64,000 bases of DNA, taken from positions 8,571,288 through 8,635,287 of the forward strand of contig JAHRHZ010000002.1 in assembly GCA_024137785.1 (NCBI GenBank), written 5' to 3'. A model generated the notes under the pieces. The model was not told where the DNA came from. It did not search any database and was given only the letters and a program-made list of their open reading frames with translations. Of the stretch, positions 1 through 64,000 are shown in pieces (position 1 is the first letter of the stretch; each line of letters starts with the position of its first letter). The position numbers and the translations under genes are program-made. The stretch comes from Ginglymostoma cirratum. Its lineage: Eukaryota.

Positions 1-149
1 GGAAAGTCATCAATGCAGACAGTGGAAACGATAGAGAATAAGTGGCACTTAATACCACCAGCAAAAACTGGTTGTGCCAAATGATCTGTTTCTATGTGTG
101 TGTTCTATAATACTCATTAATCGAGTCTTGAGATATCATTCTCTCTCTG

Positions 150-480
150 TCTTGTTTCTAAATTCATTCGTGGAGTACAGGTTGCTGACTGGGACCCTTT
201 TATTGCCATTCCTAGAAGACCTTCAGGAAGTGGTGGTGACCTGCCTTCTTGAACCGCAGCACTCCATTTGGTGTCGGGGAGTTCCAGAATTTGAAGCCAA
301 TGACACTGATGGAATGTTGATGCCTTTAATGTTAGTGGCATTGAGGTACGTGCAAATGGTGGTGCTTCCATATGTCAGCTGCCTTTGTCATTCGAGAAGA
401 TAGTTGTTGTGGGTTTGGCAAGTGTTGGCTAAGGAGCCTCAGTCAAAGTCTGCATTTCTTGTGGATTGAGCGAGTGTTGC
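150..480 (-). mobile_element. Degraded 3' end of a CR1-clade LINE (same family as 43650-44365)
   Basis: TTTATTGCCATTCCTAGAAGACCTTCAGGAAGTGGTGGTGACCTGCCTTCTTGAAC... nearly matches 43699-43940, where the minus strand encodes an RT C-terminal peptide. Confidence 0.55.
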
Positions 481-3119
481 ACTGTTTAAGAGAAATATGC
501 ATAAAGTGAAAATAGAATGCAGATTATGCATAAGAAAGAACATAATAGTCTCAGAACAGCGAATAATGTTTAATGTACAAAGGTAGTGTCAGCAGCATCC
601 CAGACGTCTACTCTGTTACTCGTGTTCCTCCATGGAGGCAGACTGTGAAACGAAGTCAGCCTTTCTGCCCCTGTAATTCATGACACAGTAAAATTAAGAC
701 GTTGAAAGCCCCTCAAAATTGAACACAATAACTCCTAATCACACTTTATCACTAAACAATCATAGACTTTGTAACTAATCAGTTCTCGACAACAGTTTGT
801 GGCTTGATCATAAGACATAGCTTTTCTTCACAATACAATAACTTTAGTGGAGCAAAATTAAACATAAGTTTTTTTTCTACGTTTTAAACACAAAGCCTTT
901 GTTTTTATCCCCATTCGCACAAGAAGCAGACACACAAGCATACACAGTTAAGGGATAAATAAAATAACAAAACTGTTAAGATTACTGAAATGGTTTTCCA
1001 GATGTGTTGCTCCACACGGATAAAAGCTGATTTCTTGTTTGTTTTTCAGGATAATGCTTTCAGTACTTCCATGTAAAAGTAGTGAAACATGTTATTTAGT
1101 TTTTCATTCACTGAGCGTCCAAGTGTTGAGAAGGGAGGTTAGGGAGGGCGATTTCACTTTTTTCTAAACGTTGTAACATCAGCAGCCAGATTTATTTTTC
1201 AAAGAAACGCAGTCCAAAAATCCAATTCAAACTCTGACCACACCCTACCAGACTGATCATCTGCCGCATGGGGTCCAACTTACCACTTAATATCTTCCAA
1301 CTGCTCGAACATAGGGTCTCTTCCAGACTTGCTGGAAACAATTTGTGGGGACTGACCTCAAAAATGACCAATTTCTGTTATCTGTTTAAATACAATGTTC
1401 TTCCCCAGTGGTGAAGCCTCTTCTGAACTTTTTGATGTAGAACCAAACTGCAATTAACTTCCAGGCGTGGACTCACGAATAAACATGGGCTTGTTTGGTC
1501 TGTTTCCCTAATAAGTGATCGTTAGCGCACAATTCCAAAATCACAGTCGTGAACCAACATTGATTTAAAAAATGATAATGAAAACAATGAAAAAACACCA
1601 AGAGTATGACAGAGATGTGACTGGTAGTGAGCTTTACGTGAGGCTCACTGCAGATCAGGCGTGAGGTGTGATTGAGCAGGTCGGAATGTATAACATGGCC
1701 ACTTCCAAAATAGCAATAAAACAATTATTTTGAATGTAAATGTGAGTTAAATGGGTATATTTAAAGTGCCATTATGGAGATGTGGCTGCAGTCTGAACAT
1801 ATTTCGCTACTGAAGGCATTTAGGAGGAAAAGGAAAACGATCGGGGTAGAACAGACATCAATGTAAACCTATTATTTATTTTCTAAATTGCTGTATGACT
1901 CTCTCTCAATTCATAGCAGGTTTTTATTATTTTCTTCCAACTTCTAATCATGCTTAGAATTGCGTTACACAAATGTCAGTCAAGTTTCATGTACGTTTAC
2001 AAACTATTTCGAACAAATGAGCAAATACAGCACAGTGGTAAGCCTGTTGACAACTAACACTGGACAGCATGATGACCATACTCAACCTGCCAGGAATCAC
2101 TTCCAAGTGATCGAACGCATCCACAGAATTTGCTTATCCACGTTCAAATGAGATGTCGAACAATCCACTTTACATTCTTCATTGAAAAGTGAAAAGTCCT
2201 TATTTCCTTCTGCTGAAAATATCACAGGACTGTAAATCCAATGCCAGTAGTGGGTTCAATTTAACTGATATGATACAGCTTTCTGAACAGTAAAATCCCT
2301 TGAAAAGGAGTTGATAGGCAATGCTGAATGAGGTACGAGAGGTTCTTTTTGATGGTGTAGTCAGTTTATAACTACTTACAGACAGCCTCATGTCTATCAA
2401 AGCACAATATATTTCTTTACCATTTCAAAAAGGATGCTTTTGTTTTTATTGGTATCTTGACATCTACCATTCTGTTTATCTCTAATTTATTTGCTTTCCG
2501 TCTACAAACTTTAATTTCGAAGTGCCAGCATTGGTGTTTTTTCACTTGCCGATTTGCTGCCTCTGAAAATACCTCAACGTGACTGGATGCCCACTCCGTT
2601 TGACAACAGCATTCCCATCGTGGTGAGAAGATCTTCAAACTTCAAGTTGGTGAACTACGGAACCTTTTGAGCTGCTTTCTTCAATGACACCTCTTTGCTG
2701 GGCCAGTATCATGACACGTTATTCGTTTAAATATAGGGTGGCAAGATAAGTTTGTGGAACTACTTAATCCTGCCAGTTTGACAGGACTGAAGCTCAGCTT
2801 GTTCTCTCCTTTTCATATGTGAAATGGTGAAGCCCTCCTCCACATCTGCCTTTCACTGAAAACTGTTGAGATCGGATTTTTGTACGTTCCTGAGGGAGGG
2901 ATAACGTTTGTACATGTGTTTTTTTTTCAAAACTATCCTTAGTGGTCTGGACATTGAGTGTTTACATGGGTTTTTAGAACCAAAGGAAATAATGTCTTCT
3001 TAACTCATGATCATTTGCACAGCAAATAATAGTTAATTAAATGCAAACTAACAGCGAAACGCTCAAAGAGACAATTCCTAATTTGAACTGAATCCTTCTG
3101 GCAAAGCTGTCTGTCTTCT

Positions 3120-3420
3120 TTTCCTTTGTTCATTCATAAAATGAGGGCATCATTATCTATGCAGCGTTCATTGCTCAGCACTAATTTCCAGGAGGGTAGT
3201 TAAGTGCCACCAACGGTGCTGTGAGTCTAGAGAAACACATAGGCCACACCAGATAAGGATGGTAGCTTCCTTCCACAAAGGACATTAGTGAATCAGATGG
3301 GTTTTTCCACAACAATCAACCATGGAATCTACTATGGTGGGATTCGAGCCCACGTTCCCAGAACATTGCTTGGGATCGCTGGATTAATCACCCAATGATA
3401 ATACCAACAGGCCATCGCCT
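3120..3420 (-). mobile_element. tRNA-derived SINE remnant (related pieces at ~9840-10070 and ~25570-25690)
   Basis: Minus-strand B-box-like GGGCTCGAATCCC (~3339-3351); the core AAAGGACATTAGTGAATCAGATGGGTTTTTCC recurs at ~9915-9947. Confidence 0.5.
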
Positions 3421-3602
3421 CGCTACTCAAAACGTGTGAGAGAAGTTGAACGTGCATCCTCTCGCTGGTAGAAGTTTTATTCGTAGTCAGTTGTCATTTA
3501 ACTTCTACGCGTCTGAAGCATAGCTCCTAATCAATGTTCCATTTCTTGTTGTTTATTTTCATTTGTGACTCGTCAGTGATAACTGTACATTGGGACGAGC
3601 TG

Positions 3603-5012
3603 ATGGGAAAGGCAACAGAAACGAATGAAACGCCCAGTAACCGAACAGCCTCGCTTGAAACTCAAAGAGGGAGTTCTTATCGAACGGCCGAAATAATCTT
3701 CATTTCGCTTGTGACAGGATCTTTGAGTTTGATAACCCTCGTTGGGAACGTTCTGGTCATTATTTCCATCAAAATAAACAGGCAATTGCAAACTGTTAAC
3801 AACTACTTCATTTTCAGCCAAGCCTGCGCTGATGTTACAGTTGGTGTACCTATGAATCTATTCACCATTCACGCTCTCCTTGGCTACTGGCTTCTGGGTT
3901 CAGTGGTATGTGATTTATGGCTTGCTGTCGATTACAGTGTCAGTAATGCCTCTTTCATGAATCTCCTGATCAGCAGCTTTGACCGCTACTTCTGTGTGAC
4001 CAAACCCCTTACCTGTCCCATGAGAAGGACAACAAAAGTTGCGAGGATGATGATTGCAGCTGTTTGGGTTATCTCATTCATTCTCTGGGTTCCTGCCATT
4101 CTCTTCTGGCAGTTCATCATAGGGGAGCGGACAGTCACTGAGGGAGAGTGTTATTTACAGTTCTTCTCCAATCCTGCTGTCACTTTCGGGACTTCAATAG
4201 CTGCCTTCTATCTTCCCGTCACTGTTATGGTGATATTGTACGTGCAGATATTACGCGCAAGCAGAAGTCGAACAATAAAGGATAAAAAAAGAGCCTGAAT
4301 ACAGGTAGGAACCAATTACTTTAAGTGTACAGGTGGGCAAGATACTGAAATCGAATCAGAACCACATATCAAATGCTTCTGATAAGTTTCCACAAGTGAA
4401 TATGCAAAATGGCATTATAACTCATGAAATAATCATTGGTCATTGTGATGAAGAGGAGAAGGAGTTCTTGAGTGAGTCAACTTCTTCCATCACGGTCCCA
4501 TCAAACAAAACGGTGGAAGGCTGTTTCCATGAGAAAGGCAACGTCTTCACTATGATAGAAAATTGCAAACTCTCTTATATACAGATGGTTAATAAATCCC
4601 AAAACAATAATGACCGTGGAACAAAGCGAGGAATCATTGTAGATTTTAGAAACAATAACGGGAAGGGCAGAAAGATCAGAGAAAGATCAGAGAATATCAT
4701 AAAACGAGTAACACAATTCATACCACCTCTGAGAAGAGAAAGGTCTCTGTAACCCGAGAACAGAAAGTAACTAGGACTATTCTGGCCATTATCCTGGCAT
4801 TTGTCATAACTTGGAGCCCATGCAGTGTCATGATGCTTATTAGGACGTTCTGTTCCATTTATATTCCAAGCACAGTCTGGAATATCGGATACTGGATATT
4901 TTACATCAACAGCACCATCAACACAGCCTGTTATGCACTCTGTAATGCTACTTCCAAGAAAACTTTCGAACATCTCTTGTGCCAGTACAAGAACATTGGC
5001 GCAACGAGGTAA
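3603..5012 (+). pseudogene. Muscarinic acetylcholine receptor M2-like pseudogene (single coding exon, two frameshifts)
   Basis: ATG 3603; TM1-TM5 M2-like ([50 protein letters not shown]). +1 frameshift in the A-run at 4284-4290 gives a stop at 4296-4298. ICL3 continues in the 4333 frame; a second shift at ~4700-4725 restores TM6-TM7 ([31 protein letters not shown]) and the M2-type tail [10 protein letters not shown]. Further lesions: L2.46Q, a one-codon deletion in TM2, P7.50T, Y6.51C. Confidence 0.93.
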
Positions 5013-5069
5013 AGAAAGAAAAGCCCCTATCTATCATGCCTCAAATAACTCGAACAATGTATACCAACC

Positions 5070-5615
5070 AACACATTTGACATAATTCTGCATTTGTCTA
5101 TCCTGCTTTAGAAGTATGTTGTGAAACTTGAAAGGATTCAGAAAAGATTTAAAAGAATGTTGCCAGGGCTGGGAAGGTGAACTATAGGGAGATGCTGAAT
5201 AGACTGGGACTGTTTTCCCTAGAATGTCAGAGGCCCAGTGTGACCTTATGGAAGTTTTCAAAATTACAAGGGGTACAGATAATCTGAATAGTCAAGGTCT
5301 TTTCCTCAAGGTCGGGGAGTTCAAGATTAGAAGGCATAGGTGTAAGGTGAGAGGGGAAATATGTAAAAGGGACTTAAAGGGCAACATTTTCATGGAGAGG
5401 CTTTTGCATATATGGAATGATCTGCCAGAGGAAGTGGTGTAGGTTGGCACAATAACAACACTTAAAAGGCACCTGGTTGGATATATTAAATAGGAAGGGT
5501 TTGGAGGAATATGGGCTAAATGCTAACAAATGGGTTTGGACTGACTGAGAATAACTGGTCGACACGGAAAATTTGGACTGAAGGGTCTGTTTCCATGCTG
5601 GATATTTCTATGACA
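5070..5615 (+). mobile_element. CR1 LINE 3' fragment
   Basis: ORF 5224-5442 (DLMEVFKI...RHRCKVRGE...IWNDLPEEVV) is a CR1 ORF2 C-terminus; followed by the CR1 3' UTR GGACTGAAGGGTCTGTTTCCATGCTG. Confidence 0.85.
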
Positions 5616-5702
5616 CAAAATGTCACGAGCACTCTATATAAAGTAATGATGGTCACTTTCAAATATATATCTAAAACTATCTTTATGTGATATGTTTATT
5701 AT

Positions 5703-6290
5703 AGAACATAGAACAAAGAACATAGAACATTACAGCGCAGTACAGGCTCTTCGGCCCTCGATGTTGCGCTGACCTGTGAAACCAATCTGAAGCCCATCTA
5801 ACCTACACTATTCCCTTATCATCCATATGTTTATCCAATGACCATTTAAATGCCCTTAAAGTTAGCGAGTCCACTACTGTTGCAGGCAGGACATTCCACA
5901 CCTTTACTACTCTCTGAGTTAAGAACCTACCTCTGATATCTGTCCTATATCTATCGCCCCTCAATTTAAAGCTATGTCCCCTCGTGCTAGCCGTCACCAT
6001 CCGAGTAAAAAGGCTCTCACTGTCCACCCTATCTAATCCTCTGATCATCTTGTATGTCTCTATTACGTCACCTCTTAACCTTCTTCTCTCTAACGAAAAC
6101 AGCCTCAAGTCCCTCAGCCTTTCCTCATAAGACCTTCCCTCCATACCAGGCAACATCCTGGTAAATCTCCTCTGTACCATCTCCAATGCTTCCACATCCT
6201 TCCTGTAATGCGGCGACCAGAACTGCATGCAATACACCAAGTGCGGCCACACCAGAGTTTTGTACAGCTGCAACATGACCTCACGGCTCC
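5703..6290 (-). mobile_element. CR1 LINE 3' fragment, well preserved
   Basis: ORF 5803-6276 (LYKTLVWPHLVYCMQFWSPHYRKD...RRLRGDVIETYK); 3' tail (TTCTATG)n-like, seen as ATAGAACATAGAAC on +. Confidence 0.92.
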
Positions 6291-8669
6291 TATTAGACTC
6301 AGTTAGACATTGTCACTTGTCATTTTGGAAACACACTTTAGTTTCATTCAATTGAAGCGTAATGATATTATATATACATAGTTTGCTGATGACTTACGAC
6401 TTAACTAGGAGGTGAACTTTCCCAATATCTAATTTGTGCAAATATATCAATTAAACATATGTTGTGAGGTTTGTTCACTATTTCCAACATTATCTAATAA
6501 AAATAGTTAACAAGTAGCTGAATCCTCATATAAAGTGAACAGGATAGGGTGGGCAGCAATTGGCCCAGTTGGGCAAATAATGTGCTTGTGTGGGATTGTA
6601 GCCAAATATAATCAATTTGAACCTTTCCGTACTTTTGGATGAGGTGAACTAGAGGTCGGTCTTCATGCTGTCCTTATGATTAAATATCATGAACATGCCT
6701 CACTGCTGAATGAATAACAGACAAGGGCCTGTGCTTAGGAGAGCACCAAGCGCAAAATAATTTGACATACTTCTCTAAATAATGCAATGCCTGTCATGCT
6801 TCCAGCGGACCTAGCTTTTTTATCAGGTTCACTTTAGTTGGTCAGATACTAAATTATTCATTGTTGTGAAAATAAAAGTTTCCAGAAATGGAACACTTAT
6901 GTTTTTTTTTTCAAGGCACACATATTTCATTTGAAGACTGAAGAACTCAGTCATGTAACTCAGGCTGATACGAAGGCAACAAGTTCATGTATCTCGTACT
7001 TCTATGATCTGTGTCAGAAATGACCATGAATTAGAAAGGATAAAGCCATGACTTCAGTGTTGACGGATCACATTTGCTTGGTTGGAGGGCTTGCCTTCCC
7101 CAACCTCCACCCCCCACTGATTTTCTTTCCAGTTGGGTTCAGTGTCATCCCTAAGGTGTGCAGCAGGAGAACTAGGTCAAAGATTGATCTTTCTGACTTT
7201 GACAGTTATCTTCTCCATTCCTGCGGTTTCTGCAAACTGGAAAGATCAAGGCAAATCAGTGCAGAATGAATTCTGTGCAATGCATTGTATACCCTTCAAT
7301 TTGAAAACACGTTTCTCGGACACAGTTGGTGCAGCATTCCTCGTGCAATTTCATGTTCGTCGGGTAAGGCCAGAACCTTTAGGAGCGAACAATAGTCAAA
7401 TCCCAAATCGGTGACATGAAGTCATGAACCATAAAATGACCCTGATGTTCTAGCATCTGAAAAGGGTAAGATTCCTCCTCTATCAGATGCTGAATTGCCA
7501 AATGAACGTGTTAACTTTTCAACTGATTCGCAATTTCCAAGCATTGGTGTGCACATTTCAATTAGCCTGATATGTTCTGCTCTGACTTCATCCTGTCCTT
7601 CACCAGAGGAAGTGCACATCATTATCAAAGTCATCAATGTGTCAAATCATGTCGCAGACTCGGTATTTTGTTCCTCATTGGCCCCGGGGAGAAAAAATCA
7701 ACAATTTGCATCTGCGTTATGCATTCAATGTGGTCCTAAATGACTAAGCAGGAACAATTACGAACAGATTGCTCAGCAAAACTGGGCAATGGGGAAAATG
7801 ACATTGGTGCCATGTAAGGAGAGGAGAGTTGTGACAGGGAGCATGTAGTTTGATGCAATTTATTCTGAACTCCTCTAAGGCAAAGGGAGGTGGGTAAATT
7901 GTACAAGAAAGGACCATCTGGGTCGTAATCACAAGAAGTAGTCTTGTTATCTTCCAGAAGCCAAAAACATAGGCTGGAAAAGATGGAAAGACCAACAATA
8001 TCAAGGCATTCATATCTGTCTATACAAAGAGAGATCATGTCAGTTTGCCAAATCGCTCTGCAGCCCCATTAGAACATACCATAACTAACTCTTCACACGC
8101 ATGGAACAGACATGTCAGAAAAAAAAAATGGAGGCGGGTCTAGGAGAAATTTTCAGGGTAAACATTTAGTGTCCGATGTGGTAAAAAAAAAATATTGAAG
8201 TTGTAATAACAGTCTTAATTAGAATTCCAATTTATGGGATCAAAGATGAGTTTATACCATTTCACATTACTGGGGTTCATTCTTTCCATCCCTGCTTTGT
8301 TTTTTTCCGCTCTCTCTTGTTCTCACTAGGTGTATGAAACATCGTCTTCTGCTTTTTCCACTAATCCAGGGCAAATAACACAAATATACCCATCTGTCTT
8401 GCTTATCCCAGATATGTCCCTTGCATTCTGTGTCCCTTGGTTTACTCCCTTTTCTCCCATCTCTTCATTTATCTCCAACAGTCACTCTCGTTCCTCTTAT
8501 ATAAACCAAAGCCTGGTCTTTCATCTCCTTCTGTCCCACCGCCCAGGGTACCAAATACGTCATTGCAGTTGAAGCACTGATTGTCTTTTATTTCTCCCAC
8601 GTGAGCAATTATATTCCCTGATCACAATGTTGTCTCCACTCCATTAGAGAGATCAAATATGGATTGCAA

Positions 8670-9251
8670 GATAACAAGGTGTGGGGCTGGATGAACACAG
8701 CAGGCCAAGCAGCATCATAAGAGCAGGAAAGCTTGACGTTTCGGGCCTAGACCCATCATCAGAAAAAANNNNNNNNNNNNNNNNNNNNNNNNNNNNNNNN
8801 NNNNNNNNNNNNNNNNNNNNNNNNNNNNNNNNNNNNNNNNNNNNNNNNNNNNNNNNNNNNNNNNNNNNNNNNNNNNNNNNNNNNNNNNNNNNNNNNNNNN
8901 NNNNNNNNNNNNNNNNNNNNNNNNNNNNNNNNNNNNNNNNNNNNNNNNNNNNNNNNNNNNNNNNNNNNNNNNNNNNNNNNNNNNNNNNNNNNNNNNNNNN
9001 NNNNNNNNNNNNNNNNNNNNNNNNNNNNNNNNNNNNNNNNNNNNNNNNNNNNNNNNNNNNNNNNNNNNNNNNNNNNNNNNNNNNNNNNNNNNNNNNNNNN
9101 NNNNNNNNNNNNNNNNNNNNNNNNNNNNNNNNNNNNNNNNNNNNNNNNNNNNNNNNNNNNNNNNNNNNTATGATGCTGCTTGGCCTGCTGTGTTCATCCA
9201 GCCCCACACCTTGTTATCTAGGATTCTCCAGCATCTGCAGTACTTTTTATC
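8670..9251. mobile_element. Penelope-derived foldback element with hammerhead-like core and 17-bp target-site duplication
   Basis: Arms 8670-8768 and 9169-9217 are inverted copies; TCAAATATGGATTGCAA lies at both 8653-8669 and 9252-9268; minus-strand CTGATGA-TGGGTCTAGGCCC-GAAACGTC at 8735-8762. Confidence 0.8.
8769..9168. other. Assembly gap (400 N)
   Basis: Run of N at the centre of an inverted-repeat element. Confidence 1.
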
Positions 9252-11659
9252 TCAAATATGGATTGCAATATCATTTTGGTGAACAAGTCCATTCAGTCCT
9301 CAATCTTGATCCTCAGTCCAGTTGCTTTGCCATGTTGTTCCTAACTCTAAGCTCTCTGCTTTCAATCTCCTACATTATTGCATTTTTAAGCTCAAAGGAG
9401 CATACCATTCCTTCTGTTGTTGTTGATGATAATTAAAACTAGCATGACTCGGTTTACAAACTTTGGGCCATAAGTACTGCATCCATTCTCTTGGCAGACT
9501 ATTCAGGTATTGAAGGATGGTTATATACAGCTGCTCAGAGTGAAGAGATGTGCGTTGGTTTTTGGGGAGGGGATTGTCTCATGAGGTACTTGTCTGTGAG
9601 ATTGTCTACAATCCCGGAGTCCACTTTTTTGATGAATCTGGGAATAGCTGGGTGTAATTTCTGAGGTGCTATCCAGTGGGTGGTGTCAATTGTAAATAGA
9701 TAGACCCCAGTATTAATCATTGGGTCATCCCAATAATCGTCACGAACTTAATTGAAGTTAGCACAGTTGATTGGATGGCTGGTTTGCAATAAAGAGCAAT
9801 GCTGACAGTATAATTCCTGCAGGTTGCAATGAGGGCAATGAAGAGTCAAACACATTTCTGTGGATTTGAATTCATGTGTAGGTCAAACCAGAAAATGACA
9901 GCAGTTTATTTGCTAAAGGACATACATGAACCAGATGGGTTTTTCCCACAATTGGCAATGGTTTCATGGTCACCATTAGATTATTTATTTTAGATATTTT
10001 TGTATGTTTAATTCAAAATCACCTTCAGTTATGGGAGCATTCAGACATTAGTCCCCAGAACATTACGTGAATATACAGATTTCTTTTTTTTCCCTATTGC
10101 ATTGGTATTAATATCTTGAAATGGCTCATGTAACATAGCCCTTGTCTCTGCATTATTTCTGGAAGTATTTTCGTGCTTTCTTCATTAAGACAGACGCAAA
10201 CTGCTGGATTGGTTTCTTGGGCATGTCCTTACACTCCATTATAAGTTCTCCTGGCTCTGTCTGCAGTTGAAACACATTTGCTTTTGCTGATTTTGTTTTT
10301 TTTTACTTAAAGCAGATTTTAGAGTCCATTTTTATGTTTGTTGCGAACCTTTCCGTTTTGAACCTTTTAGTCTGTCATCATTTGAGATTGCTAATGTCCC
10401 AATACTCCTCGGGCAGAAGTTTGTTTTTGTTAATTAAATACTTTTTTCTGATCTGAAGCAATCCGTTATTTATATCTTTAGCCATAATTGGAACACATTC
10501 CTTTTAGGGATTTTACGCATTATGGAATTGCAATTTTTTTTATTGTTAGTTGTGTATTAGCTACTTATATGCTAACCTTTGTCAATCTGCAATCTGCAAT
10601 TGCATTTTTCTTATCCAGCATTGCCAAACTTGCCCTCTGATCATTGTAGCTTACTTTGTTTAAATTTAGGATTCTGGCTTCTGATTTTAAACTTAATGTA
10701 ACATTTTGTCACATTATGATCATTCTTTCCTAAGTTTTTTTGCAGTAAAGTTATCAGCTGACCATTTTTTAATTTTATAAGCGCAATCTAAAGTCTCCCT
10801 TGATCGTTCCCCAAGGTATAACCCTAGAAAAGTATTTCACTTGCATTTTAGAATTTGCCCCCCACAAACAGCATTACTATTAATTATGTTGACCTGATTT
10901 ATATATCAATTGAAATATTCCATGATTATTGTATCAACCTGTTACAAGCTCCTCTAATTTACAAAATGCAATTTACTTTATCACAATTGTATGTTTTTCT
11001 TTAATTAACTGAGCTAACCCACAAACATTTTCCAGCTTCCTGTCAATCCTGGCTGTCACTGATACAGATATTCAAGTCCAACCTTGCAGTTTCTTTTAGC
11101 CACACCTGTGTAATATCTACCATATCATGCTTGTGAATTGTTATTTGCAATGACAATTCGTGTCATTATTGACACGGATTCCTTAATTCAGTTTTGTTTT
11201 ACTGTCTCTATAAACTCTCACCCTATCTGTTGACATATGCTTCAGTTTTCAATCATTGCATTCCTTACTATATTCTGATCATTGTTTTACAGTTACCTTA
11301 ATCTATTGCATTTTCCTTCACTTTAACTTGCAGAAATGTACCCGTGTGATCTCTTATTCCCCGTATGCAGTTTAAAGGTTTTGTGTCTCCAAGTTCGACA
11401 ACTTACTCAGAAGACTGATTCCAGCAATATTTAGTAAAACCCATCTCAACACTACAGTTCTTTTTTCTCCAATATTATTTCTAACGCATCACAAACTAGA
11501 AATCAGTACTCGTACACCAGCCCATGAACCATATATTAACAGGTCTAAACTTATTCTCAAAAGCTAATTTGTGTGTAGTTCAGATAATGCACCAAAGATT
11601 GCCTCATTCAGACTTCCTTTTTAGATCAGTGGTAGGTTCTCATAGTTCTTATGAAAAGC

Positions 11660-11760
11660 CTCTGAGGAAGGGTCACCAGATCTGAAACATTAAGTGCAAT
11701 TTTTTATTGACAGATGCTGCCAGATCTGCTGAGCATTTCCAGCAACTTCTGTTTTTGTTA
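11660..11760 (+). mobile_element. Penelope-type terminal fragment (second family)
   Basis: CTGAGGAAGGGTCACCAGATCTGAAACATT...CAGATGCTGCCAGATCTGCTGAGCATTTCCAGCAACTTCTGTTTTTGTT: a degenerate CTGANGA...GAAAC core followed by a typical tail. Confidence 0.5.
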
Positions 11761-11886
11761 TGTTAATTTTAATTCCGTGATGAAAGCAATAACATTTTAA
11801 CTTCTGGTCATACACTTTAAAAAAACTTATCTCGGGAATATTGAAGCAATAATTTCCAAGCTCCATTTTCCTTCTCTCTCTTGCAG

Positions 11887-12790
11887 TCAATTTACTGGCG
11901 ATTGTCATCCTATGATGGAGAAAGTGCGGTCTCCCTACATGCACCACTTACTACCTGGTGGCCTTGGCAGCAGCAGATCTGCTGGTCGTCTTCTCTTCTG
12001 TCATATTGTCTCAGCTCATGTCTTATTTTTCTCAGTACGTTTTCTGGAAATTGCTCCTCTGTGCAATGATATACTTATCCTTCGTTATGTAGGTACTGAA
12101 TGTTCTGTCTGGTTTGTTGTTACTTTCTCATTTGATCGATTTGTGGCCATTTGTTGCCAGAAGTTGAAAACAAAATATTGCACTGGCAAAACTGCAATTT
12201 TGGTTCTATCAATTACATTCATTCTGATATGTTTAAAATTTTCCCCTTCTACTTCATTGTTGAACTTAGAGAGATCATTGATGGTGTTCCTTGGTTCTGT
12301 AAGGAAAGGACAAGCTATTACACAGATCCTACATGGGTGACATTTAACAGGCTTGATAAGATTTTCACACCATTGATCCCATATGTTTTAATTCTGTTAG
12401 TCAGTGTGCTCACAGTCAGATACATTTTAGTGATCAGTCAGATCCAAAAGCGACTAAGGAGTCAATGTACTGGAAGAAACTGCATTGACACAGAGATTGA
12501 CAGCAGAAGAAATTCTTCAATTCTATTCTTCACCATATCTGGCAGTTTCATTCTCCTTTGGTTTTTATTTCTTATAGACTTGTTATGTTGTAGCATTACA
12601 GAAATTATTCCTGAAAATTATGAAGATTACTTGAACACCTTTGAAGACGTTGGAGTCATGTCGGTGGATTTAAGTTGCTGCACACATACATTTATTTGTG
12701 GTGCCACTCAGTCCAAGTTCAGGGGACAGTTCAAGAGTGCTGTGAAGCATTTGTGTATATCAATTGTTCATTTAATTTACAAGAGCAGGG
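11887..12790 (+). pseudogene. GPR139/GPR142-like class A GPCR pseudogene, large second coding exon
   Basis: Polypyrimidine tract plus AG at 11885-11886, then (V)NLLAIVIL*WRKCGLPTCTTYYLVALAAADLLVV with TGA at 11913-11915. After a frameshift: ECSVWFVVTFSFDRFVAICCQKLKTKYCTGKTA. After a second frameshift: PWFC, FTPLIPYVLILLVSVLTVRYIL, RRNSSILFFTISGSFILLW, LSCCTHTFICGATQSKFR. Exon 1 was not located. Confidence 0.88.
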
Positions 12791-13149
12791 TGCTCCATGT
12801 TTCCAGTAACATTTATCCTCATATCACCAGGAAGTCCCATTGTTAGAATAGTAGAAGTTGGAGTGGAGAGGGGACTGCAAGGTAAGATCTTGGGAAGTTA
12901 ACCAGAATAGGGAGGATGTTAGAGGAAAAAGTCTTTGCTCCCGTTGAAGGAATTGAGGGAAAGTAGTCGCCGCAGTCTCACTTCATTGTTGAATATTTCC
13001 ATTCATTGGAAGGGAAAATATTTGCTTAAAAATAAAGAAGAAAATATAGACGAACAAAACGATTGCATCTTGTTTCTTTGTTTCACGATATTTCTGGCAA
13101 TATTTTATTGAATGTGCTTCCATTTCATTCTGTCATCTGCTTTAGGGAG

Positions 13150-13745
13150 CACCGGCATGGCTGGGAGTGTTAGAGGTCCTCCATTTGCTTTTTTCATTCT
13201 GTTTTCTTTCACTTTCTGACTTCATGGGGAAGCCTCAGTGGCGTCAGTGGTTTGTCAGCATCAGCGATGGCCGTGCCTGATCAAGGATTCCTGGCCTCGG
13301 CAGGGTTGGAGCCTAGATTCAGCAAATCGGTGGGCTATCAGCTGCAGAGGAACTTAATACCCACAGCAGCACTGTGTTAGGCCCACAGCGTTATCGATGG
13401 GTCGTTGGTTGCAACGGTGCAAGATGCTTGGCGGGTCGTCGTCTGCTGCAGAGCATGGTGCCCAGGTCAGGGCTGTGTCCTTCATTCTGTGCATGGTTGA
13501 GTTCAGTGCAGATCGCAGGCAAGGTCCCAGTGCATTCTGGAGGTGAGGCCTGACATGGTCTGGTGGAGAGGCCCAGCGCAGATTGTTCAAAGGGCTGTAA
13601 TGCTGAACTTTTTACTTATGTTTCTAATTTGTTCCGAAGATTTTGCACCTAGGTTCCTTGCATCAAATATAGCACCATAAGTTGCGACTTGGTGACATTT
13701 TCATTACACTCATTTCAATACGTGTGACGATAAAGCTAATTCTAA
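13150..13745 (+). mobile_element. Interspersed repeat ending in a LINE-like 3' tail (tail recurs at ~18470-18590 and ~62545-62655)
   Basis: Shared motif CCTAGGTACCTTTGTA...TTTTCACT...GTGACAATAAA followed by short (AATTCT)n-like repeats, at three places. Confidence 0.45.
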
Positions 13746-13819
13746 CCACATTTCTACTCCAACCCTCCAGCCTCTCTGTTAGGAAGTGGTTTTATTTCAG
13801 CACAAACACAGCAGAGGAA

Positions 13820-14430
13820 TTCATATGAACAAGCAGAAGTAGACCATTCAGCCATTCGAACCTGCTCTGTCATTCAATAAGATCTTAGCTGATCTGTGTG
13901 TTCCAAATTCCACTTTCCCATATCGTTCAACAAATTTTGATTCCCTACCAAACAAAAAGCAATATGTATCAGTTTTTAAAACATTCGATACAAGTCCTCA
14001 CTTCCGTTTTATTTCCTACAAAGAATTCCAACGTCATACTATACTTGGAGGGCAAAATTTCTCCCACTACTTCCCGAAAAGTGTGACCTTTAATGTTAAA
14101 ATAAGGTTCCCCTAATTGTGGTCCCTTGCACAAGAGGACACATCCTTTTCACATCCTTGTCAAGGACATTCAGGACCCTGACTGTTTGATCAATTCACCC
14201 CTCAGTTTTCTATAATACAATGAAGTCATGTCCAGTTACTCCTAACTTTCCTCTTAAGACAACATATTCCTTCCAGATATTAATATACTAAACTACCCTT
14301 GAACTGCCATCTGATGCATTTATGTGCTTTCTAAAGTAAGGACACTAAACTTGCTTAAAGTATTCAAGATGTGGTTTTGTTAATGCTGCGTGAAACTGGA
14401 ACATGACTTCCTTAGTTTTACGTTCAATTT
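13820..14430 (-). mobile_element. Old CR1 LINE 3' fragment
   Basis: Begins with the reversed CR1 3' UTR (AGCAGAAGTAGACCATTCAGCC...CATTCAATAAGATC) and continues colinear with the younger copy at 36655-37300. Confidence 0.6.
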
Positions 14431-16021
14431 TTCTTGTGTTGGACGATGTGATGCAAGGTGAGAGACAGGAAGATATAGGATGCAACGTTTGATGTCTCAA
14501 CTTTCTAGCTGCTTGGCTGGTCATAGCAGAGTTCCTCTCTGCTTTCCATTACAGCTGACATTGTGAAGAGTTTTCTCTTTGCACACTGTACCCCTCCCTT
14601 TTGTAAATCTGTCATCTTCAGTTCTTTCTCCTGAGACAAAAGAAAATCCTGACCATGCCACCCTTACGGTATCTAATGTATTGACATTGAGCAGGAAAAA
14701 TGAACAATTTAGAGCGAGGGCATGAAAATCAAGTTTTTCAAGCAGATTATGAGCTGTAATCTTAGTGAATAGCAGCAAAATCCCCAGTTGTGAAATCATT
14801 CCTTCCATCCTATTGATGATCTTATTCTGTAAAGTTGCAGTTATCTGATGTATTCAATGCAGTAAAGCTGTCGAAAATGCATGAAGAAGGGATTACCTCG
14901 CATCAAACAGAGCATTAAAACAGAAACAAAGGCACCTAAGTCAAAGCCTGTTGAATGAGGAAGATTTTAAAGGTGAAACTAAAGGATGCGAAAGTTCCAG
15001 GCGGGAAACAAACTAGTCTGCAGATGTTAGTGGCAAGGGGTCGGGGCTAGACATGATGAGCAACTGCACATTTATTTTGATAAAGATTTCAATGAACAAT
15101 AGCCCACAGTGTGGTAGTGTAGGAGACGTATATCACTAATAGTAAACTATCTGATGTTGTTCGATTTACTGCTCGTGCCAGATGTCATTTATATAGTTTT
15201 GGAGTTGCGTCAGCCTGTCTGTGCAACAGTATAAAAGAATTACTTTATTTCCCATTGTATTTGGAGAGAGTTCAAACTCCTGAGTGAGTCTAGGGCCCCC
15301 TCCCCTTGCATATACACCGGTGTTTTGTTCAAATAGATTTCTTAAATGCTGCTTTACTTTGCTGTCTCCGAGTCTCTACCTGCCTTTACTGAGGTCACTC
15401 TGACACATTCACTTTACAATCAACAAGTAAAAATTTATTTGTCTAAATCTAACAGTGAACAAACTAATTGAATTATTAACAAACCAAATAAACCCCTTCT
15501 AACTACTAATTGTTCCCAAATAAAACAAGATTCTAATGGCATGTAGTTCCACTAAATTCAAGCACTACTTATAGAAAATAAAATAACATCAAAATAAATC
15601 AAAATTCAGCCTCTCGAAGCTACAGCCTATTTACATTTTTCAGGATGTTCCATGCCTTTTCGTCGAATGTGCTGTCAGGAATGCCTTCTCTGGCGAATGT
15701 TGTGTGAAGAACGCCAGTTCTGTTGAATTCTTCTAACAGGAATATTAACTAGTTGGACCACGTGCAGACAATTGGAACTAGCTGGGTGGGAATCATGCTC
15801 AGCACGGACCAGTTTGGGCTGAAGGACCTGTTTCCATGCTGTATTATTCTATGATTCCATGCATCTAAATGGGATGAGATTAATTTAAGATATCTGGTCG
15901 GCATGGATGAATTGAACCGTAGGCACTGTTTCTGTGCTGTACATCTCTCTGAGGTTCACTGCTTCTGGAGTCTTACTGCTCAGGGAGTTTCACTGCTTAA
16001 GGGACAATACTGATCAGGACA

Positions 16022-16177
16022 GAGATAGTAGGAACTGCTGATGCTGGAGAATCTGCGATAACAAGGTGTAGAGCTGGATGAACACAGAAGGCCAAGCAAC
16101 ATCAGAAGGGCAGGAAAGCTGATGTTTTGGGATGAGACCCTTTAAGCTGTGTTCATCCAGCTCTACACCTTGTTATC
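16022..16177. mobile_element. Penelope-derived foldback element
   Basis: GATAACAAGGTGTAGAGCTGGATGAACACAG and its reverse complement at ~16147-16177; flanking duplication ACTGATCAGGACA (16009-16021) / ACTGATCAAGACA (16178-16190). Confidence 0.75.
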
Positions 16178-17329
16178 ACTGATCAAGACAAATCACTTCC
16201 CAGAGAGCCCCAGAATTCACAGGAAATAATTGTTCATTTTGACTTTCTGCTGAAGCCGAATAATGGCAGAAGATGCCCCACCCGTCCCATAATTTCAACA
16301 TTGATTATTAATTCAAAATGTTACACTTGTTCTGCCTCACTGGAAAGTCAGGTCCCTCAAGGCCTACACAGGGAGTATTTACAGGGGATGCCCTACAATA
16401 TAGGTGAATGGAGGTTGATGACCCCAGGTCTGGGAAAGGTGAGAGGAGGGGGAGCTCTGCACCGTAACCATGTTTTGGGGATATGGAGGTGGCTTTCCTC
16501 TGCAGAAGTTCATGTCTGTGCTGCGAACGAATCTCCAGTTAGCCTATGAGGGAGAGTAAGAGATTGGACATTTTTACTTTATTATGCGTGAAGGGGTGGA
16601 TAGATCTAAGGTGTGGAAATCAATTTGATGAACCTGATCAGAAATATTTTTCATTTAGGTGTACGCGTTAGGTGGATTAGTCATGTTAAATTGCCTTGTA
16701 GTATCCAGGATATGTAAGCTTGGTGGATTAACCACAGACAAACGCAGTGTAACATGCATCGAGTTGGGGTTTGGATCTGAATGGGATATACTTCAGAGGG
16801 TCGAGGCAGACTGAATGGGCCAAAGGGCCTCTATCTGCACTGGAGGGTTTTTATAATTCATTGAAAGAGTAAGACCTATTAGTAATTTCTATGGTAATCA
16901 ATATGTGCGGCCAGAATGTGTTGTTATCATTCTTAATAAATTTATTTTCATGGGAGAAAGGGATGCTTTGATTTAATAGTGAAGTATTCTAGATTGGCTG
17001 AATGGCCTACTCCTCCTCTTATTTCTAATGGTTTTATTCATACATTACTATCACATGAAAAGTGTCTGAAATATGGATAAAATTGAAATAATAAGAAAGG
17101 AAGTATTAAGGACAAAAGCTGGCAAAGTAGCAACTTTGTCAGTCATGGGTAAAATGTGTCAGTTAAAGTTAGGAGAAAAGAAAGCAAAGAATAATGTTAA
17201 GGGAAATGATATCTTAAAATCCTGAACTCCAGAGAGTTAGGGAAACCACATAAAACGGTTTCACTAAAGAAAAGCTTAAAGCAAACAAAAACGAAATAGG
17301 ATCAGAGATGTTTCTGATTCCAATGAAGG

Positions 17330-17830
17330 ATTTGATTCAGCTATAAATTTGAGCTTTGTTCCAACATTTACGGAGGATAGAGTTGAAAGATGTTTCAACT
17401 CACTTGAAATGTTTTCTATGACGAGAAAGAGGCCAAAATATGTTAGGACCTTAATGTTACAGAGACCCTGGATAAGCCCAGCTCCAAGAGTATTAACCAC
17501 TTCTTCAGAAGAACAAAATGCAGGCTATGAAACTCTTAAAAAAGCAATACTCAATGATTATGAACATTTTCCAGAAGGCTATCTAATTAAAGTTTAGGAG
17601 TATTAGAAAGAAACATAACCAGAAATTTTAAAAAAAGATGGAAAAGGAAATGGCTTGAAAACAAAATGTCTTGGATCAACGGTTTTGATCAGTGAGTTTA
17701 GAGAATTTGATGGAAATTGTATTTATGACAGAATTTGAATACAGTATTCTAGCAACCCTGAAGAATTATGTAGATTACTGTCAAACATAAATGATCAGAG
17801 AAACAGCAATACAAGCAATTGGTATGAAAT
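17330..17830 (+). mobile_element. Gypsy (Gmr1-like) gag remnant, capsid/SCAN-like region
   Basis: ORF 17349-17597 (FVPTFTEDRVERCFNSLE...TLMLQ...YETLKKAILNDYEHFPEGY) follows the Gmr1 gag pattern LVP.F.E.DVE.YF..FE...Y..VK.AIL..YELVPE.Y. Confidence 0.65.
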
Positions 17831-19099
17831 CCAACACAGACAGTCCCATGTGGGAAAATAGTCATATGTGAATCAACAAGAAAATTGGATGGATAGTAAA
17901 CAATCTGATAGTTCGAAAAATAAATAAAGATACTGTAGTGTTAAGTTCAAAAATGATATCTACAAAACAGATAATTGAGGGTTAATTGATAAGAGTTAAT
18001 TGGACACGGGAACAGGAAACCAAATGAAAACGTGTAAAAAAGAAAGCATGCTTACTGTAAAAGCAGCCTGTTATGGTTTGGAAGGTAACTGCAATGTCCT
18101 TGCCATGGATTGGGAACAGGCAATTTTATGGCAACACCTTGATTTGTTTAAGACCACCACGCACAGAGTCATGTTCAGAAAAGTATTCACGAGTGGTAAT
18201 ACACACGTGATATCATGTTCAAAATGGTATTAATTTGTGGAATTTTGCCAACCCGTGGGAAGCTTTCATCATTCAGCTGGGATTAATGAGACTGTTGCTG
18301 TGGAAACTGAGACAGATCTCCAAGTGTCAGTTGACATCCAAGGAACCCCAATTGGCAGAACGCAGTGAGACTCACTTGGCGAATATATCCAAACTAGTTT
18401 AAGTTAATAGATTCACACATTGGTTTGTGCATCGAAAATAGATTAAGCAAATAAAGTTCTAAGTTTTTCTTTACCTAGGTACCTTTGTAACTAAAGTGGC
18501 GCCGTTTGTGGCAACATTACACACTTTTCACTATACTCCTCTACTTCTGCATTTGAGTTCACATGACAATGAAATCTAAATCTAAATCGAAGGATCCTCG
18601 ATTTCTCACATTTCAGGCACATGGGTACAATCGGGGCTTCAATTGCTTCCAAAGGCTTTCTTCACTTTTCAAGCGTTATGTATCTTTCAAAATCATCAGG
18701 GACAATGATTCATTGGATTAATGAAGCCTAAACCATCATTATATATCAAACTAACTCTCTTGATTTTACCCCAAGCAAACAGGCATAAAAACAGCTTTCT
18801 TCCACTTCATGAAGAGTGGAAGATCCTACCCACAGCTTCCTTAAAGTCATTTAAAACGATTGACAAGAGTGAGGTCAAGAACAATGCAACCAAAGTATGT
18901 CTACAATCAGCCACAGTAAACATCTGATGACTGGTGAGTTTTCCCAAGAATAACGTCTGTTAAAATGAGGATAGAATCAGACGTGACAGACGCCCATATT
19001 AACGTGATAGATAGCTGATGAGGCAAGTTTGGTAGGAAAATTTAAGGGATTGCACTCAGCCTCACGACGAGTTTGTCCCATATAACTTGAAAAATTTCC

Positions 19100-19415
19100 A
19101 ATGGGCAGCACAGTATCTCAGTGGCTTGCAATGTTGCCTCACAGCAACAGGGACCTGAGGTTGATTCCACCTTCAGGCTACTGACTAAGTGGAGTTTGCT
19201 AATTCGCCCCATGTCTGGTTGGGTTTCCCCAGGGTGTTCTGATTTCCTCCCACAGTCCAAAGATGTGCAGCATTAGCCATGCTTAAATTGCCCATAGTGC
19301 GCAGTTTGGATCTGTTAGCCTTAGGAATTTCAAGGGTCGTGTTCGGGTTTGGGTAGGCTAGTCTCCAAAGAGTCATTGTGAACTTCACAGGCCAAATGGC
19401 CTCCTTTCACACTGT
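19100..19415 (+). mobile_element. HE1-like tRNA-derived SINE with CR1-type 3' tail
   Basis: tRNA-like head (GGCAGCACAGT..CTCAGTGG...GGTTGATTCC), V-domain-like GTGGAGTTTGC...TTTCCTCCCACAGTCCAAAGATGTGCAG, tail TTCTATGATTCT. Confidence 0.85.
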
Positions 19416-20124
19416 ACGGATTCTATGATTCTAATTTACACCTATCCAGCGAATATACACCATTTGACTTCTATAATTTAATAAAATGCATATGGGCAGG
19501 TTATAGATTGTCACTGCTTGCAACAAAGGCTGGAAGGTGTGAGTTATTCTTGCCAATGAAGAAAGAAGTGTCGTAGGGCCCGCTTGTTCTGTTAACTTTG
19601 CAGAGACATGTTCCTGTCTGGGACAGTTGGTAGTTTCCAGCCGAAGGACGCAAAACTGACACCAGTGTTTAAATCAACGAAATGACATTTGCTCCAACAT
19701 CAACACAAAACTTCACTGCACAAACTTTTCTTTCTTTCATTTTATTGCTGATGAATTTCCGGCAAACAAAACCATACCAACACTCAAAGAAGAAAAATAC
19801 ACGACAATAATGAAACATTTTCCGTGCCATTTCATGGATTGTTTCCATTTTTGTTTATGCAACCGAACCTTCAATTCACGTTTTCACAACTATTTAAAAT
19901 TAATCTTTGCAATTATTTTCATTGTTCAGTCTCTACAACTCTGCACTTTTTGTTATTTTTCTAAAAAAAGTAAATAAACATTTTCACAATCACTGGCCAT
20001 CTTAAGTCACTTAAGTCAGTGAAGTGCTTTTGCAGTACTCTGTTGTAAAGCAGGGATCACCATAAGTTATTTGCATATAGTAAACTCGCATTTGTTATTA
20101 AAACATGATAACGATCAGTCAAAG

Positions 20125-20250
20125 ATTGCAGGAACTGAAGATGTTGCAGTCAGAGATAACAAAGTGTGGAGCTGGAGAAACACAGCAGGGCGGGCAGCAT
20201 CAGAGGAAGAGGAAGGCTGACGTTTTGGGTCGGATCCCTTCTTCAGAAAT
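20125..20250 (-). mobile_element. Penelope-derived element, single arm
   Basis: GAGATAACAAAGTGTGGAGCTGGAGAAACACAGCAGG...GACGTTTTGGGTCGGATCCCTTCTTCAG, same family as 8670. Confidence 0.7.
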
Positions 20251-21039
20251 TCAAAATGCAGGACAATAAATTTCAATCAAGTTACCTCTTGCTCTTCTTC
20301 TCTCCGAAGTATAGCCTGTTCAATCTTTCCTTATAAGACAGCCTCCCTGTTACAGGTATAATCTAATTATACTTAATTGAAATAAATTTTCTAATACTGT
20401 GAACAATACTTGAAAAGTAGGTCAGGAAAGCAAGTGGGAGAACAATAGCGGGGGGTGGTGCATGAGAAAACGCTGGCAGGCAAGATTGAGAAAAATACCA
20501 AGATATTCTACAAGAATATCAAGTGGTAAAAAATAACGAGGGAAAACGTAGGGTCTTTTAGGGACCAAGGGGAAATTTATGCAGAGTCTTCACTCGGGAA
20601 AAATGTGATGCAGACAAAGAATTTGAGAAGATGGACTGTGAAGTTCCTGAACAGATTAATAGAAGAAGAGATGTGATGTTGACATGCACAGAAAAAGAGA
20701 ACGAGAGAGCAATGATCCTTTGTGTGTGTCAGACATAGAATAAACATTGACTCACATGTATTCACTAATACAGTCTATTTAATTCCGTTGCTTTTCCCAC
20801 CATTGAATGCCTCGATCTTTCTTCTTCAAAGTCACTACAAAGAATTAACAAAAATGTTCTTTCTTCCTGCCGCGTGCATAATTTTCAAACTGAGTAGGTG
20901 CACTCATAAGTTCCGTTTAAATAGTTTGGAATTTTTTATCTTACGTGTCTCTAAAAAAAGGGGGGGCTATGATCAGTAGGTGCAATCGTATCAACTTATT
21001 ACTGGCAATATAAATGCTCAAATGCTGTAACATCAACGC

Positions 21040-24000
21040 CAAGCTCAAGTTGTCCTTCACAATTGTGGGACATTTCTGTTGGGACTATTCAGTTATCTGG
21101 AAAACATCCAATAGGTCTTTTTTTTAAATCTTCTTGTCACCATTTGCAATGGTACAGTAGCGACACCATCATCACTCGCATCAATAGCCACCTTGAACGT
21201 CTTTGCGTAATTCGGTGTGGACAACACTGGGGCATTAGTTAACACAGCTTTCAGGCTGTGAAATGCGTTCTGACAGTTCTGCGTCCACAGACGTTTTCAG
21301 TACTTCTTCAGTAAATCAGTCAGTGCAGCAAACACACTGTTAAATTACAGTACAAACGTTTGTTTTAAAAATAAACTCCATCCCAGGAATTGCAATACTT
21401 CCCTTTTCGTCAAAAACATGGAATATATCCCAATATTTTTTGTTTTCATATCCCATCAGACCATTTGTCCATTTCCAAAGATATGTTCCAGAAACGTGGC
21501 TTGATTTTTCGCGAATTCAATCTTAGCCAGGTTTATCGTCATGCCCAACCTCCCAGAGTAATTTGAAAAAATGCAAAAGATGCTGAAAATGCTCTTTTTA
21601 TGTCCGACCCAAAAAAAAATCACCAGGTCATTGATGTACGCCAAACAATTGGGTAATCTTGATTTTACAGTGATCATAGCAGTTATAATCAACAAATACT
21701 GATTCCCACTTTTTGTTTTAAATAGGAGTCTTATGCAATCAATTAAAACTCTTGTACCAGTTTCCTCAAATGTAGGAATAGATATCACTGCCTGAGGCTT
21801 TCCAATTATACAACAGGTATGATGTATGGCACAATTCTAACATATCTAATGGTGTACAGCCCCATAAAAACATTTTGGTACTTTGGCTTGAGTTTTTCTT
21901 ACTCCCAAACAGCTTCCTACTTATAATTCATGTGCCATCTGCAACATTTCCTTTCTGTGCACGACTTGAAGTACAACTTGATAATTTTCTGCCCAGTTCT
22001 CATTCACCTGAATATGTGGTGGTCTCTATTTAATCATCAGTTACGTTCTTAAGATTATAACCTTCTGAGATACACTCAGATTCTTCTTCTGTGTCTGGTT
22101 TTTGATACAACTGCTTAAGTTTTTCACTTCTCTGTTGTAAGTTAGTTAAGTTCCCTGACATAAAAAAAAATTCTCTTTCTCGTCCACCTGTCCTTGCTTT
22201 TATTTTCCTCAACAGATTGATCAAACATGGTCTCTGACAATTTTACTCTAACTAACTTTTCTTTAGTCTTTGAATTCTCCTTCTGCACCAACCTGTGGCT
22301 TTTTGACCTTGTTACTGCAGTCAGGAAAAATCCCAGGATATGCTGCCACGAATGCCTCCAATGCCACTGTCAGGAAAAATCACAGGATATATTTCCTCTA
22401 ATACCTCAATTCCCATGATTTTTCTTGGGCATTGCAAGCACACTGAACCAGCTATATAAGTCCTAAGGATAAATTGGATTCCTGGAACTGAGACTTTTTT
22501 TTTAATACTCCTACAACCACTTCACCAATTATGACCGGACTGTCCAACCTTACTTTACGTCATGGAAAGCTGCTCTTCCCACCATGAAATCATATAGTAC
22601 CGTCTTTTCTGGCAATACTTCTTCTGAATTACATATCTCTTCATCTCTCCCCATCAAAGATTGACATGCTCCCGCATCTCTCAAAGTTTCATTTATTTAC
22701 CTGCTTCTCCTGATATTCGCAAATAAACCTTACCATGACAAGTAAATTCTTGAAAGATGTCTGGCACTTTCTTCTCTACTAACCCCTAACCAGATTACAT
22801 ATTCTTTTTGCTGTTTTAGTTTTTTTTAACTTCTTCTGTGCTTTCCATTACCACTTCAACAAAATTCACTGGTTTATCATGATTCCCCACTTTCGTCTTC
22901 CCAGTACATTTCCTAAATCACAAACACTGCGACTTCATATGGCCGACTTTATTGTACTGAAAACACCTGAGCTTATTTTTTTTTAAATTTATCTATCCCC
23001 TCCATGGACTTCCTTTTAACTATGTGGTAATCTATCTGTACTATCTTTGAAGAGATTTCTTTTCCCTTACCAACTTAGAATTTCTATCCGTCCCTTGCAT
23101 TCCACCTTCTGACGCTCCCTTCCAGCCACCAACTAGATTCATCCCTCCAATCGACCAACCAGTTCATATCTACCACCAGTGTCTACCTATCACCACCTTT
23201 CCTCCTCCACCCCTTCCCCCCGTTTTATCCGAATCTCCCCCACCCCCATATCCAGTCCTGAAGAAGGGTAACAGACAATATGTTGACAGCTCCTTTCATC
23301 CAGTTGCTGTCTGGCCTACCGTGTTCTTCCAACCCCCTGTTTGGCTGCATTGTCCATCATCAGTCTCTCTCTCTTTCCGCTCTTCTTCTGCTTTCAATAG
23401 TATGTCAAACTTTCATTTCTTTTTCTGTTTCTTTTTGTACCGCCAGACCAATTCTGGCCTTGTCTTATTTTCATTGTAATTACTTTTACTTCAAGCTGCT
23501 TCAGTTTAAATCGAATTTTAGCTATTACAAAGATTCCAGTGGCATTCATGGCAATTGTAAATGCTGCACAATTAGCACAATTGTTTCCCCTTTTCTCACA
23601 GAAACAGGCAAACCCAATTTCAAATGTTTTGCCAAGTGTAAAACCTTTGCCTTGTTCACCATTTTTTTCGTAAAATTCCCAAAATAGCCTCCTCCACCTT
23701 AGCAAACTCTTATTGACTGAAACAGCCATTACTCCAGGCTCTGTTTAAATGAACTGAAGTTGACATCCAAAATAAAAGACTCTAACATTTACCATTCGCT
23801 GCCTTTGATTCTAATAGCCCTAAAACCAACCTGGAAATATACATTTTCATCCCCACAAGAGCTTCCACTTTGTTATGGATCTGACTAACTCCTCAAAATA
23901 TGATAAGAAGGTAGCCTAGAAACGAACTTCTTTTTTCTTATTATAAAGGTAAACGTGAATTGTTGTGTTCCAGATGCAATTCGATCCGTCAGACTACTTG

Positions 24001-24420
24001 ACGTGAAGCAAAATGTAATGAATCAAACACTCATACACTATAGTTAAAAGATAATTAAAAAACATGAATTTGGAATAACTTAACTGTAATGAAAAGCCTA
24101 ACAGAATAATAGATTGTTATAGTAACAGTTTCAATATAGCAACATTCCATAAGCACACTCTTAGCAACACAGAAAATTCAGGAAACTGATTGTCATACAT
24201 GCTGTTCTGCAATCCAGGTGAAAAGAGCATTAAAAGTCTTTTCTGCGAGAGTCTTTTTAACAGAGTCTTTGGAAGCCGGCAGAGATTAAGCGCCTTCCAA
24301 CACTGCTGAGGCCCCAGCAACAAATGCTGAAAGCTCAGTAAACATTCTGGTTCTGTGAGAGCTTGCCTTACCTCCTCGGGCTGCTTCTGTCGTTCCAACA
24401 TTAAAAAAAAAAGACTCATG
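21040..24420 (-). mobile_element. Degenerate Gmr1-like Gypsy LTR retrotransposon (LTR-PBS-gag-PR-INT-RT-RH)
   Basis: Minus strand: LTR edge at 23871; tRNA-Pro-like PBS TGGAAGCTCTTGTGGGGAT (23849-23867); gag start ~23729; zinc-knuckle relic (~22920-22970); protease LRDAGACQS (~22660-22685); integrase RVLIDC..KTKSGNQYLLI (~21680-21750); RT AYINDLVIF and INLAKIEF (~21500-21650); RNase H AFHSLKAVLTNAPVL..FKVAIDASD (~21170-21270). Confidence 0.8.
23090..23345 (+). mobile_element. Penelope 3' fragment nested in the Gypsy gag region
   Basis: C-rich tract, then CCTGAAGAAGGGT...ATGTTGAC...GCTGTCTGGCCTACCGTGTTCTTCCA, a degenerate Penelope terminus. Confidence 0.5.
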
Positions 24421-24840
24421 CTTTCTTTTTGTATATTTTCATACACTGCTCAGCACCTGCCCCCACAACATACGGTAAAGTAAACGTGCTGTTCCTGACG
24501 CGTCTGTTGCTGTGGGTATATCATAAATATCAGGTCCAATGTCTTTGTTACATCATACAGCCGGCACTATAGCTCTTTGCCCGTGAATTCTACACACAGT
24601 TTGAGTCAATTTTAGTCTTGTTCTCGTCTTTTTGAACCAAACAGAGGTTCTCAGGGAGATGTTGTCGTAATTGTAGCAAGCTTCTCTGTTACTTTTGTCT
24701 TTGCATATTAAAATGTCTAATGTGGTACACATCTTGTGTGGATTGGAGGCAACGTCGCAGCCGAGAAGGAGAACGCTATAAAGGTGCAGTAATATGTAGT
24801 GATTTAGCACGTCGGATAAAACTGCTTCCTTGTTAGGGGT

Positions 24841-25008
24841 AATAGATACTGCAGATGCTGGAGAATACGAGATGACAAGGTGTGGAGCTGGATGAACACA
24901 GCAGGCCAAGCAGCATCATAGGAGCAGGAAAGCTTGACGTTTCGGGCCTAGACTCCTCATCAGAAAATGAAGGGTCTAGGCCCGAAACGTCAAGCTTTCC
25001 TGCTCCTG
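24841..25008. mobile_element. Penelope-derived foldback element with hammerhead-like core
   Basis: AGGAGCAGGAAAGCTTGACGTTTCGGGCCTAGAC is immediately inverted as GTCTAGGCCCGAAACGTCAAGCTTTCCTGCTCCT; GTTAGGGGT is duplicated at 24832-24840 and 25009-25017. Confidence 0.8.
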
Positions 25009-25704
25009 GTTAGGGGTCTTTCTCTTTGCTAAATAACGTCTGACCTTCTGCAGTTTAAGTAATGATGATGCGTAATCCATGTCAGGAAACTGCAGAAGAG
25101 CATCATTGCAGACATCTGTTTTATAGGTGTGCAGTTCACAGTAACGTTCGACCAAGGAGAAATTCTCTTTACAAAGGCGGGTGAGCACTTCACCGTCTGA
25201 CCATTCGGGAGAGCAACATTGCCGATGAAGGAACCGGGCGCTGTTCTTGAATCCCTCGTGCATTCCTAGTCCATTGCCCATAGTTTGGATTTCTTGACAT
25301 AAGTTTATCTAGAACTGGTTTTGAAGAGCTTTGACGTAGCTTTTGCATACTTGCTTTGGCTGCTTTCAGGTTAAGCAGAGTTTAGCCCGTGGATTTTCAT
25401 AGTGCAACATTCAAGGATTGCTTTTGACATCAATGGCAGGAATCATCCGACCTGAGCAGACAGAAAAGCAGTCTATATTGCAGACTTCGCATTTTTAAAT
25501 GATGTTCCTGCTGTTCGATGGGTGATTGAGCTTAGTGACTTCTGAAAAAAAGACATATTCCGAGATGAGGCGATCAGCGGCTAGAACAGCATTTATTTCC
25601 CATCTCTAATTGCCTGGAGGGCAGTGAAGACTCAAACACGTTGCTGTTGAACTAGAGTGACTTTTAGGCCAGACGACACTTTCCTTCTCTGAAGGGACAA
25701 CGTG

Positions 25705-26158
25705 GGATAGAGTCACACAGCGCGGAAACAGACCGTTCAAATAACCAGTCCACACAGACCATGTTCCTAAACAAACCTAATCCCACTTCCCTGCGCTTGT
25801 TCCATATCACTCCATATCACTCGTCACCTTTCCCATTCGTGAAATTGTGCAAAAGTCTATTATACGTTGCAACTGTGCCGCCACCACTTTTTTCTGCCGT
25901 TCATTCCACTCACAAACCACTTCCTGTGTAAAGGATTGCCTCCCCATATCCGTCAAAATATGGCCACAAACTTGAACTCCCTCAACCTCCGGAAAAGACT
26001 CTACTCATTCACTTTATCTATTTTACTCATGATTGCATAAATCTCAATAATGTCACTCCTGAATCTCCTAACATACAGTAGGATAAAAACGTCCCAGTTT
26101 TTTAAAAAATATATCTCTAAACCTCTCTTCCTGGCAACATCCTATTAAATCCTTTCGC
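25705..26158 (-). mobile_element. Old CR1 3' fragment
   Basis: Reversed CR1 3' UTR (ATAGAGTCACACAGCGCGGAAACAGACC) through CCTGGCAACATCCT. Confidence 0.6.
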
Positions 26159-26159
26159 G

Positions 26160-27047
26160 ATACAAAGGTGGGTCGCGTTGTGGGCAGTGAGGACGGCTGT
26201 TCTAGGTTACAAAGAGATATTCATAGAATGCAGAGCTGGACTGAGAAGTGGCAGATGGAGTTTAGCCCTGAAAAGTGTGAGGTGATTCATTTTGGAAGGA
26301 CAAACTTGAAAACAGAATACAGGGTTAACGGAAAGATTCTTGGCAGTGTGGAGGAGCAGAGGGATCTTGGGGTTCATGTTCGCAGTTCCCTGAGGGCTAC
26401 CATTCGGGTGGATAGAATTGTTAAGAAGGTGTATGGTGTGTTAGCTTTCATTAATAGAGGGATTGAGTTCAAAAGCTGTGAAGGTATGCTCCTGCTATAC
26501 AAAAGCCTGGCTCGGCCACATCTGGAGTATTGTGTCCCGTTCTGGTCACCTCATTACAGGAAAGACGTGGAAGCATTGGAAAAGGTGCAGAGGAGGTTTA
26601 CCAGGATGTTGCCTTGAATGGAGGGAAGGTCTTACGAGGAAAGGTTGAGAGAGCTAGGGCTTTTCTCTTTAGAACGATGAAGGATGAGAGATGACTTGAT
26701 AGAGGTGTACAAAATGATCAGAGGTATAGATAGAGTAGACAGCCAAAGACTTTTTCCTAGGGTGGAGGTAGCTATTACGAGGGGGCATAGTTTTAAAGTG
26801 AGTGGAGTTAGATATCAGGGAGACGTCAGAGGTAGGTTCTTTACTCAGAGAGTGGTAGGGGCGTGGAATGCATTGCCGGAGAGGGTAGTGGAGTCGGCCT
26901 CATTAGGGGTATTTAAGCGGCTATTAGATAGGCATATGGATGATAGTATAAGGTAGCGGTGAAGGTTAGATAGACCTTAGATTTAGGAAAAGTTCGGCAA
27001 ATCGTGGGCCGAAGGGCCTGTACTGTGTTGTACTGTTCTATGTTCTA
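26160..27047 (+). mobile_element. CR1 LINE 3' fragment (RT C-terminus)
   Basis: ORFs 26168-26617 and 26684-26956 (WQMEFSPEKCEVIHFG, RDLGV, RPHLEYCVPFWSP); tail TGTTCTATGTTCTA. Confidence 0.93.
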
Positions 27048-27584
27048 AATATTTTCTGAATCTTCTCCGTGGATAGATGAATTTCTACAAAAAATGACTC
27101 ATGGGTCATCATTTTGAGTTGTTTTCGAATTGAATTTCGACCATGTCCATGTCGGAGTGTGAACCTGACTCACTGGAACATGACTAGTGTCTCTGTAGTA
27201 ACAGTCTATTGATAATACCACCGGTACATCGTTTCCTCTCGGCTGCTCCCTCGACTCTTGAGCTTCAGAGATATCAGCACTAGCTCTCCCTGGCAAACCT
27301 GTAGTGAGAAGCACTCATTGTAGAATTAATGTGAGGTGTTGATGTTGAACTGTGTGATGACTACAGGATGAAGCCCATGTTACAGCCTGCATGGTGGGTA
27401 TTGACAGCACTCAGCAGATTGTTCTAAGTCTAAGTGGGACAAACGTCCAAATATGCCCCCAGAGTCTGCAGGAATGTTATTGGTCACAATAATTATGTTC
27501 AGGGGCAAAGCTCAGGAATGCGCTGTCTGCAATAATTCATCTTGCCGTGTATGACTGCCTGACCCAATCACACTGTTGAACTCT

Positions 27585-27732
27585 AGAGATAACAATGTGT
27601 AGAGCTGGATGAACACACCAGGCCAAGCAGCATCATAGGTGCTCCTATGATGCTGCTTGGCCTGCTGTGTTCATCCAGCTCTACACCTTGTTATCTCGGA
27701 TTCTCCAGCATCTGCAGTTCCTATTATCTCTG
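27585..27732. mobile_element. Penelope-derived foldback element
   Basis: Near-perfect hairpin centred at ~27640; duplication ACACTGTTGAACTCT (27570-27584) / ACACTATTGAACTCT (27733-27747). Confidence 0.8.
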
Positions 27733-29164
27733 ACACTATTGAACTCTCACTGAATGTATAATGACTCAGCATAGTGTTCCTCAGAACTTCATATAGGGCG
27801 CCGTAGAAATGTGTTTTAGTCAGAGCTGTCGGCACACAGATTTGGTGCACTCCACTTTAGCTGGGCCTCCACCAGCTGTTAGTTACTGGAAAATGAAGCA
27901 CTCGAGTCTGCTGCTGGTGTGTTATTTGAAGGCTTTTTTTACTGTCCCACACTGCAAAGTCCACAGTGCAATCACTGGAGCCCCAGCACTTTGTTCACAC
28001 TATTAGAGGGATTTATTTGACTCCAAAATAGGCCATCCCGGCTAAACTGGTTTCAGGTTCCCCAGGAATGTAGGGCTGAGAATAAAATCAAATCACACAT
28101 CATCCTATTGAGTGGAGAGTAGTCTCGATGGGTCAAGCGGCCTACTCTTGTTCCTTATCACTATGTTCTCAATTATCTTCTTGATAAAGCTATGTATCTT
28201 ACAGCTCAATTGGAAGTTCCACTTCCAGAGACGTGTATCGAGGAATACAGAGAAAAGTCGGGAAAGTGCGCTTTGGATGCAGACCACTGTCGAAATATAT
28301 GATGGAACAGACTCAATGGGCAGCACAGTTACGATGCTTAATACAGCATTACTCACCCACATCCCCTACCCCCGCCCAAATTCCACACAATCATGCAGTC
28401 TCTCTCCACTTGGTAACCTCATGTCCTTGTCCTCAGTCACCCAACGGACTCCTCCACAATCTCATGAAATCTCAAATACCCATCGTGGCCCTGCCCTCTC
28501 TGATGCCATTATCTACTTAATGAGGGTGATGCACTAAGACATTCTGCTAGTGTCACCTAAGACCTGATGACTCACATACAAAGGCCTCCACATGGTACAA
28601 GTATAGCACTGACATTCCCATTTTTTTCCGACCTCAGTCAAAAACCTGGAATAAGATTTTGAAGAGACTGTCATTTTGCAGTATTATTCGTCTGAATATC
28701 ATCACCTGGAATTGTATCATACACTGTTACAATATTAAAATAAAATAACAGCAAACTGATTGGATATGTATCCTGCTCCCCCATTTCTCCTCATGGACCC
28801 GCTATTCTAGAAATTAATCTGGTGTGATTTCATTGAAATCCTTCCATGGCATGTATACCAATCCTTAGGTATGGGCGCCAAATCTGTGAACAATATTTTA
28901 GTAGCAATCTCAACCAATTTTCTATACAAGTGAAGTAAGACATCTTTACCCCTATTCTCGTATCATCTTGTTGGGCAGGACTGGTTGTATTAGTTGGATA
29001 GACAATATTAATTTGGGGCAGTCTATTAATCTGAGTTTTTGTGCTAATTTTAGTATCCATTGACATAACTTCCTCGTTTTAATTATTTACCTGAATAGGT
29101 ACCATTAAAGAGGAAGGCCACAACCCAGATTATGTTGGAGTTGCCTGAGTTCCAAATTCACAAA

Positions 29165-29465
29165 TGAAGGAGGGTGAAGTGGGGGAAAGACAGTAGAGTG
29201 TGGGTTGTGAAGAGCATGGTTTGAAGAGAGGATGAGGGATAGGGGAGATGAGGGGGAAAGGGGAGAGTAGGAAGCTTGAGGTAAGGAGATGGAAGGTGAC
29301 AACAGAGCAAAGAGTGGAAGGGATGAGAGAGTTAGTTAGTAGGGATAGGATGAGGTGGAAAGAGAGGAGAGGGGAAGGGAAAAGCAGGGCGAGAGGGAGA
29401 GAACAGAGGAAGGTGGTGAAGCGGAAGTGGAGCAAGGAGGCTGGATGGGGAGAAGCGTGGAGATG
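29165..29465. repeat. Purine (GA)-rich low-complexity tract, continuing at 33321-33665 beyond the CR1
   Basis: Nearly pure G/A sequence on both sides of the CR1 insertion. Confidence 0.85.
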
Positions 29466-29467
29466 GT

Positions 29468-32400
29468 CTTCATTTTGGTGTCGGCGGCTGTTCGAAGCGG
29501 GAAGAGCGGCAGCGAGCACCAGGTGCCTGACGGGAAGGTAAGACGGTTTAAAAACTTACCTCGAGCGGCGAGCGGTTTTTTCCTCACCGGGAGCGGCGGG
29601 AGACGGAGCGGAGGTGATGTTGGAGACCAGGAGGTTGTGAAGAAGGTAAGGAATTAGTATATATTTGGGCAGCATACCGTTTTGGATACTGTTGGGGGAG
29701 ATGGCTCACCAGGGGAGGGCAGCAGTTGCCCGGATCATGGCACCATGGCGGGCACTGCTGTTCAGAAGGGCGGGAAAAAGTCTCATAGGGCCATAGTCAT
29801 AGGGGATTCTATTGTAAGGGGAGTAGATAGGCGCTTCTGTGGCCGAAAACGGGACTCCCAGATGGTATGTTGCCTCCCAGGTGCTCGGGTCAGGGATGTC
29901 ACCGATCGGCTACAGAGCATTCTGAAAAGGGAGGGTGAACAGCCAGTTGTTGTGGTGCATATAGGCACCAATGATATAGGTAAAAAACGAGATGAGGTCC
30001 TGAAAGCAGAATTCAGGGAGCTAGGAGAGAAGTTAAAGTGGAGGACCTCAAAGGTAGTGATCTCAGGGTTGCTACCAGTGCCACGTGCTAGCCAGGGTAG
30101 AAATGAAATAGGCAGGATGAACACGTGGCTTGAGGGATGGTGTAGGAGGGAGGGGTTCAGACTTGTGGGACACTGGGACCGGTTCTGGGGAAGGTGGGAC
30201 TATTACAAATTGGATGGTCTACACCTGAACCAGACTAGAACTAGTGTCCTAGGGGGAGTTTTTGCTAGGGCTGTTGGGGAGGGTTTAAACTAATGTGGCA
30301 GGGGTCTGGGAACCAGAGGAGAAGACTAGTAGACAGTGAGGTGGAAACTAGAGACTGTAAGGATCATGAAGTTAGCATTACCAAGGGGAAGAGTAGGCAG
30401 AGAGCAGATGAACGCAAAGGAACTGGTGGTCTGAAGTGCATATACTTTAATGCAAGGAGTATAGTGGGTAAGGCAGACGAACTTAGGTCTTGGATTAGTG
30501 CCTGGGAGTATGACGTTATTGCGATCACAGAGACTTGGTTGAAGGAAGGGGATGATTGGCAACTAAATGTCCCAGGATATAGATGCTTCAGACAGGACAG
30601 GGAGGGAAGTAAAAGGGGGGGAGGAGTTGCATTGCTGGTCGGGGATGATATCACGGCTGTGCTAAAGGAGGGCACTATGGAGGGCTTGAGAAGTGAGGCA
30701 TTATGGGTAGAGCTGAGAAATAAGAAGGGTGCAGTTACATTGTTGGCGCTGTACTACAGGCCTCCCAACAGTGAGCGTGAGGTAGAAGAACAAATAGGTC
30801 GACATATTATGGAAAGATGTAGAGGTAACAGGGTGGTGGTGATGGGAGATTTTAATTTTCCCAACATTGACTGGGATACACTTAGTGACAGAGGTCTGGA
30901 TGGGGCAGAATTTGTAAGGAGCATCCAGGAAAGTTTTCTAGAGCAGTATGTCAATAGTCCAACTAGGGAAGGGGCCATATTGGACCTAGTGTTGGGGAAT
31001 GAGCCAGGTCAGGTGGTAAAAGTTGCAGTGGGGGATTTCTTTGGGAATAGTGACCACAATTCTGTAAGTTTTAGAATACTCGTAGACAAAGATGAGAGTG
31101 GTCCTAAGGGAAGAATACTAAACTGGGCCAAGGCCAATTATATCAAAATTTGGCAGGAGCTGGGAAATGTGGATTGGGGACAGCTATTTGAAGGAAAGTC
31201 CACATTTGATATGTGGGAGGCTTTCAAAGATAGGTTGAAGATAGTGTAGGATAGGCATGTCCCTTTGTAAACAAGGGATAGGAAAGGAAAGATTCGTGAA
31301 CCGTGGATGACAGGAGAAATCGTGAGACTAGCCAAGAGGAAAAGGGAAGCGTACATAAGGTCCAGGCAGCTAAGAACAGAACGGTCCTTGGAGGAATATT
31401 GGGAGAGTAGGACCAATCTTAAATGAGGAATCAAGCGGGCTAAAAGGGGTCATGAAATAACTTTAGCAAACAGAATTAAGGAGAATCCCAAGGCCTTTTA
31501 TTCATATATAAGAAGCAGGAGGGTAACTAGAGAAAGGGTTGGTCCACTAAAGGATAAGGAAGGAAGGTTTTGTGTCGAACCTGAGAAAATGGGTGAGATT
31601 CTCAATGATTACTTTGCATCAGTGTTCACTGAGGAGAGGGACATGATGAATGTTGAGATTAGAGATAGAAGTTTGTTTACTCTGGATCACGTTGACATAA
31701 GGAGGGAAGATGTGTTGGGTAGGCTAAAGGATATTAAGGTGGGCAAATCCCCAGGATTGGATGGGATCTATCCCAGGATGCTGAGGGAGGCGAGAGAGGA
31801 AATAGCTGGGGCCCTGACAGATATCTTTGTAGCATCCTTAAACACAGGTGAAGTGCCGGAGGACTGGAGAGTTGCTAATGTTGTCCCTCTGTACAAGAAG
31901 GGTAGTAGGGATATTCCAGGTAACTACAGACCAGTAAGCCTGACGTCAGTGGTGGGAAAGTTGCTGGAGAAGGTACTGAGGGATAGAATCTATTTATATT
32001 TGGAAAAGAATGGGCTTATCAGTGATAGGCAACATGGTTTTGTGCAGGGGAGATCATGCCTTACTAACTTAATAGAGTTCTTTGAGGAAGTGACCAAGTT
32101 GATAAATGAAGGAAGGGCTGTAGATGTCATCTACATGGACTTTAGTAAGGCGTTTGATAAGGTTCCCCATCGTAAACTAATGGAGAATGTGAAGTCACAT
32201 GGTGTGCAGGGTGTTCTAGCTAGGTGGGTAAAGAACTGGTTGAGCAACAGGAGACAGAGAGTAGTAGTTGAAGGGAGTTTCTCGAAATGGAGAAAGGTGA
32301 CCAGTGGTGTTCCACAGGGATCAGTGCTGGGGCCACTGTTGTTTGTGATATACATAAATGATCTGTAAGAGGGCATAAGTGGTCTGATCAGTAAGTTTGC

Positions 32401-33320
32401 AGATGACACGAAGATTGGGGGAGTAGCAGAAAGCATAGGGGATTGTCAAAGAATACAGGAGAATATAGATAGACTGGAGAGTTGGGCGGAGAAGTGGCAG
32501 ATGGAGTTCAATCCGGGCAAGTGTGAGGTGATGCATTTTGGGAGGTCTAATTCTAGAGCGAACTATACTGTAAACGGAAGAGCCTTGGGAAAAGTTGATG
32601 AGCAGAGAGATCTGGGAGTTCAGGTCCATTGTATCCTGAAGGTGGCTGCACAGGTGGATAGAGTGGTCAAGAAGGCATATGGTATGCTTGCCTTCATCGA
32701 ACAGGGTATTGAGTATAAGAGCTGGCAGGTCATGTTAAAATTGTACAAGACTTTGGTTCGGCCGCATTTAGAATACTGTGTACAGTTCTGGTCGCCACAT
32801 TACCAAAAGGATGTGGAAGCTTTGGAGAGGGTACAGAGAAGGTTTACGAGGATGTTGCCTGGTATGGAAGGTGCTAGCTATGAAGAGAGGTTGAGTAGGT
32901 TAGGATTGTTTTCATTAGAAAAAAGGAGATTGAGGGGCGACCTGATTGAGGTCTTCAAAATCATGAAGGGTATAGACAGGGTTGACAGAGATAAGCTTAT
33001 TCCCAGGGTGAGGGATTCAATAACGAGGGGTCACGCGTTCAAGGTGAGAGGAGAAAAGTTTAAGGGGGATACACGCGGAAAGTACTTTACACAGAGGGTG
33101 GTAGGTGCCTGGAAAGCGTTGCCAGCAGAGCTAGTAGAGGCAGGCACGGTAGATTCATTTAAGGTGCGTCTGGACAGATGCATGAGTAGGTGGGGAGCAG
33201 AGGGATACAGATCCTTAGGAATTGGGCGATAGGTTTAGACAGTGGATTTGGATCGGCACAGGCTTGGAGGGCCGGAGGGTCTGTTCCTGGGCTGTAAGTT
33301 TTCTTTGTTCTTTGTTCTTT
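29468..33320 (+). mobile_element. Near full-length CR1 LINE: GC-rich 5' UTR, ORF1 (SGNH esterase), ORF2 (APE endonuclease plus RT)
   Basis: ORF1 has GDSIVRG / VVVHIGTND / DGLHLN. ORF2 30293-33232 stays in one frame ([51 protein letters not shown]) with four in-frame stops (31247, 31268, 31424, 32366). 3' tail (TTCTTTG)n. Confidence 0.96.
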
Positions 33321-34204
33321 GGTAGGGAAAGAGGAGAGAGGGAGAAAGTGAAATGGGAGGCCAAGGGGTTGAGGGAATGGGAGAGCGGAAGGTGAGGGTG
33401 TAGGTGGAAATAGTGCGTGGGAGAGAAGACCAGAGAAAGGGCAAGGGAATCAAAAGGGAAGGGGAAGTGGAGGGGAAGATGGATAAGGTTGTCAGAGATG
33501 GGGAGATGGGGAAGGGGAGATGGGAAGAGAAGGAGAGGGAGTCAGGGAGGGAAGACGGGGAGGCAGGGAGGGAAGACGGGGAGAGGGGAGAGTGGGAGAG
33601 TTGGGATAGCGGAGGAGAGAGGGAATGGTGAGTAAGTGAGGGAGAGAAGATGGTGAGGGAGGAGGAATTTTGGGGCTGTTGATTGAATAAAGTTGATAAC
33701 AGAGCATATGTTCACATCAAAATAAATTCACATTTCAAAACTTGTCCTCCTGTGGATATTGGGATAACTAGAGCTTCGAACTTTGGCACTTGTTTTGGAA
33801 CATTAAGTATCTGAGAAAGTAGTTGAGATAAAGACAAGGAATCATCTAAATTAATGGTGCAAGAGATTCAGCCCGGTTTCTCTCTGGTCCTAATATTTCT
33901 GAATCAAACTTTTTCCAGCTAAATTCATTCCCCACTCCCCTGCCAGAAACAGATGATGAGTGCGAGTATTAATCTGATTCAATAGTTCACCACATTTGGA
34001 AAGTTTTTTTTTAGTCTCTGCGAATCAACATATCTCGGATATGAGTGAACTAAACAGACTTTTATTGCTGATTGGTTTCATCGTGGCAAATATGAAAAGG
34101 AGTGAGCGGTCAAAGTCCAATTCGAATCGAACAGTCTTGGCAAACAGGAAAACCATTTTAATGTTTTGTAGTACAGGGCCCAGCTTAGCTCACGGAGTGA
34201 GTTG

Positions 34205-34700
34205 AATTGAATCTGTGCAGGTATAGCTCAGAGGGTCAATGTCAGTACAGGACACAGCTCACAGACTGAGAGGGACCGTGTCAGTACTGGATACAGCTCA
34301 CGGACTGACAGGGACATTGCCAGTAAGAGGGTCTGTGTCAGTGCAGGACACAGACTGAGACTGTCAGTGTCAGTGCAAGACACTGACTGAGAGGTTTCAT
34401 TAGTAAAGGGCACAGACTGAGATGGTGAGTGGCAGTAGAGGCCAGTAGTGGTTGAGGGAGTCATTGTCAGTGTTGGATATAGATTGAGGGTCAATATCAG
34501 TGCAGAATTGACAGGGTCAGTGTTAATGCAGGACACACATTGAGAGGGCAAAAGGCAGTAGAGAACACAGTCCACCGAGTGACAGGGACATTATCGGTGT
34601 AGGGTCCAGCTTACAGATCGGAGTAGAACCTATATAAGACCCAATTCATAGCCTGTGACAGCACTTATCAGTGAATGACACGTCTCATGGATTGAGAAGA
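34205..34700. repeat. Degenerate minisatellite, ~39-bp unit
   Basis: GTCAGTACAGGACACAGCTCACAGACTGAGAGGGACCGT followed by GTCAGTACTGGATACAGCTCACGGACTGACAGGGACATT and more decayed copies. Confidence 0.7.
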
Positions 34701-36654
34701 TATACCTTTTAAAAGGATTTTACATAAAGCTAGCCAAGTGAAGCAAAAATGTTTGGACTGACTGCAGTATGGAAGAAGCTAATTGGGTCTGAAGGGGTCA
34801 ATGCAACGCAGGGATACTGGGACACTAACCTTCAATGGATGGGAAATGAAGTCCGTTAGTGACCATAACAGACGTGTATTTGTGTTACAGACGGTGCGCA
34901 TTTTCTGGTAGTTTTGGTTTTACTGATGGAGAAGAACATGTGGCTGGAGAGTGGAAAGAAGAATAAAGCAGCAACAGTCAAACAGTCAGTCCCACACAAT
35001 TTGGTGCTCACAATGCGTTCTCCACGCCATTGACAAAACTGAATATTTTTCAAGTATCTCCCGTTTGGACTTGAGCAAGTTACTTGTCATTTCTAAACAT
35101 TCTCTTGTTTACTGTTAATTTTCCCGGTTTGTTCCAAAAAAAATCAATGCAAGCTGCAGGAACAACACTTCATTTTCCACTCAGGCCGTTTTTACGGACT
35201 TCAGGGTTCCATATTGATTTCCACAAATTCAGAACATGAACACTGTCCTCAATTTTCGTTACATTCCTACGCAGCCCCATGTCTTGTTTGCTTGGTTTTG
35301 CTCAAAACTAAACACCTTTCGATTATCCACATCTATTTTAATGACTGCTTTGCATCAAGGCAACTTCGTTACTGCAACTTTCGACTTTGACTTGGGCCTA
35401 TCTTGCCTTTCAATGAATTTTTCGTCAATCTGTATCACACCCTTGTTCTGTATTTGTCAATACAATAAGCCACAGTTCTGAAGGCTTCCAGAATTAATTA
35501 TATTTGGAGCGTGAATGCACGATTTTCCCGCCGTTCTTTTTGTGAAGATGAGATCATTGATTTTACTTTTGAATTCCCAGCTGAAAATGGTTCCCTTTGT
35601 TCTTGATTCATTTTTTTTCAGTCTGCATTGATTCTGTCTATTCTTGTGACTTTTTTGATGCAATCTGAATCAGAATGATATTCAATCTTCCGTTTTAAAT
35701 GTGATACAAACTTACTCATCTTTTAACTCTCTGATCCTGAGGACCACCCTGGTGAATGCCCCATCCTCTGTAGGTAATCCACTCAGACCCTACCCTTATA
35801 AACCCACATTTAGTGTTGAAGTCTTCAGCCGCTTCATCAGTGTTCTCCATCGTTAGGTCAGATGCAGGAATGTTCACCAAGGATTACACAAAGACCAGCA
35901 TCTTTTGCTGCACTTGCTGGAGAGAATGTCTATCTCCCTCACAAGGATTAAATTTTAAAAAATAATTCAAAGATCATTTGGAAGAACAGTTCTAACATCG
36001 CAGTACTTTACGAGGCATAAAAATTCCTCTTCACCCTCATCTTAATGTAAGACTCCTTATTTTCAAACAGCCTCCTCGTTATAGTCTCTCCCACAATGGA
36101 AAAAATTCTTTCAGCACTGAGGCTGCCAAGTCTCTGCAGGGCCTTATACATTCCCATAGGGTTACATTTCTTCTAAACTCCAATGATACAAGCCCATAAT
36201 GCCCAATCTTTCTTTTATTGTTCATAAGAAGTGAGTATCATTCGCCATTCCCAATTGCTCTGCAGAAGGTATCTTAAGGAATGGTAACAGTTCTTGGAGG
36301 AAAAGAGCACCCACTGTTCAGAAGGCAGCACCAGAAATTTGATGAAAAGGCAGTGAAAGAATGCCGTCTCGTCCACAAATAATGGTGGAATGCAGGGAAA
36401 TTGCAAGTGGCGGCCCACAATGCCCCATCAATATTCTTCCCGGAATGTCGATGTTGACCACAGATATTTGTAGCCTCTCAGCATAAAGCCACTGGTGGTT
36501 ATCCCCATGCATCTGCTGCCCTGGTTCTCCCAGACTCTTGATGTTGGGAGTTTGCAAGGTCATGCTAAAGAACGTTGAAGATTAACACTCTACACCATCG
36601 AAATTTGTGGATGAGTAACATAGGAGTAAAGTCCCTATTCCAAATGCTAAACAT

Positions 36655-37903
36655 TCAGACATAAGACCATAAGACATAGGAGTGGAAGTAAGGCCATTCG
36701 GCCCATCGAGTCCACTCTGCCATTTAATCGTGGCTGATGGGCATTTCAACTCCACTTACCCGCACTCTCCCCGTAGCCCTTGATTCCTTGCGAGATCAAG
36801 AATTTATCAATCTCTGCCTTGAAGACATTCAATGTCCCGACTTCCACTGCGCTCTGTGGCAATGAATTCCACAGACCCACCACTCTCTGGCTGAAGAAAT
36901 GTCTCCTCATTTCCGTTCTAAATTGACCACCTCTAATTCTAAGGCTGTGCCCATGGGTTCTAGTATCCCCACCTAATGGAAACAACTTCCCAGCGTCCAC
37001 ACTTTCTAAGCCATGCATTATCTTGTAAGTTTCTATTAGATCGCCCCTCAACCTTCTAAACTCTAATGTATACAATTCCAGGATCCTCAGCCGTTCATCG
37101 TATGTTAGGCCTACGATTCCAGGGACCATCCGTGTGAATCTCCGCTGGACACGCTCCAGTGCCAGTATGTCCTTCCTGAGGTGTGTGGCCAAAAATTGGA
37201 CACGGTATTCTAAATGGGGCCTAACTAGAGCTTTATAAAATCTCAGAAGCACATCACTGCTTTTATATTCCAACCCTCTTGAGATAAATGACAACATTAC
37301 ATTCGCTTTCTTAATCACAGACTCAACCTGCAAGTTAACCTTTAGAGAATCCTGTACTAGCACTCCCAGATCCCTTTGTACTTCGGCTTTATGAATTTTC
37401 TCACCGTTCAGAAAATAGTCCATGCCTGTATTCTTTTTTCCAAGGTGCAAGACCTCACATTTGCTCACGTTGAATTTCAGCAGCCATTTCCTGGACCACT
37501 CTCCTAAACTGTCTAAAAATCATTCTGCAGCCTCCCCACCTCCTCCGTACTACCTGCCTGTCCACCCAACTTCGTATCATCAGCAAACTTCACCAGAATG
37601 CCCCCAGTCTCTTCATCCAGATCATTAATATATAAAGTGAACAGCTGCGGCCCCAACACTGAACCCTGCGGGACATCACTTGTCACCGGTTGCCATTCCG
37701 AAAAAGAGCCTTTTATCCCAACTCTCTGCCTTCTGTCATACAGCCAATCCTCAATCCATGCCAGTAACTCATCTTGAACACCATGGGCCCTCACCTTACT
37801 CAGCAGCCTCCCGTGAAGCACCTTATCAAAGGCCTTTTGGAAGTCTAGATAGATAACATCCACTGGGTTCCCCTGGTCTGACTTACTTGTTACCTCCTCA
37901 AAG
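36655..37903 (-). mobile_element. CR1 LINE 3' 1.25 kb (RT)
   Basis: ORFs 37513-37917 ([23 protein letters not shown]) and 36746-37468; tail CATAAGACCATAAGACATAG on +. Confidence 0.95.
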
Positions 37904-37949
37904 GAGGTAACAAGCATTCATTCATGAATGCACCCTCCAAAGGGCTTTA

Positions 37950-38350
37950 AATCCAGACCCAGACTCCCTACGCTGTTCCCATATTTACCACGGCAAATCC
38001 ACCTAGCCAACACGTCTTCGGACTGTGGGTTCAAACCAGAGCACCCAAAGGAAACCTATGTAGATACAAGATGAAGTGTAAAGGCTTGAATCGAACCAGA
38101 CTCCCTCGTGTTGTGAACAAAGTCAAAAACCACACAACACCAGGTAATTGTCCAACAGGTTTAATTGAAGACGCAAGCTGTCGGACCCTTAATCCTTCTT
38201 CAATTGTTAGAAGACTTCTGCTTTCAAATAAACCTGTTGGATTATAATCTGGTGTCATGTAGTTTCTGAATTTTTCCACCCTAGTCCAATACCGGCACCT
38301 CCACATCTTGTGCTGTGAGGCATGGGTGCAAACTACTGATCCACCGTTCC
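37950..38350 (-). mobile_element. HE1-like SINE interrupted by a Penelope-type insertion (~38117-38306)
   Basis: SINE body (CTTCGGACTGTGGG, GAATCGAACC) is split; the insert has inverted ACACCAGG..TCCAACAGGTTTA / TAAACCTGTTGGA..CTGGTGT arms, and GTGTTGTGA / GTGCTGTGA is duplicated at the junctions. Confidence 0.6.
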
Positions 38351-38889
38351 ACACAATTTATATTTAATGGTGATTTTCTCACGGGATAAGGTATTGTTAA
38401 CATCGTTATTATGAACCATAGGACTGTACTCTCATTAGAGAGACAGCTAGTGGTGGTTTAACCTGAGGGAAGAGGTTCAGAAGTATAGACTTTCACGGTA
38501 ACATCAGCCATGAACCCAAGAAGTGGCATTACGATGCATTGCAAATCAGCCGTCCAACAAATGAGCTAACAATGTTAAAGTGATAACATAACAAAGCCTG
38601 TGATTTATTGGTGTGGTGGGGTTGGGGGAAGGTGGTGTAGTGAGGTACACAGACATTGAGTGCCATTTAATTCTATCTTTTATCCAAGAGTAGCGACTGA
38701 TCATGAGCAAAAACAAACTCCATCATTGTGAAATTGGATTACATAGAACAGTAGCCTGTGCCTGGAGGGCAGCATGTCCTGTCTCAGCTTTCACTGTAAA
38801 TTGCAACAAGGTTGTTTTGAAAGCTCACACGGGGGAGTGGACTGTACGTTTTCACCAAACCCCTCTCCAGACTGAAGAGGTACCCTTCA

Positions 38890-40255
38890 CATTGGAGTCC
38901 ATTGTAAAGGATGAGATTTCTGAATATTTTCAATTGTATAGTAAAATATGGCAAAGTCAGCATGGTTTCATCAAAGGAAGGTCATGCCTGAAAAATCTAC
39001 TAGAATCCTTTGCGGAAATAACAAGCAGGGTAGACCAAGGAGAGCCAATGCATGTTATCTACCTGGACTTCAAGAGGGCCTTTGATAATGTGCCACACAG
39101 GAGGCTGCTGCGTAAGATAAGGGCCCACTGTGTTAGAGGCAAGGCGCTAGCATGGATAGAAGATCGCCTGTCTGGCAGAAAGCAGAGGGTAGGGATAAAG
39201 GGGTCTTTCACAGGATGGCAGCTGTTGATGAGTGGCGTTCCACAATGGTCAGTGTTGGGACCACAACTTTTCACTTCGTACATTAATGATCCGAATGAAG
39301 GAACAGTGAGCATTCTGGCTAAGTTTGCAGATGATACAGAGATAGGTGGAGGTATAGGTGGTATTGAGGAGGTAGTGAGGCTGCAGAAGGGCTTGGACAG
39401 GTTAGGAGAGTGGGCCAAGAAGTGGCAGATGGAGTACAATGTGGGAAAGTGTGAGGTTATGTGCTTTGGTAAGACGAACAAACGCATGGACTATTTTCTA
39501 AATGGGGAGAAAATTCAAAAGTCCGAAATGCAAAGAGACCTGGGAGTTCTAGTCCAGGATTCTCTCAATGTAAACTTGCATGTTGAGTCAGTAGTCCGGA
39601 AGGCAAATGTAATGTTGGCATTTATTTTGAGAGGAATTGAATATAAAACCAGGGATGTACTGCTGAGGCTTTATAAGGCTCTGGTCAGGCCACATTTGGA
39701 GTATTATGTGCAGTTTTAGGCCCCATATCTCAGGAAGGAAGTACTGGCCCTGGAGCGAGTTCAAAGGAGGTTCACGAGAATGGTCCCAGGGATGGAAAGC
39801 TTAACATATGGGGAACATTTGAGGACTCTGGGACTAAACTCATTGGAGTTTAGAAGGATGACGGGGCACCTAATTGAAACTTTCAAAATACTGAATGGCC
39901 TGAACGAAATGAATGTTGGGAAGATGCTTCGATTTGTAGGAGAGTCTAGGACCCGAGGGCACAGCCTGAGAGTAAAAGGCATACTATTTAGAATGGAGAT
40001 AAGGAGAAACTTCTCCAGCCAGACAATGGCACATCTATGGAATTGACTCCCACAGAAGGCTGTGGAGGCCAGTTCATTGAGTACATTTAAGACTGAGATT
40101 GATAGGTTCTTGATTATCAAGGGGATCAAGGGTTACGGAGATAAAGCAGGAGAATGGAGGTGAGGAACTTATCAGCCTTGATTGGAAGACAGAGCAGACT
40201 TGATGGGCCGAATGGCCTAATTTCTGCTCCTATGTCTTATGGTCTTATGTCTTTA
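38890..40255 (+). mobile_element. CR1 LINE 3' 1.35 kb (RT)
   Basis: QHGFIKGRSC, DFKRAFD, GVPQWSVLGP, KFADD in ORF 38703-39719; tail CTATGTCTTATGGTCTTATG. Confidence 0.95.
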
Positions 40256-40634
40256 TGAGATTCTCAGCTGCACAGAGCAGTATCCATTTCCCTTCCTGTA
40301 CTGTATTTCCACTTCTTTTCACTCTCCCCTCTTGAAAATCTCTATGCATGACAGTACCACCATCAGTTTGCTCATTTTCTGTGCAGTCTCTGCTCTCCTC
40401 CATATTAACTGAAAGAAGGTTTTATCTGTTAGCTATGTCCAAGGGCTGAAACCCCTTAAAGTATTACTGTTTTGTTCTCTGTCCTTGTTTTGTCCTTGGT
40501 AATCATGAATTCCTACACTTTACCAGAGGCCAAATTCAAAATTTCTTGCATAGGGGCTGGATAACCTCCTGGAGAAGGGTGCCCATGGCATCACAGTAGA
40601 AGTTTCAATCCAGCCCATCAGTTCTAAATTCTAG

Positions 40635-41240
40635 TCATAGAGTCATAAAGCATGTAAACAGACCCTTCAGTCCAACCTCTCCATGCCAACCAAATTTCCC
40701 AAATTAAAAAAGTTCCATTTGCCTGAATTTGGCCCATATCCCTCTAAAATTTAGATAAAAAGGTGTGGGGCTGGATGAACACAGCAGGCCAAGCAGCATC
40801 AGAGGAGCAGGAAGGCTGATGTTTTGGGCCTAGACCCTTCTTCAGAAATGCTCAGATTCTCCAGCATCTGCAGTTCCTACTATCTCCCTCTAAAACTTTC
40901 CTACTCAGGTACCAGTTCCAAAAGTGTATTAAATGTTGTAGTTCTACTGGCATCTAACACTTTCTCTGTTCGTCCTTTACATATATTTACCACTCTTAGT
41001 ATGAAAATGTTACTCTTCGGGTCCCTATTACTTCCCCCCACCCCCCTCACCTCAAACATATGCCCTCTTGTTTTAGACTCCCAGCCCTTTGACTAGTCAC
41101 CTTATCCAAGACATTCATGATTTTATAAAATGCTGGAACATCACCCTTCAGCCTCCAACTCTCCAGGGAAAGAAGTCCCAGCTTGTTCAATCTCTCCTTA
41201 TTCCTAAAATGCTCCAGTCTCTGTAACATCCTTGTTGCAT
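40635..41240 (-). mobile_element. Old CR1 3' fragment carrying a nested Penelope-derived element (~40754-40885)
   Basis: Minus-strand peptide ERLNKLGLLSLESWRLKGD; the insert is flanked by duplicated TCCCTCTAAAA. Confidence 0.7.
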
Positions 41241-41473
41241 ACATATATTGCAGATGTGGTTGTCCCGGGTCACCCAATATAGCTGCAGAACAGCACAAGC
41301 CTCAACAGCTCAGTTGCGTCTTGTGTATTTCTGTGTAAATTTGAAATTTCATGCTCTGTTCCCATGATGTATCCCTCCCTGTGGTTTTTGTGTTTTGGAG
41401 ATAATATACTTTTGCCTCTGCCCATCTCTATGGGGAATATTAGACTGATTGCCACTCTCTTTTGGCATTTTAG

Positions 41474-41729
41474 ACACACACTGAGGTGCTTCCTTACTTG
41501 TATGACCTTGTCTCCTGGTTTCCGAGAGTTTGTGTTTATTGTTTATGAGGATGAATCTAGTTTGTCATGTGTCACATCAATCAAAAGGAATTGGTGCCAT
41601 GGGGGTAGTGGATGGTAAGGAGTGGTGGTTCCTTGTCCTGGGAGCGAAAAGGGCTTCTCTCAAAAGACAGACAGTTGTATTTTAAGGCCAATATTCTGAG
41701 TATACTGTCAGGGACAAATCCATCAGGTG
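41474..41729 (+). pseudogene. MHC class I-like heavy chain pseudogene, alpha1 exon
   Basis: Acceptor TTTTAG (41468-41473); HTLRCFLTCMTLSPGFREFVFIVYEDES, frameshift, then FVMCHINQKELVPWG*WMVRSGGSLSWERK...FKANILSILSGTNPSG. This follows the class I alpha1 pattern HSLRYF...PEF..VGYVDD..F...W...W.R....NQSG. The donor appears mutated (ATGAGT at 41730). Confidence 0.8.
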
Positions 41730-42073
41730 ATGAGTCGTTGTCTTCCATTTCTTGAACACTATGTCCTGGGAATCACAATGTGACTGAGGAAAATTGGGAT
41801 TCGAGTGGGATATGGATTTCCAAGGTTGTGAAGTTGTGGGTAAAGGGAAGAGAGATCTCATTGGATTTTCTCTAACTGGTTCTTTGACGTCAGTGTCTTC
41901 TTCCTCAGGAACTGTTATTGGAAATATCTCTGGTGGTTGGGTGATCTCCCACTGAAACTGCCTTATGGCTACACGTGTGTACAGGGTGTGCATTCCGCCG
42001 TAAGTGGCTCATCTCAGTCTCTGTTGGTTGTGGTGTCCCATTGGGATTGGCTCTGATTGGCTCTGCTTTTCAG

Positions 42074-42347
42074 GAACCCAAACAATGCAGATGCTGATTG
42101 CCTGTGAACTGAGAGATGAAGGGACGAGGCTTGAGTTCTACCAGAGGGGTTGGGACGGACACGATTGTATCAGCTTTGACAAAGATCATAGAGTATGGAT
42201 GACGCCAGACTCATGGGGAGAGAGCATCTAAAAAGTAGATGGAGCAGAATAAGTCCAACAATCAGCAGTGGATGATTTACCTGGAGGAGGGATGTGTCAA
42301 GTGGCTGAGGAAATACTTGACGTATGGACAGAGAGAACTGAGAGTCG
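42074..42347 (+). pseudogene. MHC class I-like heavy chain pseudogene, alpha2 exon
   Basis: Acceptor TTTTCAG and donor GTGAGT (42348), 274 nt, phase 1. TQTMQMLIACEL...GWDGHDCISFDKDHRVW..., stop/frameshift at ~42229, then EQNKSNNQQWMIYLEEGCVKWLRKYLTYGQREL; both disulfide cysteines are present. Confidence 0.92.
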
Positions 42348-42789
42348 GTGAGTGAAGGGAAAAGTGAAAGTCATTGATTGAGGTGGTAACTGAGACTCAG
42401 TGAGTGGACGGGAAGGACAGTCGATGAGCAAGAGACGAGTGAGAGTCAGTGAGTGAAGGGAGTGTGATGGTCTGTGGTTGAGGGTGTTGTGACAGTCAGT
42501 TAGTGAGAGGCCATTGAGAGTCAGAGAGTGAGAACAGTGGGAGTGACAGTTGGTGAGTGAGATCCAGTAAGTAAAGGGAGTTTGAGAGTTAGTTAGTGTG
42601 AGAGTCAGTGGGCGAGAGGGGAGGGAGTGGGAGTCAGTGAATGAGGAGGAATGAAAGTTATTGAGTGGGAGAATTGACAATGAGTGAGCGAGGGGATGTG
42701 AGGGTCAGTGAGAGCTGAGTTAGTGAGAGCCATGGTCTCTCCCTCTCTCTTGATAGTCATGCACTGATCCGCCTTTTACTGTCCTTCAG

Positions 42790-42929
42790 TTGCCCCGGCA
42801 TGTTCTTGTCCTGTCTGAATAATTCTAACTAGCTGCTCTGTCTTGGCACTGGGTTTTGCCTTCAAGCCATCAAAATGACTCTTTGGAGAATTAGAGTTTC
42901 TCAGGAACCAATGTCTCCTGGATTGTTGC
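42790..42929 (+). pseudogene. MHC class I-like heavy chain pseudogene, 5' half of alpha3 (Ig C1) exon
   Basis: Acceptor CCTTCAG (AG 42788-42789); VAP...LSCLNNSN*LLCLGTGFCLQAIKMTLWR...MSPGLL resembles L.C..TGFYP..I.VTW.R; truncated by CR1 sequence. Confidence 0.75.
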
Positions 42930-43350
42930 ATTAGGCCAAATAGGGTAAACTTGGATATTAGTGTGTGGCATTATTCATTGCAGTACAGCAATAACAACAG
43001 CGTGACAGAGTTCAAAATGGAGAAAACATTGGCAAATGAAGTTTCCACACAGACAAATGTGAAGCAGTTCAATGTGGCATAGGGATTGTATGAGTGTAGG
43101 TTTATCAAAGGCATAAAGTGATCTCAATGTACAGAGGCACTGATCGAAATTCAGGTCATAGAGAAAGTAAAGCCAATTATTGTACCTTATTTCAGGAGGG
43201 TTAGAATTGTAAATCATGGGGAGGGATGGGGGTTATGTTCAACCTGTACAGACCTTTGGTCAAACCACATTTGGATCACTGATGAAATTCTGGTTGCTGT
43301 ATTATGAAAAAATACTTGCAGGTAAGAGAAGGTGTGCAGAAACGAAGTTT
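42930..43350 (+). mobile_element. Old CR1 fragment truncating the alpha3 exon
   Basis: AAACATTGGCAAATGAAGTTT..CAAATGTGAAG (WQMKF..KCE) and CTGTACAGACCTTTGGTCAAACCACATTTGG (LYRPLVKPHL). Confidence 0.65.
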
Positions 43351-43649
43351 TGATAACAGTACTACAAAGAAAACATTTCACCTTTTGTTGGGAAGTGCAT
43401 AAGTAGAGGCCATCAATATAACATCATCAACAAGAAATTCAATATGCAATTCAGGAAGACCTAGCTTATTGCAAGTGTTGCACGAATGTGGAAAGTCCTC
43501 AACGCAGACAGTTGTTAAAGTGAAACTGTAGACAATATGTGGTATGTAGGACCACCAGCAATAACTGGTTGCGCCAAATGATTTGTTTCTATGCCATTGT
43601 GTTCTATAATCCTCATTGACTGAGTCTCTAGATATCATTTTCTCTCTCT

Positions 43650-44365
43650 GTCTTGTTTCTAAATACGTTTATGGGGTACAAGTTGCTGGCTAGGACACTT
43701 TTATTGCCCATTCCTAGAAGCCCTTCAGGAAGTGGTGGTGAGCTGCCTTCTTAAACAGCAGCACTCCATTTGGTGCAGGGCAGTTCCAGAATTTGAAGCC
43801 ACGAAGCTGACAGAATGTCGATTTTTTTTTCATGTCAGTGGCTTTGAGGGCTATGTGCAAATGGTGGTGCTTCCATCTGTCTCCTGCCTTTTCCATGATA
43901 GATGATAGTTGTTGTGGGTTTGGCAAGTGTTTTTTGAGGAGCTTTAGTCGTATTCTGTAGTTCACCTTGTAGATAATACACACAGCTTCTCTGGAGCTTT
44001 GGTAGTCAAGGTAGTGGTTAATTGTGGATGTCGCCCTAATCAAGCGTGCGGCTTTGTCCTGGAAGGTGTTAAGATTCATGACTGTTGTTGGAGCTGCACA
44101 CATCCAGGGAAGTTGAGAGTACTCCATTGCACTCTTGACTTGGACTGTGAACAAGCTTCGGAGAGATAGAGGTGAGTTATTCACTGTAGGATTCCAATAC
44201 TGCAATCTGTTCTTCCAGCCATGTTATTTATATTGAAATGCAGTACAGTTTCTGGTTAATGGTGTGCCTAAGGATAACTGGGGATTCAGTGATGAGAACA
44301 CTTTTCAATGTTAAGAGGTGTTGTTCAGACTCTCTCTTATTGGAGATAGTCCTTACATGGCCATT
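43650..44365 (-). mobile_element. CR1-clade LINE RT C-terminus and 3' end (family distinct from the dominant CR1)
   Basis: ORF 43714-44205: VQVKSAMEYSQLPWMCAAPTT..LNTFQDKAARLI...FKKAAHHHFLKG. Confidence 0.7.
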
Positions 44366-44754
44366 TTCTCTTTCTATCACTTCTTTTCTCCTTCTCTGTT
44401 AATTTCTGACACTCTGTTTCCCATTTCTCATTGTATCTCTATCTCATAACCTCTCTTCCTCTCTCAATCGACCCGCTCAACCCCTCTGAGTTTCCCTCAT
44501 TCTCTTGCTCTGATTATTTCTCTCTAATTGGCTTCATCTCACGGTCTTTCAGATGCTCTTTCAGCTTCTGATTTTGTCACTCTCTGTTTCTCTGCTTTTG
44601 ATACTGATTTCTCTCTCTCTCTCGTTGATTGCCCTTGTCTCTTTAGTTCTCTATCTCTTTTTCTCTCTCTCTCTATCTTTGTCTGGTGCCCTTACTCTCT
44701 ATTTCTAACAGATCCGACGTGTCTCATTCCACACTTCTTGTCTATATTGGGATT

Positions 44755-44980
44755 ATAGCACAGTGTGGAGCTGGAGGAACACAGCAAGCCGGGGAGCATC
44801 AGAGGAGCAGGAAAGCTGAAGTTTCAGGTCGGGACTCTTCTTCAGAAAGAAAAAGACAGGAAGAATGGTCCAGACCAGAAACGTTTGCTTTCCTGCTCCT
44901 CTGATGCTGCCTGGACTGCTGTGTTCCTCCAGCTTCACACTGCGTTATCTCAGACTCCAGCATTGGCAGTTATTATTATC
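44755..44980. mobile_element. Penelope-derived foldback element (older copy)
   Basis: Inverted arms ~44755-44845 and ~44860-44948; degenerate duplication TCTATATTGGGATT / TCTACTTTGGGATT. Confidence 0.7.
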
Positions 44981-47744
44981 TCTACTTTGGGATTTTCGTA
45001 TTCATTGCTTTCACCATTTTGGTTCTGAGGATCGGCACGAAGAATGGTGATGTTTTGCATTGAAAATAGTAGTTTCCCACTTGAGTTTCAGGGTTTGGGA
45101 AGGAGCCAGGGAAATGAGGTTTGATAGTGGCACAATGTGTCTGTAATAGTCTCTCACCTATCGAATTAAAGACATCTGCTGAAGAAAAGATAAGTTGTTT
45201 TCCTTCAGGTTTAGTGTGGCTTACTGCACTGAACTGAAAGAGAGTGAATTGTTGACAGCTGCAGACCTCCTGGTTACTCTTCTGCTCTGCCAATTATTTT
45301 CCTGTCCTATTCAATTCCCAAGCTGTTCAGCTACCTGGTAACAAATCACATAGTTTTTGGCAGGCAGAGAAACGTGGGCATTAATAATTGGCTCTAGTTC
45401 ATGTCTATCTGCTTCATTTGTAAACTACCTCTGAGCTCTATTTCATCTACATGACTGTCACCCACAACTTCATAAATAAAGCTCTCAAAAAAGTATCAAA
45501 TTCCTCACTTTCAAACTTTTCAGCTTTCTTGTAAATCTCTCGATTTCAACACACTCCTTTTTCATTTCAGTCTGCACTTTTTTTAAAGCACAAAACCAAA
45601 AAAGCATAGTCTTTACAGTGGCAATGTATGCGGGTAGCTGGTCATGTAGTAATATATAAAGACATCAGCTGTTCAGTTTTCTTGAGAGTTGAAATTTCCA
45701 AATCGTTTCCTCAAATTAGTCGCTGAGTTCAGTCTTGCTGCTTACACAAAATTCAGCTGATTTGCTGTTTTCAGAGCAGATGGGTTTTGCTGGTGTTTGG
45801 GAAAATAATTGAATCATATAAAGTGCAGAATATGTATTGTTGAGAGAAATTACTCCAAAGTGGCCGGTTTCCCGTCACCAATTCAATTTTTATTTACACG
45901 TGCATAGCACCTGCCACTGACCCAGCTACCTCAGAGTTGTTTCCGAGATTGAGAAGAAAGCCCAAGAGTCCTTTTGATATCTGTCAACCAGGGATACCTG
46001 ATTGGACGAGGTTAACAGCCCGAATCAGAAAACTCATGTTCTATTGTATACACCTTCCTAACATCATTCCAATCACTGCAGTGAGAAGATGATCTTTCAG
46101 TATATCCTGTCTGTGTTAGTCTTTGAAGAACTATCATGCTTAGTCATTTTCCAGCACTGGTTCTGAAGCCCTACTGGTCACAGCTCTTAAATTCTAGATT
46201 TTATGAAAGGTGGTGAGAGTTTGTGTTTCTACCAGGCAGTGATTTACACGTTCGCGTTGGCTTCTTGGAAGTAAAAGAACAGTCAACTTATTTCCTCCCC
46301 CTCCCTACCCCCACCACCTGAACTATACTTGAAATTCATGTCCTCTGTTTGTTGATCCTTTTGCTGAGTTCAAGAAGCTATCCTTCATTTTATGCAGTCT
46401 TGGCTCTTCATCATTTGATACACTTCAATTAATTCACATCTCAATCTCCTTTGTTTCATGGAATACATCTCCCAGCCGATCCTGGATAAAGTTCCCAAAT
46501 TGAAGCAAAATTCAACGTTTTCTTCTGCACTGTTCCTGTGAATTTGTGTTGTTATTTTCTTAACATAACGACCAGGCTATGATAGAATTATTGCCACCAC
46601 ATTTTTTTTTGCAAATAACAATTGCAACATATTCGTTAGGAATCAGCGTTGCCATATCCTCCTCCTCCTAATTGGCTTCATAATTCTGTTTGCTATCTTC
46701 TTCCACTTAATGTACTTCGACATGTTTAGACCTTACTGATCTCACAACACAAACACAAACATATTCATCAGGAGGTAGAATATGCCTTTCCACTTAACCA
46801 ATATTCAGTAAGAATTCAGATGCGTCAACACAAAGCTCTGAATTCCCTGCTTAAATATCTCCACTTCTCGTCCCTTCTCCAAGATGTTGTTCAAAATGAA
46901 TCTCTTTCACAAACTTTTCGTTTGCTGTTATCCCCATCAATGTTGCATGGACACATCGAACCATTGCCATGGCAGTGGAAGTTTTAATTAGAACATCAGC
47001 ATCTGGAGTTCAAATGTTAGTTCCAGCATTTTGCCACATCATTATCTGTCAGAAACAAAGTAAAGCAGTTAATTGTTGATAGCTTTGTATGTCTCAGCTC
47101 TAAGAAACGCAGGAATCTGTCACTTAAAGGAAAAAGTCAACACAATCATCGCTCTGTTCTAAGCTTAGTGACAGAGTGCAGAGCAACCTCAATTTCCTTA
47201 CAACATCAGACTACCGGACGATTAAGCCTTTCCTAAACAGTGTGACATCTGAAAAAGAATCTGCTGAGCAGGTGAAAAGGGCTAAAGAATTTCTACATTA
47301 GCTGTCACGGGCATATTGTCTACATCTCTTGTCAAGGCAAGTTGATTGTACAGGGAGAGATTATACGAACATGACAACATGAGAACTCGGAGCAGAATGC
47401 TTAATCCAGTTCCTTGGACATGCTCGGCTACATGGTATGGTAATGCTGGCCTCATCTCGGCCACAACTCCACTTTCCCGCCCTCTCTCCACAGCCCTTCT
47501 ACAAGTTAATTATTAAAATTAGTTATCTCATCCTTTAGTGTTCATAATGGGCTAGCATCCAAAGCACTCGGGCGAGTGCATTATACTGATTCACGACCTT
47601 TTGAGAGAAGTAATTTGTCCTCATTTCTATTTTAAAACGGCTATCCCTGGATCTGAAAAAAAAAAGACCTCTTTCAATTGGGTAAAGTACAAAGCTCAAC
47701 TGGACAAGTAGAGTTATCAGAGAAAACAAAAGCCAACAAATCAT

Positions 47745-47970
47745 AGAATTATAGAATCCCTACAGTGTGGAAACAAACCCTTCGGTCCCACAAGTCCACA
47801 CTGAACCTCAGATCATCCCACCCAGACCAATTCCCTCATAACCCATCTAATCTACACATCGCTGAACACTACAGGCAATTGAGCATGTCCAATCCACCTA
47901 ACCTGCACACCTTTGGACTGTGGGAGGAAACCGGAGCACCCTAAGGAAACCTACGCAGAAACCGGGGAGA
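47745..47970 (-). mobile_element. HE1-like SINE, 3' two thirds
   Basis: ATAGAATCCCTACAGTGTGGAAACA...CTTTGGACTGTGGGAGGAAACCGGAGCACC. Confidence 0.8.
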
Positions 47971-48326
47971 AATCCTCTTCCTTTTCAGCCCACTTCCTTC
48001 ATCAATTGACAGATACAACAGAGATTGACGTGACAGTTTAGTTTGATTGGAGAGTGTTTAACTTAAGCATGTGATGTTTCTTTCAAGGGATACATATTGT
48101 TCACAATAGGAATGTGTCAAACGTGTATTCTGAAAATAGAAGAGTTCGATTGAAAATGTTTAATAAAATTGCTTGTTTAATTATTATAATTAATGTCAGT
48201 CTCCATGCAATTGAATTGTACCACTGGAGGATTGTCGTCTCTATTAAAAAGGAACGCTGTTGTAGTTCAGGCTTAACAGGAGTGTTGTCTCCGTGCACTA
48301 AGAAAAGGACCAGCAGATTCACAGAT

Positions 48327-50797
48327 ATGCACCAGTGGATGATACATTATTACATTATTGACTTCAAAAGGTATACTGTCCTGCGCTTGCTCCTATTAGT
48401 ATTTCTGGTAAGTCTTTAAGTCCAGTTATTAATTCCACAGGCTATATTTACACGCACTAATGTTCATGACATTTTAAGCTAATAAATACATCGGTTGTAA
48501 TATTCGTTGAATGCCTTTTGTTCTTGGCATCATGTTGAAACAATTTCATTTATTTTAACGTTTAGACATCCATCCGTCCTTGTGAGCTCAAGGACTGCCA
48601 CCACATTCCGCATTCCTCCCATTGGAAGTTTTCGTCTTCAGATGAAAAGACTCTTGAAATTCTTGAAACAAAATCGGAATCAGAAATCCGATTCTGCTTG
48701 ATGCATGTAATAATTCAGAATTTTGGAGCCTGTGTGAACTAGATCACATAAAGAAACTGAAATATGTTCTTTGAAGATTCAGATTTCAGATCATCCAGCT
48801 GATGTCATGTCACATTTAATTTTCCAACTGGTATCTTGTCAGAATAGAGGTGGATTATGATACAAAATACGTTGATGTAACTCGTTCGTTTTGGATGGTC
48901 ACCTCTCCAGTCATTTTTTTTTTGTCCATCACTGAATGATATGCAGCATGTCACGGGTGAAGAAATATCTCAGTCAGTAATACAGATAACTTTTCATGCA
49001 TTCCCTGTCCCATTTTTTGAACCTGCCATGCTATGCTTAATATTTGCTGCATGATGCAGGCCTTTACACTGGAACATGGAGGAAACTGTTAAATTGCAAC
49101 AATGTTAAACATAATTTTTTTAAAAAGTGCTATTCGTCACAGGTACTCCCATATATCAATTTCCTTTTGGTTAAGTTTTTTAAAAAATTATTAAATACTA
49201 ATCATTGTCCCCACCAACCATCATCGTCACAGACCCAATCTAGGGTTGGTTTTAGGATAAGACTCATCCCACTTTGTCAAAATAACGGCAATGTAACGTC
49301 AGAAATCTGCTGAGGTCGGATGAAATCATCTGCTGTTCTTTTTTTATGTCAAAACAAGTCGATTCTGGAAATGCAAACCCTGCCACTAAAGGCAGTCAGA
49401 ACGTTGACTAGTATGCTCTTTTTGGAAAATCTTCGCCACACCTGCGGCTGCATTTTCTTCTTAAAACCACAAGTCGGGGTGATTGCAAGCTCCTGGTCAC
49501 AAGTGGTGTCTCCGCCTATATTGACCATCAGCTGGAGAATCTTACTTCTCAAGCCTGAGTTTGAGGGCTGTCATCTCCTTTGTTACAGTAACCCTCTGGT
49601 CATGTCATCTGATCACTTGACACAGCCTTCTTCCCCATGTCATTGGGGAGGCACCATATTCCATCATCTGTGCACCCACGATCCAATAAAGACTTTATTA
49701 ATGGTTTATCAGCAACATCCTAGATAGGATCACTCCCTGATTGTTTTGTCCTTACATTTAATGCTAAGGATATATGGTAATTTTGGAACTCTTTTTTTTG
49801 AAAAATTGCTGTTGGCAGTTATAAATTGTGTAAGCTTCGCTGCCATTCAACAAAGCACAAAGGATACAGGTCAGAATATGGACATATATATATACTAACG
49901 TGTTTATTTTTCTTTGTCTATTTCATTAGTCAACCAATGTTCATGCGTGCTTTTTCTGTTGTGATGTGGTAAGTAGGTTGGCAACAGGCTCTTTGTCTGT
50001 CATCATTGATCCAATATAGTGTAATGTACGGTCTGCTTGCAATCATGTTTTGTCGAGTCTGGACACAGGTAGAAACATAAGGACCTTTTCTTTCATGACA
50101 GTTTTCTTGAAACCGTTGATGAGGGTGTACATGACAGACACCTGTCGCAGATTATTCATAACCATGTTGAGTTAGTCTTCTGACTGTGTAAATAGAGTAC
50201 CACATCATTAACAAACAGGCATTACTTGACCAGAATATATAACTTTCTGCCTTTTTCGCTTGAAGAGTTTTTCATCTAATCATTCCTCCAGTTACATTCC
50301 TTTCCTATCAACATTGTTAGTGTAAGCCAGTAACATCAAGGTAAATAAACCATACAAAATATAGGCAAAGTAAAATATCATTGAATATCAAAGAACTTTT
50401 TTTCATTAATAAATAATTATTAAATGATTAGTAAAATAGCCTAAATTAGGATTTCCTAATCTATATCTCTTCTCCACAGTCAATCTAGTGACAACTGTGA
50501 TCCTATCACGTGAAAAGTGTAGCAAATCCAAATGTTTTACTTCTACTAGTATCCATAGTAGGAAAGGATTTACTAATTGTTATCATCAACATGATGATGG
50601 TGGGCATTCCAGTAGTTCATTATGTACAATGTATTACTATATAGTTTATTCCCCACATGCATCATTGATGAGGCCTTGGATTATATAGCCACAGGCTGTC
50701 CTGTCCAATTCATCATCACCTTTATCCCCATTACACAGGGAAAAATTAATCTGTGGCTCTGTGAGCAGTGAGTGTACTAGGATGTTTATTGGATATG
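48327..50797 (+). pseudogene. Second GPR139/GPR142-like pseudogene: exon 1 48327-48407, ~2.07-kb phase-1 intron, truncated exon 2 from 50480
   Basis: Exon 1 reads MHQWMIHYYIID/QKVYCPALAPISIS-G|GTAAGT with one frameshift. Acceptor CTCTTCTCCACAG (AG 50478-50479), then (V)NLVTTVILSREKCSKSKCFT / LVSIVGKDLLIVIINMM / PTCIIDEALDYIATGCPVQFIITF / TGKN*SVAL*AVSVLGCLLDM, colinear with the 11887 copy; the DRF..ICC segment is deleted. Confidence 0.78.
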
Positions 50798-51049
50798 ACA
50801 ACAATGAAAATTCCTAATGATATTGCAAGAAAGTCATTTTTAAGTAAATAAGCAAATGATTAAGAAACTGGGACATTTATGTTTCAAAATTGAGAAGGCT
50901 GAAAAGTGATTCAATCATGGTTCTTAAATGATGGAAACTTCTTTTAGTGTTGGCAGAGAGGTAATGTTTCATAGTTTTTCATTATCTGGGTTTAAAAATA
51001 GTAGTCAAAATGCGATTGTAGCTAAAATTCGGGAAATCAGGGCTGTGAT

Positions 51050-54000
51050 AGCGCTGTGTAGGGAGCAGTGGGAGGTCCAAGCAGCGCAGAATGAGTATAA
51101 AGCTAACTGAGCTTCGGGTACACAGTAGCTGCGGACAAGTTGGATTGACGTCACATCGAAGCTGTGACCTGATTGCTAGTAGGAAATTTGCACTAAATTT
51201 GAAAGAAAAATACGGCAAAGAACTATGCTGTCAAAATGATTATCCACGTAGAGATGGCTGACCAAGTAATGTGCTGTAGCTGTATGATGTGAGACCGGCA
51301 ATTCCAACAGGGAGCTCCAGTGACCACACCTGCAGCGAGTGGAACTTGAGGAACTTCGGCTCAGAGTTGATGACCTGAAATCTGAGCTTCAAGCACTGCA
51401 GCATATCCGGGAGGTGGAGGATTTTTTTTTCAGGAGGTGTTTACACCTAGTAGATTAATAACTTTAAATTCAGTCAGAGATCATGGAGAGCAGTGTATTT
51501 AATGCAAGTAAGGCGGTTCGGGGCATCCTGAATTCAGGAATGGAGGAAGCTCAGAGCTTGACCATGTCGAACAGGTATGAGGTACTTTCTCCCAGTGAGC
51601 ATGAGGTAAAGGGCTGTGAGGAAGATGAGCCAGCTGACTACTGCATCGGAGTACAGAAGGCCATTCACTGGGTGGAACAGAAAGACAAGTGATAGTTGGA
51701 GGGGATTCTCTAATTCGGGCGATTGATCGCATCCTTTGCGAGCAGGACCAAGAGTCCCGCATATTGTGTTGCCGGTCCAGTTGCGGGACATCTCTGATCT
51801 GCTTGAAAGGATATTGAATCACGAGGTTGAACAAGCAACATAGGCAAGGCTAGGAAGGAGAACCTGTTTAGGGATTATCAAGCACTCGGAAAGAAATTAA
51901 GGAACAGGACCTCAATTGTTAACAGTCTCTGGAGTACTACCCGGGCCATGTGCAAATTGGCTTAGGGATAAGAAAATTCGGGAACTAAATACGTTGCTAA
52001 AGGATTGGTTGTGGGAAAGAGGAGTTCCATTTCATTCCATGGTACATTTACATCTCTTATCGAACAGCGGGGATCCGTACCTTTGGGACAGTCGGACCTT
52101 TGGGACAGTGGAACCAGTGTTCTAGAGAAAAGCATACATAGGGTGGTTGCTAGGACTTTAAACGAGTGAATTTGGGGAAAATGAAGGGGAAAACAACAGG
52201 AAGTATCGTGGTAAATATCCAGGAAAGCAGCAGGTTAACAGGACGGCTAAACTACATCAAAGACTATGAAAGAAATTTTTAAAAAATGAAAAAAAAACTC
52301 AAGAGATATTATTGATGGAGATGTTAGAATTCAGAAAAACAAATTACAAAAAACAAGCAAAATGGACTTTTGTAGCATTCCGAAAGAAAATGGTAGATGT
52401 GTTAAGGGCAGAAATTACGTGAATGTATATGATTTAGTAGTCATTACGGAGAGATGGTTGCAGGATGGTAACAACTGGGAATTAAATATCTACGGGCATC
52501 AGACTATTCAGAAGGGAAGACAGGAAGGTAAGGGGGAATGGTGTAGGTCTGATATTTAAGGATGACTTCAGGGCTGTAGTGAGAGATGATATAGGTTATA
52601 TGCAGAATAAGTTTTAATCAGCTTGGTTAGAAATTAAAAATTCTAAGAAGAAAAAGTCACTGATAGACGTAGTGTTTAGGCCACAAATTGCTAACATCAC
52701 AATAGGGCGAGTAACTAACAAAGAAATAACTCCAGTCTGCAAAAATGGTACGGCAATTATCATCGGGACTTTAATCTGCATGTCAACTGGTTGAACCAGC
52801 TCAGTCAAGGCAGCCTTGGGGAACAGCTCACTGAATGTATCGATGGCAGCTTTCTTGAATAGTATGTAATGGAACTGACGAGGGACCAAACTATCCTAGA
52901 TCTGGTCCTGTGTAATGAGGCAGGAATAATTAATGATCTTATGGTTAGAGATCCTCTTAGAAGGAGTGAGCGCACTTTTGTTGAGTTTAAAACATAAATG
53001 GAAAGTGAGAAGTTAAAAGCCAATACCAGTGTCCCGCGCTTAAACAGATGAGACTGCAGTAGGATGAGGGTATAATTCGCTAAAGTAAACTGGAAGCAAA
53101 AACTTTATGGTAGGAAAGTTGAGGAACTGGAGGATTTTCAAACGAATTTTTCAAAGTGTTCAGCAAAAGTATATACCAGATAAAAGGAAGGGCTATAGAA
53201 AGAGGGGTAATCAGCCATGGATGTCTGTGGAAATAAGGGAGGCTATCAAATCGAAAGATAAGGCACACAAAGTGGTGAAACCCAGTTGGAAGCTGGAAGA
53301 TAGGGAAAACTTTAAATGTCAACATAAGGCCACAAAAAAAACTATAAAGAAAAGGAATATATATAAAATGAGAGTAAACTAGCTCAAAATATAAAAACTG
53401 ATAGCAAAAGTTTCCACAAACACATAAAATGAAAAAGAGTGTCGAAGGCAAGGATTGGCCCTTTAGAGGATGGGAACAGGAATTAATAATGTGAAATGAG
53501 GAAATAGCTGAGGCATTGAACAGGTATTTTGTGTCTGTCTTCACAGAGGAGGACATGAATAAAATTCCAGTAATTGATGTCAAAGAGACTAAGGTAGGTG
53601 AGGGCCTAAAAACGATCACTATAATGAAAGAGATAGTGCTGGGCAAGCTAAATGTGTATTGGTCTCCTGCCCCTGATGGAATGCATTCCAGAGTACCTAA
53701 AGATGTGGCGGGAGAAATGGCAAATATGCTCGTGGTCATTTTCCAAAGTTTGCTGGACTCTGGAGCAGTTCCAGCAGATTAGAGAGCAGCAAATGTGTTA
53801 ATGAAAGGAAGTAGACAAAAATTAAGGATTGTAGGCCAGTTAGCTTAACTTCTAAAGGGGGAAAATGATTGAATCTACCATCAAGGGCGGGGGGAAAAGC
53901 AATACATCGATGTAGAAATTGTCGCATTGGGCAGATGCTGCAGGGGTTCATGAAGGGCAGTTCATGTTTAACTCATTTCCTGGAATTTATGAACGCGGTC

Positions 54001-55480
54001 AGCAATGGGGACCCAGTAGATGTGGTGTATCTAGATTTCCAAAAGGCATTTGGTAAAGTTCTGTACAAAAAGATGCTGCATAAGATGAAGGTGCAAGGCG
54101 TTACAAGCAATGCATTCACATGGATAGAGGATTGGTTAACTAACAGGAAGCAAAGAATGGGGATAACTGGTTGGTAATCAGTGTCTAGTGGCGTGCCTCA
54201 GTGATCAGTTTTGGAACCACATCTGTTTTCAATTTACACAGATGCTTTGGAGTTGGGGACAACGGGTAAAGTGTGAAATTTGAGATGACACTAAGATAAA
54301 TTGTGGAACAAAGCGTGCAGAAGTTAACTGGGGTGGCATGGTGGCTCAGTGGTTAACTCTGCTGCCTCCGAGCTCCAGGGACACAGGTTCGATTTCATTC
54401 TTGGGTGACTGTCTGTGTGGAGTTTGCACGTTCTCCCAGTGACTGTGTGGCTTTCCTCTGGATGTTCTGGTTTCCTCCTACAATCCAAAGATATGCAGGC
54501 TGGGTAGATTGGTTATGTTAAATTGCCCATAGTGTTCAGGGGAGTGGGATTGTTGGGCTGAAGGGCCTGTTTCCATACTGTAAGTGTTCTATGAGAAGGG
54601 TCTGAAAGTTTGCACAGGTATGTAAATCATTTAAGTGAATGGGCAACAGTTTGGGAGGCAGCATATGGTGTTGATAAACGTGAAGTCATCCATGTTTTTA
54701 TGAATGACAGTAAAACGTATTATTATTTGAATGGTAAAAAAAATGCAGCATGCTGCTGTGCAGGGGGACCTATATGTCCTTGTTTATGAATCGCAGAAAG
54801 TTGGTTTGCATGTGCAAGAGGCAATTAAGAAGGCAAATCGAGTTTTGTCCTTCATTGCTGGAGGGATTGAGATTAAAAGGAGGTGAGTTATGCTCCAGCT
54901 GTATAGTGTGCTGCTGTGGTTACACCTGGAGCACTGCATGCAGTTTTGGCTTCCTGACTTGTGAAAGGATCTACTGGCCCTGGAGGCGGTGCAGAGGAGA
55001 TTGAATATATTGAATCCAGAGTTTAAGGATTAGTTTATGAGGGGACACTGAGTAGACTGGAATTGCATTCATTGTAATTTAGAAGAATGAATGAGGATTT
55101 TATAGAAACATATAAAACTATGAAGGGAATAGATAAAATGGAAGCCGGAAGGATGATGAAAGGTAGGTAGATGAAACTACACCAAGAGGGCATAGCCTCA
55201 AATTAGGGAGAGCAAATTTAAGATTGAATTGAGGAGGAAATTCTTCACCCCAAGGGTTATGAAGCTATGGAATTCCCTGCGCAGTGAAGTAGCTGAATCT
55301 GCCTCATTGAATGCCGTTAAAGCTAAAATAGATTTTTTTTGGCCAGCAAATGATTTGAAGGTTGCAGTGAGAGAGTGCATAAGTGGAGCTGAGGCCATGA
55401 AAAGATCAGCTATGATTTATTGAATGGCAGAGTGGGCTCGAAGGCCAGATGGCCTACTCCTGTTCCTGGTTCTTATGTAC
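51050..55480 (+). mobile_element. Old full-length CR1 LINE, heavily decayed
   Basis: ORF1 relics MADQVMCCSCMM (51253), DHTCS, LEELRLRVDDLKSELQAL, SNRYEVLS, GDSLIR; ORF2 relics YDLVVITERWL, NRYFVSVFTEED, DFQKAFGKV, RKFFTPRVMKLWNSL; 3' UTR at ~55420-55480. Confidence 0.88.
54327..54592 (+). mobile_element. HE1-like SINE nested in CR1
   Basis: A box GTGGCTCAGTGG, B box GGTTCGATTTC, GTGTGGAGTTTGCACGTTCTCC, and a CR1-type tail. Confidence 0.85.
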
Positions 55481-56619
55481 TATATTTAACACTATGGTGT
55501 TAACAAGAAACCTATTAAGGAAATGGAAAAAAAATGTTTTCACTTCAAGTGTGTTAAGAATATGGAACTTATTAATACAAGTGTGATTGGAGTAAATACT
55601 ATAGATGCATTCAAAATGGATGTGGACAACAGGTGAGGCAGAAGGCAATAAATGCTTAGGATGATATATTTATCTAAGGAACAACATGGAAGAGCAAGTA
55701 ATGTATTGGCACCGGAATGGTCTCATTGGGTCAAGCCATCATCATAAATCTAATTCAAATTTTGCTAAACAACAACGAATACTGTGTAAATTGACGCAGT
55801 ATCTATAGTTTAAATTTTTCAATTGTTACAGTGACAATCAACAATAAACAGTGACTACAAACAATTCTAATTCGAATTCGAATTCCAAGTGAAGGTAAAT
55901 GAGGATTGCCAGAACACGAGTCAGATGTGACACCAGAGATAAGTTAAACTCTAATACAGTTAAGAAGTAATTTCGGCCAAAGTTTTCAAGCATATAGGTT
56001 TCATTTTTCAGCACGAGTTGCAATGAATATTCTTGCAATTTGAAATCTCGCTATATATTTATAACGTGTTCGTCATAAGCAAACAATTCCTTCATCAGTG
56101 TTTAGCACAGTTTTCAAAGACCATGTAAACTTCATAATTACAGAAATAACTTTAAATATGACCTAATGTCCCCATTCATATCAGTGCATCTAGACCCCAA
56201 AATGACTCAAAATCAGGTTACTTCCTGTTTTCCAGAGGTGAAGCTGCATCGTGCTTCGCACCAGCCTCTGGTTCAGACAGGATTGATCTTTTGTCTTCAA
56301 AGGAAGGGTAATGTTGGTGTTTTGGGGCACTTTTCTAGGTGCTTTGGATTTTCAGAGTTTACATTATTTTCTGATCTCAGTACATGAGCTGAAAGGAAAC
56401 AGAGAAACTGAAATAATTTTCTGTTACAAATTAACTATTTGAAAAACACTCAGGTGAACTTCATTGGATGGATAAAAGCAAAAACTTCAGTGACATGTTT
56501 GCAATGCCACTCATCAGCATCTTCATTCAAATCAACAAAGAAATTAACTATTAACACTCAATTAAATCCACCTATTAGATAATTCATAATTAAAACTGAG
56601 CATTATTAGAGAGATATGA

Positions 56620-57565
56620 TAGCAGAGGTTTACCAGGATGTTGCTGGAGCCAGAAAGTCTTAGTTTTAAACACATGGATTGGAGTTATTTTCCTTGGAGC
56701 TTAGGAGACTGAGCAGAACATGGTTAAGATATATACAATTATAAGGGTCAAGGATAGAGCCAAAGATTCATGCAGCACGCAAATAGGCCCTTCAGTCCAA
56801 CTGGTACATGTTGAATAATTTTCCCAAACTAAACTAAACTAACCTGATTAGCCTGTTTTTTTTTTCTAATGTCACCCTGAACGTTTCCTATTCATGTACT
56901 TATCCAAATGTCTTTGACATGTTGTAATTATACCTGCATCTGCCAATTCCTCTGAGAATTCAATCCAAAAATGAACTGCCCTTCATCCCCTTTTAAATCA
57001 TTCTCTTCTCACCTTAAAATTATGTTCTTTCGTTTTGAAATCCTCCACACTCGGGGAAAGGCCTTCGACATTCACCTAATCTCTGCCTCTCATGATGTTA
57101 TAAATCTCCATAAAATCACACGTCAACGTCCTGCACTACAGTGAAAACTGTCCCAGCCTAACCAGCCTCTCCTGGGAAGGAACATTTCCCTTGGCTGAGG
57201 GGAACAAAAATGATCAGAAAGTTGTTGGTAAGGAGCAGGAGGCGTACGGATGACATGAGGGACATTTTTTTTTCTTTCTTCAGCCTGAGGGTGGTATGAA
57301 ATTGAAACTCACTGTGTGTATGGTGGTAGAATCAGAAGCCCTCGTGACTTTTAAGACATGTTTACGTGTGCACTTATGATACCAAGACATAGAAAGCTAC
57401 GCACCAATGCTGAAAAATCCTGGCCTGCTGTGTTCCAGCCTTTATCTCTGATTCCAGCATCCGCAGTTCTTGCTATCTCTTAGAAACGTAAGGCGGTATT
57501 TTTGGAATAACATAGACTCAGTGGACTGACGCACCCTTTTATGTGCTGTAGGCCTCTATGACTGT
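56620..57565. mobile_element. Nested old CR1 3' fragments (a + copy split by a - copy) with a short Penelope-type piece at ~57418-57480
   Basis: AGAGGTTTACCAGGATGTTGC on +, reversed 3' UTR from ~56765, and the + copy resumes at ~57175. Confidence 0.55.
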
Positions 57566-57744
57566 AACTCTGAGACCTCTTGCAAACGTTTTGAAGTTTG
57601 TGGAACATACTGTTTCCTTTACATCCTAGCTGGCAGCACTTCAGTGAGCCACAAGTTTCCGATGGGTTTGGATTTTTAATTCTAAAGTGTTCTTTCCTTC
57701 TTTGCCAGGCCTCGTCAGTGCCAGGTGTACATCACAATGAATTG

Positions 57745-59139
57745 ATGGTGAAATTGTTTGTGATGAATGAGACTCTCAGTCACCGAACAGACATGCTTGC
57801 TTCTGAAAGAGACAGTTTTTATCGAACAGCCGAAATGGTCACCATGGTGATTGTGACAGCATCTTTAAGTTTGGTAACCATTATTGGAAACTTTCTGGTC
57901 CTGCTCTCTGTGAAAGTAAACAGACATTTACGAACTATTAACAACTATTTTATTTGCAGCTTAGCTTGCGCTGATTTGATTCTTGGGGTATTTTCAATGA
58001 ATCTATATGCCATATACACTGTGTCTGGGTATTGGCCTTTGAGTCCATTGATGTGTGAGTTCTGGCTTGCTGTAGATCACATTGCTACTACTGCGTCTGG
58101 AATGAATCTCCTTCTCATCAGCTTCGACCGTTATTTCTGCGTAACAAGACCCCTCAGTTACCCTTTGAAAAGAACAAATAAAATGGCAGTGATGATGATT
58201 GCAGCAGCGTGGGTGCTGTCCGTTGTCGTATGGTGTCCCGTTATTCTCACCTGGCAGTTCATGGCAAGCGGCTGGGCAGTTAACGAGGGGGAGTGTTATG
58301 CACAATTCTTCTCAGATCCAGTCGTTGCATTTGTCATTTCAATGGCGGTCTTCTTTCTCCCCGTTGCCATCATGGTGGGTTTATATGTGCGCATATCTCA
58401 AGACAGCAAGAATCGAATGAAGGAGAATAAAACAATACATGAAACAAGCAAAGGCACTACTACTCCCAGTCGAGCGAGAGGCAAAGTCGTGGACCCGAAA
58501 TGTAACAAAACCTTAAACGCTTCTAATGGGTTGATGCACATCGAAAAGCAAAACGGTAACATACCTGGTGAAATAACAATCATGAATAAGCTTTCAGATA
58601 ATTTAACTTCTCCCAGCCTGATCTCCACAAACCAAGTTCGGAAGGAGTTAATGAAAGAGGTAACTGTGCTCCCTGTTGTACAATGCACGACAGGCAAAGA
58701 TGAACTGTTTGGCTTCAAGGTAATGAATTTGCCTCAAAAATATGACCACCACGATCACATGTCAGGCTTAAAGCAAGACAAAAGCGGCAAGAATGGGGGT
58801 GACAAACGTATCACAGCCGTTCATGGCATCACTGAAATGATCAAGACCACTGCTAAGAAGAAGAGGATAACTGTAACGCGAGAAAAGACGGTGACTAGGA
58901 CTATCCTGGCTATTCTGCTGGCATTTATCATCACTTGGATACCATACAGTTTCATGATGCTCACTTACACGTTCTGTCCAATCTGTGTCCCCAGCACAGC
59001 CTGGACAATTGGGTATTGGATCTGTTACATCAACAGCACCATCAATCCGGCCTGCTATGCCCTGTGTAATCAAACCTTCAAGAAAACTTTCAAGAATCTT
59101 CTTCTCTGTCAGTGCAAGCATATTGGAGCATTGAGATAG
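57745..59139 (+). CDS. Muscarinic acetylcholine receptor M2-like GPCR, intact 464 aa, divergent paralog
   Basis: Open single-exon 7TM ORF. Start ATG 57745 lies just after a polypyrimidine/AG acceptor (57707-57708). Motifs: NET sequon, GNFLV, NNYFICSLACADL, D3.32, [14 protein letters not shown], long ICL3, [10 protein letters not shown] (M2/M4 VTIL Gi motif), TWIPY, C-x-x-C in ECL3, IGYWICYINSTINPACY, tail LLCQCKHIGALR. The symbol is left empty because orthology to CHRM2 is doubtful. Confidence 0.95.
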   Translation: MVKLFVMNETLSHRTDMLASERDSFYRTAEMVTMVIVTASLSLVTIIGNFLVLLSVKVNRHLRTINNYFICSLACADLILGVFSMNLYAIYTVSGYWPLSPLMCEFWLAVDHIATTASGMNLLLISFDRYFCVTRPLSYPLKRTNKMAVMMIAAAWVLSVVVWCPVILTWQFMASGWAVNEGECYAQFFSDPVVAFVISMAVFFLPVAIMVGLYVRISQDSKNRMKENKTIHETSKGTTTPSRARGKVVDPKCNKTLNASNGLMHIEKQNGNIPGEITIMNKLSDNLTSPSLISTNQVRKELMKEVTVLPVVQCTTGKDELFGFKVMNLPQKYDHHDHMSGLKQDKSGKNGGDKRITAVHGITEMIKTTAKKKRITVTREKTVTRTILAILLAFIITWIPYSFMMLTYTFCPICVPSTAWTIGYWICYINSTINPACYALCNQTFKKTFKNLLLCQCKHIGALR

Positions 59140-59217
59140 GAAAAGTAAGCCCCGCTCACACATTAATACTTCAGATGTAGCAATGATGTTGACTTTGTTA
59201 TATGCATGCTAAATTGA

Positions 59218-59223
59218 AATAAA
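59218..59223 (+). promoter_or_regulatory. Candidate polyadenylation signal of the M2-like gene
   Basis: AATAAA ~80 nt after the stop, followed by a GT-rich stretch (~59255-59265). Confidence 0.4.
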
Positions 59224-60824
59224 CATGTTCATTGTAATAGATTAAGCAGGTATCAGTGTGTTTTCAGAAGCAAATGTGAATTATGTCCAACATAATTATT
59301 ATGCTTGTTATGGCTGAAATATATCCTTGTTATTAGAATATATTCATGAGTGAACTAGAACTGTAATTCCCCAAGGTTCATGCAACATAAAATTGAGTAT
59401 ACCTATGTAACTTTAAAATGTTCAATTTACAGCATGGAACTAATTACAAGCTGTCAGTAAGCTCTGTCTTTGCACTGGATGATATTGAATGTATCCTGGA
59501 AAAACAATGATTGTGGTGATTCTTGTGTGTGCACTATCAGTCAGTAATTTGCCACGCTTCTTTTTGAATTGATTATTCAATATTATGAAAGCAACAGTTG
59601 ATGAAAGGCAATATGTTCCCTTGACTTTCTAGTAATTCATGCCCATTAGATCCAGGCTGGTGCTGACATATTAAATCTATTAGTTTACTGAATATCTGAT
59701 TTTAACTGCATGAATTTCTGTCCTCAAATTTAGAAAGAAAATAAAACTTACACACATAGCTGCTTTGAGTTTAGTTATCAGTGAACAGCAATAATTGACA
59801 CTATGAATGTAAGTTGAGCTTGATTAGGATCTGCAGAATCTTGATATTTTTGAACTAGTGGAATACAGCTTCGAGCAATGTAAGTAATCAGTCAAAGTGT
59901 TTTGCCCCAAATAACGAAGTGAATATTTGTGAAATGTTATTGTGTATTTCCAGCATGTCAGCTAATTCCTTTTTCCCCCATAGCTCAAGCTTTCACAAAG
60001 CTTGGGAACAAACCTCCCTCCACTCTGGCATGAGATTCATAGTTTTGTTCTACAATAGGGATATGTTCTGCTATACTGTTGTCTGTAAAATGATAAACTG
60101 CAGTAAAAATAAAACTTAAAATTAAATAAAGCTTCAAAGAGGGGGAACGAGGAGCAGAGACAAAGGACCAGACATCATTGTGAAGAAATTCTTGATTGAA
60201 GAAGCAACTAAAATGGACTTTGTGACATTGTACTTTGTTGTAAATGGGTGTAATATTTGACACTTGTTTTAGATATTGGCTTTTGTTCAAGACCGCAAGG
60301 CATGGAACATATTCAGGTCATTTAGTTCATCGTGATGCTCCACCATTCAATGAGATCAGAGCTGATCCTAAACTTCTAATATATCAATGAAATATACTTC
60401 AAGTTATGTAGTGAAAATAAAACTCTTGAATCATAGCTTGCTTAAAGGCACAAACATGTTTTCATCCATGTCTATGTAGGTACACAAAAATAGGATATAC
60501 AAATCTCTGGCTCCTCTTCTTCAATCTTTCCTGTTTAGCATGAACACAGACCAGTGAAAAATCAGTAGATGCTGAAAGTTTCAATGAAAATCACGAAATG
60601 CTGTTCAGCAATCAGGCAAAATCTGTGGCCATACTGTTGATAAATCCTGCTTGGGAGATTGATAGGAAATGTCAAAGCACATGACATCAAAGGATATTTG
60701 GCAAATTCGATCCACAGCTGGCTGAGAGACAGGAAACATACCCTTTCAAGATGGCGGACCCTTCAGTTAGAGAGGTCTGCTCAATCTGTTTCTTTTTGTT
60801 TTCTTTATTCACCTTTTTTTTGTC

Positions 60825-62015
60825 TTTTGATGAAGTGACAAAGAAGATTAATGAAGGCAGAGAGGTGGATGTTGTCTATGTGGACTTCAGCAAGGTGTTT
60901 ATCAAGGATTCGCATGGCAGACTGTTTAGCAATTTAAGATCACATGGAATTCAGAAGAGTGAGCCACTTGAATATGAAATTGACTTGAAGATAGGAGACA
61001 GTGAGAAGTGGTGGAACATTGTTTAACGGACTGGAGGCCTGCGACCATCGACGTGCCACAAGGATTGGAGCTGAGTTAACTGCTTTTTGTCATTCATATA
61101 AATGATATTGACGTGAGTGAAGGATGAAAGGTTACTAAGTTCTCAGACAACACTAAAATTGGTGATGTAGAGGACAGTGAAGAAGGTTATCTCAGAGTAC
61201 AAAGGGACGTACATTAGATAGGCCAATTGGTCGAACAGTGGTAGATGACATTTAATTTAGACAAATGTGATGTTTTGCTTTCTGGTAAGACAATTCAAGG
61301 CAGGACTTGCATAATTAATGTTAGGGTGCTGTTAGGTTATGCCAGACCTTGGGCTGCAGGTTCATAATTCTTTGAAGGTGGAATCACATAAAGGCAGGGT
61401 AGTGGAGGAGGCCTTTGGTACACTCGCATTTATTGGTCAGTGCATTGATTATAGGAGTTAAATTGTCATAATGAGGCTACATAGGACATTAGTTTGACGA
61501 CTTTTTGATTTCAAACGATAGGACAGACGTTGTCAACTTTGAAAGGGTGCAGAAAACACTTAAAAAAGATGTTGCAGGGCTCGGAATGTTTAAGCTATAT
61601 GGAGAATCTGAATATGCTTGGGCAATCTACCCAAGACCGTTGAATGCCGAGGGACGACCTTAGAGAGGAACATAAATTGATGACAGGCATGGATAGTGTG
61701 AAGAGTCAAGGTCTTTCTTTTTCCCAGGGTGGGGTGTCGAAATCTAGAGGGGATATGTATATGGTATGAGGGGGAAGATTTGAAAGTGACCTCCATTAGA
61801 ATGGAATGAACTGTCAGAGAAATTGGTGGAAAGTGGTAGTCCTATTACAATATTTAAAAGGCATCTGGATGTGTACATGAATAGGAAAGGTTGAGAGGGT
61901 CGTGGGCCAATAGCTAGCTATTTGTAATGGATTAATTTCTGATTTGTGGTCAGTATGGTCAAGTTGGACTGAATGGTCTGTTTCCGTGCTGTAAAACTCC
62001 ATGTCTCTATGTTCT
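60825..62015 (+). mobile_element. Old CR1 3' fragment
   Basis: FDEVTKKINEGREVDVVYVDFSKVF; ends in the CR1 3' UTR and CTCTATGTTCTAT. Confidence 0.85.
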
Positions 62016-62659
62016 ATTTTGTGTTTTTCTTTTTCCCTTCTTTTTTTCTCATCGATATCTGAACCTGGCCTCCGTATGACTAGACTCTCAGCCTCGGTGT
62101 GGACCCGGTATAGAGATCTCTTAGCCTGGCATTTTGACTTCTCAGCTTAGTGTGTTGTACTTTTGGTCTGGCGTAACAACGTCTCAGACTGGTGTGGGAG
62201 TCTCCCTGCCAGCGTGTTGGTCTCTCGACAACCTGGTGTGATAGTCCCTTGGTGACCTGTTGAGGAGGTCTATTGGTGGCCCAGCATGTTGGACTCTAGG
62301 CGATCTGGCTTGGCCTCGAGACGATTCCAGAGCAGACTCCCAGCCTCAAAACTCTCGAGTTAAATCCCAGCACGGTTTGTATTCAAATCACCCTGCAAAC
62401 CAGAGGCGAGGTGCCATTATGGACTCTTTTGGAACTTTACACTTCTGCTTTTTTTCCCCCAATTTGCTCCTATGATCTGTGAAGATAAACTTTTTTATTT
62501 CCTTATTTTTCTAACTTTTTTCCCGCTAAGAATGTGTAATTAAGAATATGTACCTAGGTACCTTTGTACCTAAGGAGTTCTATAAGTTGTTATTGTATAG
62601 TTTTCACTCTACTTATTTTTGTGTGTGTAACAATAAAGCTATTTCTAATTCTAATTTTA

Positions 62660-63650
62660 AGCTAATTTTAAGGTGATTGTTAAGAATTGTTTTTACAACT
62701 GGAAATTTGTGTCCAGTGTGTTCACATAGGGACAGTTTTGGTTCCTTTGCTGCTTTGTTTCATATAAATGATTTGGACTTGAACAAAGGAGGGCTTGTCA
62801 CTATGTTTTGCACACAATAGAAAAATTCCTTGGCGTGGTAAATAGTGAGCAGGATAGCCCACAAGGTGACAGTGTTGTTTCCTTACTGTCTGTGGTTTAT
62901 GGAAATGATTTAGACTTGAACATAAGAGGATTTGTCACTAAGTTTACAGACGATAGAAATAAAAATCGTGGGCTAATAGAAAGTGAGAAGGTTGGCCTTA
63001 GAGTGCATCAGAATGCAGATGCGCTCGTCAGATGGGCTGATCAGTGGCAAATCAAATTAAATCAGGATAAATATGAACTGATGTACTTGAGGAGGACCAA
63101 AAAGACAAGGAAATACATGATGTACAGCAAGGCCCAAGAATCACAGGAGCTTTCGTGTACACTTCTCTTTTAAGTTATAAGGTTAGATGGATATCTTAGT
63201 TAAGAAGACAAAAAACATCATGCTTAAGACCAGGGAGGTGATGCTGGAATTGGATAAGAGTTTGGTTCAGTCGCAAGTAAAGAACTGTGTGTCGTTCTGG
63301 AATCCACTTAATCAGAGGGATATGATGTACTGGTGACGGTGTAGAGAAGATCTACCAATATGTTCCTTCACTGAAAAGTTTTGGAAATTCAAAGAAATTG
63401 GATAGACTGAGGCTGTGTTCCTTGGAGCAGAGGAGATTGATGAAGGAGATGCTGGGCATTGTGTGGGGCATAGCGAGGATAGCTAATAGGAAGCTTTCAC
63501 GTTTGATGGAGAGTTGAATGACCAGCAGGCATAGATTTAAGAGAAAGACATGAGATTTAGACGAAATGCAAGTAAAAAGTATTTCACCAAGAGGTTGGTA
63601 GGAATCTGGATCTCATTGCTTTTCAGGTGGTCGAGGCAGAAAACGTTGCA
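62660..63650 (+). mobile_element. Old CR1 RT fragments
   Basis: VTKFTDD...WADQWQIKLNQDKYELM; KYFTKRLVGIWISL. Confidence 0.7.
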
Positions 63651-64000
63651 TGGCACTCACTTTCCAATGGGAATTGAGAGACTGTTGTATTCTCTGCTTC
63701 AAAGAGGCGTGGCTCATTCTGACCACACCTCCCACTGTCGAACAACCTGAAGGCTTCTTAATTCACCAAATGGACTATTTGGCGTCCTCAAGAAAGGCAA
63801 AGAGGGGTATGGCATGCCTCATTATCAACATCGCCTGTAAAATCAGTCGTGGTGACTCTAATGAGTCACTGCTCCCCAGACCTAGTACATTTAACAGTGA
63901 AATACATTCCATGTTACCGTCTGTGTGAGTTCACTTCTGCTATGCTGACCGCAGTCTACATCCCATCTACATGAGACTAGTTCCGGTTAGGAAACGTATA

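Follow-up and report, generated by a model that had tools for sequence, protein, structure and literature searches.

How did M2-like muscarinic receptor genes, GPR139-like orphan receptor genes and an MHC class I-like sequence come to lie side by side in the genome of the nurse shark Ginglymostoma cirratum, and are they connected by function? A preliminary description of the stretch of 64,000 nucleotides analysed here, which will be referred to as the window, had proposed a ligand-sensing repertoire, chemosensory or immune, that was built from neurotransmitter and amino-acid receptor scaffolds and co-amplified with class I-like genes. Both GPCR families indeed proved to be multi-copy, but the co-amplification with class I genes was not supported. 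The explanation that we favour, with a probability of roughly 0.7, is a tandem cluster derived from CHRM2 that lies in transposon-rich DNA and evolves by birth and death, the mixture of families being inherited synteny.

Gene content of the window

Five host loci, all on the + strand and in the order M2-like, GPR139-like, class I-like, GPR139-like, M2-like, had been described, four of them dead. Homology and lesions bear this out, and all three loci outside the M2-like family are dead. The features of the window are:

3600-5009, + strand: M2-like (CHRM2-derived) pseudogene, tblastn pieces in frames 3, 1 and 3
8769-9168, no strand: assembly gap of 400 N within a foldback repeat, in intergenic DNA
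11871-12789, + strand: pseudogene of a GPR139-like orphan GPCR, main coding exon (family HMM 4.7e-77, 9e-33 and 2.8e-13, in three frames)
29682-33232, + strand: near-complete esterase-type LINE with GDSL ORF1, endonuclease and reverse transcriptase (Pfam Lipase_GDSL_2, Exo_endo_phos and RVT_1)
41430-41615, + strand: putative class I alpha1 remnant (HxLRxF...PG..EF...Y.D, frame 3), seen by eye only
42070-42340, + strand: remnant of an MHC class I alpha2 exon, frameshifted internally (Pfam MHC_I, PDB)
42833-42931, + strand: putative class I alpha3 (Ig) remnant (L.C...GF......W), seen by eye only
50473-50723, + strand: second GPR139-like relic, TM1-TM3 only, three collinear HMM pieces in three frames
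57763-59139, + strand: intact coding sequence of an M2-like receptor (Pfam 7tm_1 1.1e-58; human M2 as best PDB match)

Among open reading frames of at least 75 aa, Pfam searches revealed no further genes in the window, LINE proteins being the only additional families.

The intact M2-like gene

The reading frame of the live M2-like gene is open from 57595 to 59136 and ends with a stop codon at 59137-59139, giving 458-514 open codons. Homology to the Stegostoma model begins at 57709. The start is more likely ATG 57763, or lies in an upstream exon, than the alternative ATG 57745, which is absent in a sister species. A PDB search with the protein returned human M2 as the top match over the full length (1.2e-144), above M4, M1, M3 and M5. 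Like CHRM2, the gene has its coding sequence in one exon; its product shares the long third intracellular loop (ICL3) and the C-terminal ending of M2, and it keeps D3.32 as well as DRY, the W6.48 toggle and NPxxY, the switches for activation and G-protein coupling. Unlike CHRM2, which is present in one or two copies in bony vertebrates, the gene is one of several tandem paralogues and lacks the canonical acetylcholine pocket (D3.32, Y3.33, S3.36, N3.37, W4.57, T5.39, T5.42, A5.43, A5.46, W6.48, Y6.51, N6.52, Y7.39, C7.42 and Y7.43). Substitutions have occurred at eight of the 16 orthosteric positions (Y3.33H, S3.36T, N3.37T, T5.39A, T5.42I, A5.43S, A5.46V and N6.52S), and the core is 72% identical to that of sawshark M2a, compared to 92% for a mammalian receptor. 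Because these pocket residues have changed we infer a shift in ligand, and the gene is predicted to encode an aminergic receptor of the Gi/o type whose tuning has moved away from classical acetylcholine pharmacology.

It might be argued that this gene is intact in appearance only, i.e. non-functional, dying or recently lost, and that the window is a graveyard at the edge of a cluster. In the orthologue of the sister species, ATG is changed to ACG at 57745 and CGA to TGA at 57784, which is codon 8 counted from ATG 57763 (four studies concordant). Over the first 650 bp the two species differ by 13 nonsynonymous and 12 synonymous changes (pN/pS ~0.31). The lost ATG and the early stop, together with this ratio, indicate that the gene may be under weak constraint or in the process of being lost, and the loss of eight pocket residues as well as a search that found no RNA runs containing the gene point in the same direction. 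Against this, 458-514 codons are open with all the motifs named above intact, the coding sequence is without indels in the contigs of the sister species, and a pN/pS of 0.31 remains lower than expected under neutrality. Moreover, the Stegostoma orthologue (P0001), which is annotated as a protein, aligns with 74% identity and no gaps, even through ICL3; it is altered at seven of the eight changed pocket positions and carries the same derived residue at six of them. We therefore regard a dying gene as unlikely. As a separate observation, the stop codon that this live copy bears in the sister species is a further sign of birth and death.

The M2-like family in elasmobranchs

Few aminergic receptors are as conserved as M2. 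In bony vertebrates, 23 pocket and switch sites were invariant in 11 of 12 M2 sequences, the exception being Alligator with Y3.51F, and the pocket sites alone were invariant in all 12, from sturgeon to mammals. Elasmobranchs have 2-7 M2-like genes per species. In each species one copy has all 23 canonical sites, and the other paralogues have between one and eight pocket sites changed while retaining Asp3.32, DRY and NPxxY. Across the paralogues, N6.52 was substituted at least nine times, A5.46 eight times and C7.42 seven times; D3.49, R3.50, N7.49, P7.50 and Y7.53 were never altered in live genes. This residue comparison agrees with the ligand-sensing diversification that had been suggested, as far as the M2-like family is concerned: the pockets have diversified and the signalling motifs are intact.

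In eight galeomorph species the M2-like copies lie on one contig, either all of them or all but one on an old scaffold. The batoids Mobula and Pristis each have two copies on separate chromosomes. Phylogenetic analysis united the galeomorph copies in one clade (SH-aLRT 99 in IQ-TREE; SH-like support 97 with other muscarinic types as outgroups), which is nested within the vertebrate M2 clade (support 96) and contains both copies of the window, in different subclades. Duplicates were specific to species and orders.

The M2-like pseudogene carries frameshifts in an A7 run (4283-4289) and near 4680-4700, a TAG stop near 4306, a deletion of one amino acid in TM2 and the substitution P7.50T, which turns NPxxY into NTxxY. 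According to the tree, its orthologues are alive in the whale shark (P0028) and in bamboo and epaulette sharks (P0085, P0090 and P0120). The multi-copy, birth-and-death character ascribed to this family is thus confirmed by lineage-specific duplicates, pseudogenes, and dead copies with live orthologues elsewhere.

A review of muscarinic receptor evolution reports no expansion in sharks (PMC6298421). Since the M2 pocket is invariant in the bony vertebrates compared, a lineage that has been multiplied up to seven-fold is a natural experiment in the acquisition of new ligands, in which the pocket was rebuilt repeatedly and signalling was kept. A parallel is provided by the trace amine-associated receptors (TAARs), chemoreceptors of aminergic GPCR descent, which likewise combine tandem duplication from a neurotransmitter-type class A receptor, retention of D3.32, a diversified pocket, lineage-specific gain and loss, and pseudogenes. 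The parent gene is a different one, however, M2 being the parent here, and the M2-like repertoire of 2-7 genes is far smaller; the resemblance concerns the mode of evolution only.

Compounds of the TMAO, betaine and trimethylamine type are abundant in elasmobranchs. It is tempting to speculate, although we give the idea little credence, that elasmobranch CHRM2 gave rise to a small, independently evolving set of novel receptors for amines or quaternary-ammonium compounds, duplicated separately in galeomorphs and stingrays with convergent loss of N6.52. Their ligands might be choline-like substances or methylamines of this kind, and the receptors could act either as internal sensors of osmolytes and metabolites or as chemoreceptors making up for the very small OR and TAAR repertoires, perhaps alongside the linked GPR139-like family.

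The GPR139-like family and its linkage to M2-like genes

The first GPR139-like locus, which is 59-65% identical to Cetorhinus P0121, is interrupted by an in-frame TGA near 11913 and by frameshifts near 12020 and 12240. The second had been described as a further pseudogene. It is present and dead, but amounts to a mere relic of 250 bp that covers profile positions 53-135 in three pieces (53-76, 77-105 and 103-135, with E values of 3.9e-05, 0.33 and 0.064), with a tblastn word match at 50479-50535.

As proposed, the family is multi-copy, and it is large, with at least 133 clusters when grouped at 90% identity, dozens of them in Heterodontus alone; all relatives among the matches listed are chondrichthyan. 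The picture of a large clustered family with many pseudogenes therefore fits the GPR139-like genes, in contrast to the M2-like genes with just 2-7 per species. The notion of an amino-acid receptor scaffold, on the other hand, was not supported. The nearest solved structure is GPR139 (7vug and 9m42), but the likeness is remote (45 bits, E 6.8e-11), followed by the PrRP receptor with 35 bits, and the fragment from the window alone had no match in a PDB search. The automatic NCBI name of the family is 'probable GPR139'; it differs from GPR139/GPR142 in being chondrichthyan only among the matches listed, and it is probably not a GPR139 orthologue. Cartilaginous fishes have been called GPCR-poor (PMC8455134). 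Our findings bear on that statement: these fishes possess expanded families of their own that standard chemoreceptor surveys leave uncounted.

Co-location of the two GPCR families outside the nurse shark was confirmed at the level of whole chromosomes in five other sharks (Cetorhinus, Stegostoma, Rhincodon, S. canicula and S. torazame), in which both occur on a common chromosome. Recurrent pairing was not. The GPR139-like copy of the window falls into a clade of 15 rows, and all 14 other members are located on the M2-like chromosome, which argues for one old linkage kept by descent. In Mustelus, the GPR139-like genes listed sit on chromosomes other than those of the M2-like genes.

The MHC class I remnant

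The class I-like pseudogene could be substantiated in part. The alpha2 exon runs from 42070 to 42222 in frame 1 and, after a frameshift, from 42248 to 42340 in frame 2. Both halves matched Pfam MHC_I (9.3e-07 at profile positions 90-137 and 2.2e-05 at 149-179; 29.0 bits, above the cut-off of 28.3, and 24.6 bits), placing the exon in this family, and both disulfide cysteines are present. In the PDB, the exon was most similar to the class I chain in 6lup (1e-11), a structure that presumably comes from a shark. The alpha1-like and alpha3-like stretches (~41430-41615 and 42833-42931), visible by eye, had no Pfam or PDB match.

Elasmobranch class Ib genes are all located on the MHC chromosome (Verissimo et al. 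2023, PMC10751288), apparently the chromosome of the window too, although the fragment in the window is decayed and lies beyond the clusters that have been described. This apparent position on a chromosome with nonclassical class I clusters, rather than a link to the GPCRs, is the best account of why a class I relic is present.

The idea that the three families form a co-amplified and functionally coupled repertoire, with class I partnering the GPCRs in the manner of H2-Mv and V2R in the mouse vomeronasal organ, has to be seen in this light. Both GPCR families are expanded with pseudogenes and share one chromosome in six sharks, the M2-like pockets are diversified, and the OR and TAAR repertoires of sharks are very small (PMC10116579); the papers on shark olfaction that were consulted, including the latter, mention neither the M2-like nor the GPR139-like family. 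As in MHC-linked odorant receptor clusters and the H2-Mv/V2R system, GPCRs and a class I-type sequence occur apparently on the same MHC-bearing chromosome. However, class I is represented here by a single dead relic, of which the alpha2 exon alone has statistical support. No other class I homology was detected in the 64 kb window, and no recurrent local pairing of class I with receptor genes was seen within it. The apparent chromosomal position would account for the relic, the linkage of the GPR139-like genes goes back to one ancestral cluster, the M2-like genes are few, and all three non-M2 loci are dead. A coupled repertoire is accordingly very unlikely. A connection to the MHC would have been the most remarkable aspect of the locus, but it is not supported by the evidence; what is of interest is the receptor radiation.

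Origin of the cluster

Under the model of a CHRM2-derived cluster with inherited synteny, the window would be a transposon-rich elasmobranch stretch, probably on the MHC-bearing chromosome of the nurse shark, that spans part of the tandem cluster. A single vertebrate M2 gene would have been duplicated repeatedly in galeomorph sharks to yield the present 2-7 genes in each species. Of these, one has retained the acetylcholine pocket, and the rest would have preserved Asp3.32 and the activation switches and exchanged pocket residues, with replacements common to orthologues. The live gene at 57763-59139 would be one such pocket-altered paralogue. The copy at 3600-5009 would represent a different, old paralogue lineage, dead here and alive in whale shark and bamboo sharks. 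Both GPR139-like relics probably belong to one subfamily of the large chondrichthyan-only orphan class A family, and this subfamily would have shared a chromosome with the M2-like cluster since before the orectolobiform/lamniform/carcharhiniform split. The class I alpha2 exon would be a decayed stray from the class Ib clusters elsewhere on this chromosome. The steps would be tandem duplication, divergence, death of genes and insertion of LINEs and SINEs, with no functional co-amplification.

Assembly gap and repeats

The 400-N gap separates the M2-like pseudogene from the remaining loci, and the adjacency of this first locus to the others depends on the scaffold join at this point. The flanks of the gap (8669-8719 and 9169-9219) are reverse complements of each other at 100% identity and form the two arms of a foldback, and four intact members of the same repeat family occur elsewhere in the window (16051-16183, 24920-25007, 27586-27697 and 44755-44948). 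No gene homology was found within 2.7 kb of the gap; as the nearest homology stops at 5027 and restarts at 11871, the gap is crossed by no reading frame. That the juxtaposition is an assembly artefact from mis-scaffolded contigs, or chance owing to a ubiquitous GPR139-like family, is extremely improbable despite the gap, given that its flanks are two arms of one foldback element, that loci 2-5 lie on uninterrupted sequence, and that the GPR139-like copy of the window belongs to the very subfamily that is M2-linked in five other species.

Self-blast of reverse transcriptase fragments detected at least seven LINE fragments between the host loci, including the near-complete element at 29682-33232. 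A decayed LINE was observed at 51468-55420, 3′ of the second GPR139-like relic.

Gene Content of the Window

The window has the composition of vertebrate DNA (~40% G+C) with a single gap of 400 N, and Pfam searches of 149 ORFs of at least 75 aa on both strands returned 7tm_1, MHC_I and LINE domains only. Homology and lesions in the window confirmed the five host-gene loci of the preliminary description, all on the + strand and in the order claimed. Together they span ~5.5 kb out of 64 kb, and much of the remainder consists of LINEs and foldback repeats.

Features of the window
3600-5009, +, M2-like pseudogene, homology to M2-type shark proteins spread over frames 3, 1 and 3
8669-8768 / 9169-9253, foldback copy flanking the assembly gap
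8769-9168, assembly gap, 400 N
11871-12789, +, GPR139-like pseudogene with an in-frame TGA and two frameshifts
16051-16183, 24920-25007, 27586-27697 and 44755-44948, complete foldback (hairpin) repeats, four places
~20154-20250 and ~40753-40848, single foldback arms
29682-33232, +, near-complete LINE with GDSL-esterase ORF1, endonuclease and reverse transcriptase
42070-42222 and 42248-42340, +, class I alpha2 exon split by a frameshift
50473-50723, +, second GPR139-like relic, 250 bp covering TM1-TM3, three collinear pieces in three frames
51468-55420, +, decayed LINE of the same GDSL-esterase type as 29682-33232, adjoining the second GPR139-like relic on its 3′ side
57595 (open frame) to stop at 59137-59139, +, live M2-like gene

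Two frameshifts disrupt the M2-like pseudogene, one within an A7 run (4283-4289) and the other near 4680-4700. It also has a TAG stop near 4306, lacks one residue in TM2 and reads NTxxY in place of NPxxY. Neither the stop nor the altered motif depends on homopolymer length, so this copy is dead irrespective of read errors. Its partners in the tree are live genes in whale, bamboo and epaulette sharks.

The M2-Like Receptors Descend from CHRM2

Used as a protein query, the live gene retrieved many shark and ray "M2-like" proteins, several per species. Among the matches listed, seven genes were found in Mustelus, five in Rhincodon, four each in Cetorhinus, both Scyliorhinus species and Hemitrygon, and three each in Chiloscyllium plagiosum and Hypanus. 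In galeomorphs, the genes of a species nearly always share one contig, and three whale-shark genes have consecutive NCBI accessions. In an IQ-TREE analysis, the galeomorph copies all fell on one side of a split (SH-aLRT 99), with the M2 sequences of batoids, sawshark and bony vertebrates on the other; when other muscarinic-type outgroups were included, the M2 clade received a support of 96 and contained a single nested galeomorph clade (97). This nesting argues that the M2-like genes are CHRM2 descendants which were duplicated within galeomorph sharks.

A simple tandem duplication of an [M2-like + GPR139-like] block was rejected, as it disagrees with the locus order M2, GPR, MHC, GPR, M2 and is also contradicted by the two M2-like copies of the window, which share 70-76% DNA identity and belong to different old subclades.

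Three to four M2 copies were also observed in the stingrays Hemitrygon and Hypanus (search proteins P0008-P0012, P0022 and P0037). They show the convergent changes N6.52S, N3.37Y/S and A5.43G, evolve slowly overall and stem from duplication independent of that in galeomorphs.

Rebuilt Ligand Pockets

Sixteen orthosteric and seven activation or other conserved residues were scored in 60 sequences. The scored residues were invariant in bony-vertebrate M2 (n = 12) except for Y3.51F in Alligator, and one copy per elasmobranch species likewise retained all of them, for example Cetorhinus P0007, Mustelus P0018, Chiloscyllium P0097, Pristis P0003 and Mobula P0004. The remaining elasmobranch paralogues carry one to eight pocket replacements. 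Mapped on the tree, N6.52 changed at least nine times, A5.46 eight times and C7.42 seven times. Derived pocket states are common to orthologues, the live gene of the window and its Stegostoma counterpart P0001 having six identical replacements. Among the live M2-like genes, D3.49, R3.50, N7.49, P7.50 and Y7.53 are unchanged throughout and D3.32 changed once. This pattern fits paralogues that would still be signalling receptors while lacking the classical acetylcholine site. We regard the elasmobranch CHRM2 radiation with rebuilt pockets as the most interesting element of the cluster.

The literature searched contained no description of a shark CHRM2-type or GPR139-like expansion, which is not proof of novelty. 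A paper on muscarinic receptor evolution does not cover cartilaginous fishes (PMC6298421), a whale-shark paper stresses the paucity of GPCRs in cartilaginous fishes (PMC8455134), and work on shark olfaction deals with OR, TAAR, V1R and V2R only (PMC10116579).

The Live M2-Like Gene

The best match of the live gene among solved structures is human M2 (1.2e-144). Its tree partner is Stegostoma P0001, to which it is 74% identical and aligns free of gaps even in the third intracellular loop. Over the core it shows 72% identity to sawshark M2a, compared to 92% for mole-rat M2 against the same protein.

None of the indexed sequencing runs came from the window's own species or contained its sequence; at best a share of 0.21 of the sampled 31-mers matched, as expected at ~95.5% identity, and among these runs no RNA run matched the live gene. 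The best matches, at ~95.5% identity, included contigs of a sister species, one organism sequenced in four studies, which showed 66 differences in 1483 bp over the live gene and no indels inside its coding sequence. The differences were read for the first 40 of 93, up to 58412. Over the first 650 bp, 12 were synonymous and 13 nonsynonymous (pN/pS ~0.31), which points to a real but weak constraint on this lineage.

In the sister species, the ATG at 57745 is changed to ACG and the CGA at 57784 to TGA, and its orthologue is either N-terminally truncated or dead. Because the ATG at 57745 is lost there, translation in the window more probably starts at the ATG at 57763, or else within an upstream exon. 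The second option is suggested by the Stegostoma protein model, which extends 27 residues further at the N-terminus and whose homology to the window starts at 57709, following an acceptor-like cag. Ahead of both ATGs the frame stays open (57595-57762); within this stretch, the sister species has a 10-bp insertion after 57657.

Short contigs from three sister-species runs omit 82 bases of the TM7 coding region (58994-59077). Their shorter side matches by 26 letters only. This skip is probably due to cross-mapping from another M2-like paralogue. Just upstream of the gene, 57442-57512 is a very high-copy repeat whose summed contig depth is >60,000 in each of the four runs from the sister species.

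The GPR139-Like Relics

Using the larger GPR139-like relic as query, 133 proteins were retrieved, all 133 from cartilaginous fishes, Callorhinchus included; in Heterodontus alone dozens of matches lie on many chromosomes. For a full-length family member, GPR139 was the best solved-structure match with only 45 bits. The low score and the restriction to chondrichthyans argue for a chondrichthyan orphan class-A family rather than a GPR139 orthologue, and the "amino-acid receptor" label attached to these genes is thus unsupported. For the second relic, insertion of the LINE at 51468-55420 may have removed the rest of the gene.

A tree built from 79 family members placed the window copy inside a clade of 15 rows (SH-aLRT 87), whose 14 other members are all located on the M2-like contig of their species (Cetorhinus, Stegostoma, Rhincodon, S. 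canicula and S. torazame). This co-location indicates that the linkage between this subfamily and the M2-like genes is old, conserved and derived from a single ancestral location, at chromosome-level resolution. In Mustelus, the GPR139-like genes listed are on chromosomes other than the M2-like ones. By NCBI accession order, which was read within each family only, GPR139-like genes are near-consecutive.

The Class I Relic

The two alpha2 pieces matched Pfam MHC_I (9.3e-07 and 2.2e-05), and the top PDB match of the exon was the class I chain of 6lup (1e-11). Statistical support for a class I gene was confined to this exon; the alpha1-like and alpha3-like stretches were recognised by eye, and these putative pieces had no Pfam or PDB match. 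Verissimo et al. (PMC10751288) report that every elasmobranch class Ib gene sits on the MHC chromosome. Most simply, the single decayed exon is a stray of the elasmobranch nonclassical class I (MHC) region. The cluster had been proposed to represent a ligand-sensing repertoire co-amplified with class I-like genes. Lineage-specific birth and death of both receptor families and their ancient linkage bear out part of this proposal, whereas one decayed class I exon in the window leaves co-amplification unsupported. A chemosensory or immune role of the cluster is hypothetical.

Assembly Gap and Repeats

The adjacency of the M2-like pseudogene to the other four loci rests on the scaffold join across the gap. 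The 51-base stretches on its two sides (8669-8719 and 9169-9219) are perfect reverse complements and look like the two arms of one foldback element, which argues for continuity across the gap; the foldback family has arms of 37-89 nt and loops of 4-59 nt. The assembly break would be explained by the position of the gap inside such an element. The 2.7 kb on either side of the gap are free of gene homology, and hence the gap interrupts no reading frame.

The LINE at 29682-33232 has few frame breaks and may therefore be a young element. One repeat pair (1-458 and 43490-43963, 81% identical) contains a conserved ORF of unknown family without Pfam match. A 494-bp stretch recurs 3′ of both M2-like copies with 65% identity, 0.1 kb (5118-5600) and 2.4 kb (61529-61991) past the respective stops, and may be what is left of the original duplication unit or of a common 3′ UTR.
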